Assembly: GCA_965649765.1 (NCBI GenBank)
Contig: OZ287748.1
Location: forward strand, 29,512,001 to 29,576,000
Direction: 5' to 3'
Origin: Bispira polyomma
Taxonomy: Eukaryota
DNA length: 64,000 bases
Under the pieces are notes generated by a model, which was not told where the DNA came from, did no database searches, and was given only the letters and a program-made list of their open reading frames with translations. How positions within the stretch are numbered: position 1 is the first letter of the stretch; the number at the start of each line of letters is the position of its first letter. The position numbers and the translations under genes were made by a program. Positions 1 through 64,000 of this stretch are shown here, one piece after another.

Positions 1-54
1 CAGCAGGGTTTCCTCAGATACCGAATAATGCTCTATTTTGTTCTATAAAGATAC

Positions 55-248
55 CCTCATCAGTAAGTTCAATTATCCAGCCCATTAGAGAACCAATTTC
101 TGAAAGTGTATTACTTAAAAACTGTTATATTAACACACACTCATCACTAAGTTAAATTATCCAGCCCATTACAGCACCATACTAAGAAAGTGTATCACTC
201 AAAGACCGTTATAGTAACACACCCTTATCACTAATTTCAATTATCCAG
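55..248. repeat. Degenerate ~85-bp tandem repeat
   Basis: An atcactaagttcaattatccag-like block recurs near 59, 143 and 227. Confidence 0.75.
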
Positions 249-1539
249 GCAGTGACTTTTATTGTCATGCAGAGCTAATTCATTGTTTGAAGTTTTTCAA
301 ACAGTGTCGGTCCAAATGCACTCGAGACTACACAGCTTAATTGAGCCCACTTCACACTATTGATTCACTCACCCAGTCTCACACTTCTTTTGGTGAATTT
401 AAAAATTCTGGCACTATAATTTTGGCATTATATTTGGCATTATAATTCTAACACTATATTTTGGCACTAATCGGGCCCTTATAGTAGTGTTAAATGTTTA
501 TAAGACCAGTGCAAAGGCGGATCCAGGGGTTTCGGTAAAGGCGGGAGATTCTACTTCCAGAATATATTGTGAACACAAACGTTAAATATTAGTTGTTAAA
601 AAAAAATAAATTTTAAAAAATTAGGAACACTACCCAGCAACCCACAAGTTGTATTTACATTGTAGCAATACTTTGGGATGATGACATTTAGCAAGCTACC
701 AAGAAAGTAATATTGACACTCTTTGCCCCCCTTCACTATTTTATCGAAGCCCATCCATAACATTCTCTTGGGATTTAATTCTACAACAGAAATTGACAGG
801 GCATTTGTTTTGTACAGAAAGGTCTGTTAAAGTATAAAAGCTTCTTCCTTGATATAAAAACGCGAGCAATCCATCAAGCCAACCTGCAATTTTTAAAAAC
901 ACAAAGTAAGAATAAGTTATGAAGCTTTCCTGATGGGTCCGAGGAGAGGGGGGGGGGGGGTCCAAGGGGTCTGGATCGTTTTGGAGCTGCAGCAAACATG
1001 TGTCTAAGAACTAAATGTTAAAAAAGCTAGTGCCACCTTTAATTGACGTCTTATTGTATTAAGTTAGCAGGAGCTACATTTTTTAATACCCACCCAGTTG
1101 GTACTTATAATTATGTTCTTGTTTTAGAGTTAGACCACCAGCAGACCCACTAAATACCAGTCATCATCAGCTAGATACTGGATATACAGCTACGGCTTAC
1201 TTCTATATTGTGAAAACTGTTTGTTAGGACCCTTAAGTTGTGAAGGTCTAAGTAAGGGACTTTAATTCCTTACCTCGAAAGGCCATAGGTTTGAGCTAGG
1301 TAAAGATATTTTAGTGTTCCCCCTCGAATTATCTAAAGCTAATACACCAACAGCTAAAGTTGGTATGTGGTAGTTTGTATTGTATTTGTATTTCTAATGT
1401 GCCTTATTGATGCGAGGCATCTTCTAAAGTACAACAGCAGAATCAGTAAACCAATTGGGAAGTTCAAAAACATAGTATAACATAAAAATAATGTGGGTGT
1501 GTATGGGGAGGGACCTAAGGGGGTAAGCAAGTTTGAAGA

Positions 1540-1950
1540 GATAGGTTTTAGGTTTTCTTTTAAACCCAGGAGGTGTTTCTGGTGATCGGGAACTCAACCT
1601 GAAGACTATTTCATAACATAGCAGAAAGGAATTGAGAAAGCTCTACATACAGCCCTTTTGGTGGGTTTATCAGAGGAAACAGAAAGTCTCTTGAGGTTCA
1701 TGAAGTAAAGGCAAGTGGCAAGATAGGTGGGCTGTTGGGAGACAACATCTTTGAAAGTGCTGACATTTTAAACAAAACTTAATAATTATGAATTGGAAGC
1801 CAATGTAAATGGCTTGAAGTATTGCGAGATATCCGTACAGATGCCCAGACGAAAAATGACTAGTTAATATTAAAACTTGAATACTTTCAAATTCTAATTT
1901 TAGGGCTCCCTTATATTTAAAGTAATAGGGAAGAAGGGATAGACTCATTT
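1540..1950 (-). mobile_element. L2/CR1-group LINE 3' fragment
   Basis: Minus-strand ttacattggcttccaattcat encodes LHWLPIH. Confidence 0.55.
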
Positions 1951-1975
1951 AAACTTGGACTCTTCATATACTTAC

Positions 1976-2092
1976 TGCAGTTTTGTTCATCACTACCATC
2001 AAAACAGTCGTCCCTGCCGTCACACAGGTAAGCAGAGTTGATACAATTCTGATTATCACATTTCCACTCTGAACTAAAACATGCTCTTCTGT
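1976..2092 (-). CDS. LDLa repeat exon 4 (different frame from the ORF-track call); gene continues beyond the left edge
   Basis: atttccag| ... |gtaagt, 117 nt, phase 1-1. Translates [39 protein letters not shown]. Confidence 0.92.
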
Positions 2093-4172
2093 CTGGAAAT
2101 TATAACACCAACAAAATCTTAGCTTTGGATAAAAAGAAAACACAGTTACTGATGTCACTGTATGCTATAAAGTTTACAAGGGATACCTCCGTCCTTTGAT
2201 TACAAAATGGATTACATTGCTACAGTGCTAGAACATGGTGTTATTGGTCGTCAATAGAAGCCCATTGTTGTGTGTTCAAAAGGATGTTGTCTTCTAGTGC
2301 CAACTATACTGTAGCTTTAGTGGAAGTTGAGACCAGGACCCTTTCTTTCAGCAGACACAACTCCCTAACCACAAGGCAACTGGAGAATGCTAGAGTATTC
2401 AGACAAGAACAGGACACCTTGTGGTACTTGTATTGTGCTTCTTATGACAAATGAGGAGCAGAAATCCCCTGGCGTGATAACTACAGAAAAGCCCTTGCAG
2501 GAAGGGCCTAAAATCTAGCCTTTCTTATGCGCATCCAAAAAACCCTGAGATATGCCAGCAAAAATCTACAATTATATTTCTATTTCAAAGTTCTATAGCG
2601 GCTATGCAACTGATACTTGCCTACCATATTTTTATATAATAATCCTGATACTATCGTTGTGTTACGTAGTATCAACAGTCGTCTATTTTTGCCGGTCACG
2701 TAAGAATACATTGTAGTTCAACCCACGTGCTTTTATTTTTAATAAAAATAATATGACGGAAAATAACAGCCTAGATTTCAATGTTGGGACATCTATTTCA
2801 TATCTTTAATGTTTTATTATTTTTAGTTTTGAATTAAATAAAAAAAAAATGATTAAAATAAATGTATTTTACTCAATGGTCGTATAATTAATTTTGCCAT
2901 ATAAAGCCACATTGCCGAAAAAATTGATAACTCATGAACTACCAAATCTATAAATTTCGTTGACATATGGTCAGAAAGCTTGTTTCATTGCAGGTATTGT
3001 CCTTTTTGTTACATCAAAATTCATTGATCAAAATCCATGTGCTCATATAAGGCATTTAATTGCTAAAAAATATATATATACGTACATTTAATATATTTCT
3101 TTAAACAGATGTGTTTTTTTTTATTATAAGTTATTTTGTAAACTGGAAAATGAGGTTAATTATTATTACATCCCTCATTTGGAAGATGTTTTGCTGTGCT
3201 GAGTAAAAAATTGGCGTAGGTAATTTCATTTACATTAAAAAACTATATTTGTGTCTTATTTTTTAAAATAAATGGTTGCAACTTGTGAAAAAAATCAATA
3301 ATAAAGAACAATATGTCCTTATTTTTAGAAAGTTAGCATAAAAGCCTGGGTTTGATGAATTTAAGCATCACCGTCGATAACCAGTGACTGTTTTGATATT
3401 CAGAAACGAATTGCACTCTTTAATAAAATGCGTTTAAAATGGGTTGATAAATGGAAATATTCTGTGATTTTTATGTTTTAATAAAGAAAACAATATTTCT
3501 TTTAATCTGTTACTATATTTAGATACTGACAGAGGATGAATATTCATAAAATTTCGGTAAATTGCCTTACACCGTCGGAAACCGGTAACACAAGGATATG
3601 TGTAAAACCTGACTTCATTTTTATTTTATATTAAAAGTAGGACCAGATGTGCAACAGTCCAATGGTCAAAAACAAGTTAAATACTGGTAAATGAAATGCC
3701 CAAAAGAGTTTAAAAAATTAAAATAGAACAAAACTGAAATAGCTCTGGACAGGGCTTGTCCAAAGTTTGTTGTTTGACCAAACCTACAAAAACTATTCCC
3801 CAAATGATTGTATCTGACCCAAAAAGTGTACAATGTAAACTAATATTATAAATCTTCAATATTAAGTGATGAATTGAGCCTCAGTGAAGGTTACTATCTT
3901 TACAGTAGATGGTCAATTTGTTGGCCTTTATAAGACATAGAATCCCCTGTCACTATTAACATCCTCTCATATATCAACATTAAATGACTCATTTGACGAA
4001 AAGCTTTGCTTGGAAATAAGATTGTTGAAATTTGGTGTCACTTTTCAGGATCAGGGCACCATTATTTATGTAATATTTCTTTTTTTGTAATCTTAGTATT
4101 AATTGAAGCTTTCTGGTATTTGTAAAGCTTGACTTTGATATAATATGCAACCACATTTTGGTGAAAGTCATG

Positions 4173-4500
4173 TGTCACTGTGGCCTAGTGGTATACCACT
4201 CATTTTGGAATACTGAGGACCGGGGTTTGATCCCAGCCTGGGGAAACCAAGTACAGCCCGATACATAGTGGCTCAGCTGACTACTTAAAATTAGGGTCAT
4301 CCTCCAGTTTTGGTAAAATGCATGTGCCACTATGGTAACATACTCATTCTTGAATACAGAGGACCAGGGTTTGATCCCAGCCTGAGGAAACAAGCTACAG
4401 GCAGATACATAGTGGCCAAGATGACTACTACTAATTGTGGTGTCACCAGTGGCAGGTTAAAGAACCTTAAGAATGTTGATAAATGGTCATCCTCAAGCTT
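4173..4500 (+). mobile_element. tRNA-derived SINE with a duplicated head
   Basis: Two tandem heads (~4173 and ~4325), each with ggtttgatcccagcctg. Confidence 0.7.
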
Positions 4501-4734
4501 ATTCTCAATGCAATGATAATGTCTCCATTGGCAAAATATCAAATAATATTCTAAATAGAGCAAAGTCAACATTAAATTTTATCCCAACTTGTAGAATTTT
4601 TTTTTTTCAAATTTGAAAAATATAATTTTAGGTACTATATTTACAATAGATAATACTGAATTCATCAATCAGTCTACACATTTTTATTCAGTTCTAAAGC
4701 TGGACCTAAGCTATTTTATCCTCTTAATACTTAC

Positions 4735-4851
4735 GACAGGCTTTTTCGTCAGAATTGTCTTGACAATCATCACGGAAGTTACAGCGTAAGTAACTAGGGA
4801 TACAGTAGTGGTTGTCACACTTATAGTAGGTCGAGGGGCAGATATAGGTCT
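4735..4851 (-). CDS. LDLa repeat exon 3 (not in ORF track)
   Basis: gtgtttcag| ... |gtaagt, 117 nt, phase 1-1. Translates ETYICPSTYYKCDNHYCIPSYLRCNFRDDCQDNSDEKAC. Confidence 0.92.
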
Positions 4852-5587
4852 CTGAAACACATTCATACACATCTTATGTAAAAACCAGGTGGCACCATAT
4901 GCTGATGACTTCAGTGCAGATCTCTAAATATGTTTCATATGCTTTCTTAATTGGAGGTAAGAGTGACATATTTTAAAGCTTTGTCTAAATAAGCTGAGGA
5001 ATAGTTAAAAAGTCTTTATAAGCTTTCCAGAGGGATAAAAGTGTCTGGACAAGTTCTGGTTATTTTCATCTCTGTATTAGATGGAACAGAAAATGATACA
5101 AGGAAAGATGAGAATGTCAAATATTATGAAAAATGAAGCTTAAACTCAAATGTAATACACAGCAGTCGGCTGCCACTGGCTGATAAGATGCAAAATGAGG
5201 TTTCTGTTTTACTTTATTCTTCCCCAAACATATATAGGGTTGCACTGTACAAATGAAATTTCTTTATTTAATTTTTCCAAAAATTTTGAGCCAACTTTAG
5301 GGAATCTTGAGCCTAAACTAAAGTATTTTCAAAAAGCCAGTGAGGTTTATACATACACATAAATGATAGTATCAATTTATAATACTGTGATATGTATATA
5401 CCTATTTTTATTATTGCACAATTACCTTATTATCACACAAATAGTGCATGGCTTTGTAATTTATCATGGTCCTTGTTAAACGGCATGCCAGAGAAATGTA
5501 GAAATACCATTCAGTGACATTTTCTTTAAACATTGCAAATATAGCCCTGTATTTTAGTTATGTCGGATTTATAAGAGCAATGCTTAC

Positions 5588-5692
5588 CACAGTCCTCTTC
5601 ATCCCGTCCATTGTCACAGTCTTGGTGGAGGTTACACCGCAGGTTACTGTTGATACAGGTGCTGTTATCACACTGAAACTCACCAGGACAGC
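5588..5692 (-). CDS. LDLa repeat exon 2
   Basis: tcttacag| ... |gtaagc, 105 nt, phase 1-1. Translates GCPGEFQCDNSTCINSNLRCNLHQDCDNGRDEEDC. Confidence 0.92.
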
Positions 5693-6149
5693 CTGTAAGA
5701 GATATATAGTGTCCTGTATTAGGATATAAGGTAAAATACAAGTGATCAGCCTGTAAGAGATATATTGTACAATGAACTAAAGTGAAGTTTCATGATATCA
5801 TCAGCTTACACGATATAACATAGGGCCTTGTATCAATGGATAAAATAAAGTACAGGTGTTGTTATCAGCCTCTTAGAGATAACACAGTGTATTATAAAAA
5901 GAGAAAGAGATAAAGCAAAAGACAATTGGTGTCATCAGTTTACGGGGGATAACATAGTGTATTAAATGTTATCAGGAAAATATAATATCCTGTATTAAGA
6001 GATAAGGTAAAATATAGATGATGTTATCAGCCTGGAACAGATAATGGAATGTCCAGGCATCTCACATCCCCAATCATGATTCAAACAAACAATCCGGTAG
6101 AAGGAAAATGTTCATGATTAGAGTTTAGTCGTAATGAGCAGATGTATGT

Positions 6150-6600
6150 TGAAAAGCGAGTTGATACAAATAGGTTTCGCTGTTTTTAGAAAAGCCTGCA
6201 ATCTTTGTTTTTGTATGGATACTAGCAGGGGGACTATTCCATTTTAAAGGTGCTGCAACTTTAATCGATATTCAACCTGCTAGTTTATTTGGTAAAAAGT
6301 CACAGATGCAAAGACAATTTCCTCTGGTGAAATTGCTGTGAGAAAACATAGATGATAAGTAGGCTGGCTGATGCAGAGTCTTAAAAATGCATTTACTTTG
6401 AAGTTTATAAAGAACTCAATCAGTGGCCAGTGCAGTTCTTGAGATTGTTTTGAATTTTCTGCGGCTTGTTTATTTGTCCCAGTCCGATACCATACAGTTG
6501 TAAATTGCAGTAGTGGACTTGCTACAAGGGCATTTGACACTGCAACGAATCCTACAAAAGTCACGAGTGTTATAATAGCAGGATTGACATATGTTTGAAA
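6150..6600 (-). mobile_element. L2/CR1-group LINE 3' fragment
   Basis: ELHWPL...INFK resembles the LHWLP...RI.FK tail of L2-type ORF2. A related fragment lies at ~12780-13010. Confidence 0.6.
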
Positions 6601-7515
6601 CTGTTTCTTATCAAATGTTCCTCATAAAACCCAAGTAGGTAAACAAAATGAACATAAACATTCAACATATCTTATAAGAGAACAAGAACAAAAGATAACC
6701 GGGGATGAAGATATTAACATGGACTGTAATTATTCTGAGTAAAATAGACACGTAAATTAACAGATTAACTTTACCTCTAAATTCTGGTTTAGCACAATCG
6801 CAAAACCCCCATCATTAACCCTGATATATTTAGGTCACAAACCTTCATGGGAAACAAATGGTTGACAATGGTGATTTAAGGGGAGACAAATATTTGAACC
6901 CTGAAATATTTGTTAAAGTGTTACCATTTTTGTTTCTGACATTTTCATCCCTTGAGGCTCAGACTTACAAGTGTTAGGTCTTAGGGTGGGATAAATTGTC
7001 CTTACAGCGGTATTACTTTGACATGTGCAGATTATTGACATTTTAATGAATGAGCTAATCTTTATTTATAATGTAGTTAATAAATGTCGGATTAACTTTA
7101 TGTAATTTTAGTGTTGTTATCTAGTTTAAGTGGTATATTATTGTTATATATTGTTTTGATTTATATATTTTAATGCTAGTAAAATTGTAACAATACATTA
7201 AATTCTCCACATCTCCTCTCTATCTACATTAGTAACTACATTTAACTAAGGACGCCTTTATAACTTTGGTAACATTTTTATAATTGCTTGTGAGACTGGC
7301 AATATTCAACAGCCACACATTTTTATGTAAAGCTCTATAATTGCATGGTAGATTTTATAAACCCACAAGTGAGCAGCAAAATTAACACAGGAAAAATAGA
7401 TAAAGGTGAGATTTTTTGTTCTTAAAAAATCTGATGCCAATTATCACTTTTTAAAGTTAAAATTCCTGCTTGATATCAAATACATGTTATTTTGAAGAAA
7501 AACACCCCAAACAGA

Positions 7516-7760
7516 GGCTGTATTCTCGAAAGACCTCAAGCTCAACTTTGACTCAGCTAAATTTAAAGACTATATGTCTCTGGCTGGGGTGATAAAGTTA
7601 AGGCACTGCATATTTGAACTATCTTTACTGCGCTGAAAGCTCTATTTAAATGAATGCTCACGAGTATAGATTGCCTCCATATACAAGGATTTACACATAG
7701 CTTTCATTTGAGTTAATAAGTCTTTTTTTTTTAGCTTGAGTTATTTACCAGAATACAGCC
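7516..7760. mobile_element. MITE-like element
   Basis: Inverted ends ggctgtattct...ctcaagct and agcttgag...agaatacagcc. Confidence 0.6.
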
Positions 7761-8824
7761 ACTGAACGTCTCCCACATAGCTTTTATTTAAGTTGAATTT
7801 TTGCAACAACATACAACAATTGTCATTTACCTATCTAAGTACAATGGGACAATTTTGTGTTTAAGAATCTTGAGAGCAGAGAAATAACTAAATCTAAACT
7901 GAAATGAGGATTAAAGCCAAGATATCTGAAGCTATTCACTCTAACGTCAAGATCCCATATATATTGCAGTATGTATGACGGAGTACAAGAGACACTTGAT
8001 TACCTCCATTATTGTACTTCCCTTCAATGATCACGTGATCATAAAACACATCTCCGTTTTTGTGTGTCTATTAATAATAAACAAATGTAAAACATGGCTT
8101 GAAAACGGTCCTTTTTGTGAATAATCAATCCAATTTCAGTAACAAATGACAAATTTTAATGTGAATGATGTGTAAAGCTGTGTAACGCTTTTAATTGGGA
8201 CAAACACCCAACAGTGTGTCTTTTGTCATGGATTTAACTTGGAGTTCACATTTCATGCAGAGAAAACTTACAGCTAAAAGCATTATCATTACCAATATTG
8301 TAATTCCCTAAAGACATTTTCTATCTTAATGACTTTGCTGATTTGTGCTGAATAGTCACCTTCAAGGCACTAATTATTGACAGGCTATTCAGTTACTGAA
8401 TAAGACTTTTATGACATTTTTATATCTATCTATATTAGAACTATAGAAAGTACTATATGAATCTTTGTGTCTTGTTTAATATTACTTTTGTCTCAAATAT
8501 GATGTTCAGTGTGTTACAAGTTTCGAGAGAATTAATTAAATCTGGTGTTTCGTGATTTTTTTAGTCTACAGTAAATGTTTGCTGCTGCAAATTCCAATAT
8601 TTGTATGTGTCATTAAAAGTAAAATTTATTATCTTCTAGCTTCTCTTTTGGTCCCCTCTGTGACTCAGGATAATTAAATTAAAGCTTAAGGATGACCATT
8701 ATCAATGTCCCCAGAGCTCTTTAGCCTGCCACAGGGAATAGGACCCAGTGATAGAGGACCACCATTTTAAGTGGTCACCCAATGCTACGTGTTTGCATCT
8801 TGCCAAAGCATGTTAAAACACCAG

Positions 8825-10575
8825 TGAAACTAGTTGCCGATACCTTGGGTCAAACCCAGTACTTTCAGATTACTAGAGCAACTCCCTAAGCACTAGGCCA
8901 TGGCGGACTACAAAGTTAGCAGAAGCCAGACCTTACTGAAACCATTGAGTCCAAACAGTTTTTGGTGTTTCTATAATCCAAATTTCCAACCATTCGGCTG
9001 AATACCTCAGTGTGTGTCCACTGAAACTTTCCTCCGCCACACCCAAGCCAAATTGTTAAAAAAACACCTTTTTTGTTTTCTACATTCATATTGTGAATGG
9101 TGGAAAGATATCATTCTAAATCCATGCACATAATGGCAGATGGGTTTGAAAAATATGCCATTCGTTACATGGCTCTTACTAAACTTACACTTGTTTTTGT
9201 TGTAGTGAGAACTTGGTATTGTTCTGATAGCGTTGTTTGTAGTCTGGCTTGGTTTTTTTATTGTTATACGGTGCATGAGAAGCTGGGACATATTAAACAT
9301 GATGCTGTGCATTTACACGACAGACCCATTCTATTTTTTATTAATGTCATATCGCACCATATATTTCCACTTGCTCCATTTAGCATAAGAACAAAGCTTG
9401 GCTGGCCTTTGCTTCCTATCAAGAAAAGTCATTGGCATCATCCATCAAAGATACAACCTAATCTAACATATATCCCCTAAGCTTCCCTAAATTTTGCTCT
9501 TTATGTATCATGCGGCAGAAGTCAGCCAGCCACCTACTGTGTTACGTTTAACCAGTTGTATTTTATACTTCCTTTCCCCAGCTAATACAAATTTATATGG
9601 CCAAATGACTCGCTGCTTAACATCAATATTACTCCATGTTGTGATCTAATTTGTTCACTACCTGTCTTCCCAATATCAAGTGGAGGGAGTGACACATTGT
9701 CATGTGCGGTGTCCATCGTAGTGTGAACACAGCCACTAGTTGACGAATTCTCACTATGTTATCTTTATGGGTTTTTAAAAATGTTTTACTTGCTAGTTTG
9801 GCTTTAGCTTTCTTAGAGTTTTTTTTTCTATTTTCAATGGCATCTAGCCTGTTACATGTGTTCAAGAAATTGTTTATTGAGATATGCTTGCGTATCAGCT
9901 ATACTAGTAGTAACAGTTTTCCAAAGGATATGATCCCACCAATGAAACTAATTGTTGGTACCTGGAGTTGAACCATGGACCTTCAGATTACCAGACAAAC
10001 TCCTTAAACACTAGGCCAACGGGACCACAAAGTTAGCAGTAGCCAGGACTAATCAGATACCTTGGTGTGCGTCCAGTGGAACTTTCTTCCGCCACACCCA
10101 AGCCTAATCGTTTAAAAAATTTTTTTAGCTTTGTTCCTACATTCATTTTCTGGATGGTGGAAAGATATATTTCTAAATCCATGCACATAGTTGCAAATGT
10201 GTTTGAAAAATATGCCATCCGTTACATGGCTCTTACTAAACTTCCACTTGTTTTATTTGTAGTGAGAACATGCTATTGTTCTGGTAACCTTGCTTGTAGT
10301 CTGGCTTGGTTTTTTATTGTTATACGCTGCATGAGAAGTTGGGACATATTAAACCATGACGTCGTGCATTTGCATGACAGACCCGTTCTATTTTGTCTAT
10401 CAATGTCTAATCTAATCTAATCTAGTCGTACTTTTATAGCGCTTAATCTTTGTACAACAAATTCTAAGGCGCAACAAACCCAAAACGTTAATCGCAAATC
10501 AAAAATAGTGGTCATATTCCCACCATGTATTTACCCTTGCTCCATTAGGCATAAGAACACAGCTTGCCTGGCCAA
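8825..10575. repeat. Degenerate direct duplication, ~8825-9420 vs ~9945-10575
   Basis: Shared blocks such as aactttcYtccgccacacccaagcc and gaaaaatatgccatYcgttacatggctcttactaaactt. This explains the similar ORFs at 9097 and 10067. Confidence 0.88.
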
Positions 10576-10907
10576 GGTACCCATTTATACAACTGGGTAA
10601 AGAGGGACAACTTTGTGTAAAACACCTTTGTGTAAAGCACCTTGTCCAAAGGTACAATCTCCAAGCCTGAAGCGAGGATTGAACCTAGGCTTTTAAAATC
10701 GCAAATCAAAAATAGTGGTCATATTCCCACCATGTATTTACCCTTGCTCCATTAGGCATAAGAACACAGCTTGCCTGGCCAAGGTACCCATTTATACAAC
10801 TGGGTAAAGAGGGACAACTTTGTGTAAAACACCTTTGTGTAAAGCACCTTGTCCAAAGGTACAATCTCCAAGCCTGAAGCGAGGATTGAACCTAGGCTTT
10901 TAAAATC
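10490..10907. repeat. Perfect 207-bp tandem duplication overlapping a SINE
   Basis: Units start at 10490 and 10697, with AATC microhomology at all three junctions. Confidence 0.92.
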
Positions 10908-13699
10908 TCTGAGATCCAAATTCCGACACTTTAACCACTAGACCACAGCGACAAATAAGTTGGCGTCTTCTAACAACTGCAGTTGTCTGGGGATTTCCAT
11001 TCATTGACGAAAACCAAAAAGAACTAAGAAATGGTTTTGTAAAGAGACTTTCCTCACCAGACATTTACTGATACCTACGAAATGCTTGTGTTAAAGAGAC
11101 TTTCCCGGACAGAAATTACTTGTTCACTTAACTCTTATCTTGCTCTACTTCACCATTATATTCAGTAAAAGTATTCTTATTTTTTCATTATTATTGTTAG
11201 CAAATGTAATCTATTCTTATTTAATTATATTTTTAATACTTGTGTTATAAGGTATAGGTATATTCGAGATTTAAAAAAAAAATTATAGACAACTAAGAAT
11301 TACTTTTGTAACGAGACATTAACAGAAAATTTAAAGGTAACCCCATATTTTATTTGCAATAGATAAATTGCACCAATATGTTGCAGAGTATATAAATTAT
11401 TTCTACTCAGCCTAAGTGATTGTGATGTGCAAAAACAAGGAATGAAAACATTACAAAAATGTTGGTGTTAGGGAAAAAGTTAATATAATGTGGACGTTAA
11501 AAAGACATTTGAAGCAATAAAACTAGACAGACGGGATGAACAGAATTTGAATAAATTGGTAATTATCCAGAACACAAAAAGATAATTTTTACTAAAATAC
11601 CCATCTACGAGGGTGAATGAACACAAAAACCCTGAAAGTATGAAAAACACTGCAGATTAGAGTGAATCAACACTAAAGGTAACAAATCAAATCACATGGT
11701 ATTCAGACCAAACTAAATAACTGATTGTCTATACAAACTTTGGGGTAACAGCTCCACCAGAAAGTCGTGAAAAAAAGAGAAAATCCCACCAGCCACACAC
11801 AATCTCTCATATTACCTTCAACAAGGCATGATATTGGAAAGCCAAAGAGCTCACTTTAGGCAGTATTTTGTTAGAACTGGTTTACTTATTTTAGCTTTTA
11901 AAGCTGACAAGTTTGTAAAGTGGCTTTGATGGTCTCATGGGAAAAAAATACATATATTTAAAAGACGGAGTGTATCTTATGACAACCATTTTGCTTATAT
12001 AAATGTTTGAATTTTTAAATTAGTATATTTGTTAAGGCTAATCTAATAATGATATATGTCTGCCAAAAGTTATGTATTGATAATTTGTCTACCTGTGAGA
12101 CTGTTTTTATGTATTCCACAGCTATTTTTGCATTTAGAGCGATTACCAGTTTGAATAGTAGCCATACAGAATATACATGTTAAAAATAGGCGGTTAACTA
12201 TTAAGTCTGTAAATTCCTTGTTGCACTATTCCACCACTAAATGTACATTTTTCTTACTAATCTGATTAACCTAATGAACCTATACTATTTATACAACCTC
12301 AGCAACAGTTGGAAACACATTTAATTGATGTTGGGCTATAACTGTAAAACCAGGATTTGTTGAGAACAATTTCCATTTTGCCTTACCGACAAAGTGCAAT
12401 TTGGCATCAGTTTTACTTAACCAGATTAGTTTTTGCAATTGGTGTATATGTTACAGTCAATCTGTGAAAGCAGTCTTTATGTGTAATGACTAAAACTTTC
12501 AGTTATGTCATGTAATTTCCACTAGTCATTACGTATAATTACTAAAATTTTCAGTAATTTCAAAATATATGTGTGCATGTGTCATATTATAACACATTAG
12601 TATATACATATAGACACTGTATTGTACAATAATGTAAATGTTATTACTTTAATGGGGCCACAATCAATGACTAGGCATCCTCATCCGAATCATTATGCAT
12701 AAGAATAGTCCTATAGGGGAAAAGGCTCGTGATCAGAGTTCAGTCGTGACCAGCAGATGAAGTTGAGGCAAAAAAGTGAGTTGTTACAAATGTGTTTTGA
12801 GCTTTTTCCTGAAGCCTGTAATCCTTGTCTCAGTGCAAAGAGTAGTAGGGAGACTATTCCACTCAGTAGGAGTTGCAACTTTGAATGTTTTTGAACCAGC
12901 CAGATTTTGGGGTAAGAAGCAAGAGGTAGAGAGACGATTTCATCTAGTGAGATTGCTAAGAAATAACGTAATTGATAAGTAGGTTGGCTGTTCTACATGG
13001 ACTGTCTTAAAATGAGCATATTTCATAGCATGGACTACAGCCCATCTCATTGAAATACTGTAAAATTGGAAATCTCAGACAAAAAAATCTTAAAAAAATT
13101 CGCCAACTGGAATATATTTTCCTTATCAGTTATTCTTTGATAAAATTTAATGATTTAATGATGTTATGGTGAACATTTTCCCTGATACAGTATTTTTTTA
13201 AATATTTCCTGAAAGAAAATCGTAAAAGGAAAGCTAGCTAAGGCTCTTACCACTTCACTAGTTCAGTTCATAGCTGTATTTTTCAGTTGTCTTGGGAAAA
13301 AAATTCGCACTTTATATGTATTTTATTCATATTTTTTAATCGATGATGGAGCAATTGTAGTTTCAATGTGCTGCTCGCACCCTATTGTAAGTTTATATCT
13401 GCTTATACAAGGACAGTAGTGAAATGTGTATCCCATATATTATCTTCACAAAAAGCAGTTTAACCTATGAAATGGCTCAATATGAAAAGACCAGGCTCCC
13501 ATAAAACAACAAAAACAGAGGTAATCAAACAATTTGCACTCATTAAAACATACCAACAGATGTGGGCTGCCAGTGCCATTCTTGTTATTTTATTGTAGTT
13601 CATACAATAAGAGCAAACTTGAATCTTTTGTCTGTCTTACATTTGGTAAAACATGCACCCTGGAGTTCTTTGTTTCCTTGAAATTCTTTCCTTTGTTAT

Positions 13700-14300
13700 A
13701 AACCTGGCAGTAGCTATCAATAAATTATTTTTTTATGATAATCACAGATACAGCATTTTGAAAATGAGGAAAATTTAATAAGCAAGTAAAATAAAAACAT
13801 ATCTAAGAGATCCCATTGAACAGCAATAAAGAAATACTCCAATATACACTCTATCCAAGAAAGTCTTACTCCCGACAAAATGACAGATAAATGGAGGTTG
13901 AAGTAATCGACACAAAAGATCAAGGTCTAACTTGGAAGCAGAAATGAAAATAAACTCTGACGTTCTGTCAACATCATTTCTCATCTCCATTAGTCTCAAC
14001 TGGTTCGATTTTGTTGTGTTATTTTCCAATAGCTGGTCATATTTACTCCAGTATAGTTACCCATTTAGGAGATGGGTAGAAATAAAAATTCAAAATGTTT
14101 GTATCCGACCATTTCTTTTGCTTTTAACCTGTATCATAACAGGTTAATTGTATTTCTCAGGAAAACCAAGTGCTTAATCTCCGTGATAGCAGATTCTAAG
14201 GCTCGCCATCTAATTGAGACAACATATTTCGATATTATAAACCAGAATAACTGTCAACATCAAGAGGACATGGTAGGAAGGCGTTGCCAAAGAAAGTTTT
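13700..14300 (-). mobile_element. Possible highly decayed Penelope-like RT fragment
   Basis: SASKLDLDL and Y.GVF...LRY loosely resemble Penelope-like RT C-terminal motifs; very degenerate. Confidence 0.3.
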
Positions 14301-16617
14301 AAGTCTCCATTTAAAGCTAAGAATGTAAGGAATGTCATTCTACAGTTTGGAGTTAGACCACTATTAATTTTGTTATATGTTATCTTACAATAGACTTTTG
14401 CGCTAGACTAAAGCCCAGCCAAGTTCTGGCCCTACAAATCAAATATCAAATCAAACATCGATCATAGCCTGACATTACAGTTCAACAGGTTTGAGCTGTT
14501 TTTTTAGATATCTTGAAAAATATAGATGATTTCCTGTCAAATTAAAGATGACTGAACACTACAGAAAGGTCTTTAAACAGTTAGCTTCTGAAGATTTATC
14601 TTGGTGAAATACCTTTCGGAATGCATTTGAAATTTTTAGTTATGGTCAAGTAGTGGTTGGGTGACTTTTTTTAGATGTTTCTGTAAATTTAGCTCTGTGG
14701 TAGTTGTGTGTTATAACTGGCTCTTTTGTATAGACTCTGGACACAAGGCCCAGAATGCTGTGCTTATCTCATCTCATCCCATCATATTATAATATCTTAA
14801 TATCTTTTTCTAGAGCATGTGCTGCTCCTTATGTACACAAGATTGGCATGCATGCCATGAGTCACACAGGGATTACAATCTCTGGAATTCTACAGGAAAC
14901 ACTGGTCACATGATTATAGAACATAAGTAAGATGCCAAATATGGAAATCACATGATCAGGGATTTAGTAAGTTAAGCAAAAGTTGATGCATTGATTGGTC
15001 ATGTGATCAGAGCATTGCCTAATATGGTATTGGGAAGAGTCATGTGACTTGCCATGTTTATAAATTGTTTCCTGTGAATCACACACTCCTGAACTGGAGT
15101 GAGAGGAAGCTGTAAATATTTTCAGGTAATGTGACCTCATTACAATGTTGGAAGCTCATTCTCATAGCATCTCAACATCTTTACAAAATTTTACACAAGC
15201 ACATTAGAATTGGAGCTGTGTTTGAAGGACAAGTAACATAAACATCACATTGATAAAATCATGTACTTGTAGACAAAAGAGAACATTTCACTAAAATATG
15301 TAAGCTTGCATTCACTTATAAAAGTGTCTAGCTGTTGTTGTAAACCTAGATTTATAGTTTTTTTAATTTTAAGTTTTAATTTAAGTAAACGTATATCAGG
15401 ATACAAAGTACTACAATTGGTTCAACATTAGGATAAATTGTACAATTACTGAAAAAATGAAACTTCTATTTTTTCTACCATTTCCTTCCCTAATAGTAGT
15501 CATTTCCCTTTAATATCTGTGAATATTCACCCAAGTTAGATTGTTTACTACTTCTATGAATTTTGGTTGCAAGCTTATCCATTATGTTCGTTTCTACCTT
15601 AAATGCTCTATAACCAGTAAGCCACAAATACTAAAATCATGTTAAACTAGAGCTTGGGTACACAACATCTGCTTTTAAAGTAAAGCTTGGATTTAGGTAT
15701 AGAAGGTGCATAATAATGGAACATCTAAGAACACTTTACCAGGATTAGTCCGCCTAGTTCTAGAAGCAGAAGTATAAAAAGATAGATCAGGACTAAAATA
15801 CACAAAAAGACACAAAATCCACAAAACCCACAAGCAGACAAAACGGAAATGATACTGAAGTTTTTAAAATATTTTTTTAATAACTTTACTACAATGGCAA
15901 GACAATTGCACCAAATACCAATCCCTGAAGAACACTAAAAATCAACCTGAATAAATCTGAAATAACTGAACCGTTTTTGTTACTGATTGAGACCTGTTTG
16001 ACAGGTAAGATATAAACCAAAACAGAGCCAACATAACCAAATCTAGTTGACCGCTAACTAAGGAGTATATTATGATCAATGGTATCAAAGCAGAGAGATC
16101 AAGGAGACAGAGAGGTATAAATTCAGTGGAGTGGTCACTGTTACATGTATATGCTGACTAAAAATACTCATCAAGGTCATCTGACACTGGCCTATAGTTT
16201 TTAAGATCATCTTTTGCTAAGGTGAACAATGGAGGAGAATCATCTATTATCATTTGGTTAATATATATATATATATTGATCTAGTCTTATATGACAATTA
16301 ATGTAGGTCAAATTTCCACCCCTCTAATGGTATTCATTTAGTTATATTTCCTCATAATCTCTAAATATGTTGTTATATTAACGTGAAAATTTAGTTTATC
16401 TCTAAATGTACAGAAGAATATAAGTTATATTTTTCCCAATTTTACAATGCATTGAGTATAATTATTTGATAAAATGTTAAAAGAAAGATTTCTGTCATTA
16501 ACTTTTTTACCTTCACATTTTATACTTTGTTAGATGACTTTAATTTCTAATTAACTTATAACAGTAAAAGTTATAGGCCTTGTGCTGCCTTTTAAATTAT
16601 CTTTATTATTATTGTAT

Positions 16618-19600
16618 GACTATTTACATATGGCCGATATATAGATCTATATAAAACTAGACATGCTTGTATCTGTCAAATGAGACTCATTACCCAGGAT
16701 TTGTTTGGTATGTAAAGCCATCTTCGAATAACCAATATATTTACATCTCTTATACAACATCACCCACAGGCAAACCTGTGTGAAAGAAGTAAAAAACAAA
16801 GACATATGATGTTTAAGGTATTGTCAATGAAGCTGTATTAAAAATAGATCTGACACTGCCTGAGCTCAACTTACATGTATTTGGAAAACGGGTGCTAGAG
16901 CATATGTTTTCTGTCAAAATGTTCTGGTCCTTCAAAAACAATCTAGTTAATGAGAAAAGAGCTTTGCTTGGTGTATGCAGATGACTGTAATAAATGTCAT
17001 GTTTTTTTTAGATATTTAGATCATAAGGGCATACAAAGTGACATTTAGCTGTAGTTGATTTGCAGGACAAACCATCCATGAGAGACAGTAACATATTTGT
17101 ATTCTCTTTTCTGTAAACGATTTATCTGATTCGATCTAGTTAGTTAGGGTTTAATGTCACTTTCAGCACGCTTCGTGTCATATGATGACATACCAGAGGA
17201 TATATTAGAACAGGGTAGGTGGTCAAGGTGTTTTACTCTGCAAACTAGCAGCCTTCAGCACGTTTACTGCCAACTTGCTCACATACACCCAGGGCTGTTT
17301 GTACACTTGACTGCAGAGGTACAGGGAAGAGCCTAAATGTTGTGTAGAAATATGTCCTAAGCTGACTTAATCTGATTTACAACCACCATCGATCAAATAA
17401 CTACTTATATGTGTTGGAGTTCAACCATCATGACTATTTCCCAAACTTTATTTTCTCATTTTTCCTGCACTTTGAATTCTTTGAACTATTTTTTTTATTT
17501 CGACATGATCTTCATTTTGTGACATTCTAAAGAAAATACAATATTTTTGTATTGATGACCTTATTAGTACTTGTTTGACAGTTTGTTGTGTTATTTTATT
17601 CTTTTCATACCTCATAAAGAAATAAGGTAGAAGGTTACAAAGTACATTAAGCACATCTGTTTTAGCAGTTGAAACAAAGACTATTTCGATTTCAACAGCT
17701 TTTACTATTGTCAGGTTATTTGTGTGAATCGACAGTGTTGCCGATGAGGGATACTGTTTTATGTATTGTTTTGTTGTCTATGTATTCTAATTAGTACTCA
17801 ATATAACTATATCAGGTGTTAACTTCTAAAATAACAGATTAAAATTACTCCCCAAACAAATACATTTAGACATGTAAATACCTGCACAATCCCCTGTTAG
17901 AAAGGCAATCCTGGTTCTATTATCAAGCATTACATCTACAATTCAAAATAACTGTAACCAGCAAAGAAACAAATGATGCTGGTGTTGTGTAGGGATGGTT
18001 TTTGGACTATATATGTTACAAGCCTATCATAGTTTCATTCAATTTTTATGCAAATTAAGATAAGCATGAACTATTAGTGCTTCATTTCAAAAGGTGGGTA
18101 TTCAATATAAGATGATACTGCACATGTTACAATCTTATTGAGATATCTCATGAACAGAGCCCAGGATAATGACATGTCAAAGTGAAAATAATTACAGTAA
18201 ATATCCTGACACAACAAAAAATTATGTGTATCTGCCATATGCTTGATTTTGGTCCATATAATAAAGTAAATATATCTTGTGTAAGGGTAAGTCAACTTGT
18301 CAAAATGCAAATAATAAAAAGTATGTTATCTGTCGATACTTTAGCTCTGATGTTTATTCTGAGGTTGACTGTTTGGTATTAGGTTAATTCCATTAATGTA
18401 TCAAGAATATTTTTACTTTATGTATTGGATCTGACCCCTGTATATTTACAATAGTCTGTATTTGCATTTCACTTTCATTTTCAAAGTTATCTAGAACTTG
18501 TTTAGATCCTCACACATATTTTATTTTACTATCTAAATTTTATTTCGGTTAAATAAATAGCTTAACTTATAACATACAAAATATGAGGGTAATTTTTTCA
18601 TTGTTGTCTTATAATTGTATTTTGCATTCTCTAATGAAAGCTTGCTTCAAGTAATAACTACAACACGACACTCAGTTGCAATCAATATTTCTGGATAACT
18701 ATTTACCTGAATAGCTTCTTAATGTCTGCTTCTATTCTAATGTTTTCTTATAGATTGTATACAGATGATCAAACAATACATTTTACATGTAGCTTATAAA
18801 GGATGAGGCATTTACTTTCATATGTCAGCTTATTGTGCTTGTATAATGCTATCTGTACAATAAACAATGGTGCTATGACAGGAGAAAGCCATTTGATGCA
18901 TGCCATAAAATCATGAAACAATGTATGCTCATTAAGTGAAGTTAAAATATGGGACTGTATACAATTTTGAAATCTTACTGTTGTTGTTCTTATTGTTACT
19001 GATTCCAAAAGAACTTGTCGGAATCAATTATTTTTTATGTTGTTTTAGTAAAACATAGAAGACATTAGCAACAGCACTTTGCAAGAAAACCAAGTGTAGA
19101 AAAATCAATAATAAACGCATTGTTAACAACAAAAAGAATAAAGTGTTTTTTAATATAATAAAAAAAAAATGATTTATACAGGAAACATTGATGGTTTGTA
19201 TTTTAGCATATTACTCCAATGCAATTTACAGTATGTGCATGTATTTAACAAGCATTTCACTGCTGTAGGAATGTAAATTTAAATTTATTGGGGTTTTGTG
19301 TCACTTTTAACAATTTTGGTCATATTAGGAGGGCCAGATTTATTGGTAGAGGAAATCCAGTACTAGAAACCACAGACCCAAGGCAAGTATCTGGCAAAAT
19401 TTCCTATATGAAGGAGGCAGTGCATAAGTGACATGATGGCTATCTATATTTATCATCACACAAGTTAATTCTATTGCTTATTTTATTTAAATTCTTGCCT
19501 CAAGCAATATTATTGGCTGAAACTCTGGATTCAAGGAAACTGATTGGCTGGGCCTAATAATCTTTGTGTCCCACACTAATGTATTTCAATCCTATAGGAT

Positions 19601-20628
19601 AGTATCAAGTCATACAACGTCATACTGGTCGTCATCAGAAGGCAATGGTGTTTTCATGTCTTGTCCAAAAGGATGTTATTGCTAAATGACACTACTGTGG
19701 CATTATCAGAGGTTGAACCGGGACACTCTGGTCACCAGACAAATTCCCTAAACCACTAGGCTAGGACAGGCAACAGTTATCTGTTATTTTATGTATGACA
19801 TTTTTATTGGAGTTGTCAACACCCTCGCATCATCAAAACAAGATTTCAGGTGCAAAGTTTACACCATAGCGAAGTCATAAATAGGGGTATGGTGGGCAAG
19901 ACAAAATTAATTGTGGCATGTAATTTTGAACAGATGAGTCCAAATTTGACAGAAATAGTATGTGCTAGGGTTTACATCAACAAAAGATTTGGTCCATCAT
20001 TTGGGCGCTGCCACAGTAAAAGCATTAGGTTTTGATATTCCAAAAATATACAGTCTTCTTTTACCCTCCTAATAATATAAGTGATAGGGAGCCGAATAAG
20101 AAGGCTGTTGTTAGAATAATTGCCTTTTCATTGATGTCTTGTGTGGGCTTCGTGAGGAGTCTGTAACAGATAGCTCAGGATAATCATACAGCATATCATT
20201 GTGTTGTATTGTTGGCCTCCAATAATACATATTTAGAAAGAAAAATTACTTCTTTGACTTGAATTAAAAATTCTGTGAAACTTTTTTGACCGGAGGTGCG
20301 CCTTGTCCTTCTTGACTCGGCTCCCTCAGACAAGCACAGTAAGACATGGATTTGACTAAAAAACTTGTTTATTCCCCTATGAGATTCAAAGGCAACATGA
20401 AGTGACAATGGCCATTGTAACACCCCAGCAGCTGTAAGTTATAACACCAAACTCCTAACACGAAACATCTGCAGCATCACATGCAAACTGTAAACATGCA
20501 TCCACTGCATGCAAAACCCACTACAACGTCCTCACGTTCCAACAACAAACATCTCCAGTGGAAGTATTTGTCAAAAAACAATGACAAAAGTAAAAGACCG
20601 CCGTTTACTATGGAAGTATGTTGCTTTG
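16618..20628 (+). repeat. Local duplication, copy 1
   Basis: 16734-18575 matches 21574-23533, 20218-20628 matches 28746-29165, and 16618-16735 matches 21229-21346 in inverted orientation. Confidence 0.92.
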
Positions 20629-23600
20629 AACTATTACAAGCTGGTAAGTAAACCTGTTGTGCTCTATATTACATGGCTTTGGATATGAGCTGTCTTTTCT
20701 ATATATGGCTTATTTTAATTACCTCTTGTAGTTGGCTCAATGAAGCTTTTGTTTCAAATTCTGTCTTTCATTCTACCTATGATTAAGGTTTGGCCACCTA
20801 CCATCTATTTCAAAAAATTACATTGAAATAAAAAGCGTATAGAACTTTTGGTGGTGACATTTTACTATAAGTGAACAACATCACTTTAAATACTATGTAA
20901 ACAATATTGTTTATATGCAGCTTTCTGTTGGACAATTATGTAATATTTCTATCAGAATTATATTTTTCTGCTGGTAAAATGCATTACTGAAAGAACCAAA
21001 GATGTTAAATGATTTAGCCATAAATAATACAAAGATATGTAGTTCAACTGCTAACATTACTTTTAGTAAATATTTACTAGTATATTTACTAGTTTATTTA
21101 GTTATAAATATTACAAATTACTTTTATTTTTTTTTACTTCAAGTAAGCAACATTACTTTAAATACTATGTAAACAATAATGCTGATACAAAGCTTTATGT
21201 TGGACCTTTTTGTAATATTTCTATCAGAATTGGTTATTCTAAGATGGTTTTACATACCAAACAAATCCTGGGTAATGAGACTTATCTGACAGATACAAGC
21301 ATGTCTGGTTTTGTATAGATCTATATATCCTCCATATGTAAATAGTGATACAATAGTAAATATTTTACTAATAGTAACTTTAGAAATCAAACTAGTTTGG
21401 CAATTGTATATTAATTTGTAATATTTATTACTCAATAAACTAGTAAATTTACTAGTAAATATTTAACTACAAGTAACTTTGGCAGTTCAACTACATCTTT
21501 TTGAAGTATTTATAACTACATCATTTAACATCTTTGGTTCTTTCAGAAATGCATTTTACCAGAAGAAAAACATAATATATTTACATCTCTTATACAACAT
21601 AACCCATAGGCAAACCTGTGTGAAAGAAGTAGAAAAAACAAAGACCTATGATGCTTCAGGTATTGTCAATAAAGCTGTGTTAAAAATAGATCTGACACTT
21701 CCCGAGCTCAACTTACATGTATTTTGAAAACGGGTGCTAGAGCACATGTTTTCTGTCAAAATGTTCTTGTCCTTCAAGAACAATCAGTTTTTTTAGATAT
21801 TTAGATCATAAGGGTATACAAAGTGGCATTTAGCTGTAGTTGATTTGCAGGACAAACCGTCTATGAGAGACAGTAACATATTTGTATCCACTTTTCTTTA
21901 ACCGATTTATCTGATTCGTTCTAGTTAGTTAGGCTTTAATGTCACTTTCAGCACGCTTTGTGTCATATGATGACATACTAGGGGATATATTAGAACAGGG
22001 TAGGTGGTCAAGGTGTTTTACTCTGCAAACTAGCAGCAAGATTACTGCCAACTTTCTCATATACACCCCAGTGGGCTGTTTGCACCCTTGACTGCATAGG
22101 TTGGAGGTAGGTCTCACCACAGTAGCACTGAGGACCCAATTTATGAGATTAGAAAAACCCAACATATTAATGGATTTTTATGTCTTCCATTGACACTCAG
22201 TGTACAGATTCTTGTAAATGAGGACACAGTGTCAGGTCTTTATTAGGTTAGGAGTCCAAGAAACACAAAAAGTACTTTCGGTTAGCATTCATTTGAAAGA
22301 TTTTTATTTTGATAATTTTTTTTATAGAGAGATTAAATAAATTGCATCATTGTGTCAATCCAGGTGGAGCCTAAATGTTGTCCTAAGTTGACTTAATCTG
22401 ATTTACAACCACCATCCATCAAATACTGCTATTAACTAATTATATGTGTTGGAGTTTAATTATCATGACTAATTCCCAAATTTTATTTTCCCATTTTTCC
22501 TGCACTTTGAATTCTTACTATTTGCTTACTTGGACATGATCTTCATTTTGTGACATTCTTAAAAAAAATACAATACTTTTGTATTAATGACCTTATCAGT
22601 ACTTGTTTGACAATTTGTTTTTTCTGTTTTCTTTTCATACATCATAAAGAAATAAGGTAGAAGGTTACAAAGTACATTAAGCACATCTGTTTTACCAGTT
22701 AAAACAAAGACTATTTTGGTTTTAACAGCTTTTACCATTGTGAGGTTATTTGTGTGAATCAACAGTGCTGCTGATGAGGGATACTGTTTTATGTATTGTT
22801 TTGTTGTCTATGTATTCTAATATTCAATTAATACACAATATAATAATATCAGGTGTTAACTTCCAAAATAACTGATTAAAATCACTCCCCAAACAAATAC
22901 ATTTAAACATGTAAATACCTGCACAATCTTCTGTTATAATTAGAAAGGCAACCCTGGTTCTATTATGAAGCATTACATCTACAATTCAAATATAATGATA
23001 ACCAGGACACAAACGCATGTAGGGATGGTTATTGGACTATATCTGTTACAAGCCTATCATAGTTCCATTTCATGTTTATGCAAATTAGGATAACAAAAAA
23101 CTACTAGTTCTTCATTTTAAAAGGCGGGTTTTCAATATAAGTTGATAAAGCACATACTGCAATCTTGTTGAAGCATCTCATGAACAGTGCCCAGGAAGAA
23201 GATATGTTAAAGTAAAAATAGTTACAGTAAATATGCTGACACAACAAAACCTGATGTGTATCCCTCTTCCCCATGCTTAGTTTTGGTCCATACAATAAAG
23301 TTAATATATATATAAGGGTAAGTCAACTTGCCAAAATGAAAATGTTAAAAAGATATGTTCTCTGTCAATACTTCAGCTCTAATGTTTATTCTGAGATTAA
23401 CTGTTTGGTATTAGGTTAATTCACTTCATGTATTAAAAATATTTTTACTTTATGTATTGGATCTGACCTCAAACATATATTTTATACTATCTAAATTTCA
23501 TTTAGGTTAAGTAAATAGCTTAACTTATAACATTGGTAGGCAGCGCCCAGGTGCGGGCGATTTCAGTTCACAGGGTCCCAGTCTGAAAAAGCTAATTGAC

Positions 23601-23781
23601 CTTGTTGCGGTTTACTATAAAATACGGAAAATTTCAAATTCTCCCGCCTTTCTTATTTTCATGTACTAGGAACAACTTCGAAACAATAGGCTTGGCGGTT
23701 GACGGTTTAGATTTGAATTTGTTGTTTGTGCACTTGGATAGTTTAGTTATTTTAGTGTTTTAATTTCAAATTTTAACTATT

Positions 23782-24781
23782 ATGTTCACAATGCCAAGTA
23801 TTAAAGATTTTAGTTGTTTCAAGTGTGGTCGAAAACATGAAAGCCCAGTGGGTAGAAAATGTGCTTATTTTGTGGTGCTGAGGAATCCATGGCTGTTGCC
23901 GGCTCCAGTGATGCTTCTACCTCCTCTTCAGTTCAGGGCAATCCTATTTCTGGACAAATTCTGACACAATTGCAATCCATGGCTGAAATGATGGAGAGGA
24001 TGGACCAACGAGTACAGCTCACGGAGGCGGCGATAGCGGGAGACCTCACCAAAAATCAGTAGTAGCTCTCTTTCTGTCAATTCTATAGTCGAACCAAGTA
24101 TTAAAGGTACTTCCAGTAATAGTTTTATTCCTACTGTTGAATTTCTAAAGAAAAACTCGGCCATTCAGACACAAGTAGAATAGAGATTAGTTGAATTAAA
24201 AGCTTTAAACGAGAATCCGACCCAAGGTAAGCTTAAGCTTAAATCCCAACGAGAGGGGGGGGGGTACTGAAGTTATGGTTAAAAAATTAGTCGAATGGCC
24301 ACAAAATCATGTACTTTCTGGGAGTCTGAAACTTGTCCAAGTTATGACGACTTAACTCTTAATCAGTGGGTCTGTGGATTCACTAGAATAATTCAAGATG
24401 ATATTGGAATACATGGCTAATTTGATTGAATACTCCCAGGATTTTTCCTGGGAGTCAGCCAAAGTGTGTCATGCTGTCATTCTGTCCACGATGGAGGTGG
24501 ACAAGTTAAAGTGGACAGAGGTCGATAAGATAGATCGTCTAAGAAGGGCTCATGCCCAAAGGCATATTTCTAATAATACCAGCCAGGGAAACAGTAAAAC
24601 TGGTACTAAGACAACTGTCAGTGGTAAGCAAAATTCGGCAAACTGTAAATACTTCCAAGAAGGTACATGCAAGCACCAAAATAACTATAAAACTGGAAAT
24701 ACCTACTTCAAACATGTGTGTGAGGCGTGTGGAGGTAGCCACAAGAACTCGGCTTGCCATAAGAAGGGTTAAAAAAACTAA
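23782..24781 (+). pseudogene. gag-like ORF1 of element 1 (frameshifts and stops)
   Basis: N-terminal CxxC...H...C (CFKCGRKHESPVGRKC), a helical middle part, WPQNHV...DFSWESAK, and a C-terminal Cys/His finger CKYFQEGTC...HVCEACGGSH...C that matches the gag end of element 2. Confidence 0.75.
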
Positions 24782-24805
24782 AGGGCCACTGCAGCGATGC
24801 AGTGG
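24772..24805 (+). promoter_or_regulatory. Putative -1 ribosomal frameshift signal, element 1
   Basis: A_AAA_AAC in the gag frame, 7-nt spacer, CCACTGC-agcgat-GCAGTGG hairpin. The following ORF (24802) is in the -1 frame. Confidence 0.78.
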
Positions 24806-27254
24806 GCGAAAAAATTATAAAGCGAATTCTTAGACGCACTGTATATAGTAAAGATTTTCAATCATATCACTTGTTTGACAAGTCGGTGATTAAAAAGATG
24901 TGTACATATAATAGAGGTATAACAAGCCAGTGTAGTTACAGCGAAGTCGTGGTTAAACCGCGTAGTAGCAGTAAGTATATGAAAAGTAATGTATTACAAA
25001 GTGTACATAAAAATACCAGTACTAATCCTAACTTTGTAAAACAAAACTTGGGGTGCAAAGCTCTCCCAAGACATGTAAATAAAGCAACAATGGGGGCGAC
25101 CAGAGCTAGGCAAACACACAAGGTGAGAGTTAAAAAACCACAACCTATTGTCAAAACTCGGGTTCCTCTCTTTGTGAATAAAAGAGTGTAATTGATTTCA
25201 ACAAACAAAACAATCAGTGGCAGGCTGACACGGCTAATAGATTTAGTGTGCTTGGCCAGCTTGATACCTCCATTGTTGAGGGTGATAGGGACAACAATGA
25301 AAGTGAGTGTTTGCTGGTGCCTATTGTTACCAACACACTAGCCAGTGGGGGAAATGTTAGTACCAAGAATAGGTGCAGTATTTCTTGCAAGGGTAATTCC
25401 CCTACACAGGGCAGTATAATTGAACGAAAGGAAATGCATTCTATTAAAATAAGGTCTTCCTAGTGACAAGTATGCATTTGATTTAAAACAAAAGCAGAAC
25501 AAGCGCGAATTGTCAGAAAAGGCAAAATTAAATGAAACCCACATCAAATGGCGTGAACAAAACAAGGTCCACTATGGCTTTATCCCTTTGTCTACATTGG
25601 GTACAAAAATATGGGACAATAGTTCAGAAAATTTGGGTGTTGATATTCTAGAAATGCATAATTTGTTGCGACAAGATGGTAGACAAAATTTCAATTACCA
25701 GTAAATTCCCAGCTAAATCTTGATAGGTGGAAATAGTATTTGGGTGAATATTAGGATTGGCAGTTACCTCTGCCAATTAAATATGGCTTTCCTCTTGACG
25801 TGTATTAGCCAATCAGCGTGGCCCAATCACAAATCCGCTTTGGAATTCCCTGAACACGTCGATTTCTATTTGAAGGAAGAATGTGATTATGGTGCAATGC
25901 TCGGGCCATTTATGAACCCTCCAATCAAAAATCTGCATTTCTTACCAATGATGACACGCACAAAAACAACCTCGAGTAATAGGTGGGTCATCGTTGATCT
26001 GAACTGGCCGAAGGGCCAATCAGTTAACGCTGGTGCTTCACCCACCACATACTTGGGTACAGATTTTATATTATCTTATCATTCTATCGACAATCTAACA
26101 AATGAGGTACTAAAACTGGGGAGAGGTTGTAAAATATTCAAAATTGACGTTAGTGGGGCATTTAGACATGTGCCCATTGATCTTGGGGAGATTGATTTAT
26201 TAGGCCTGAAGTGGGGTTTTTATTTTATAGATAAGTCACTCCCATTCGGTTATCAGAATGGGCGTACTATCTGTCAGAGAATTTCAGATGCAGTTAGATA
26301 CATAATGTACTCCGAAGGTCATAATGTCCACAATTATTTGGATGATTTGTTATGCATCTCACTCCTGAGTAAAATCTACACAACTTACCAACGCTTGCAG
26401 GTACTGCTATCTGAATTAGGACTTACAGTCAGCAAGAAAAAATTAGTGCCTCCTAATACTGTGGTTATATGTCTGGGTATTAGTATCGATACTGTGAAAT
26501 TTACTACTTTATTCCTATTGAAAAATTGCAGGAAATTAAAAATATATGTGTCAGATGGAGAAGTAAAAAGTCTTGTACCAAGAAAGAACTTCAGTTTTTC
26601 CTAGGGTCTCTATTATATATGGCAAAATGTATTAGATATGCTAGAGTATATCTTAATTGAATGTTAGCCCTGTTGAGAGATAATCACAGCAACAATAGAT
26701 TTCCTTTTACTGAAGAATTTACCAGAGACCTTAGGTGGTTTATTACGTTTATAAATCAATTTAATGGAGATTCTTTCTTCAATCACAAACCTGTCAATGC
26801 AAAAATTGAGTTAGATGCCTGTTTGACAGGCATGGGGGGCATATACAAAAATCAAGTATACAAATTACCAGTCCCTACAAATATGTCTCATTATAATATT
26901 GCGGCACTGGAGATGCTAAATATATTGGTAGCCTTAAAATTGTGGGCTGAGGCCTGGCGTGGATTCCGAGTATTGTTCAAATGCGACAACCAAGCTGTGG
27001 TCAGTGTCCTGTAAACGGGGCGAACAAAAGATCCAATATTGGCTACTTATACTCGCAATATATACATGTGGGCCAGTCGTTTCGATATTGACATCAAAGT
27101 TGTACATATACTAGGCGTTGATAACAGTATAGCCGACTTATTGTCTAGGTGGCACAAAACCAAGAATAATGAAGAAATTTTAGCTACTTTGGCAGGTCCT
27201 ATAGTTTGGTTAGATACTGACCACACTTTATTGCAGGTGGATAATAATATATAG
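24778..27254 (+). pseudogene. pol (N-terminal extension, RT, RNase H) of element 1, disrupted
   Basis: RT motifs KIDVSGAFRHVP, LPFG, NYLDD, CLGI. RNase H motifs LDACLTGMGG, IAALEMLNI, CDNQAVV, NSIADLLSR. Split over several ORF-track fragments. Confidence 0.92.
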
Positions 27255-27284
27255 CATAAATACCTCCATTTTTATGTATTTCAG

Positions 27285-28300
27285 CAACAAATCCAATGGA
27301 TAGGATGCTCACAAAGATGGCTTGCCAGAGATTGCATTCAGCTTTCGCTGCTTCCACAGCTAAAGCCTATGAGAGCATGTACAGACTATTTCTGGCTTTT
27401 GGGGTATTCATGAAATGGACCTCCACCCAGGTGAACGTTTTCATCCTTCTTGCATATTTAGAATTCTTAAATTTTAATGCTGTATCACCCTCTCAGATTA
27501 CAAATCACTTGTCGACCATCAAAGCTAAATGCATCCTGTTCCATTTGAATGTTGATGTTTTTCTGATCCAAGAATTTCATATTTTACCAGAGCCTTGTTA
27601 GTAAATAGACCTTTGCAAGTGAAATTGAAATGTATTTTTGACATACCTCTGCTTAGTGTTGTAGTACAGAAGTGTGACTATATGTATATGGGTCATGTAT
27701 TCAAGGCTGTTTACCTTACCAGTTTCTTCAGTTTTTTGCGACTCTCAAATTTATCTCCTCATTCAGTAAAGGATTTTTCACCTCTCAAGCATCTCGCCAG
27801 CGGCGATATCATGTTCAAGCCTGGTTACGTAGTCCTACTGGTAAAATGGTCAAAAACAATGCAAACTAATGATGCTGTGCGACTTCTCACCTTACCAGCT
27901 TTGTCCAATTCTATTTTATATCCAGTCACAGCCTTGAAGAACTTGTTGGCCATTACTCCTGCTGGTTCAAATCTTCTTTTGTTTCAGTTTAAGCTTTCGG
28001 CTTCCTGGATCCCTCTTACTGACACCCTGGTCAGGCGCCATCTCAAAATTGTCTTACAGATGCTGGGCTTACAAAATTCAAACCTCACCTTCCATGCTTT
28101 TCGACGTTCAGGTGCCACCTTTGCTTTTAATAATAATGTCCGAATCAAAGATATTCAGAGGCATGGCACCTGGACGTCGGAGTGTGTGGAGATATGTTAC
28201 AGACTCAGCCAATGCTAGTTCTCAGGTAGCCGACGCTTTCTGTGCAGCCCTACGTACTGCTTCATGTTCTAGGTTTGGTGGTCTGCCATATCTTATGTGA
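27285..28300 (+). pseudogene. Tyrosine recombinase of element 1, frameshifted
   Basis: FFSFLRLSN (R), KWSKT (K), HAFRRSGAT (HxxR), HGTW and, after a frameshift, VWRY (catalytic Y). Confidence 0.92.
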
Positions 28301-29441
28301 CAGTACATGTTTATATTAATGTATTTAAATAGAAACTTACAGTAACCATATTACTGTACTGGGCATAAGGTCACCTTACATAACACAGTACATAATATAC
28401 TTTTTTATCTAAAATTTGATTCAATAATCTCAAATTTCACTTACATTTAAGTCTACCTTACTAGTTCACATGAGGTTGACTTACTGCAACCACAAACTCA
28501 ACATGTGTCTTTCTTGGCTTGACCTGACCTTAAATTTCAGTTAAGTCACTGGTAGACTTAACTTAAGCCTGACACAAAATTTCGGATCAAGCTATGCCTA
28601 ACTCAATTATCGATTTAAAAGTGTATTTCTGGTCGCCTTATTCTCAATTTAAGGCAACCTTAGTAATTTCAAAATCCTTGTAGTTAAGGTGACCTTATGC
28701 CCTAACTTTATAACTGTATATATACTAAGTAGTAGCCTAACACATTCCAATAATACATAATAAAAAAAAGTACTTCTTTGACTTGAATTAAAAAGTCTGT
28801 GAGACTTATGTGACTGGAGGTGTGCCTTGTCCTTGACTCGGCTCCCAGGAGAAACAGGGGAGAAAGACAAGCACAGTAAGACATGGATTTTACTAAAAAA
28901 ACTTGTTTATTCCCCTATGAGATTCACAGGCAACATAAAGTGACAATGGCCATTGTAACATACCAGCAGCTGTAAGTTATAACACCAAACTTCTAACAGG
29001 AACCATCTGCAGCATCACATGCAAACTGTAAACATGCATCCACTGTATGCAAAACCCACTACAACTTTCTCACATTCCAACAACAAACATCTCGAGTGGA
29101 AGTATGTGACCAAAACAATGACAAAAGTAAAGGGTTGCCGTTCACAATAGAAGTACGTTGCTTTGTGAAAAATCTCTTAATTTTGTATATGAACAATTCC
29201 AAAATTTTAAATAAAATATAAACAATGCATGGTCACACTTATAAAACGTAGTGAATTAGTGAATTCACAGTTGTACTCATAGTGTTGTTTTAAACTCAAT
29301 CTGAAGAGCAAATGCACTTTATTTTTTTTAATAGCACATCTAAAACTTAAACTAGCTGTGCACTCGGGTATATAGGATTTGGTGGTAATTTGGACTAGTT
29401 TCTTACAACATAGTGTAATTCTCTTTATTTTTATCACCTTA

Positions 29442-29896
29442 TGTCCTGGTCCAACCGGCTGTCACGTTGGGAGTCGTTAGAAAATTAATTTGCGTAGGGT
29501 TTGCATGGAGTATGCAGGAGTTAACATAATATACATAAACATACATAACCTGGCGTGAGAGATGAGATGCAAAAAATTTATAATTTTAAACCGTTTGAAA
29601 TTTGGACACGCAAGAGATGCAAAAGTATGACGTCCTGAAATGTGGATATGTGTCACAGTGTGTAAATGTGCATCATCATGACGTCATTTTACGTGTATTG
29701 GCGTACTCATACATGTGATACGGGGGTTTAAATACATACTTGGACGTGAGCTTATGCATCCCCTGCGAGACTTTACAGCTTTTGATGTACTAATAGATGA
29801 ATTTTAAAGGAGTTTTGCATGACGTTTTGCATCAAATATTTCACAAGGCCATGTGTGACTTACATATCCTAACATAAATCCGGTGGGACCGGCCCA
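29442..29896. mobile_element. Degenerate Harbinger-like MITE
   Basis: Imperfect TIRs tgtcctggtccaaccgg / ccggtgggaccggccca with TTA on both flanks. The interior is richer in CpG than the flanks. Confidence 0.6.
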
Positions 29897-31854
29897 TTAT
29901 ACAATTCTTTGAAATGTATAGTTGTTTCTTTTAAAATTCTAAATTCCCTTCTTCTCAACAAATATCTTCACAAACTAAATTTGAAAGCTGCAACAACTAG
30001 TTTCAACATATGGACATAATTGTACTGTGATCACAATAAACACTGAACTTGTGGTCAATTTGACATCTTTTCTTTACCTTTTTGCCTACACAAGTTGTGT
30101 AACACCATTTAACTATAAATCCTTCAGTAAGATTGTCCTAAAACCTCAATCTGATCTTGATTCACCGGATATCTGTATTGATTAATGCTCTAGTATTTTT
30201 GTCGCATATATTGCTTTTTGGGGGATATTCTAAATGATTGACTTGATAAGGACACAGATTACTTAAGATATTTCTCAAATGCTTTCTTCTCCATCTGATA
30301 TGCCTAGTTTACAATAAATTACTGTGTCGTATTGTCGATAGTGTTAGAGGTCTCACACCCTTTGTGGCTAGGTTTTACGTCAATTTCAACTTTTACCCAG
30401 ATGTCCTTTTTTCTGCAACTCTTTTTTCTTTTTAGGGTAATAAAAGTGACCTTAAAATAGATCGGTATAGATTGGAACCTTTTCAGTAACTTTGTGAGGC
30501 CCTGTGGAGATATTTGACATTATATAAATCCTGAAATAAAAAAAAATCATAATTGAAAATCTAATCTGAACATAATGCCATAAAGAAATTTTAATATATA
30601 TGTGGTAAGGTATGTATGTCAAATTGTAGACTTATCGTTGGTCTCGACCCAGATTCAATCAACAAATGTTGTTCCTATTGTCCTTGGGAAATGTACCTGT
30701 AAAAAATGATGAAATCTGTAGTTTTCGAGAAGATCTATGGCAATAAGTCAGTGACGTCTTAATTGACTTAGAAACAATGAACCCGTATAATGTCAACTAA
30801 ATTCATTCATATATGATTGCCTCTATTGCATTACCAAGAAAATGATTTTTTTGAGCTTACATTAGTGTTAATTAGAAAACAATACTGAATAATTAATTGT
30901 GAGTTGATTAAAAGGAGGAGGCTATATGTTTAGTTATAACTTACTTGTAAAACATAATCATTGATGTAGCACAGAAAATAGAAAAGAAATCTTAAAAAAT
31001 TATGATGGTTGCCAAAAAGGAATATTTGGGTAATTTTTTAAAAGTTGTACAAGGAATTATGCAATATAGTGGGGTCAAATATATAATCAAAATCACACTA
31101 TCTAAGAAATCAGACATTTTTTGGAAGAGTTACAAAAATTTAAGATTGCCGCCATAATCACCTTTTACAGGCCTGCTCTCTATTTAAAAACACTAAAATA
31201 ATCTGTCAATTTAAATAGTGTAAATAAACTGTGTTTAACCTGTAATCTGATGCCTTCTATATAAATTTGATATGATATTGACATCTACTTTTACCATACA
31301 TTATTGTCTCATATTGTCACTGTAGTGGCAATTGATGATGTAGTGGTAACACACTCACCTCAAACCTCTGCAGCTGTGGGTTCGAATTTTAATCCTGGCA
31401 TGTATGTCAGAAAATTGGCAGTAGACGTGCTGAATGCCAGTACTTTGCAAAACAAAAAACATTGACTTACTTCCCTGTTCTGATTCTCTCTGTTAGTGAA
31501 TTGCTCACCATGATACAACACAAAACATGTTGAAAGCGAGGTTAAACCCAAACTAAACACGTTGTAACTGTAAGCGGGGACTGTTTCTGTTGTAGATTCT
31601 ATTTAATGGAACCTTTCTGCTTGAGATTTAACCTAACAGTAGTCATAAATAACACTTTCTATGCAGTTACTACATCCATAATCAATTCTTGCTCCAACAA
31701 AGCCAAGGATGTGTGCTGCCAGAACAATGATCACATGTGGTTGCTGTATCCATTATATTTATGACACCAATCTATGAGGAATTTATATTGTAAACTAAAC
31801 GTTTAGATTTATTTAAACTTTAGTGTAGTTTATAACAAACTACATATTAAGGTC

Positions 31855-32055
31855 TCGGTGCTGCAGTGCTGACTTACTCGCCTCCCACCTCTAAGATCTT
31901 GGTTCGAAACTCGGCTGGCGCTTGAAGTGGGAAACATGGTCGCTGCCTTAAAGTGTAGAATCTTGACTAACTAATATACACATGTTCCTCCAACACTCAA
32001 ACTGTCCCTCGTCATATGACCTATACAATTTGTTGAAAGGGATGTTAAACCTGAA
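31855..32055 (+). mobile_element. tRNA-derived SINE
   Basis: ggttcgaaac B box; body similar to 36657-36894; tail gttgaaagggatgttaaacc. Confidence 0.7.
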
Positions 32056-35000
32056 TCAAATCCAAATAACAACTGCATATTTGATTGTGATGTGGTAAGT
32101 TTATGAATGGGAAGAAGTACAGGGTAGCTAGTCATGGTTTCTTAAACTGTGAACCATCAACCTTCAACAATTCTACTTACAAATGTCCTACACTTATGAC
32201 ATAGCCACGATTTGAACCCACAGACTGTAGAGGTGGGAGGCCAGGTTGCTACCTGTTTGTTGTCTAGATATTGCACTATAAATAGTATCTATAAATAATG
32301 GGTAGTATCTCAATGGATCCAATAGATCACTCCGTCATTAATTTGTTTTTATTAAAGTCTATTTGCTTTAGTGATACCATAAATTCATGGAGGGGGGAGG
32401 GGGGGGAGCAGTTGAGTCGATCATTACATATTTTATTTTTTTATGCTTTTTTTTTATTTATTAAATGAGAACATGTGATTATGATTAGGATTAATAAAAC
32501 ACAAAGGTATTGTAACTGTAAGGACTCTAGCATTTTAAAGCAATTAAACTTGAAATTGTACTCTTTCTTAAATACACATATGACTTACATTTGGTTAGGA
32601 GAAGGAGCACCCCCTCAAGGCTACATTGATAGATAAATATTATCTGTCAACCTTTACATTCAAAGACGTCCTATTTAATGCTAGATTTCGTTGTAGGCCA
32701 TGGAAAGTAACAGCTTTATAATAATGACCTTGTATAGTGGACAAAAATCTTTTCCAGAAAAACTGTAGATTTGGAATAGTCTTTTTTTTACTAATGAACA
32801 ACAACATAACCCAAGAAATATGTACATGTACTTATTTGTTATTTTGTCAGGTATATTATATAGCAGGTGTTTTAAATGCTCCTTCTTGAAATGTTAAGCT
32901 TCTTCATACAACATAGTCTGAGATTATAATGTATAAGGCATAACATTACAATCTCCAGACAAGGATTTCATAATTACAGTGGCAAACGAAACACTCAAAC
33001 TCCTAGAGGCAAATAAGGTCTTTACAGAGAAGTCATTTGCTCCTTGTTCCTGGGTGGTGTATATGTTTTGTAAAAATAGCATAGCAAGTGTAGTCATCCC
33101 TTAAACGGAAGCAAAGTTATCTTAACAATTACCGGGTGGAATGCTTTGTAAGATTACTTTTGTTAGATTGTAACAGATGTCTTGCTACAAAGATGCACAA
33201 CTTTTGTTTTAGAATCACTTGGTTATCAATTCTGCCTCTAATTACTGTAAAACTTGTTTTATGTGTGTCTGTTATAATACATAAGTATTTGACTCATTTA
33301 ATAAGGAATAAAATCTCGCCAAATACATACCATTTCTCAATACCTGGTTATGTATAAGATCTAACAAGAATGAAGAATTCAACTTTCTGTAGGTGAATTA
33401 AATATTTATCCATAAATAGACACAGTTCACTCATCATTTTTACATGTCTGATCAAACCAATCACCAGGTATTTTTATAATGATTAATGTTGTAATTTTTT
33501 GTTCCTTTAGAGTACTAAAGTTGATGCAAAACACAGCCATTCTACAATAAAAAAGGACTGAAACAAACTTGATATCTATTGCTTTTCGTGGAATTATTAA
33601 ATACTGACATTGTATGGTGGTTCACATTGTGGGGAAACATCTGCTGAGTTTAATGCATTATTTCATTCTAGAAAAATGAAAATTACGCAGAAATTATCAA
33701 AAACAGAAGAATGCCTAATGTGTTAAATGTCTACTTGGGTGTTAATTATAAATAAAATGAATTCACAAGAAATCTGTCACAAGATTGTTCCTACAGATTT
33801 TGCTATCAAGCCACAGACAATATGTCATGTTTCTTTATATTAAGATGACAGTATAGTGTGTCTCGCCATTCTGTCATAAATATTCTATTGACGATGGCTC
33901 CATATATCAAACTATATCAGGCCCCCCAAAAAATGGGTTGATAAGACCTAAATACTTCCTCCTCTCGGCTTTATTAAAGATCTAGCAAAACTTCTAAATT
34001 AAAACAAACAAAGCTTTGTCGATGGAACAACTATAAAATATTTTGCTCTAATGGCAAGTATTGTTAACGTAAGAAAATATACTTTGGAGAAAAATCATCT
34101 GTGATAAATCTTTACTCAGCTCATTTTACATCAAACAGTATTTAGGATCAGTATTTCAGAGTGGACTACTGGGGAAAGATATACTACATTCTGAGAATCT
34201 TTGAAGAACCTTGGTTGTTACTATTGACTCTGCTTCTTATTCGATATTTACATCAGCAATATATGTTGCTCCTGTTACTATCACATTCGTGATAATAAAA
34301 TAATCAGAAATCACTTGTCACTAGATACTACTAATATTGTGGTTAATGCCGATTTGACTACTGCAATTCTTTTTCTTTTTTTTTTGGATTGGATTAAATA
34401 AGTCTTACATTAGAAATTTACAGTACATTAAAAACCATCAGTGTAGGGTCATTTCTAACATGGACATTTACACAGATGTCACTTTATAGCTTAGAAAATT
34501 ACGAGGCTATTTCGATCTATTTCATGATCGAATCTTGATTCAAAGCTGCTTTTAGAGCTCTTCCTACCTTGCCACTCTTTTTTTCCTTCAATAACCTCAA
34601 GAGAGGAAATAGACCCCTTTTCTTCTGTAAACCTCAGATCTAGAGCTTTCTCAATAGCGGCCCCTATGTTACGGAATGGTTTCTCTGTTAAGCTTTAGAT
34701 CACAAAAAAAAACAAAAAAAAACAAAACAAAAAAACAAACAAACCAATTTTCCGACTTTGGGATAAAACTTAAAACCTATCTCTTAAACTCGCTTATCTT
34801 TCTTAACTTCCTCTGTGTTCACCCCACACCCGTTCTTTCTTTCTGGCTACTTTATTCTTACTCAACAATTAGTTCATTGATTCTGCTGTTGTGCTTTTAA
34901 ACGATGCCTTGCATCACTGAAATGCATTATAGGTATGCAATACAATTGGAGAAAATCATTATATTTGATCCCAGTTTTCACGTGACTTCAACATAACATT

Positions 35001-35210
35001 CAAGTGCCAAACAAATGTGGCTTGTTACATTAGAATTTCCACACCTTAGCCTGTCCTTCTGTCAAGCACTGACATCAATATCAACACTCCAAAATACCTA
35101 ACAACAGGATTTCTTAGCTGTGTTTTCTGGCTTCAACCAATCAAATTTATTGGCACATCTACAACAACCAATGACTAATTTAGGATATAAATAGTTCATC
35201 TAATACTTAC

Positions 35211-35424
35211 CACAGTTAACTACACTCTCATCCGCCCCGTTGTAACACTCTGCTATCCCATTACACTTCTGGTCACTAGGAATACATTGGTACTGTTCTT
35301 GTTCGGCCTGCTCTCCACAGTTAAAGTAGTCCTGGTCATCGGGACAGGGTACCAGCTGACTGGTGGTGACGTCACAGCACAGGACACATAGAACCAAGCA
35401 AGCTAACTGTTTGTTGATGGCCAT
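35211..35424 (-). CDS. First coding exon of an LDLa-repeat protein: signal peptide plus LDLa repeat 1
   Basis: Reads MAINKQLACLVLCVLCCDVTTS (signal-like) then CPDDQDYFNC...QCIPSDQKCNGIAECYNGADESVVNC (6 Cys and acidic LDLa motif). The start context is acagccATGG. There is an acceptor ttttacag| 29 nt upstream (exon starts 35453) and a phase-1 donor G|gtaagt at 35210. Confidence 0.9.
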
Positions 35425-36656
35425 GGCTGTTTTAAAGATCGTCTGAGATTGTACTGTAAAACAAACCCCAACACAATATATCATAATGCAGACCTTTGTA
35501 AGATAAAGGGCAAGTATAAATATTGCAGTAATAAAGAAATATGATCATAGTAATATGAGAAAAAAATATGAGTCGAATTTTATTAATGTTCCAAAGTTCT
35601 GTGGGAATGTTCCTATTGATAGGAAGACTTTAAGTTAGTGTTTTACAGTTTTCCATAAATTTATGTACATACCATATTTTTGTTGAAATTTAACATGTTT
35701 TTCAACACATGCACAAAAAAAGAAGAAAAATGAAAACTCTTAACAGAAATTTGTAAAGTAATGAAAGAAACTCCATATTTCCCTGGGCTGTCCACAAATA
35801 TAGGAAAGTCAAAAGTATGTATTTTTGGGAAATACAGTTAATCCTTAAAGCTATTCAGTTCTCCCGTCTTAGTCCAGATCGTCAGCAAACGGATTCAAAT
35901 CATAAATGCAGGAAAACCAACACATGCGGTCAATTCTTGAACCACCAAGATTCAAATCAGGACAACCAACACTTGATTGTAATTCTGATTATAAATAAAT
36001 ATAAGACTTTAAGTCTAAATCCATAGACAGTATTCAAGATCTTAATAAAGCTTCTGCTGAAAAATCAGAGGAAAATTGAAGAGTCATGGAAAACGCTCCG
36101 TAACACATCAACAATGTATTAAGTTTGTACTCGAAGTCAGTCTGAATATTCAGTCCACCCCCTTTACATATGTTAGTAACTTCTGATGAACAGAGAACAA
36201 CAATGTCTTGATTTTTCTACACTGGCCTCCCACCTTAGACCGAGTTTTCTGCCCTCGAAAGTGCTTTGATATACTTATGGTGCATGCCGAGGGACAGAGT
36301 TCTTTACTATACCAAATTGTTGTAAATGTGTAAGGGCACCTATAACAGACACACCAAATGTTTTTAAATGTTGTTTGTGGTTATATTGATTAAACTAATA
36401 TCCGTACACAATATTATAACTTATGGCCCACTTAAAAGAAAATATTTCCGTATATTTCTTATTGAAGCGAACATATTAAACTGCTGTGTCAAATTTACAA
36501 AGATGTGGTATAGTAAACGTCTCTGTTCCTCAACATTCGTACACTAGTAAAAATCAAAGCATATTGTCAATAGACAGAAAACTTTGTCTACTCCCACCTC
36601 TGCCATCACAGTTTTAAATCTCCGTCCCAGCATGTATAAAAGATTTGAATTCGGAT

Positions 36657-36894
36657 ATTTAATGTCCAGTCTAGTACCTTTTAGTAGGTTATATTGGGAC
36701 AGGTAGTTGGAAACGCTGGAGGAAACACTGCATACAGTCAGTCAAGGTTCTGCACTGAAACCAGCGGCCCACACTAAGGAACTACCACCTTTCCCACATA
36801 GGCATTGACGGGATTCGAACTCAAGCCGCCCAGAGGTGAGAGACCAGTGATTGTGAAGCGCAATGCTTGCTAACCACTAGGCCACCGCGGCCCC
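36657..36894 (-). mobile_element. tRNA-derived SINE (best-preserved copy)
   Basis: On the minus strand: A box gtggcctagtgg, B box gagttcgaatccc, and a body ending ...gtttcctcc...ggacattaaat. Related copies lie at ~31330-31560, ~31855-32055 and ~32090-32250. Confidence 0.85.
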
Positions 36895-38232
36895 TGTCTG
36901 TATAAAAGAAAGCCATGCTGAAGGGCAGTGGTTTCCAAGAGCATCAAACCCTAACCCACCAATCCTGTTCTGATTTACTCCACCAGTGAACTGGCCTTCG
37001 TGTTTATAATACAAGTCTGTTCAAAGCACAGTATCCTTTGTGACTGAGGCTAGTAAATAATCAAATAAACAAGAATTGTCTTTTAAAAAAAGACACAGGA
37101 GCTCAGTGTGAAACATTAACGTTGATATCACAACGATATACTCAGACCCCAGGCTGTGCCCGATAACAATAAACCTGCCCCCCCCCCCCCCCCCTCACTT
37201 TGGCAGGGTCGATTGCTTCCACCTAATCCATGAAAGCCGTACATATTTTCTAAGATGGAGGCGCCTTTTGCAGAATGAAAACGATATCATTTATTCCAAA
37301 TTATAGTGTGCCGGTAGCTCATATGATTGAAGGTATCCCTAAGGGATTTGAACCTAAGGCCATGGCTAACACTAGGCTTATATAAACAGGGTAATTCCCC
37401 GAGGAGACAACATATCTGACTAAATGACTAGTGTCTGGTACAGATAGCTTTTTATCAATTACCAACAATAATTGCAGTTGAATGCACAAAATAATGAGTT
37501 AATTTGAGATAGGAAAAAGGCAATCATGAAACACATCTCACAAATAACTGTTCATTAGGTATGAGGTAGGCATCATTTTAGTGCATGGGTTATTGAACAA
37601 ACCACGTGAGCCACACATTTACCAGGTTTCTGACAGGCTATTTTGGTAGCGGTTTTTACATGCCTATTATGTCATATGGTTACCTCTTAAATCATGTAGT
37701 AGTTCATATTGCTTGTCAGAAACCACATAACTATGTTGATAGCTTGATAGCATTCTTGGTCTTGGTGAGTTTCTTTTGGGTGAGGAGTAAGGTCATTCTT
37801 TTTAGTTGTAGTTTTTCGATGGCATTTCTATATTGTTAATCAATAAAAAAAATTTGAGATATTCAGCAATCAAAGCACACTCTATTACTAAGCATATTGT
37901 GTCTTTTTGGCGTTCACCACACTGAACACAAGGTTATACAATTATGTAGCCTTGAGTGTAAAATATAGATACAAAAGCTGATTTTGCTAAACTTATTACT
38001 CAAAATCATGTCTATCACTATTAATAACACTTCTTTGGAATACAAATAACTAGATTTATTCAAATATATACTCATTTATATTCCTTTGTCTGGTATTTAA
38101 AATGTTAGTTGACTATCTTTTGGCTGCCACAGTACAGCCAACTAACACCAGTGACTGGCATTCCCTAACTGAAGACCTGGGCTTGAAGATGACCATTTAT
38201 AAATGTCCCCATGGCAGGGGTGGGGGGGGGGG

Positions 38233-38435
38233 GGGCGTGGTGGCCTAGTGGTTATAAGCCTCTGCTTTAAAACCCCTGGCGTCTGTCCTTTGGGGATCGA
38301 ATCCCAGATTATTTCATCATGTGAGAAAGAGTGTCACAAACCTGTCATGGGCTTGTGTTTTCCCCCCATTACTACTAAACCTGGGCCTCCCGATATGACC
38401 AAAGCTGTTAAAAGTGACGTAAAACACAAATAAAT
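38233..38435 (+). mobile_element. tRNA-derived SINE
   Basis: gtggcctagtggtt A box, gatcgaatccc B box, tail gttaaaagtgacgtaaaacacaaa. Confidence 0.75.
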
Positions 38436-39326
38436 ACAAATTCAAAGTCCCTAGGGCTCTTTGTGTAATTTGGGGATAGAGGACCACATGTATTAGGCTG
38501 TTATTGCTAGGAACTTCAGACTGAAATCGAACCTATGTGCTCTGTGTGTATTACCAACTAGACCACGGCTTAAGAATATTATCCAACAATATACGGCCTA
38601 AACCACTGCCACTTACTCCAAAATCAGTTAAAGGCAAATACTATTTGCAAATGTTTAGATTTGAGCTCTTGTTGTACTCACTGCAGTAGAATATATCCTA
38701 CGGCGAGAAAAAGGGACTAAGTGTAATTGATAGGCTCCTCATTCCTATTCCATGCTTTGGCTTTTATGGTTTATCAATCTGTAATAGTGTAATAGTAGTA
38801 GCAGTAATAATGACTGGATGTAATCACAGACCAATTCCTTTGGGGCTGAGTGGTTTGTGACATGCAACTTTCTACAAAGGACACGGCCATTTTCTTGCCT
38901 CTTAAATCCAGTTAGGTCTCCTTCTCTTCTAATAAACAACCTACCCCTTTCAAAGAATGACTTATAGCTATAGCAAGACAGGAGTTTGCTATTACTAGCT
39001 TTTATTTTGAATGAATTTTACTACCGACTGTTTCAAACAACTCTTCCACCTGGGCATGGTGTAACTTTGTTGCTTTATTCCATTAATGTTACCTCTATAA
39101 CTAAACTAATCAACAAACCCAACACATATCTAAACTCAGGTGTACTTGAAATGAAACATTTCAGCAGTTGCACTGCTAGGAAAAGGAATAGCAAAATATG
39201 TAATTTATGCCAATAACATTATTATTATTATTGTCTCCCATGTCCTGGTGGATAGAGAGTTAGCCTGGTGATCTAAAGGTCCCTGATTTGACTCCCAGCA
39301 AAGTCATATACTGGATTACTGGGGAA

Positions 39327-40100
39327 AACATCTCTGGGCATGCATTGCCTACTAATAGGACCAATGCTATGTTATATAACATCTCTGGGCATGTGTTGCC
39401 TACTGGTGAGGACCAATGCTATGTTATGTAACATCTCTGGGCATGCATTGCCTACTAATGAGGACCAATGCTGTGTTGTATAACATCTCTGGGCATGCAT
39501 TGTCTACTGATGAGGACCAATGCTATGTTATATAACATCTCTGGGCATGCATTGCCTGCTAATAGGACCAATGGTATGTTATATAACATCTCTAGGCATG
39601 TGTTGCCTACTGGTGAGGACCAATGCTATGTTATGTAACATCTCTGGGCATGCATTGCCTACTAATGAGGACCAATGCTATGTTGTATAACATTTCTGGG
39701 CGTGCATTGCCTACTGATGAGGACCAATGCTATGTTATATAACATCTCTGGGCATGCATTGCCTACTAATGAGGACCAATGCCATGTTATATAACATCTC
39801 TGGGCATGCATTGCCTACTAATGAGGACCAATGCTATGTTGTATAACATCTCTGGGCATGCATTGCCTACTAATGAGGACCAATGCTATGTTATATAACA
39901 TCTCTGGGCATGCATTGCCTACTAATGAGGACCAATGCTATGTTGCATAACATCTCTGGGCATGCATTGTCTACTGATGAGGACCAATGCTATGTTATAT
40001 AACATCTCTGGGCTTGAATTGCCTATGATGAGGACCAATGCTATGTTATATAACATCTCTGTGCATGCATGCCTACTGATAAGAACTAATGCTATGTTGT
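39327..40100. repeat. Minisatellite, 51-52-bp unit, ~15 copies
   Basis: Unit aacatctctgggcatgcattgcctactaatgaggaccaatgctatgttatat. Confidence 0.97.
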
Positions 40101-40239
40101 AGGATTTGCAAGGTTATGTTATCGATTTATATCCCTTTACGGAAATAAAGCATCATAGGAGGACGCTTCAAATAATTTGTGTGGTGTGGAGATTTGCAAA
40201 GTTGAAGATGAAAAAGAATCTTGAATACATACTATTTAC

Positions 40240-40451
40240 AAGCTAAAAATAATCACAAAAATGGACATAGTAAAGGCATGCCCTGCAGATATTTTCAAAA
40301 GGGCACTTGCCCACAGAAAAACGACCACGAAACCAATGGCAAACTCTATACACATGTATGTGCAGCTTGCTCTGCGATAGGCAAAAATTTTCCCCACCCT
40401 GAAAAAGATTGTAGGAAAAGCAAGGCTAATGCAGTTCCAAAAAACGACTAG
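40240..40451 (+). pseudogene. 3' remnant of gag, element 2
   Basis: CRYFQKGTCPQKNDHETNGKLYTHVCAAC...HPEKDC aligns to CKYFQEGTCKHQNNYKTGNTYFKHVCEAC of element 1. Confidence 0.8.
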
Positions 40452-40472
40452 GGCACTGCAAAACAGCAGTGC
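40439..40472 (+). promoter_or_regulatory. Putative -1 ribosomal frameshift signal, element 2
   Basis: A_AAA_AAC in the gag frame, 7-nt spacer, GCACTGC-aaaaca-GCAGTGC hairpin. The pol ORF (40469) is in the -1 frame and open from the slip site. Confidence 0.8.
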
Positions 40473-42807
40473 AAGTAAAAAACTCGGCATTAACACCGGG
40501 TACAAATAGTCACCCATGTAGCAGAGCAGGCTTCAATTCGTCTAGAATCATTGTAAATTCTAAGGTTGCAAACGTGAGTAGTGACAACTGGAGATCTGAC
40601 TGGGCGAGATTCAGTAATAAAACATATGCACAGGTCGTGAAACAAAGGCTCTCAAGCCCTAAACAGGCTAGTAACAACTCAAAACACAGAGAAGTAGTTC
40701 AAAATGAAAAAAGGATCCCCAGTTGTCACACCAAAAATGTTGTAAATAAAAAATGTGTAAATACAAAAGTTCACCATGGTGTAACAAAGCAATGTACCCA
40801 ACTAAAAGACGTGAAAAAGGTGAGGATTTGTAGGTCACCTGGGCGTGAAAGCCCAATTAAGCCTAACAATAACATCATTGTGCAAAATCGTTTTGACCCA
40901 CTTCTCACACTTTGTCATACATCACCCGTTGTAGGTGGGAAAAGTGACACATTACTTGCTAACAAGGTCAGTGGACCACAAAAGGTAAACATAGATACTG
41001 TTACAGTACACAAAGACAAGTATAACTTGCAACTTCAAGTCAAAAACAAACATAAAGAGAAAGTAGCACAGGCTAAAAATAAGGATACATTCAAAAAGTG
41101 GATTAGCCAGACACGAGGTAAGTTGGGCTTTATTCCTCTAGGTCCTCTAAAAAATCCACCCGATGACAATCCAAGTGAAAATACTTTCTCTGAGCTTGAA
41201 CTGCATTCTAAGGTAAAAAGTAGCAAAAATTACAATTTCATTGGAGAGCAATTAGTAGTGCAGTCACAACTCAAACACGAGCGTTGGAAAGAACTACTAG
41301 TGGATTACTGGGATACCCAGCTTCCTCATCTTATTCGCTACGGGTTTCCCTTGGACTTTAATCGGCACTCAGAATTAAGTTATAAAGAAGAAAACCACCA
41401 TTCGGCGCGTGAGTACACCGATGACGTCATGGCCTATCTAGAAGAAGAAAAACAGCATGTGGCGATTCTGTGTCCGTTTCATAAGCCACCCATACAAGGC
41501 ATGCATATTTCCCCATTCATGACAAGAGAAAAACCAGGTGCACCCCATAGAAGGGTCATCATAGACTTAAGTTTCCCGCCGGGGCAATCAGTTAATTCTG
41601 CAATACGTCAAAATTGATACTTAGGTACAAACTTTCTTCTGACACTGCCCACCATTGATGAAGTAACAAACAAAATTGTAAAATTAGGCAAAAATTCACT
41701 CATTTATAAACTGGACATAAGTCGCGCCTTCAGGCGCGTAAAACTTGATCCAGCCGATTACGACTTGCTAGGCCTAAAACTAGAAAACTATTACGTTGAT
41801 ATGTGCCTGCCATTCGGCTATAGGCACAGAAGCGCCATATTTCAGCGCCTAAGTGACGCCATGCGTTACGTCATGCGCGGTAGAGGCTATGACGTCATCA
41901 ATTATATAGATGACGTCATAGGATTTGGAAACGGCCTGTACGTCCATGACGCTTACGACGCCCTCTATAGGCTAGTGCAAGAATTAGGTTTCGCTATTAG
42001 CAGTAAGAAATTAGTACCTCCAAGTACTAGGGTAACGTGTCTAGGCGTCTTGATTGACACAACTATGTTTACAGTAGAGGTGCCACCGGAAAAACTTGCG
42101 CAAACAATTCAACTCTGTAACAGCTGGGTAGGTAAAAAAGAATGCTCGAAACGAGAACTCCAATCACTGCTGGGCTCATTGCTTTATATTTCAAAATGTG
42201 TTCATATTGCCAGAATTTTCTTAAATAGGATGCTAGACAAACTGCGCAATGCTCCAGATGCAAAACGCATAGGCCTGGAGCTTCCATTCTTCCAGGATCT
42301 TAATTGGTTCACTAAATTTACACAAAAATTTAATGGCAAAGCCTTCTTTGACCACAGCCCTGTCACAGATGAAATTGAGCTTGATGCCTGTCTAACAGGC
42401 TTAGGAGGTAGATGTAATAATATAGTTTATACAAAAATCCTCCCCCTTAATTATCTGAGAATGAACATTGCACATTTGGAAATGCTTAATATTTTAGGAA
42501 AAACACTTGGAAAGGTAAGAAACTGGTAGTCCACTGTGACAACCAGGCAGTGGTCACCATCTTGAACTCTGGCAAAACCAAGGACTTAACTCTTGCAGCC
42601 ATTGCAAGGAACATTTTTATGGAAATTGCTGAGTCAGATATAAATTTAAGGCCAGTACACATTTTAGGTAAACTGAATGTCGCAGCCGACCTCCTATCTA
42701 GATGGCACAAAACTCAAGAACCAGACATTAAACTACAACAAATAATACCTGAACCACACTGGGTAAAGGTTCAGGATGAATTACTAACTATTGACAGGGG
42801 TATATAA
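40445..42807 (+). pseudogene. pol (RT and RNase H) of element 2
   Basis: HISPFMTREK...RVIIDLS, LPFG, NYIDD, LDACLTGLGG, HCDNQAVV, NVAADLLSR. There is an in-frame stop at 41615-41617 and a deletion/frameshift near 42495. Confidence 0.93.
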
Positions 42808-42817
42808 TTTATTTCAG

Positions 42818-43789
42818 ATCTCTCTCCGCTGGTGTTGCAGCTAGCTGGTCAGGCTGCCCATACAGCTAGGCAGGCCCTTAGGCCTGTCACTCAGTAAGCC
42901 TATCAAACCATGTTCAAGGTTTTCATAGTTTATACTATATTTGTAAGTGCCTATATTACACACATTTCCCCCATTTTACTACTTTCGTTTCTACAGGTAC
43001 TGGTAGCCAGTAAAGTGTCCCAGCCCTCTATTGCCAACTATCTGGCAGCAATAAAAGCTAAACTCAGCCTATATGGTATAACTGTGGCTGCATTTGCAGA
43101 CCCTCGTATCAAGTATTTTCAGAAGGCACTTATCTTACAAAAACCTTTTAGGGCCAGAATTAATAAGGCTTACAGAAGTGGTAAAAATCTGTGATACAAT
43201 GTTCATGGGGCAAATCTTCAAGGCTGCTTACTTATTAGCCTTCTTCTCCTTTTTAAGAATTTCGAACTTAGTTCCCCACACACTCAGTACGTTTAATCCA
43301 TTAGAACAGCTTGCTAGGGCGGATGTGCTTTTTGCTCCCCCTGGACTCCAAGTAATAATAAAATGGTCCAAAACCCTTCAGGATAGAAATTCAATAAAAA
43401 TCATCAAGGTTCCAAGTATCAGGAACTCTGTACTCTGCCCTGTGGCAGCAATTAGAAACATTCTAGCTCTTTCACCAGCTAATAAAAACTCACCTCTATT
43501 CCAGTTCAAGACAGCTTCAGGCTGGGTTCCTCTCACAGATTCAAAAATAAGACATAACTTGAAGCAAATTCTAGTGAGATTGAATTTGACAGACTCTCCC
43601 ATAACATTTCACGATTTCAGACGTTCAGGGGCCACACTGGCCTTTAATAACCATGTTCCTTTACAAGAAATTCAAAGCCATGGCACATGGACTTCAGAAT
43701 GCGTTTGGAAATATATTACGAAGGATCATGAAGCTTCAGACCAAGTGGCCATAGCCTTTCAAATCCTACTTTCCAACCCTACTCACTAA
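42818..43789 (+). pseudogene. Tyrosine recombinase of element 2
   Basis: FFSFLRISN, KWSKT, HDFRRSGAT, HGTWTSECVWKY. There is a nonsense codon near 42895 and a frameshift near 43165. Confidence 0.93.
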
Positions 43790-43800
43790 CTTGGGTTTGG

Positions 43801-44204
43801 GTGCTTTTCTTAATCCATTTTATACTTTAAACTTGTTACTTATGTATCTCAGACTAAGGTCACCTACATCTTCAAACTTACACTTAAGTTAAAACTTAAA
43901 CCCATTAAGGTTACCCTAATTTAAACAACCATCTTAAGCTAAGATGGCCTCAAACTAAGCCAATCCGGCATCTTAAGGTAAGATGACCTTAATTTCAAAC
44001 TGTAAACTCAATTTGGGGTAACCTTAGTATCTTAACTTAAACTCAGTTTAAGGGTACACTTTCTGATCTCCTTAAACCCCTGGTGACCTTAGTCTTTCAG
44101 TATGTATATAGTGTAGTGTAACCAACTTAGAATAAAACTAATATTCCCAACGGCTATAGTTCTTACTGTGTTATCTCCAACGGTAAGGCCACAATAGGGC
44201 ACTG
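43801..44204 (+). repeat. Split direct repeat B1 of element 2
   Basis: Nearly identical to 45205-45607; fewer than 10 differences seen in ~400 bp. Confidence 0.93.
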
Positions 44205-45204
44205 TGCAAGGTAGCCCGAAGGGGCTAGTAGGGTCAGTGCTAGAAAGGATCTTTTTAAAAACTATTCTGGTCTGCATGACCTCAATGCCCATTGGCTCTC
44301 ATTAACCCAATTACACAGCTAATTCCCGCCAAATAGCCTAAGGGGTTCACTTTTACAATTGAAGTCAACAAGGCAACACGCCATTTTAAGATATCTTAAT
44401 TTTGTTTCCCACCCTCATCCCCTACTCACTCCTTTCAGTTGGCTATAGCGTCGTCTGGGAGCAAATTGCAGAAGGTGGGGTCCCTGTTCTCTCCCTTTAT
44501 GCCCTTAGGCGCAGAGGGGGGCAAAGGGGGTGCCGGGGTGAGGCTTCGACCTGTCAGCAACATGGCTCGACTGCAGTCTTGCACTCTGGTGCTTCCTTGG
44601 GGGCCCTCAGGGCTCCCACCTTCTTGTCTCCAATAATTTACTGGGAAACCAGTCCCCTAATCAGGGTCTCTTTTTATTATAGCCTGCTGGCCGGAGGAGA
44701 TACAACCTTATCACAAATTGTGTATCAAATAACATGTCTTTATTAATGTGTATCAAACTTTAACTTAATGTGTCAACTAATGTATATTAGAGGGAGTGAT
44801 AATATTGTCAATATGTACACAATATAAAACAAAACTTGTCAGTAATGTGTAACGATGGAATGTGTCAAGACATATTCAAGTGTAATTAAAATGTCAATGT
44901 CATAAATATAAATATGCATGTATTAACCACGAGTGTGTTAGTTTCAGATCACATGGAGCAAGTGATCAACATCCATGGCGTGCCGCGGCCAGCAATCAAA
45001 AAGCCTCTGGTCGGGCTGTGTCCAAGTCAAGCTCCAAGATATACTTAATGTATTATTGTACCTCGATTTCATTCGATTTGCAACATCGTGGTACATCTCT
45101 GTAGGTTTGACGGGACATTAATTTTAGATGTGCTGTTCTTTTAGTTTTTAGCTAGAACAGGATTGCTTGTTACTGCTTTTACAAATTTTTTTTACTCTTG
45201 TTAT

Positions 45205-45607
45205 GTGCTTTCGTAATCCATTTTATACTTTAAACTTGTTACTTATGTATCTCAGACTAAGGTCACCTACATCTTCAAACTTACACTTAAGTTAAAACTT
45301 AAACCCATTAAGGTTACCCTAACTTAAACAACCATCTTAAGCTAAGATGGCCTCAAACTAAGCCAACCCGGCATCTTAAGGTAAGATGACCTTAATTTCA
45401 AACTGTAAACTCAATTTAGGCTAACCTTAGTATCTTAACTTAAACTCAGTTTAAGGGTTCACTTTCTGATCTCCTTAAACCCCTGGTGACCTTAGTCTTT
45501 CAGTATGTATATAGTGTAGTGTAACCAACTTAGAATAAAACTAATATTCCCAACGGCTATAGTTCTTACTGTGTTATCTCCAACTGTAAGGCCACAATAG
45601 GGTACTG
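45205..45607 (+). repeat. Split direct repeat B2 (element 2 terminus)
   Basis: Copy of 43801-44204, running from taatccattttatac to ccacaataggg. Confidence 0.93.
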
Positions 45608-47831
45608 ATTTATTCATATAACTTCTACATACAAAATATAACTACTTCCACACAGTAAAGTACACACATTTCCTTGCATAAAGACAAGATTTCTTTGCAT
45701 AAAAACATTTCCTTGAATAAGATTTTTATTACTTATATTAGTTAATCGGTTTGTAATATATCATACATACACTATACGTACACCATATATAGATTCCCTT
45801 GTGAGTGATGATGACGTACAATTTTCTCATTTATTTTAATAGAACTTTTAGCAATTTTATAAATATACAAGGATGAATCAGGACACATATTGAGATTACA
45901 GTGGAACTTAAAATTCCATTCAATCGAGATGGGTAAAAGGTTGAATTCAGTAAAGGAGAATTTATTCAATTACTGAGCTTTTTTGTGTGCTCAACAAGTA
46001 GCAATAGTATGTTTTTCCAGCTAGCTTTACACCTGTACGATGTTGTCTGTCAAATCCTTTATGCTTGGTAAGAAGGGTGAGATTTAAAAGGTACATACCA
46101 TCTCACAAAAAAAAACACCTTTACACATAGTACTTAACAAGCACAAAACTGGAAAAACAAGGCAAGTTGTTGTACAAGAAAAAAGGAGGGAGTTTCTCTT
46201 CATTTAGATAAAATTAATTTCATTGAGAAGCGCCTAGTATTATTACCTGTGGTGTTCCCTTGTCAAACTTTGGGATTGTATTTATATCAAAGGACTTGGA
46301 TTTAAACTGATTGCTTTAACTCAAATAGCACAGATTTTTTTATTGATGAGAATAACCTACACATGTGACCATTCATTTTAATACACTTTCGGACAAGGAA
46401 CTCAATGATGTAATCAGGTTTTAGATATCTCTCTTTCCTGCATACAAAGATACACCAAGGCATATTTTGAGTTTAGGTTTAAGTCCCTGATAAACCAGAT
46501 TTATAATATAGTCCCGTCACGAAAACACACAAAATATAAAGGTTCATCTGGTCGTATATTTATTGGATTTTATTGGGATTACAAATAAAATTATATAAAA
46601 CAGAAATTTCGATTTGTTATGATAAAGTTCATAAAATCACCTATGATTTATGCATTACAGGTCCCCAAAAAGTTTACAAAGTCATCTTACATTTTAGATT
46701 TTACAAGAAAAACATTCACAAAAAGCAGAAAGAAAAGGTTATTTGGTAGTGGCATCAAGACTACCCCTTGCTGAACTGTGTCTAAATTAAAATGAATAAC
46801 AAGGGATATGTAATGCACAAATTGCATTGTTTGCATGGATTTAACAGTTGTAATAACACCAATAATAATTTTGGTTCCTAATTTAGAAGCAGCATGTGTA
46901 GCTATCTGATTATATAGTTAAAGTGTCCAACTAAGATAATATAAATTAAATACATCTGTCTTACAGTATTGTCAACATACACAAAAAATCAATAAAATAT
47001 AGTTAAAATCATTGAATCTTGGTTTCAAATGTAGCTGTATATAAATAACAAATGTTTGATAATTAGGTTTTAAATAAGCAACAAATTAACATTTTACCAA
47101 GTATGAATAGTATCATTAAACATATCATTGGACAGTTTGTAATAAAAAGTAACACAATGTTGCACATGATGCAAAAGAAATAATGTTTCTCTGTTTGTTT
47201 TATTTTTTTTTTGTTTATTACTCATATTCTAAATATTTCTACTACGTTATTTTACATACCTTTGTATGTTCACTATATCTCTATCCAAATTTTTGTCTAA
47301 AACAGTTGTTTTAATCTTTTTTTGTGTGCTGTCTTTCACAGATTATGTATCCATTTTACCTATGAGAATCTCTTTATATATATACCGGTCACTTTCACAT
47401 TTAAACCTCTCTTCTAATTATCCATCTGTCTAAACCATCCCAAACAAAACTCAATACAAAAACACTTTCCTCGTCTATTTGCTTTCATATATTTTTTTTT
47501 CAAAACATCAAATGTAAAACCTTGTTTTCATCTTTGTCCTTTTGTTTCTAAATGTCCTGTAAATATTGATTACAAATCACAAAAAAGATGAGTTTTCCGT
47601 CTCATTAGGTGCTATTACAAAATGCACAACTTCTTGCACAAAAGACAATGAGAAACTTGTTTTTGTAAAACAAACTCTATAGTCTTGTGAGCACACAAGA
47701 GTCCTTTGAGGAGCTAAAGGCACCAGTTGTCTCTATTTAACCACCACACACATGTGACATGTCTTGCTAATCAGCAACTTCTTCACGCCCCCTCCCCCCC
47801 CCCCTCTATACACTTGTTGTGTCTTAGCACA

Positions 47832-47833
<2 letters not shown>

Positions 47834-47878
<45 letters not shown>
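47834..47878. repeat. (TG)n microsatellite, ~22 units
   Basis: Directly visible. Confidence 0.98.
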
Positions 47879-47880
<2 letters not shown>

Positions 47881-48156
47881 TAAACTTATTACAGTTTTGC
47901 TCCTGAATACAAATACACTTGTTACATGCCTATATTCAAAATATTAGATATTTAAACAAAATTATATGCAGAAACAAAGTCTCATTCAGGATAGGAAATT
48001 GTCCCAGGTATTTCGAATGCATCAGAATATATTAAGCTACACACTAATTATTTCTAGTGCATTAGAAACTTTAACTTTAATACTTGAAAGTAGATACATA
48101 TATTTATACTCACAAGGACCAAGTGAAGAGATATACTACATTCAATGTTCACTTGG

Positions 48157-48753
48157 GGCCGTTATTCACTAACATGGATCAAATTGAACGGAAAATCACC
48201 TCAGGATCAAGATCAGCTAAACAAAAGGCTTAGTTGATCTTTGGATAAAATCAGTATTCTCAAAGCAAGGATTTTCAGCCAAGCCAAAAATTGTACCATT
48301 TCTAACAGTAAAAACACAAGTTTTAAGTTTTCGTACATATTAAGCAGCTGTAATATGAATTAATTAATTTCCATCTAAATTATATTCAATTTATATTTTT
48401 AATTAGTTACATTTTGGTATAAAAACTTAAGCACCGCTCACTCTGAAATACATAAAAACAAAGCCTCTTTCCACAACAATTTAAACCTGCTTAAACTGCA
48501 AATAATTATTCTTAAATTGACATATGTGGAGACACAGAAGTGTACATGATTTAGAAATGATTTATTTTATAAAAACATTATTAATTAGTATGTTACAAAG
48601 TTTTGATCAAAGTATGTGATCTACCTAATGGATGGATCAAAAGTTAAACTAAAATCAGCTTAAACTTTTAGTCAACACCATAGGGGATCTGATTTTTCGT
48701 TCATTATTCGTTCAGTCAAATTTTGGTTCACTGATCCCTTTTGTGAATATAGC
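48157..48753. mobile_element. Degenerate MITE-like element
   Basis: Inverted ends ggccgttattcac...ggatca and tgatcc...gtgaatatagcc. Confidence 0.5.
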
Positions 48754-48826
48754 CATTGAACAGTTGGTTGGATTTGGAGATCAGTCACGTGATAAAGCCA
48801 TGTACAGATTCTGTAAAAAATATTTA

Positions 48827-49052
48827 TCACTCAACACAAGGTAGCGACATGCTATATCCTATAATGTACTCTTACAAGTCATGTGATCAAGTCACCTGAT
48901 TGTGTCTATAGAGAAATGATGATCACTTAACCCAAGGTAGAGGCATGCTGTACACTATAATGTACTCTAACAAGTCACATGATCAAGTCAACTGATTGTG
49001 TCTGTAGAGTAATGATGATCACTTAACCCAAGGTAGAGACATGGTGAACACT
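48827..49052. repeat. ~96-bp tandem repeat, ~2.3 copies
   Basis: tcacttaacccaaggtagagRcatg...tataatgtactct...gtgatcaagtca repeated. Confidence 0.85.
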
Positions 49053-49626
49053 AGATTTTACCAGTTTGTGTCCACGTATATTACAAATTGTTAAAGTACT
49101 GATAAATTACCTGTTGTCTCATAAACTGTAACTAAATCATGAGAAAGCCATTTATAGTTTCAGTGCATTGTAAATATATCGAGTTATTAATTTATGGATG
49201 TCACATCGACATTTAGCTTTTTAGATTCGCAGTATTTCATATCTAAATATAGGTATTTAGCTCAAGCATTCATTGTATCCCTAAAGACACACTTACATAT
49301 ACTGGTTACTATATATATATTGGAACTATATTAGAAAGAGTTTAGAATGGACCTAAAATGGATAACCACATCTAAGTGGTAATTGGTAGTTTTATTTTGA
49401 TGCAATATTGATTGCAAAGCAATGGGATTTGTTTGCTTTGTGTGATGAAAGAAACATATTTTCACCTCCTCAATGAAGGTTATGGTTTCACTTGTGTCAT
49501 TTTGTTTGTCACCGGCATCACACAAAAGGAACTGAACTGACCTGCATGAAATTTGACGAAATGATAAAATATGGGCTTAGAACAAACTGTGTTTATTTTT
49601 AAGTGAATCCGGGTAGATGGGCAGAT

Positions 49627-50300
49627 TCTGACTGCAGAGTGACTACAGAGTGGCCCTATCTGACTACAGAGTGGCCCTATCTGACTACAGAGTGGCTCTA
49701 TCTGAATAGAGAGTGGCCCTATCTGAATAGAGAGTGGCTCTAACTGATTACAGAGTGCCCCTAACTGACTAAGGAGTGGCTCTATCTGAATAGAGAGTGG
49801 CCCTATCTGAATAGAGAGTTGCTCTAACTGACTACAGAGTGCCCCTAACTGACTAAGGAGTTGCCCTATCTGAATAGAGAGTGGCCCTATCTGAATAGAG
49901 AGTGGCTCTAACTGATTACAGAGTGGCCCTAACTGACTACATAGTGGCCCTATCTGACTACAGAGTGGCCCTAACTGACTACAGAGTGGCCCTATCTGAC
50001 TACAGAGTGCCCCTAACTGACTACAGAGTGGCTCTATCTGAATAGAGAGTGGCCCTATCTAAATAGAGAGTGGCTCTAACTGACTACAGAGTGCCCCTAA
50101 CTGACTAAGGAGTTGCCCTATATTAATAGAGAGTGGCTCTAACTGACTGCAGAGTGGCTCTAACTGACTACAGAGTGGCTCTATCTGACTACAGAGTGCC
50201 CCTAACTGACTAACGAGTCCCCCAAGTGACTACAGTGTGCTCCTAAGTGACTACTGACTCCCACAAGTGACTACATAGTTCCCTAAGTGACTACTATGTG
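49627..50300. repeat. Minisatellite, 21-bp unit, ~30 copies
   Basis: Unit gactacagagtggccctatct and variants, decaying at the 3' end. Confidence 0.96.
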
Positions 50301-51714
50301 CCCTGCTCGTTCTGTAATACGATTGGGAAAAAATGATGCAGCTTTATAAACTTTACTTACTGCAAATCACGTATACAATACAATAAAATGAAGACCAAAG
50401 AAGACTGGATGACAGATCAAACGTCAGTAAAAGTTTTCACTGGAAATTAATTGTACAGTTTGAATGGTAGAAATTAAATCTCAGTGAAATGTTTAATTAA
50501 CAAAATAATAGATTTTTTCTTCCTGCTAATATTTCTGCTCCCACAATGTTATGTTTTGTATAGTGTACAGAGATAACCTTTATTATATACTCTTCTATTG
50601 TATATGTAATCTGTACATATCAGCTTGATATCAAGTGTGATGAAAGAGATAGCCATAACACATACATTATCTGTTTGAAGGCTGTATGTCTTAGACACAA
50701 TATCTATCTCCATACCTACACAGTTGGTGCAGAAAGATAGGCTTCTCCTGCTAAGACATATGCATTTGTTCTGAGTAGACTCCTAAATAACTATATATTA
50801 CAGCAATAAATCTATCCTTTTCTATAGCAGTCTGATGAGTTTCACATTACACTAATGCCTACTAATATCTTTGTCCCAGTTATTTTTTCCAGAAATGCTG
50901 CAAAAAACACACAAAGAAAGTAGCTGATGTATCACTGGAAATCTGTTTTGACAGTCTCTGTAGGGAATGTGGTAATTTATTTACAGTAATGTAGGTTATC
51001 ATTATTACAAATTATTTCCTTTTTTCCTCTGGTCTTTTGCATGATGTGGACTGTTGGTTTTTTGCTGTAAATTTTGTTACATCGAACATTGAGCTAACGT
51101 CTAATTCTGTGTGACAAGGTGAAACAAAAATACTGTCATTTACAAATAAATAATTGATGACAAGAGTATATCACACAAGAGTTTTCATGAAACTAGTTTT
51201 ATCGTGTGACCTTTGTCAGCTGACATCATTTTCTGTCTTACGTGAAAAATTGCATGCCATTATTTAAACCGGGCTTTAGTTGTATGATTTTATAATAATC
51301 TCCAATTTAAGCCATAAAATGGATTATTTTTACCCATCACATTTACATCAGTTATAACATGGTATTATCATTGTTTACAAAATTAAATATTTTATCAGTA
51401 AAAATTGTACCTGGGTGTAAGTAGGACGTGACTCTAATCAATTGTCTTACCAAAGTAGATGAGGTCTAAAGTCATCACTCTAAAATTATCTACAAATGCC
51501 CTCCAAGGCACAGAATAACAGTTAGTAATTTATTTAATGTTATAAAAATTCAAACCACTCCAATATTTAGGCATTTCACCCAGAGTGACCTTTCAGTTGG
51601 ATACATGGGGTTCAGCATCTTCCAGTGAATAGAGGATGAATCCAACCAAAATTCTAATAAACGAATCAAAAGTCAGGAATTACACTTGGTATTTTAGCCT
51701 TTCCTAAATTAAAT

Positions 51715-52010
51715 GCAAATTTGCATTTATATTGTGTTTTCTTTCCAAGTGTTGTACACAGTTTACACCCCCCAGTCTGGGATCTTCCACTTTTCACTCT
51801 CAGCTCCTTAAAGGATACTACTCATGCTGCCTCATACGGACTAACACCCATTAGCAGGCAGGTACCGATTTATACCCCTGGGTGGAGATGGACAACATGT
51901 ATAAAGTACCTTGTACTAGGCTACAATCTCCATGCCTGTAGCAAGGATCAAACCATGGACCCTTAGATCTAAAATCTGACAATCTCAACCGCTAGGCCAC
52001 ATGGACCACA
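51715..52010 (-). mobile_element. tRNA-derived SINE, same family as ~10540-10950
   Basis: Shares ggtaccNatttatac...ctgggt and aaccRctagRccac blocks with the copy at 10540-10950. Confidence 0.65.
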
Positions 52011-53949
52011 CTTACCCTTTACCCAGCTGGTATTACCATTTATGTGTGAGTCATATGTCCTATTATTACATCCGCACACCCAGGTGATGTTCTAAAAAAA
52101 AAATGTTATCAGTCCGATCATCAACAAGGCTTGGCATCTTTGCATCATTTGTGTAAAAATTATGCAAGCAAATTTTACCACTCATTTTAAACAGAATAGC
52201 CCTAAACCCGTCTTAATTAGGCAAAAACCTAATCTACGTCCCACACCACCATTAGAAGCAAAGTATAACAGAAGTTAAGACAGTAAAGTTCACTACAGAG
52301 CTCTTGATGACTTGTATTTCTATTTCTATTGAAAAAATTCATTCGTTCATATAATTATTAATCTTATTTTACAAATCAAGATATATTTAGTGTCCCTCAC
52401 CACATTTATTTAAATAAATAATGTATATATATTACACTGTGTGGTGTAATCAAATTGTGAAGATCTTGTATGCTTGGTTTCATATATACATTTTTGTCAG
52501 TTGAATAAACTGCCCATTTGAATCCACATCTTGTCTTTTCATCTTAGTTTATAAATAGTCCTGAATTTGGGCTGATATAAATACATATTTACAACTTTAA
52601 GTACTGCACATTGTGAGCAACATAGTTGTCACCTTATTAACATTATAAACGTTAAAATTGTTCTCATATCTTAACTTTAGCCTATATTTAGTAACAATAG
52701 AAGCTGAAACAGATTCCAGATGACTGCTAGCATTAACACTTGTTAGGATGCTTCTTATAAGAAACAACTCCACGCACCTTATGGTAGGCTGAATTGTTGT
52801 TTTTTAATATGATGAAAATGTTAGAATGGTTATATTTAATTCTCAATCATAGTTACTCCACCAGCCATACCAATAGCAGTTATCTGAGATGTCAGTGTTG
52901 TAAACCAATACATTATTTATGCATTTCCCTGTGAAAAAAAACATATCCATTGGGTATTTACAGTTTCTTCTTATAACAACAGTGGCAACAGAACTAGGAC
53001 TTGGAATTCAATCCCTCATAGCTTAGATCATGTGTATTGCCAAAAAAATAATAATGTGATGAACAAGATGTATATTTTATTTGCTTTTTAATACATATTG
53101 ATATCATAAAATTTTTCATTTTCATGTTTTTTGGTTGTTTTTTTTCGAAAATAAACCCCCAAATTCAATACAGCACAATGTTTTATTATAATGGTTATCC
53201 ATCACACAAATACAGTCAAGAAATTCTACCGGGAATATTTTTTTTGTCCAAATGGCGAAACTAGAGCTAAATGTACAATAGATCCAATCTAGCAATGGTT
53301 TCTTTAGCCAGCCATGGGAAATAGGGTACAATGGTAAGAAAGCCTTCTCGATTTACCCGTATTTATTCCTTATCCACAACCTGGAGAGTTTATGTAGCTC
53401 TTGGACTGGTCTTCTCTTGTGGCACTTGTCCTTGTCATGTTTTGTCAGTCCAAGTTCTAAGATGTGAAAGCAATAAGTTAAGATGATTCCCAAAGAAGTT
53501 TGTTGGAATAAGTTTATAAGTCAATAAAACTCTGTTTGAGGATTTTATTTTTTACACGTTAGTATATATGTACATGTACAGATAAGATGTAAAGTAATAA
53601 AAATTTTAAAATTATTTTGAAATTTTTTGACACCCACTAACAAGTGCCATACCAATAACACAGAATATTAACATTAAGATCCCTTCATCAAATAATACAG
53701 TAGGATCATGTATGCAAGACATAATACTATAATGTTATATAGTGTTTATACAGGTAATTACCACCAGCAACATAATAATAGTATACTAAGATAATTAAAA
53801 TAACTTCATTAAAATCTGAGGGACTAGCCCCATTTTAACTCGACTTTAACATAACAGAAGCATAGGGTGTGTTATATATCCATAAGGCAACGCCTAACCG
53901 AATCTTTCCCCTGAACATACTAGTGAACTAGTTCCTAACCCAGTACATG

Positions 53950-54090
53950 GCCATAAACCTGGCATAAACTGATTGTTAGAATAAACACTATTACCCCTGT
54001 ACTGGGCAATAATCAAGCCATAAACCTGGCATAAACTGATTGTTAGAATAAACACGATTACTCCTGTACTGGGCAATAATCAAGCCATAA
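53950..54090. repeat. 68-bp tandem duplication
   Basis: gccataaacctggcataaactgattgttagaataaacac... occurs twice. Confidence 0.92.
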
Positions 54091-57070
54091 TCATGGCCAT
54101 TCAAATAAAGTTGCCTTACTAAGACAACTAATACACATATTTATAATCACATACATCATCTACATATACATATCTACATATACATATCTAATAATGGCGA
54201 CCGCCCAAGAGTGCCCAGCTCCCTTGGAGCCGGTCTATATTACTCTACATCCTGTAGGAGAGGAAAGGGGAAAGTGAATGGGGTAAAAACCTAAATTATT
54301 AAATTTTGTTATTTAGCAATACTAGTGCACTGCAGTTTATAAATATATTTTATCATTTATTTAAGTACTTGAAGCGAACTTCTAACATTAGCAACAGCCT
54401 AAGGGTGCTCAGCTACCCTAGAGTCAATCTATATTACTCTACATCCTGTAGGTGAGGAATAACCTTAAGGAAGGGATAAGATGTAACTAAACCAGTAATT
54501 TAACCGTTAACATAGCTATACCCCTAACTTACTTATCCCTAATTCACAAGGTCAAGCAATGGGTGACTTGGCCCTATTGTAACAATGGAATGAGTAAGAT
54601 CCCTCTGGAAAACTCAAAATTTTTCAAAGAAGTGCACAAACGAACTGTGATAAACCATACCAAGTTCTAACTACAATATTGGGAGGCAATCAACCAGCCC
54701 GGAACGGATTGAACCCCAGACCTGCGGCACTGACTCACCTAGCCCCGGCTGGTTTCTGCTCGCAGAGCTCCAAATTCCCTTGGCAGCCACGCCAAGGGTA
54801 AGTTTATGGAAGCAGGAACCGAACGCGACACGGTCAAGGCTCAACTCGCCCCTAAGCCGGCTGTCCCTCAATCAAGTATACTCTGCTGTGGTAAGGGGAG
54901 GTGGTAGGTTTCAAAATGTCTGTGTTACTCGTTCAAATCTCGAGTTAATAATGCTGACAAAATGGAGAGGAGCGGTCATGGGTGATTAAACTTGAATTTG
55001 ATTGGAGGTTATCACATAAACAGGAAAATAAAGGTTATATGTAACCTAAAATTGTTAAGGTTGGATAAATCTTATGTTGGACTGAACTAACAGACCCCTA
55101 GAGTAGTCGTGGTTGTGCAAACACTCGATGAATGGTATAAGCCAATAACACAAGAGTTCAAGTTCATCATTTTAATTTAGATTTTATTTCCTTCTGGGGT
55201 TCTTGTTTTACGATATACAATTGCATGTACTATTTACATTTATATACATATGTTTTACATAGCATATATATATATTAGGGCCACCTTATCTTGAAATTTT
55301 TATGCAAACTGTGTACAATTAATTACAGTAATTTAACAAAACCATGAATGTAAAACTTCCATTTAAGGTCGCTTCAATACGACCTAACTTAAACGTAACC
55401 ATAATCTCAAAATTTTTAGTTACTTTAACTTAAAATTAATGTTACCTTAATTTAATTCCGCCTTAAATTCATTAAATGTCCAACATAGAATAAACGAATG
55501 TTTCCCAAAGAGGGGTATTTTTACTTACCTGTGTTGCTAGCACATTCATCTTTAAGACACTGACATAAGTAAAATAGCAAAGTGACAGGACAAAGGCTAA
55601 TTAAAATGACAGCAAAGCTATGTGTTATTTGTTTAAAGCTTCCACTTAGTTAGAGCCTGACCTTATCAATGTGTTAAATACTTTTCGTAAATCTTATTTT
55701 GCTTATCACTGCTTAAATCTATCACGCCATGTGGCTCCCAGAAATATGCTTGTAAGTTATCATAAGCGAAATCAGTGTTTCAAAAACAAACCTATTTGTG
55801 TTTAGCTAAGGAAAAAAGCAAATCAAAAACTTTAGCAAAATATGAAAGTGGCCCAATGATGAACCTCATTAGATCAAGAGAAAACAGAGCCTTATAATTG
55901 CTGGAGGACATGGGATTGGAATGACTAATAGATGTCTGGTATTTCAGAGATGGGACAATTTTACAACAGGTGTCTTATTACACTGTGCCATTCTTTCTGA
56001 GTGTAACCTACACCATTATTACACTGGAGTTGGCTTATGAGCGACTGTCCGAGGTTGTTCATGAATATGAAATAGATCTGAGTTAACAACTTCCTATGAT
56101 CGAATATTTAGTAAAAAAATTGTCATTTATTAGTATAATACCTAATGCTATCAACAACTACAGAAAAAAAAAATATTTCACGTTCTCGTTTGCTTTGGAA
56201 TAAAAGTACTAAAAGTGATGCTTGTGTTGGGTCTATTTTTAGCATGTGGTTATACGTGTGAGTTACTAAATCAAAGAAAATAAGACGAGGGTGAGTCCTC
56301 TGGTGGGGCTAGGTGTACTGTATATCATTTTAGTTATATCCTATATTTATCTTTATTATAGTATACTTACTTTTAGTGCATTTTACTAGTTATATTTAAC
56401 CTTATATTTATAAAAAAATAGTACATATGTATAATTATATTGTAAAGTTTCACTTACAATGCTTGGTACATCTTAAGGTAACCTTATACTAAAGCAGTTA
56501 AGCTAACCTTTTATTAAGTCTAAAGGTAATTTAAAAACGCTCAAGTCACCTTAACTCAATTTCACGTTTAAGGTAAACTTAAATAAATTGGGGTGACCTT
56601 AACCTTAAAGATGGTCACTTCCTCTTCACTTTGTGTAAATATTTAATATATGTTTAACCTACTAATAGATTAACATTACATTAGATTTAGACATTATAAT
56701 AAATAAATGCCCAGTAAGCGGCATGATGGTGCATATTGTTCTAATTCATATCACTTTTGACCTTTATCGGGGGTCAGCCCTGTGGACTGATATCCTATAT
56801 GCCACAATAATAAATAAAAGAAATATAAAGAAAACCCTGGTCAGTGAGTTGTAAATATAACAACAACAACAATTTAATGAAAGAAGTTATTTTGAGTGTT
56901 TTTAAATGAGCTGAAACGTCTAATTATTATTATGAAAGCGGTTACATAGGGCCATATTAACATATCATCCTGTAAGGCACTCAATCTCACTCATCATCAG
57001 CTGATAATATGGTGTGTTCACAACTTGCCCAAGGATGTTATCACACCAATAAACCAATAAAACCAAGAAG

Positions 57071-57257
57071 GAGTTGAACCTGAAAGCTTCAGATCACCAG
57101 GCCAACTCCCCCCAAACAGAGAGTTGAACCTGAAAGCTTCAGATCACCAGACCAACTCCCCCCAAACAGAGAGTTGAACCTGAAAGCTTCAGATCACCAG
57201 GCCAACTCCCCCCAAACAGAGAGTTGAACGGTGGACCTTCTGATCACCAGGCCAACT
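57071..57257. repeat. 50-bp tandem repeat, ~3.7 copies, from a minus-strand SINE head
   Basis: Units start at 57071, 57121, 57171 and 57221: gagttgaacctgaaagcttcagatcaccaggccaactccccccaaacaga. Confidence 0.93.
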
Positions 57258-57797
57258 AAGTACCCACTTGGCAATGAAAGATGACATAGTCACAATCTCT
57301 GCCAAATTATATAAGCTGATACATTTAGAATATTATCACTTTATTTATTTTATTTACTTTAAAATATTCATTTGTATCTTGTCTCTTATCTATATGGTGT
57401 CTGTTTAGCTTTGCTTTACATAAAATTTAAAAAAAAAACATATAATAGATTTTTTTGATGTTTAGGAATAGAGACCTTTTTTTTTTTTTGGTGAGTTAAA
57501 AGCGCCGCCCACTTTTACGTCGGCTTTGCAATTTTGGCTTCTTACCAAGCACGTTTCTGCCTCAGTGAAAATGTGCATTTATCGCCAATCAAATCCGGTT
57601 TCTAATTGCGGCCTGTCAGATCATATTATTTATGGAGGAAAGTATAATGATGCCACTGCTGTGTCACATTTATTGCGGAAATTTAGAAAAAACTTTCCGC
57701 AATGAATGTGACACAGCATGGCCATGTAGATCGATGCTTACCTAGGATTTCAGACGGGAATCACTGTGGGTTAAAATTTTTATACCGCTTACATTAA

Positions 57798-58498
57798 GCC
57801 TACGCTTCCTTTCAGCATATTCCGATGTCGGCCGATTTGTGTGTGTCCGACGTCGGCCGATGTAGCGCTTCTATTCATCAGATATATACCCAATATTCGT
57901 CGGATGTAGGCTTTAAAAATGGCATAAGAAATTTTATTGTGATTACTGTGCTTCTTTTTAACCATAATTCGTTAAGAAACGGCTCTGATATTTAAGTTTA
58001 AAGAGGGTTACCCATTTTTACTTGCTTATGTGTGAGTTGTGACATAGCTGCAAAACTGACGTCATTATGACGTCACCGTGACGGTATTATTTACTGTAGA
58101 AGGAACGTGACATGGGGTACCCATCTATAACCTTAAATATCTGAGCCGTTTCTTAACAGATTTTGGTGGGGAAAAAGGCACAGTAATCACAATAAAATAA
58201 CCTTTTGTATGCCATTTTCAACGTCAACATGACGACAACTGATGAATATTGCGTACATATAGGATGAAAACTATACCTATGATAGCATTTTTGCAGACAT
58301 TTTTGTTTCAAAATCGGACAGTCCTCCCGATTTTTTCCCTCCCCGAGAGATAAAATATGTTGGCAAAACAGACGTCAGCTGATGTCTGATCAGATCTGAT
58401 GCAAATCTGCTGAAAGGAAGCACTTGATAGTATTGTATAATGAGGGAAAAAATCGGCCGGCGTCGGCCGATAAATACATGCTGATAGGAAGCGTAGGC
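57798..58498. mobile_element. Non-autonomous PIF/Harbinger-like MITE with long inverted repeats
   Basis: TIR GCCTACGCTTCCT / AGGAAGCGTAGGC with TAA on both flanks. Internal arms at ~57915-58000 and ~58128-58220 are reverse complements. Confidence 0.82.
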
Positions 58499-61400
58499 TA
58501 ATGGATTTTTCTGCAACTGGCTAATCGCGATTCACGCACAAGCATTGTTTTTATAAGTTGCTTAAGTGGGAGACAGGCGTTAGATCTGTCCGATCCCCAT
58601 GTCTATAACATAAACAGTGCATCGGCTTCCGTTGCTTTCTAGCATTCCCATATGATGGTACTAAGGGATTAATTCACTGCTTTGTCAGTTTATCTCCATA
58701 GTAACTGTACCATGCTACAAAGAGATAACATACACAGAGTATCTGTATTAATCTGCAGTTTATCTATACATATTACTTTTATAACCTTTAGTTAAGTGGA
58801 AATACACAGATGTGTGATAATCTTCCATACAATCACAGTTTGTAACTATATCTCTGTCTGTTAAGTTGTTTTGAATTGTTCTGTAAATAGAAGTATTAAG
58901 TTACACATGCAGTCACTTCAAGCCACTTGGCCATAGCACAGAAATTATTTTAAAATAATTTTCCAGATTTATCAGAAAAAATATTAAATAATGAACATTG
59001 TAATAACATTTATTAATAAAAAACCGCAGTCTTTCTATTAATAAATGATAAATCAATTTTATTGATACATAACTGGTTTGTTATATTAACTTTTGCCACT
59101 AATATTGTACCTCATTGTTTCAGATAAACTTTAAGTATTGAAAATACTTTAAAATATGTACATTATGAAAGTCACTCCTTAGAAAACATCAGTCTGTTTC
59201 TGGAAGATTAAAATAACGCAAACTTTTGTAAAGAGGGTTACTAGTCTATGTCTGACCTTGAGATTGACCTTAAAAAGCAGATCAGGAAATGCAGATATAT
59301 AATAAAAATAATAATAATGAAGTTTAATTATTGTTGTACATTAGTTTTTATTTTATAATAATGGTATAGGTATCAAAAAGAATTGAAATAACCAACTGAT
59401 AGATAATAAATGAAGAGAAATTAATATAAAAGAAAAAGAGAAATTTTTTTTACAAAATTACACACAAATATTTACATGAGGAGCAATTAGACATGTACAG
59501 TATTGTGTATTAACTTTTACAGTTTTTTTTTTAAACAATTAACCATAACTGAAACTACAACACTCTATGTATTTAACATATATATTATTTGCAAGATAAA
59601 GTGACATTAATTCCTTTTAAGGTTACCTTAACAATGGTACCAGGTCTGGAAGATAGTAGAAATTCAAGTTTTAAAATTTAAAATTTATTTTAAATATACC
59701 TAGTGTCTGTTGCCCATAGTTATGGTACCCTTTTAACATAACTAATCTAAACTTAATATAAGCAAACCGTAACTAGGTTAAGTCAATAAGGTTTAAGGTC
59801 TGTCATGGCTGCTAATTGGCAATCATAGACATCGTTTGAATACGTGTTGTACATATTCTGACGATAAATGATCGATATATACATAGACATATGTTTGTAC
59901 CTTAAAATATTCTCTGTTTTTGCAAACAGTAATAACACATTATCGTTGCAGGCTTTTTTCTTCCATTACATGATATAAACAGTAATAAAGCAATATCCAT
60001 AATAACAGCAGTCCATTATTTCTAATTTGTTACTACCTGATCCAATCAAGTGGTACCATGCATTATGGTGATGTATAATTCATCACACTAAATGACAACT
60101 CAAACCAGTTCTCAGATTTTCCCCCTTTTATCTCAATTACTGTTTGACGTGATCCAGACAAAGTATTCGTTTGTTGAGCCTTCTTCGTATTAGCTTTCTA
60201 TGTCTCTAACTATCAAACTCAATACCCCAATCCCCCTACCCACTTCCCCCAATAAATACAAGGCTAAAGGGCCTTGCGATTTTAAATCGATTTTTATCTT
60301 GAAAATTGGTGTAATTTATTCTAATTAAAAAATTTCTACTTTTTTCATCAAAGAAGCGGGGCCAAGCAAACATGTCCATTAAGTACACTATTGACAATTT
60401 ATTCCCTTACAATCCCTTGTGCATATTGTGGATTGCCTATTGTGTTCATAACTCTTTCTTACCTAATCCCACAATAGAATGTTGTCCCACCCACTTTACC
60501 CCTGTTGACAATAACATCCCACACACAGAGATAAGACCTCCATGTCAGATCAATGTAAAGCACCCATTGCTCCTATAACACACAGCATCACCTCTGTATT
60601 ATGGCCCTGATTACTTTGACCAGCCTGTCCTATGTGTCACTACGGTGTCAGACATCTTTCTAAAGACCCCGATCCTGTCACTAATGCCCCCTTTACAAGA
60701 TTAGTTGCTATCGATTTTATGGATTCTTTCTCTGGACTATTTCAGAAATCTTTTGATGACTTGACACACTTTTTTTGATTCTTTACAATGGTGTTGTTTT
60801 TTTTTTGTGACAGTAAAATTGTCATCAAATTTTTTTATCATATTTTGTAATATTTACGCCAAATGCTAGAAAGACCTGAAAAACAAGTACATTACATTAA
60901 GTACGATTTTAGTATCGGGTGTAATGTAAATCCTAAGACAAATTTAGGGCTCTTGATGTAACATTTAAACTAAAATATTTTTGAAGATACTTTAACTTTC
61001 GCAATATTGCTCTGAATGTATGCCTGGTGTCCCATCAAATGCAAATTATAGACAAATTCGGCCCTATTATTATTATTAAAGGATTTATGTACCACCCTAT
61101 GATAATATATCAAGGAGCTCGCACTCCGAAAGGTGTAGTCCAGCAATATAGTCTGGTCTGTCATCAGTAGGCAATGATATGTTTACATTGTGTCGAAAGG
61201 ATGTTACCCCACAAATAACCTACCAGTATTAGCGGGTGTGGCAGCACAGACCATCCAAGCTCCAGACCAACTCCACAAACCTGTAGTTGAACAGACGACC
61301 TTCTGATCACCAGAACACCTTTCTAACCACTAGACTTTGAGAGATGAACTTGGTTTACTTTGGGTTAAACATCGCTTTCATTTGTGTCATAAATTAATGG

Positions 61401-64000
61401 GCTGTTGTTTCACTGGTGGAGGAAATAAGAACGGGGTAGTTTGTCAACATTTTCTGCTCAACAAACCACCCGTCTGCATTCAGTATGCTGCCAAACTTTC
61501 ACACCAACCCACATCTTCAGAGGTAGGAGGTGATTGTCTTACCACTAAGCTACGGATGCTCCATCGATCCTATTAGAGATAACTGTCATACCCAAAATAC
61601 CATGACTAGGTATATATTTTCAATCAAACAGCATTTCACTTTCTTTGTATAAGCTGATCCGTCTGATTTTTTTTGTGATGGTATGAAATAATTATTCTGA
61701 CATGTTTTAATTTTGGTGACAAAGTATTATCCTGGGCTTCCTTTCAGCAGTCACCGATGTAGTGCATCCTTTAAAGCGATATGTACTAAATATTTTATTT
61801 AAAAATTTTTTTTTTTAATTCGACCTGCCAATTTGTTCTCTTCCTGACCGATAAATTATGATGGTGTAACAGACGTCAGCTGACTAAAAGGAAGTCCAAG
61901 CTAAATGTTATATCAACTTATTTAATATATGTTGTGGGTTGTGTTGAACACCATTAGTTGCCCACAGTATTTGAAGAATAAGGGTGTCAAACGAAATAGA
62001 GAGATATCTAGGTGTGGAATAATGGCCCCAAAAAATTGCAATTTAACTACAGAAGAATGAGACAAAGACAGACTGGCTCACATAAGACTATCCTATCTTT
62101 CAGCAATCTCACCAGAGGAAATTGTTTCTCCACCTTTTGACTTCTTACCAAAAACTGGCCGATTCAAAATCATTGAGTGGAATAGTCTGCCTGCTAGTCT
62201 TCGCACTTAGACAAGGATTGCAGGCTTCAGTAAAATGCTCCCTTTTCTGCCTTAACATTTTGTCCACTGGTTACGACTAAACTCTGATCACAAATCTTTT
62301 CTCTTATTGGACTTTTATTTTGCATTCTGCCTGGGCTGTGTGCCACAGAGAAGCATCTCAAGTCTGGGCTTAAGGGAGCGTCTTCAGTAAAAACATTTAC
62401 CATTAGAAATTGATTTCAATCTCACTGTTCACTGAAGCTTAGACTCTCTGTACATGTGCACAGTGTTCATTTCACCATAACACACTCTGCTTGTGCATTT
62501 GGTGATGGAATCACTAATTACAACAGCCACAGAGGGTCTACTAAATATTAATTAGAAGCTTCAGTTACACCGCTGATGTGACGATTCGTCTGATTAATAA
62601 TCTGTGGATGTTTCTTTAATCTATACACACAAGAAAGCTTTGATTTGGGGTACATCTGGATATCATTTATGTAAGTCACTATTATAGTAATGTTTTGGGT
62701 AATGAGTAAACATATTATCATAAAGAATGTGATCAACTTTTTAATTAGAAACATAAAGGGAATTGAGTATCCTTTGATATATCTGATTAGTCATTAGTTT
62801 TTCCCATCAAATGTAATGTTAGGTTTTAGGGCAACTTCCATATACACGGCAGGCTGTATATGGCTACTCAAAGTCATCAGAATTGAAAGGAATCCACATG
62901 ACAAAACCATATTTTTATTTTATTCTGTACAACAACACAGTTCTTACATAGTTCCAGGAAAGTTATAATAGTTGCTTACTGTGTGTTAGATGCCAGATGC
63001 GGCATACTGCATGAATCAAAACCACCCTTTACCATAAAAGGTGGTTTATTAACAACAGCAATCTCCAGCTTGTTGAATGTCGAATGTCACTTAAGCTATA
63101 AAGGCAGGTTATTAACCTAAAATGTTATTTGTGGTGATAATGTAGCTTACTGTAAACAGTAAATGTTTGTAATAAAGATTGGGTCAGGATGTTCCACCTG
63201 CAGTTGGATTATTTTCATAAACACATCGCCAGAGTGATTTAGGCCGTCAATGTGGAACGAACCTGGCAGTGGACAACCATATTAATGGTCATCTGAGCCT
63301 GGAAACTCAAGGCTGGGATGAAACTAAGGTCCATTGCCTTTCTTAGCTGGTGTGTTACCCACTGGGCCACACAGTGAGAATTGTTAGCAGTTTTGTTTAA
63401 TATCTTCACAATAGTGCAGCCTTACACAATTTTATTGAATTTCATTTAATCAGACTTATACAAGACAAAACTCTGAAATTTCAAGAGGTTAATGGAAGAA
63501 ATTAAATAACATGTTATTGTCAAAAGTTGATAAATTAATTTAAGTTGTCATCGGATTATGATGTCTTCCGGATAACTGTTATTCTGGAAAAGGAATAATC
63601 TTTGCTTAGTTTGTTCTGTATTGTAAATATTATATCTAAATCACTTTTATGGTAAGATGTCCTTTCTTATTATATTATAGTGACTTTAATCTGATACTCT
63701 TTATTTTACAATTCTAACATGGCAAATTGTGCAGAAATATTGTTTTGTCTAATCTTATTTCTACAATGCAGTTTAACCATAAGATGACGAGGTTTCCATA
63801 TGGTTTGTCTGACACCATCATCACCTAAGCTACGACAAGGTCCCCTATCTTGATTCCCGTTTATGTACAGTCAGTCCCCAGGGCAGGACTTTTATCATCT
63901 AAAACCACACCCCTCTGTAATATCTACTGATAAAACCTACCTATGGAGCTTTAAACCAAACAGTGTTAACAGTGTTAATTCTCCTCAGCTTAGTCTGAGC

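What the first reader, a model, noticed from the sequence alone, without database searches (positions are those of the whole stretch)
23534..45607. Tyrosine-recombinase retrotransposon lineage with a retrovirus-like expression programme (frameshift plus splicing)
Seen: two related but divergent DIRS-order elements both have a gag-pol overlap of only a few nt and a YR frame that starts after the pol stop, and both keep the same two cis signals in the same register. Known: DIRS/Ngaro elements are usually described with long overlapping ORFs, while retroviruses make Gag-Pol by -1 frameshifting and the 3' gene from a spliced RNA. Inference: one transcript gives Gag, Gag-RT/RNaseH (frameshift) and a GagN-recombinase fusion (splicing). 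No protease motif is visible, so the fusions may act uncleaved. I am not aware of this combination being described for YR retrotransposons, but I cannot check the literature.
Basis: partly seen in the sequence, partly recalled or inferred. Interest (0 to 1): 0.9.

Follow-up and report, generated by a model that had tools for sequence, protein, structure and literature searches.

The report
Ngaro retrotransposons: frameshift and splice signals
Two dead copies of Ngaro-type tyrosine-recombinase retrotransposons share with about a dozen relatives a conserved ribosomal-frameshift cassette between gag and pol, plus a matched pair of splice-site-like signals that could fuse the front half of Gag to the recombinase; I found no description of this expression plan for the group.

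Summary
The window holds two decayed + strand elements, W1 (23534-28745) and W2 (remnant 40221-45607), ordered gag, RT/RNase H, tyrosine recombinase (YR). Their proteins are about 50% identical. Both keep A_AAA_AAC in the gag register, a 7-nt spacer and a GC-rich hairpin, with pol open only in the -1 frame. Both also keep a T-rich tract ending in CAG just after the pol stop, in the same register of the YR frame.

I fetched 13 related elements, all from one ENA assembly. Some are young, with open reading frames and canonical Ngaro split direct repeats. The frameshift cassette is at all 14 gag-pol junctions, with compensatory changes and three unrelated stem sequences; I take -1 frameshifting as near certain.

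All 15 pol/YR junctions keep YAG at phase 1. A phase-1 donor-like site (AG|GT or AG|GC) sits at one conserved gag glycine in all 13 elements that retain that part. At both sites the nucleotides are invariant while the amino acids vary. Two abundant families have full YR ORFs with no ATG.

Splicing to a GagN-YR fusion is therefore the best explanation, but it is unproven. There are no transcript data, I found no processed copies, some families have a start codon at the pol stop, and a conserved pol/YR frame relation is unexplained.

The parts
23534..28745 (+). W1: decayed Ngaro-like element, copy 1
   Evidence: The bounds come from paralogous flanks. The order is gag, RT/RNase H, YR. No terminal repeats are detectable.
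23791..24772 (+). W1 gag (broken)
   Evidence: tblastn with intact relatives' gag gives at least 1 frameshift and 3-8 in-frame stops, depending on the reference. The Cys/His knuckle is kept.
24224..24232 (+). W1 donor-like site, AAG|GT at the conserved gag glycine codon (24226-24228)
   Evidence: Homologous to the phase-1 AG|GY site in 12 relatives.
24772..24778 (+). W1 slippery heptamer A_AAA_AAC
   Evidence: In the gag register; the gag ORF ends at 24772 and pol is open in the -1 frame from 9 nt upstream.
24786..24805 (+). W1 frameshift-stimulating hairpin (8 bp, 4-nt loop), 7 nt after the heptamer
   Evidence: MFE -16.8 kcal/mol, z = -5.1. Aligned with 11 relatives, 91.7% of cells are paired.
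24772..27254 (+). W1 pol: RT and RNase H (broken)
   Evidence: RVT_1. At least 1 frameshift and 4-6 stops in the part that aligns with intact pol.
27263..27284 (+). W1 acceptor-like tract ending in CAG (G = 27284)
   Evidence: 13 of 17 pyrimidines, the best of 122 YAG sites scanned. Phase 1 of the YR frame.
27285..28258 (+). W1 tyrosine recombinase (broken); first ATG at 27296
   Evidence: Phage_integrase. 2 frameshifts and no stops against four intact YRs.
40221..45607 (+). W2: 5'-truncated, decayed Ngaro-like element, copy 2
   Evidence: Only the gag tail remains, followed by pol, YR and the 3' split repeats. A1, the leader and the front of gag are absent.
40221..40451 (+). W2 gag remnant (last ~55-75 codons, with the Cys/His knuckle)
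40439..40445 (+). W2 slippery heptamer A_AAA_AAC
   Evidence: In the gag register; the gag stop lies 6 nt after it and the -1 frame is open from 9 nt upstream.
40453..40472 (+). W2 hairpin (7 bp, 6-nt loop), 7 nt after the heptamer
   Evidence: MFE -13.3 kcal/mol, z = -5.0; alignment A3.
40439..42807 (+). W2 pol: RT and RNase H (broken)
   Evidence: RVT_1. 1 frameshift and 1-2 stops against intact pol.
42808..42817 (+). W2 acceptor-like tract ending in CAG (G = 42817), directly after the pol stop
   Evidence: Phase 1 of the YR frame. The pyrimidine content is average.
42818..43789 (+). W2 tyrosine recombinase (broken); no ATG before the conserved N-terminal helix
   Evidence: Phage_integrase above the Pfam cut-off. 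1 frameshift and 1 stop.
43801..44204 (+). W2 split direct repeat B1
   Evidence: 97.8% identical over 404 nt to 45205-45607.
44205..45204 (+). W2 stretch between B1 and B2 (expected place of A2 plus extra sequence)
   Evidence: By analogy with L069, L008 and L005. No A1 partner is left upstream. The 114-aa ORF here has no Pfam hit.
45205..45607 (+). W2 split direct repeat B2 (3' end of the element)

Best explanation
W1 and W2 are dead copies of two families of one Ngaro-type lineage of tyrosine-recombinase retrotransposons. The proposed programme for the lineage has three steps.

1. The full-length RNA is translated into Gag.
2. A fraction of ribosomes slip -1 on A_AAA_AAC, stalled by a hairpin 6-10 nt downstream. 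They continue into pol and make Gag-RT/RNase H. Pol has no start of its own and its frame opens only 6-48 nt before the heptamer.
3. The recombinase ORF begins just after the pol stop. It is most likely expressed from a spliced RNA that joins a phase-1 donor (AG|GT or AG|GC) at a conserved glycine in mid-gag to a phase-1 YAG acceptor. The product would be an in-frame fusion of the N-terminal part of Gag (about 125-205 residues: a small Cys/His knuckle plus long helices) to the recombinase. No protease is encoded, so the fusions would act uncleaved.

Shown here: the anatomy, and the conservation of all three signals. Inferred: that ribosomes shift, that the RNA is spliced, and that the fusion exists. 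My confidence is about 0.9 for step 2 and about 0.5 for step 3.
For: Frameshift.
- The heptamer plus hairpin is present at 14 of 14 gag-pol junctions. The junctions with an undecayed gag end that I checked keep the heptamer in the gag register.
- 13 of 14 heptamers are identical.
- The zero-frame stop comes 3-36 nt after the heptamer.
- The -1 frame stays open for 773-974 codons in the intact copies.
- In the 12-sequence alignment 91.7% of cells pair, two pairs show compensatory changes, and the covariation score beat 500 of 500 shuffles.
- L004b and L069 have unrelated stems at the same place. Fold z-scores run from -3.7 to -6.9.

Splice.
- 15 of 15 pol/YR junctions have YAG with the G as the first base of a YR codon, although the spacer after the pol stop varies from 5 to 134 nt.
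- The codon before the AG is NYA in 14 of 14 elements tabulated. It encodes S, T, L, V or I. None of 92 other variable columns in the YR N-terminus has an invariant third base.
- All 13 elements that keep the front of gag have AG|GY at the same glycine, in phase 1 wherever gag is open there.
- The codon before the donor ends in A in 13 of 13 (Q, S, A, K or P). It is one of only 2 such columns among 180.
- All 6 GC donors are followed by AAGT, against 1 of 7 GT donors. My own Fisher calculation gives about 0.004, uncorrected for phylogeny.
- The phases match, so the fusion would be in frame.
- Two abundant families keep full-length YR ORFs with no ATG before the conserved SAM-like N-terminus: P0361 (38 members, one sequence on 11 contigs) and P0357 (20 members).
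- Where an ATG exists, its position differs from family to family.

Context: in Cafeteria Ngaros, loss of ORF1 goes with a changed integration preference (PMC8547959). That would fit a Gag part tethered to the recombinase.
Against: - There are no transcript, ribosome or peptide data.
- No GagN-YR fused ORF appears among the 120 best YR hits (length range up to 556 aa) or among the 10 hits to GagN.
- GagN never lies next to YR in the 12 related loci and the window.
- Pyrimidine tracts are average in most elements.
- 6 of 13 donors are GC, which is rare among ordinary introns.
- Four families have an ATG in the YR frame at or before the pol stop: L002, L004a and L007 overlap it, and L008 lies 30 nt upstream.
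- The YR frame is pol -1 in 12 of 14 junctions. A purely intronic spacer does not predict this.
- All relatives come from one assembly plus this window, so the elements are not phylogenetically independent.
- The donor was found by a search for conserved phase-1 sites, so its statistics are partly post hoc.
Confidence: 0.5

Rival explanations
1. The frameshift is real, but the recombinase is translated from the unspliced RNA. Ribosomes that finish Gag-Pol restart at a start codon overlapping or beside the pol stop (termination-reinitiation, or some other internal initiation). The conserved AG reflects another constraint.
For: - A stop/start overlap with an ATG in the YR frame occurs in L002, L004a and L007, and by inference in the P0308, P0316, P0330 and P0340 families.
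- L069 also has an ATG overlapping the pol stop.
- L008 has an ATG 30 nt before the stop.
- The YR frame is pol -1 in 12 of 14 junctions, with spacers of 5-134 nt that are all 2 mod 3. This would follow if the spacer were read from the overlap.
Against: - The abundant P0361 and P0357 families have no ATG.
- In L011 and L069 the YR frame is closed between the pol stop and the AG.
- The pol stop follows a conserved Ile codon. An ATG therefore arises automatically whenever the stop is TGA, so about half the overlaps are expected by chance.
- Restarting after more than 1100 codons that only shifted ribosomes read would yield very little protein.
- It does not explain nucleotide-level invariance of YAG and of the gag AG|GY site.
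Confidence: 0.22
2. The YAG is a real acceptor but the upstream exon is not mid-gag. It could be a leader donor, or a trans-spliced leader if the host uses one. The result would be a monocistronic recombinase mRNA, not a Gag fusion.
For: An ATG lies 2-5 codons after the AG in L069, L010, L005, L004a and W1. This is the layout expected for a 3' gene behind an acceptor.
Against: - Seven junctions, two of them from abundant families, have no ATG before the conserved N-terminus.
- No conserved donor was seen in the leaders.
- The conserved phase-1 gag site with matching phase would be a coincidence.
- The host is unknown, so trans-splicing could not be assessed.
Confidence: 0.15
3. A second recoding event at the end of pol (-1 shift or hop) makes a Gag-Pol-YR polyprotein.
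For: The YR frame is pol -1 in 12 of 14 junctions and usually opens about four codons before the pol stop.
Against: - There is no X_XXY_YYZ site or conserved structure in the short overlap.
- L011 and L069 have the YR frame closed after the pol stop.
- L008 has the other frame.
Confidence: 0.03
4. The signals are chance features of two dead copies and mean nothing.
For: Both window copies are pseudogenes. Short motifs such as YAG are common.
Against: All three signals recur in register in 13-15 elements whose proteins are 35-60% identical, young intact copies included.
Confidence: 0.02

Closest known systems
Ngaro-like retrotransposons (DIRS order), as described in zebrafish, Xenopus (DIRS-53_XT), fungi and Cafeteria (PMC9210276, PMC3783388, PMC8547959)
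   Same: The gene order is gag, RT/RNase H, YR. There is no methyltransferase, protease or DDE integrase. Split direct repeats A1-[ORFs]-B1A2B2 are present in relatives and, in part, in W2. Size is 5-6 kb.
   Different: The published descriptions I could read speak only of overlapping or frameshifted ORFs. None defines a slippery heptamer with a hairpin, and none proposes splicing. There is no hydrolase ORF here. Placement in an RT/YR tree was not done.
Gag-Pol -1 programmed ribosomal frameshifting of retroviruses and many LTR retrotransposons (established knowledge)
   Same: An X_XXY_YYZ heptamer in the gag register, a 6-10 nt spacer, a stable downstream stem-loop, the gag stop just downstream, and pol without a start codon.
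   Different: The host element is a YR retrotransposon without protease, so Gag-Pol would stay uncleaved. The stimulator looks like a simple hairpin; I did not search for a pseudoknot.
Spliced subgenomic mRNAs for the 3' gene of retroviruses and env-bearing LTR elements, including those whose donor lies inside gag so that the 3' protein starts with Gag residues (established knowledge)
   Same: A donor in the 5' part, an acceptor at the end of pol, a 3' ORF that in many copies has no start codon, and weak splice sites that would leave most RNA unspliced.
   Different: Here the exon would contribute 125-205 Gag residues, and the 3' gene is the recombinase, not an envelope. Nothing is shown at the RNA level.
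Termination-reinitiation at overlapping stop/start codons (established knowledge from several RNA viruses and LINE-type elements)
   Same: A stop/start overlap at the pol/YR junction in four families; the downstream frame is -1.
   Different: The overlap is absent from most families, and no upstream ribosome-tethering motif was tested.

Membership tests
Ngaro-like (DIRS order) | Encodes RT/RNase H together with a tyrosine recombinase instead of a DDE integrase | tested here: met
   RVT_1 and Phage_integrase in W1 and W2. RVT_1, RVT_3, Phage_integrase and SAM-like domains, and no rve, in intact relatives.
Ngaro-like (DIRS order) | Gene order gag, RT/RH, YR | tested here: met
   for the window; for relatives.
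Ngaro-like (DIRS order) | Split direct repeats A1-[ORFs]-B1A2B2 | tested here: inconclusive
   Met in the relatives L069 (A 100%, B 99.8%), L008, L005, L004b and L001. W2 keeps B1 and B2 (97.8%) but A1 is lost. W1 has no detectable repeats.
Ngaro-like (DIRS order) | No methyltransferase domain after RNase H | tested here: met
   No such Pfam hit in the 964-aa and 766-aa intact pol proteins.
Ngaro-like (DIRS order) | RT/RH and YR fall inside the Ngaro clade in a phylogeny with named references | not tested
   No named Ngaro, PAT or DIRS1 reference sequence could be obtained through the tools. All hits were unnamed ENA proteins.
DIRS1-like | Inverted terminal repeats plus an internal complementary region | tested here: not met
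   No element-spanning inverted repeats; direct split repeats instead.
DIRS1-like | Methyltransferase domain in pol | tested here: not met
PAT-like | Split direct repeats with RT close to DIRS1 in phylogeny | tested here: inconclusive
   The repeats fit both PAT and Ngaro. Phylogeny was not done, and the absence of a methyltransferase domain favours Ngaro.
-1 programmed ribosomal frameshift site | X_XXY_YYZ heptamer in the upstream ORF's register | tested here: met
   Register worked out, with the ORF tables for the other undecayed junctions; frame openings.
-1 programmed ribosomal frameshift site | Stable structure 5-10 nt downstream, kept by compensatory change | tested here: met
-1 programmed ribosomal frameshift site | Downstream ORF in the -1 frame, without its own start, opening just before the site | tested here: met
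-1 programmed ribosomal frameshift site | A trans-frame protein is actually made | not testable with these tools
   Needs ribosome profiling or proteomics.
Spliced subgenomic mRNA (cis-splicing) | Donor GT (or GC) and acceptor YAG conserved at the nucleotide level | tested here: met
   13 of 13 donors and 15 of 15 acceptors. Third-base invariance with varying amino acids.
Spliced subgenomic mRNA (cis-splicing) | Compatible phases giving one open frame | tested here: met
   Both sites are phase 1. I did not build the joined sequence.
Spliced subgenomic mRNA (cis-splicing) | Pyrimidine tract clearly above background | tested here: inconclusive
   Top-ranked only in W1 and L004b, average elsewhere.
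Spliced subgenomic mRNA (cis-splicing) | Junction seen in RNA or in processed genomic copies | tested here: not met
   No fused ORFs or adjacent GagN/YR found. RNA data are not available to these tools.

The most novel reading that the evidence does not exclude
A whole lineage of Ngaro retrotransposons runs a retrovirus-like programme without protease or integrase. Gag and Gag-RT/RNase H come from a -1 frameshift. The recombinase is made only as a spliced, in-frame fusion to the N-terminal Gag module, which would carry it into the particle or to the target site. Weak GC or GT donors would set the ratio of spliced to genomic RNA.
Probability: 0.4. Interest if true: 0.8.

Novelty: new variant of a known kind. 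Interest (0 to 1): 0.62.

Why it matters
How YR retrotransposons express three ORFs from one RNA, and how the recombinase meets the cDNA, is essentially undescribed. The literature I could read speaks only of overlapping ORFs.

A defined, conserved frameshift cassette gives annotators a precise marker for the gag-pol boundary in this lineage. It also shows that retrovirus-style recoding exists outside the LTR and retrovirus world.

If the GagN-recombinase splice is real, it would be an independent invention of the rule that enzymes ride on Gag. It would also offer an explanation for the report that ORF1 influences Ngaro integration preference (PMC8547959). The question can be settled with ordinary transcript and peptide data from any host that carries young copies.

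Tried and rejected
1. AlphaFold2 of the pol N-terminal region (alignment A4) and of gag (A5) gave mean pLDDT 40.4 and 38.6. That is too low for any fold search. The only hint, at low confidence, is that the donor glycine (residue 127) follows the end of a long predicted helix.
2. Rfam: no family at gathering score in the window, and only sub-threshold chance hits at the W2 cassette. There are no tRNAs.
3. A pattern scan of metagenome contigs with heptamer plus stem gave 57 loci. None of the 56 I screened has gag, pol or YR homology, so they are chance matches. L043 is labelled as a human gut metagenome contig and I left it out of every comparison.
4. The search for GagN-YR fused ORFs was made exon by exon: YR with P0121, and GagN with the 'region' option on the L007 gag. 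It found none. I did not build or search a joined exon model.
5. PDB sequence searches with the intact YR and gag gave no significant hit.
6. A second frameshift at the pol stop is rejected, because there is no slippery site and the frame is closed in two families.
7. I considered reading the A/T-rich pol stop region as a TATA box with a downstream initiator. I dropped it because the spacing to the CAG is too short and ATG-less families would still lack a start.
8. The 7th-position T variant of the heptamer in L001 is not a functional variant; it belongs to a decayed copy.
9. Goodwin and Poulter 2004 could not be read.

Full report
WHAT IS THERE. The window is AT-rich (about 34% G+C) and has no N. 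Its only ORFs of 130 codons or more belong to two + strand elements. Both carry RVT_1 and Phage_integrase domains.

W1 spans 23534-28745. Its bounds are set by flanks that recur at 17015-18575 and 20218-20628. W2 ends at 45607 with a 404-nt direct repeat (43801-44204 and 45205-45607, 97.8% identical). W1 and W2 are 47% (RT) and 53% (YR) identical, so they belong to two families of one lineage.

Both copies are dead:
- W1: gag has at least 1 frameshift and 3-8 stops, pol at least 1 frameshift and 4-6 stops, and YR 2 frameshifts.
- W2: only the last ~55 codons of gag remain; pol has 1 frameshift and 1-2 stops, and YR has 1 frameshift and 1 stop.

THE TWO SIGNALS IN THE WINDOW. At the gag-pol junction both copies read A_AAA_AAC in the gag register (24772-24778 and 40439-40445). 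A 7-nt spacer follows, then a GC-rich hairpin (24786-24805 and 40453-40472), and pol is in the -1 frame. A pattern holding the heptamer and both stem arms occurs only at these two places in 64 kb, against none in 100 shuffles. Fold z-scores are -5.1 and -5.0.

After the pol stop both copies have a T-rich tract ending in CAG (G at 27284 and 42817), and in both the G is the first base of a YR-frame codon. One correction: W1 has an ATG at 27296, so only W2 lacks a start.

RELATIVES. Protein searches returned only unnamed ENA proteins, 35-64% identical. Twelve contig look-ups, all landing in one assembly (ERZ22147071), gave 13 related elements: L001, L002, L003a, L003b, L004a, L004b, L005-L011 and L069.

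Several are young and open:
- L069 has A1 = A2 at 100% and B1 = B2 at 99.8% identity in the canonical A1-[ORFs]-B1A2B2 order, with gag (373 aa), pol (about 820 aa) and YR (323 aa) all open.
- L007 has gag (315 aa), pol (964 aa) and YR (331 aa) open.
- L008, L005, L004b and L001 also show split repeats.

Pfam finds RVT_1, an RNase H-like RVT_3, Phage_integrase and an N-terminal SAM-like domain. It finds no methyltransferase, protease or DDE integrase. This is the Ngaro architecture as given in PMC8547959, PMC9210276 and PMC3783388. I did not make a tree with named references.

FRAMESHIFT. All 14 gag-pol junctions carry the cassette. Thirteen heptamers are identical; the fourteenth, in a decayed copy, differs at one base. 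The features are:
- The junctions with an undecayed gag end that I checked keep the heptamer in the gag register.
- The gag stop comes 3-36 nt after it.
- The -1 frame opens only 6-48 nt upstream and runs 773-974 codons in the intact copies.
- In a gap-free alignment of 12 cassettes, 91.7% of cells pair and six pairs never vary. Two pairs show compensatory changes (G-C/C-G; A-U/C-G/U-A). The covariation score exceeded all 500 shuffles, and slid controls collapse.
- L004b (14 bp) and L069 (6+3 bp with a bulge) have unrelated stems at the same distance.

I regard -1 programmed frameshifting for Gag-Pol as about 0.9 likely. It is inferred from sequence, not observed.

RECOMBINASE EXPRESSION. At 15 of 15 pol/YR junctions a YAG sits with its G as the first base of a YR codon, although the distance from the pol stop ranges from 5 to 134 nt. 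The codon before it is TCA, ACA, TTA, GTA, ATA or CTA in the 14 elements tabulated. That is five amino acids with an invariant YA. None of 92 other variable codon columns of the YR N-terminus has an invariant third base.

I then searched gag for conserved donors and found one site. At a conserved glycine (motif NEQ-G-KF) all 13 elements that keep this part read AG|GT (7) or AG|GC (6). The site is phase 1 wherever gag is open there. In W1 it lies at 24224-24232. Three features stand out:
- The preceding codon ends in A in 13 of 13, while encoding Q, S, A, K or P. It is one of only 2 such columns among 180.
- All six GC donors are followed by AAGT, against one of seven GT donors. My own Fisher calculation gives about 0.004, not corrected for relatedness. 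Real GC-AG introns show this kind of compensation.
- Donor and acceptor phases match, so a splice would fuse about 125-205 N-terminal Gag residues in frame to the YR.

The exons were searched separately, by reference.

START CODONS. The conserved YR N-terminus is the first helix of the SAM-like domain. In 7 of 15 junctions no ATG precedes it. The gene caller's 'M' is TTG in L003a and GTG in L009 and L011.

These are not just dead copies. Cluster P0361 has 38 members, nearly all full-length members start at the same place, and one sequence sits on 11 contigs. Cluster P0357 has 20 members.

Where an ATG exists, its place varies. It overlaps the pol stop in L002, L004a and L007. It lies 30 nt upstream in L008. 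It lies 2-5 codons after the AG in L069, L010, W1, L005 and L004a. An unconserved start fits entry into the ORF from an upstream exon.

AGAINST SPLICING, AND UNEXPLAINED.
- No RNA data were reachable.
- No GagN-YR fused ORF or processed copy turned up.
- Pyrimidine tracts are top-ranked only in W1 and L004b.
- Stop/start overlaps in some families suit termination-reinitiation. However, the pol stop follows a conserved Ile codon, so an ATG appears automatically whenever the stop is TGA.
- The YR frame equals pol -1 in 12 of 14 junctions, with spacers of 5 to 134 nt that are all 2 mod 3. W1 was left out because its pol end is decayed. An intronic spacer does not predict this. The frame is not even open across the spacer in L011 and L069. 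I have no explanation (note 6).

I put the GagN-YR splice at about 0.5. The rivals are reinitiation (about 0.2), the same acceptor with another upstream exon (about 0.15), a second frameshift (0.03) and chance (0.02).

LITERATURE. In the searchable library no paper combines Ngaro with ribosomal frameshifting or a slippery site, and none describes natural splicing of a YR retrotransposon. The texts speak only of overlapping or frameshifted ORFs. The founding subscription papers were not held, so the novelty claim is provisional. PMC8547959 reports that Ngaros lacking ORF1 differ in integration preference. That would fit a Gag module attached to the recombinase, but it is only context.

- While reading junctions I noted for myself where a few individual interruptions lie in decayed copies, and which base differs.
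- Two scripts printed open-frame lengths from which the first interruption of some copies can be derived.
- One note (written) gives the place where a frame is closed in a relative.
- I recalled from memory the generic splice-site consensus, which I used to score sites.

Noticed in passing
window 39327-40098: A tandem array of about 15 copies of a 52-nt unit (90% matches) lies 122 nt upstream of the W2 gag remnant, where the front of gag, the leader and A1 should be. The unit length is not a multiple of 3, and no GagN homology is left.
   Followed up: partly
window 17015-18575 and 20218-20628, against 21800-23533 and 28746-29165: The flanks of W1 recur about 5 kb upstream at 85-90% identity. 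There they enclose an unrelated 1.64-kb filling (18576-20217) at the same breakpoints. This could be a local duplication with two different inserts, or a composite repeat.
   Followed up: partly
L007 1-1664 and 7435-12996: The intact element L007 is flanked on both sides by a ~682-nt tandem repeat (99% identical units, each with a 78-aa ORF lacking any Pfam hit). The phase of the array runs on across the element. Either this is an (AB)n array of its own split repeats or it is a satellite used as target.
   Followed up: partly
pol/YR junctions of L001-L011, L069 and W2: The YR frame is pol -1 in 12 of 14 junctions, although the spacer varies from 5 to 134 nt (always 2 mod 3). The exceptions are L008 and W2. 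None of the models explains this.
   Followed up: partly
L069 6864-6995: The 134-nt spacer of this young element holds four successive pyrimidine-tract-plus-YAG units. Three of them are in the same register, as if the acceptor region had been duplicated.
   Followed up: no
L002 8365-11668: A LINE-type element (Exo_endo_phos plus RVT_1) is nested inside the pol region of this Ngaro copy.
   Followed up: no
window 37163-37198 and 38220-38255: A long C-run and a long G-run form imperfect inverted arms about 1 kb apart, upstream of W2. The second is followed by a sequence that looks tRNA-like, but ARAGORN finds no tRNA.
   Followed up: no
window 10490-10907: A perfect (100%) tandem duplication of a 207-nt unit.
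   Followed up: no
gag N-termini of L001, L003a, L005, L007, L069: Besides the C-terminal Cys/His knuckle, Gag starts with a second small Cys-X2-Cys...His...Cys motif. It would be part of the putative GagN exon.
   Followed up: no

Follow-up and report, generated by a model that had tools for sequence, protein, structure and literature searches.

A Ngaro-like retrotransposon in the window

The window, a 64,000-nucleotide stretch of the Bispira polyomma genome, contains at approximately 23536-28746 a decayed copy of a Ngaro-like tyrosine-recombinase (YR) retrotransposon. This copy, here called element 1, lies on the + strand, as do all of its features described below. Its 5' end is formed by an A1 terminal repeat (23536-23685) with an 89% match to the A1 of another genomic copy, L044, in which A1 recurs as A2 between the B1 and B2 repeats. 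The N-terminal part of gag (GagN, the predicted shared first coding exon, 23791-24226) comprises 145 codons plus one base, or 436 nt; an alternative ATG at 23782 would extend it to 445 nt (148 codons plus one base). GagN is made up, in order, of a Cys/His knuckle-like motif, a long helix, a linker and a conserved helical motif, and ends at a predicted phase-1 splice donor, AAG|GTAAGC (24224-24232), whose last exon base, 24226, falls in the Gly codon of the sequence TQ-G-K. The rest of gag (24227-24781) encodes a helical core and C-terminal Cys/His motifs and has at its end an A AAA AAC heptamer (24772-24778), a likely -1 frameshift site into pol. The pol frame (24763-27254) specifies reverse transcriptase (RT) as well as RNase H (RH), with no methyltransferase, and closes with a TAG at 27252-27254, 30 nt before the acceptor, TTTCAG, which together with its T-rich tract occupies 27265-27284 and provides a conserved YAG in phase 1 to the YR frame. 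The predicted GT-AG intron (24227-27284), 3058 nt long, takes in the core of gag and the whole of pol. It is followed by the YR exon (27285-28270, end approximate), with a SAM-like core-binding domain and a catalytic domain, and by a 3'-truncated B repeat (28276-28746) that matches positions 1-462 of L044's B1, which is ~550 nt long.

This copy is dead: GagN contains two frameshifts as well as stops, the remainder of gag and pol are also broken, and the YR is frameshifted. The GagN-YR fusion proposed below is accordingly a property of the family and not a product of the window copy. A2 and B2 are absent, leaving A1 and the truncated B. Element 1 sits in the second copy of a host segmental duplication (window 16600-20630 versus 21230-29165; ~5 kb, 82-92% identity), and the first copy contains ~1.6 kb (18576-20217) that is missing from the second, which suggests that a deletion removed the 3' end of the element together with flanking DNA. 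Elsewhere the window contains a 21-nt tandem array (49535-50307), a 50-nt array (57071-57284) and a perfect 207-nt duplication (10490-10903).

The 1.04 Gb genome yielded at least 440 candidate copies at first look, of which 40 were scored. Near-complete copies have the layout A1-gag-RT/RH-YR-B1-A2-spacer-B2. The order gag, RT/RNase H, YR was seen in tblastn maps of 80 loci, and split direct repeats (A1-ORFs-B1-A2-B2) were identified in L044, L050, L058 and L104. In L044, ~690 nt of unique sequence (6523-7209) separates A2 from B2. A Pfam scan of one near-complete pol returned RVT_1 and a weak RVT_3, with no methyltransferase, protease or DDE integrase, and this pol ends ~35 aa after the DxLSR motif of RH. 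PF00589 was detected in 13 of 14 intact YR relatives and SAM-like families in several; the R-K-H-R-W-Y columns of the recombinase are conserved.

Ngaro-like elements are a superfamily within the order DIRS. Parts of PMC3783388, PMC8547959 and PMC9210276 describe Ngaro-like elements as having the order gag, RT/RH, YR, split direct repeats and no methyltransferase. Our elements fit these descriptions in gene order, repeats and pol, in an assignment made from descriptions of the superfamily, the RT tree containing no named references. A DIRS-like identity would entail inverted terminal repeats with an internal complementary region and a methyltransferase, and we found direct repeats alone and no methyltransferase. 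PAT-like elements share the split direct repeat pattern with Ngaro, according to a passage in PMC6681497; the pattern is common to both, and PAT is also defined by an RT phylogeny close to DIRS-like elements. A YR start that overlaps the RT/RH end in the -1 frame, which is typical of Ngaro but not strictly defining, is absent here.

A predicted splice donor within gag is conserved between families

The sequence of the window at 24217-24235 is CCGACCCAAGGTAAGCTTA, with the exon ending at G24226 and the intron opening with GT at 24227-24228. A sequence-only reading of this DNA had proposed a strong phase-1 donor, CAAG|GTAAGC, at this position, and the site, CCCAAG|GTAAGC, is as described. The strength attributed to it needs qualification. 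The site is real and conserved, but the motif alone is within chance: the + strand of the window contains AAGGTAAG four times, and pol has two sites that equal the donor's 8/9 match to the textbook consensus. It is conservation across families that raises the donor above chance. The protein context had been read as ENPTQ G|K LKLKSQR, and the site lies there as claimed; the doubled LK, however, is a 6-bp duplication seen in 1 of 40 aligned copies, and relatives read GKLKSQR.

Among the 40 close copies the donor AG|GTAA is present in 35 and the acceptor YAG in 22 of 25. These copies are too alike for a test of codon constraint, for which we therefore used diverged families. Searches with PF00589, with the DNA of element 2 and with a Gag protein returned longer lists, out of which a further 80 loci were hand-picked to be diverse, giving 85 sequences, of which 79 had a mappable donor column and six were left out. 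They form 25 families at 80% nucleotide identity, with between-family RT/RH identities of 0.31-0.83, and cover all deep clades of a tree built from the families of this genome alone. The families share ancestry, so that 25 families are not 25 independent trials. Seven loci, making up two families, were re-anchored by up to five codons to the nearest upstream Gly; the result without them is 23/23.

The donor Gly codon does not vary freely. GGT is found in 76 of 79 loci and is the majority codon in each of the 25 families, compared with 154 of 464 cases at 21 other conserved Gly columns in the same families. It is the sole invariant column among 97 four-fold degenerate columns, the next scoring 0.75 and the median 0.43. 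The expectation that the Gly-Lys pair would invariably read GGT AAG thus held for its first half only, since the following codon is AAG in 10 families, AAA in eight, AAT in four, and AAC, ACG and ATG in one each. This codon nevertheless begins with A in 25/25 families, whether it encodes K, N, T or M, as would be expected of a donor more than of a protein constraint. The codon preceding the Gly ends with A in 24/25 families, the residues encoded being Q, S, T, K, P and L. Expressed as donor positions, A is found at -2 in 24 of 25 families, at +3 in all 25 and at +4 in 23, and the conserved bases are exactly -2A, -1G, +1G, +2T, +3A and +4A, with free flanks. Position +5 is occupied by G in only 12 of 25 families, which counts against the donor reading. 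The site is the best or tied-best donor-like sequence in 23 of 25 families, among the 64-127 GT sites of the 5' region.

The donor had been placed between an N-terminal Cys/His plus helical region and the gag core, and structure prediction agrees. In the structure that AlphaFold2 predicts for one Gag from a 16-sequence alignment (mean pLDDT 69, pTM 0.35) it falls in a low-confidence linker (residues 144-161, pLDDT<50) that follows helices 47-84 and 116-141 and precedes a confident helical core. In all 25 families the donor directly follows the helical motif that is best conserved in GagN, and the length of GagN ranges from ~130 to 260 aa. No clear match emerged when the Gag model was used in fold searches: the best E from Foldseek was 0.99 and the best Z from VIA 5.3, and most hits were generic long helices. 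A search of the ESM Atlas returned unnamed clusters alone.

A predicted, phase-matched acceptor precedes the recombinase

The acceptor of element 1, ATGTATTTCAG at 27282-27284, is followed by CAACAAATCCAATG, the first exon base being 27285. Joining 24226 to 27285, as the sequence-only reading had suggested, is indeed in frame: G24226 and the following CA form an Ala codon, after which TNPMDRML is read in the YR frame, both sites being in phase 1. The roughly 150-aa Gag N-terminus that had been predicted is borne out as 145 or 148 codons, depending on the choice of ATG.

A phase-1 YAG is present at the homologous place in 22/22 informative families, whereas phases 0 and 2 score one each; three of the 25 families (L118, L081 and L137) had no usable YR start and were left out. 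When the same 15-nt window is shifted upstream, phase 1 is found in 2-6 of 22 families, and when it is moved into conserved coding sequence the scores are 0-14, apart from a single score of 17 for phase 2. T occupies position -6 in 21 of 22 families and -5 in 20 of 22. Ten different dipeptides straddle the acceptor, so no protein motif explains the YAG. Among individual loci, two phase-2 calls (L123 and L091) come from copies with an indel just downstream, and L070 and L094 have a mutated AG. In other families the predicted intron mostly measures 2.8-3.2 kb.

In 20 of 22 families the RH stop precedes the acceptor by 6-38 nt; in one it could not be mapped, and in L131 RH continues into YR. Frame offsets of 0, +1 and +2 from RH to YR all occur. 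Upstream of YR, its frame contains a stop in every locus except L131 and L134, both of which run RH in frame into YR, and in eight families RH and YR share one frame with a single stop between them. Seven families have the first Met of the YR frame within 15 codons, ten have it at codon 30 and four at codons 78-217, with one family unscorable; in the window's family it is an ATG at 27297, three codons past the acceptor. The SAM-like domain is nonetheless N-terminal in YR, though the first Met is late in many families.

Of 24 scorable families, 15 carry the heptamer immediately ahead of the gag stop, and in the best-preserved copies the -1 frame behind it stays open for 612-865 codons. The heptamer is missing from the most diverged families.

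Element 2 and relatives beyond this genome

A second element in the window (element 2, 40200-45600) belongs to another family and is truncated at its 5' end, which adjoins a 52-nt tandem array (39305-40119); its B1 (43801-44204) and B2 (45205-45607) are 98% alike. It had been remarked that element 2 lacks the donor region, leaving the donor seen only once. The region is indeed missing in the window, but copies of the family (L090-L096) carry CAG|GTAATT at the same codon in six of seven cases and CAG|GTAACT in the seventh. The acceptor of element 2, TATTTCAG|ATC (42798-42817, + strand), has its AG at 42816-42817 and first exon base at 42818, is in phase 1, and is located 10 nt after the RH stop.

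A scan of metagenome contigs gave 15 loci, eight with a YR N-terminus and four with gag. Inspection by eye shows a phase-1 YAG with a pyrimidine tract ahead of all eight YR N-termini (L154 and L155 being almost the same), and, in loci in which RH was mappable, its stop lies 31-334 nt upstream. Of the gag loci, L151 has CAAG|GTAATT at the homologous codon. The more distant Gags of L153, L155 and L156 have no donor Gly at the homologous place; ~13 codons further on, at the motif FSSKGT, they have a phase-1 AAAG|GTACG (L153, 651-662; L155, ~2711-2722; L156, ~1454-1465), and this AAA GGT ACG is possibly a donor shifted ~13 codons into the Gag core. Among Gag homologs from other assemblies, the Gly is present in 87 of 98 that bear the motif, and in 86 of these 87 it is followed by a residue whose codon can begin with A (background 0.42). 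This protein-level pattern is a weak hint in favour of the donor, because K, R or N may be retained for protein reasons. Viral and prokaryote contigs scanned with YR contained no relative.

Searches for spliced or fused products

Six exon-end probes, each representing one family or close group, revealed no intron-less genomic copy; five were blank and had no positive control, and the sixth matched one point mutant and no spliced copy. The lack of an intron-less GagN-YR copy among these probes hints that the spliced RNA may not be packaged or copied, the signal needed being perhaps in the intron. No fused protein was found among 33 Gag matches, the best 150 of 472 GagN matches (E<=0.001) or the best 120 of 584 YR matches. 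The database proteins appear mostly to be unspliced ORF calls, and the homolog searches took in near lengths alone. Three runs of unrecorded kind from one study behave as genomic contigs and are uninformative on splicing; the 24226-27285 joint is absent among the joints listed (15 of 80).

Discussion

The sequence signals make it highly probable that the recombinase of these elements is produced from a spliced mRNA from which a ~3 kb intron has been removed, as a GagN-YR protein of ~475 aa. Unspliced RNA would yield Gag, and would also be the genome, with a likely -1 frameshift at A AAA AAC giving Gag-Pol. Splicing would instead join ~145 N-terminal residues of Gag to the whole recombinase, GagN supplying the start codon that is missing from many YR frames. 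The long helix and helical motif of GagN, which are common to Gag and Gag-Pol, would allow the YR to co-assemble with these proteins and so gain access to new cDNA. Whether GagN brings the YR into Gag particles in this way we regard as an even call. GagN is without the helical core and the C-terminal Cys/His motifs of Gag, and particle entry is therefore not assured.

If the splice is real, there is only slightly less than an even chance that GagN has no part in particle entry and serves instead as a start codon, a control on dose and perhaps an oligomerisation or nucleic-acid-binding tag. The same missing core and Cys/His motifs are compatible with such a role, as are the twofold range in GagN length and the apparent displacement of the donor in the distant lineage. 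Against it, any phase-1 donor nearer the ATG would be enough to provide a start, yet the donor is fixed after the most conserved helical motif in every family, and the P50 protein of MLV, itself a splice fusion of the Gag N-terminus to integrase, is packaged according to an account in PMC10496198.

Explanations that dispense with the GagN-YR splice fare less well. That the YR is instead made as Gag-Pol-YR, by frameshifting or stop read-through at the RT/RH end, with the splice-like motifs having another cause, agrees with a review statement on Ngaro quoted in PMC13003380, with the eight single-stop families and with the uninterrupted frames of L131 and L134. We consider it very improbable, however, as the ORFs are separate, with an intervening stop in the YR frame, all three frame offsets occur and the gap is 31-334 nt in the metagenome loci; the invariant GGT and phase-locked YAG would also be left unexplained. 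More generally, the RT/RH stops before YR, the three offsets and the four families without a Met for 78-217 codons argue against both frameshifting and separate initiation. The late Met in these four families likewise speaks against an acceptor joined to a non-coding 5' exon (from a 5' UTR donor, an internal promoter or a trans-spliced leader) with the YR using its own ATG. The early Met codons of the window's family and of seven families in all are what this arrangement would predict, and the 5' UTRs cannot be aligned between families. A non-coding first exon sets no phase, though, and phase 1 is seen in all 22 families; no better upstream donor exists in 24 of 25 families; and the gag donor would have no explanation. 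We rate this arrangement unlikely. The GGT constraint might, finally, reflect an RNA or DNA element (a packaging signal, a structure or a protein site) or a donor for a different acceptor. The constraint is, after all, read from sequence, and the phases would match by chance alone one time in three. But the constrained bases are precisely the donor positions between free flanks, and Pol already has a likely route via the heptamer. We view this explanation, in which the phases match fortuitously, as highly unlikely.

The preferred reading, splicing from within gag to the YR, bears on the expression of the YR and its delivery to cDNA in YR retrotransposons, for which the review literature merely assumes a frameshift. 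It specifies exact donor and acceptor sites, matched in phase and retained across deep splits between families, and predicts the real N-terminus of the YR enzyme for biochemistry. The retroelement would carry an intron across its pol gene while having its RNA copied in unspliced form, creating a control point that the host could regulate. More tentatively, and with the balance of probability somewhat against it, splicing from a gag-internal donor could be the ancestral and general route to the recombinase in animal Ngaro elements, the true enzyme being GagN-YR loaded into the particle by its Gag helices and the assumed frameshift being wrong for much of the superfamily. Were this so, the stand-alone YR ORF of current annotations would be a truncated protein.

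We found no report of spliced YR expression in the literature on Ngaro, DIRS and YR elements covered by our search, and an earlier mention elsewhere is possible. Poulter and Butler (2015), as quoted in PMC13003380, state that the Ngaro YR is probably made by -1 frameshifting, and a passage of PMC3783388 describes the YR of fungal Ngaro as in frame or frameshifted in all groups, a variation that splicing would explain. The elements described here have the gene order, split direct repeats and lack of a methyltransferase of Ngaro-like elements, but their YR does not overlap RT/RH, and a conserved phase-1 acceptor, with its partner donor in gag, stands ahead of it.

The expression of a downstream gene by removal of the genes upstream has precedents elsewhere. 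Foamy virus Pol and the Env of gypsy and retroviruses are made from spliced subgenomic RNAs whose donor is in the 5' leader, with no or few Gag codons retained. In the present elements the same device would retain ~145 Gag residues, and the gene expressed would be a recombinase. The nearest functional parallel is the SD' RNA of MLV, in which, as described in part of PMC10496198, an alternative donor within gag joins the Gag N-terminus in frame to the last 116 residues of integrase, the resulting P50 being found in virions. In the elements described here, too, a gag-internal donor would bring about fusion of the Gag N-terminus to the frame of an integration enzyme. The MLV SD' RNA is itself retrotransposed, in contrast to the elements studied here, for which we found no spliced genomic copy. 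P50 is, moreover, an accessory protein that carries the last part of a DDE integrase, whereas in these elements the whole recombinase would be fused to GagN and splicing is proposed as the main route to its expression.

Follow-up and report, generated by a model that had tools for sequence, protein, structure and literature searches.

A heptamer and hairpin at the gag end of two elements

Two broken retroelements lie in the window, that is, the whole stretch of 64,000 nucleotides of Bispira polyomma DNA analysed here, and in each of them a frame coding for zinc fingers ends at an A-rich heptamer followed by a short inverted repeat. This raises the question of how the reverse transcriptase (RT) frame on the far side comes to be translated, and whether the 34-nt cassette at the junction directs ribosomes into it.

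40439-40445, + strand: slippery heptamer A_AAA_AAC of element 2, in gag phase (sequence, ORF frames)
40446-40452, + strand: 7-nt spacer of element 2, with the gag stop TAG (40449-40451) inside (sequence)
40453-40472, + strand: predicted stimulator hairpin of element 2, 7 bp with a 6-nt loop, G-C basal pair class, arms GCACTGC (40453-40459) and GCAGTGC (40466-40472) (folding)
24772-24805, + strand: cassette of element 1, with heptamer (24772-24778), gag stop TAA (24779-24781) and hairpin (24786-24805) of the C-G basal pair class, arms CCACTGC (24786-24792) and GCAGTGG (24799-24805) (sequence, folding)

The original prediction had described both sites as A_AAA_AAC, 7 nt and a 7-bp stem with a 6-nt loop, and the letters at 40439-40472 and 24772-24805 agree with it. 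Its further points hold for both elements as well: the heptamer stands in X_XXY_YYZ phase with the zinc-finger ORF, the gag stop falls within the spacer, and the RT ORF occupies the -1 frame. The two hairpins are predicted at -11.4 and -12.9 kcal/mol, and the 60 nt after the heptamer have folding z values of -5.2 and -3.3 at the two sites. By chance, a 7-bp stem that contains four or more G/C should start 5-9 nt downstream at a rate of 0.00135 per heptamer; for the 40 heptamers on both strands of the window, about 0.05 stem cases are thus expected and two are seen, both at gag ends.

The host elements are DIRS-order retrotransposons

The genome comprises 1.04 Gb and is AT-rich. Both window elements code for RT (PF00078) and a tyrosine recombinase (YR, PF00589), and both are broken; in the domain search, the PF00589 match is above cut-off in element 2 and below it in element 1. 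Beyond the cassettes, their features are as follows.

40212-40451, + strand: element 2, 3' remnant of gag with C-terminal Cys/His fingers, given as stop-to-stop frame (weak zf-CCCH, below cut-off); DNA homology begins near 40270
40439-42807, + strand: element 2, pol (linker, RT, RNase H, without methyltransferase) in the -1 frame, in which PF00078 exceeds its cut-off and PF13456 does not; two disruptions, an in-frame stop (41615-41617) and, near 42490-42529, a frame break
42808-42817, + strand: element 2, predicted splice acceptor immediately behind the pol stop, entering the YR frame in phase 1
42818-43789, + strand: element 2, tyrosine recombinase with a frame break near 43082-43194 (PF00589 above cut-off)
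43801-45607, + strand: element 2, split direct repeats B1 (43801-44204), A2 (about 44205-44407), spacer, B2 (45205-45607); B1 and B2 are 98% alike
23782-24781, + strand: element 1, gag with an N-terminal Cys/His finger and C-terminal fingers, with frame breaks and stops
24224-24232, + strand: element 1, predicted phase-1 splice donor within gag, AAG/GTAAGC, intron start 24227
24772-27254, + strand: element 1, pol (RT, RNase H), broken (ORFs, domain search)
27263-28270, + strand: element 1, broken tyrosine recombinase (PF00589 below cut-off) preceded by a predicted acceptor whose AG ends at 27284; the right end, 28270, is approximate

In the window elements and their relatives alike, gag, RT/RNase H and YR follow one another in this order on one strand. 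Full-length relatives measure 7.0-7.2 kb and are laid out as A1-gag-RT/RNase H-YR-B1-A2-X-B2, with a spacer X of 0.6-0.9 kb; for element 2, no A1 repeat was found, its 5' part being lost. Pol ends about 30-35 aa past the RNase H motif, and this distance, which has a median of 34 aa in 114 database relatives and exceeds 100 aa in two of them, leaves no methyltransferase. Absence of a methyltransferase and split direct repeats are structural marks of Ngaro elements (PMC4157794, PMC9210276; papers given by PMC number are cited from excerpts throughout). Elements 1 and 2 are thus DIRS-order YR retrotransposons with Ngaro structural marks, an assignment made by structure, which alone can mislead in classifying such elements (PMC4157794). 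They differ from Ngaro as described in PMC4157794, PMC9210276, PMC8547959 and PMC3783388 by the 0.6-0.9 kb between A2 and B2, that is, spacer X departs from the B1A2B2 layout given in PMC8547959; the two X spacers that were translated contained no hydrolase ORF. In place of the LTRs and DDE integrase that mark an LTR retrotransposon or retrovirus, they have YR (PF00589) and split repeats. The gag-pol junction of the original prediction is therefore a gag/RT junction as stated, but not that of an LTR-type element.

Several other repeats were seen in passing. A 52-bp tandem array of about 15 copies (39305-40119) occupies the expected place of the 5' part of gag in element 2, and the window also holds a 21-bp tandem array (49577-50294), a MITE-like inverted-repeat element (20957-21576) and a dispersed 420-bp repeat (20218-20628 and 28746-29165), the second copy of which follows element 1. 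Elsewhere in the genome, loci L053 and L088 are tandem arrays of a B-A-X repeat unit of about 1.05 and 1.66 kb.

Heptamer and stem are conserved throughout the genome

Conservation in other copies, on which the original prediction had staked itself, was found: the full cassette pattern has 1,098 exact matches in the genome, and the reversed-pattern control has none. The stem pattern alone occurs at 1,308 sites (control 45), 84% of which, the same 1,098, carry the heptamer exactly 7 nt upstream. When the spacer was allowed to vary from 4 to 10 nt and the loop from 4 to 9 nt, 1,098 of 1,118 matches (98%) had a spacer of 7 and a loop of 6. These counts comprise related copies and are not independent events. 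Synonymous variants are rare, since freeing the synonymous positions of the heptamer raised the number of matches only to 1,183, and freeing those of the stem together with the basal pair only to 1,283; among 100 listed sites of the freed-stem search, the wobble base was fixed in 100 (Ala), 97 (His) and 98 (Cys).

For the 25 loci most similar to element 2 over 500 nt of DNA, picked without use of the motif, conservation amounts to 0.99 in the heptamer, 0.98 and 0.99 in the arms, 0.87 in the spacer and 0.95 in the loop, compared with 0.72 for third codon positions in gag and 0.69 for those in pol; within the arms, the five wobble sites reach 0.96-1.0. The 25 closest matches of element 1 gave 0.98 for the heptamer, 0.99 and 0.96 for the arms and 0.88 for the loop. 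Here, third positions stand at 0.80 in gag and at 0.90 in early pol, so this set discriminates less. Heptamer and stem are thus strongly conserved beyond what the proteins need.

A sample picked through the recombinase was also screened. Of 70 YR matches 60 were taken, and 32 loci that fell in the two clades, near them or remained unplaced were inspected. Fifteen had the exact cassette (12 from one young family) and four were within two changes of it, one by a deletion; the other 13, without the cassette, were truncated, rearranged or members of other clades. Viral contigs yielded no exact match, and RT alignment found no relative there either. Metagenomes contributed two related loci, L111, where an in-frame stop takes the place of the cassette, and L112, which lacks the junction; the exact cassette has therefore not been seen outside this genome.

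The frames behave consistently around the cassette. In the first 30 loci, the gag stop follows directly after the heptamer in 17 of 17 copies of the C-G class and one codon later in 13 of 13 of the G-C class; the first A of the heptamer closes seven different gag codons, and TAA, TAG and TGA are all used as stop. Upstream, a stop closes the -1 frame within 14 codons in 26 of these 30 loci. As a separate observation, L063 has lost 11 nt within the cassette, and its gag and pol are fused in one frame of 1,221 codons.

One compensatory swap at the base of the stem

Of the 1,098 cassettes, 670 have a C-G basal pair, 428 have G-C and none has a mismatch there; among 50 listed stem sites, the single mismatched stem lacks the heptamer. 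In a quickly built tree of RT-RNase H, which covers 69 of 82 rows and carries a long-branch warning, the two classes, which are deeply diverged in RT, form separate clades with elements 1 and 2 (support 99 and 100). Since the swap divides two clades, it represents one, ancient, event. The compensatory base change proposed at the outset is therefore absolute in its pairing, but it counts once and the other six stem pairs do not covary. Likewise, the suggested check for covariation across homologues, when run, succeeded at the basal pair only: the loop-closing position pairs in 16 of 27 distinct loops against a shuffle mean of 14.2 (P 0.21), which is not significant. That six pairs stay frozen over so deep a divergence of RT suggests a further constraint, on the protein or specific to the sequence; a joint demand of protein and pairing, or a second, sequence-specific role, may hold them fixed.

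Sister clades carry other candidate recoding signals at the same junction

Sister clades were found via YR, without use of the cassette motif. One of them (L064-L066, L075, L078, L080-L083, L086, L095, L100, L107 and L108) has G_GAA_AAC at the same junction, followed after 7 nt by a long stem, with z values of -4.5, -3.8, -3.6, -1.9 and -1.1 in five copies; the stem is interrupted and spans about 70 nt. A partial pattern for this clade matched 87 genome sites (control 4), some of them probably unrelated. In L062 and L099, a possible H-type pseudoknot with a bulged stem 1 and an 8-bp stem 2 starts 8 nt past A_AAA_AAC; it is predicted from these two copies only. L084 combines A_AAA_AAC with another 7-bp stem (z -1.6), and in the clade of L051 and L053 the heptamer is A_AAA_AAT, after which no stable structure is predicted (z +1.9 and +2.2).

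Other elements keep both genes in one frame. In L054, L057, L060 and L076, gag and pol are split by a single in-frame TAG, and in the metagenome locus L111, whose RT identity is 42%, by a single in-frame TGA (1122-1124). These five are candidates for a clade using stop-codon readthrough; no significant structure was found after the in-frame stops (z -0.65 to +0.12). In L068 and L104, two copies only, the frame that continues past the gag stop (GTT TAA) is apparently +1, and +1 or -2 recoding is possible there. We consider different sequences of the same geometry in separate clades better evidence than the single covarying pair.

The cassette as a probable -1 frameshift signal

Very probably, the cassette is a programmed -1 ribosomal frameshift signal leading from Gag to RT, a reading of the sequence that draws on conservation beyond protein need throughout the genome and on the different signals at sister-clade junctions, and that bears out the original prediction. 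Most ribosomes would terminate at the gag stop and release Gag, and a minority would pause at the hairpin, where the Lys and Asn tRNAs would re-pair in tandem one base back, yielding a Gag-RT-RNase H fusion at a fixed low ratio. In the broken window copies, the signal would be a relic of selection on active ancestors, and the recombinase would be made apart, from a spliced RNA joining the first half of gag to YR. Points against frameshifting are that the hairpin, with 7 bp and about -12 kcal/mol, counts as a modest stimulator, that a single pair of the stem covaries, that an in-frame stop stands ahead of the heptamer in many relatives of element 1 (see the last section), and that the A_AAA_AAT clade is without a stable fold. 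A_AAA_AAC is exactly the heptamer used at the MMTV gag-pro junction, an example already named in the original prediction, which we give as general background. That the site is an established slippery sequence stands on the literature, in which A_AAA_AAC counts as one of the most shifty heptamers, G_GA is described as a variant of XXX, the usual spacer between slippery site and structure is 5-9 nt, and pol lies at -1 in 28 of 51 animal LTR retroelements (PMC5009743). The likeness to retroviral and animal LTR frameshifting as described there extends to the X_XXY_YYZ heptamer, the 7-nt spacer, the 3' structure and the Gag/Gag-Pol output. Differences are that the host here is a DIRS-order YR element in which protease and DDE integrase domains were not found, and that the predicted stimulator is a short hairpin rather than an MMTV-type pseudoknot.

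It is unlikely that RT is instead made from its own start codon, by re-initiation or internal initiation, or from a spliced RNA, with the hairpin serving another role such as packaging. A Met near codon 33-45 does recur in six of 19 long -1 frames (one more lies at 69), and in the young family Met144 precedes the conserved part of the frame. However, the position of the first Met, 33-330 codons into the 19 frames, is not conserved between classes. As to splicing, an acceptor-like site recurs 107-131 nt upstream, but a stop immediately ahead of the heptamer separates it from pol; downstream acceptor-like sites differ in place and phase, and the conserved DKY motif is without a consistent acceptor; splice entry into pol was thus unsupported, there being no common place or phase. 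Neither version explains the phased heptamer and the fixed 7-nt spacing. Very unlikely is slippage of RNA polymerase, or of the element's own RT, adding an A in the A6 run and thereby creating a Gag-Pol fusion. A Drosophila retrotransposon cassette that slips in vitro is a candidate for this process (PMC5737552), and the A run is unstable in the subfamily of element 1, which shows one-base losses, a one-base gain and a recurrent stop. Yet the structure in PMC5737552 is located 5' of the motif on the template and here 3', at ribosome spacing; moreover, the terminal C and the codon phase are conserved, and the G_GAA_AAC clade has only four A's.

Highly improbable as a sole account is a DNA-level or replication signal, that is, a 7-6-7 palindrome acting, for example, as recombinase site or as pairing partner of the 3' end. 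Its geometry does resemble that of YR sites, and the stem is frozen in sequence. Across clades, most element copies have a 3' end of ...ACTG (L039-L101; window 44195-44204 and 45598-45607), several ends of the G-C class read GGCACTG and so equal the 5' arm of the hairpin, and the L063 loop is the reverse complement of that of its sister L039. Against this, ends of the C-G class (GGAACTG) do not track their arm, clades with unrelated junction structures retain the ACTG end, and the phased heptamer is left unexplained; such a role would also be compatible with frameshifting. Slightest of all is the prospect that the motif is kept merely for the encoded peptides (K-N-stop in gag, H-C-x-x-A-V in pol) or by descent among young copies. 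The wobble bases of either arm all pair with first codon positions in the opposite arm, and constraint on the protein may therefore add to the freezing. But synonymous variants are rare, as noted above, DNA similarity between lineages often stops at the 3' end of the hairpin, past the gag stop (at 24805-24809 in three of four compared loci), and between the two classes RT has diverged deeply. Given the rarity of synonymous variants and the column conservation around element 2, peptides or descent alone are largely refuted as the explanation.

The recombinase is probably expressed by splicing

In 26 hand-picked lineage representatives, the offset from RT to YR is -1 in 12, 0 in 10 and +1 in four. 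Among acceptors up to 60 nt from the pol stop, the best one enters YR in phase 1 in 22 of the 26, compared with 33 of 156 and 28 of 73 in controls (binomial P ~1e-7, with relatedness ignored and a scoring rule fixed after the sequences had been viewed); a simpler rule, taking the first YAG after the pol stop, gave 46 of 62. L111 was excluded from the 26 because its YR begins about 300 nt after the pol stop; a phase-1 acceptor is also present there. On the donor side, a phase-1 GGT Gly codon is found in gag in 56 of 60 mapped loci (of 82), as against 255 of 796 nearby Gly codons, where A precedes GGT in 52 and position +3 is A in 55 of the 56. Of the metagenome loci, L111 and L112 have the matching acceptor and L111 the donor.

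These sites make a spliced Gag(N)-YR protein a probable product. Since the RT-to-YR offset varies and the phase-1 acceptor is constant, splicing is favoured over a frameshift between RT and YR, by which, according to Poulter and Butler 2015 as quoted in PMC13003380, the YR of Ngaro is reached from RT/RH. Their proposal likewise invokes frameshifting in Ngaro, but at the RT-to-YR junction; here it concerns gag to RT. Three contig sets of unrecorded kind with flat cover had the donor-acceptor joint in none of the 15 joints listed out of 26, which is no evidence either way, and a search for longer YR proteins gave two RT-YR gene models and no Gag-YR model, which is weak evidence.

Three products from one start?

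Combining these findings, we regard it as an even call whether elements of this kind make three products from one gag start, namely Gag by termination, Gag-RT-RNase H by recoding and Gag(N)-recombinase by splicing, the recoding module being swapped between clades and the splice kept. The modules would comprise -1 frameshifting with a short hairpin, a long stem or a pseudoknot, stop readthrough and perhaps +1 recoding. If true, such a programme would take the place of the RT-to-YR frameshift suggested in print, and it could account for the way in which ORF1 apparently sets the target choice of Ngaro (PMC8547959). In annotations, ORF2 and ORF3 of such elements have probably been given false starts at internal ATGs.

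The mechanism itself is textbook-standard, and what is likely new is the element class, the DIRS order. For DIRS-order elements, no slippery site or stimulator between gag and RT was found in the literature searched, that is, in excerpts of PMC3783388, PMC3266345, PMC8547959, PMC7192593, PMC9210276, PMC13003380, PMC4157794, PMC13465315, PMC5009743 and PMC6681497, the excerpt of PMC5009743 making no mention of DIRS; earlier reviews or Repbase may have one. Nor did this literature contain a demonstration of how YR retrotransposons express RT and recombinase, other than the quoted RT-to-YR guess. The cassette would extend -1 frameshifting to the DIRS order, offer a minimal natural stimulator and indicate that recoding signals turn over inside one superfamily. 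As the signal is 34 nt long and comes in about 1,100 copies with natural variants, the question reduces to a one-plasmid reporter experiment.

A recurrent early stop in element 1

In element 1, an additional stop precedes the cassette.

24770-24772, + strand: early in-frame gag stop TAA overlapping the heptamer

This TAA had been put down as probably a decay mutation, an account that does not suffice. It is shared by 14 of the 25 closest matches of element 1 (itself included), 13 of them clean and one with an extra A, the others having a sense codon (8 of 25) or being one base short (3 of 25). Neutral decay at a terminal branch length of about 3% predicts less than one such case, and early-stop and sense-codon copies are interleaved on the DNA tree; a lone decay mutation is therefore insufficient. 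Genome-wide, 8 of 100 listed cassette sites, counted by eye, have the early stop. Its source may be a hot spot for the polymerase within the A run, or else Gag-only copies that were inherited and moved in trans. In L125-L149, the early stop resembles a 5' extension of the A run.
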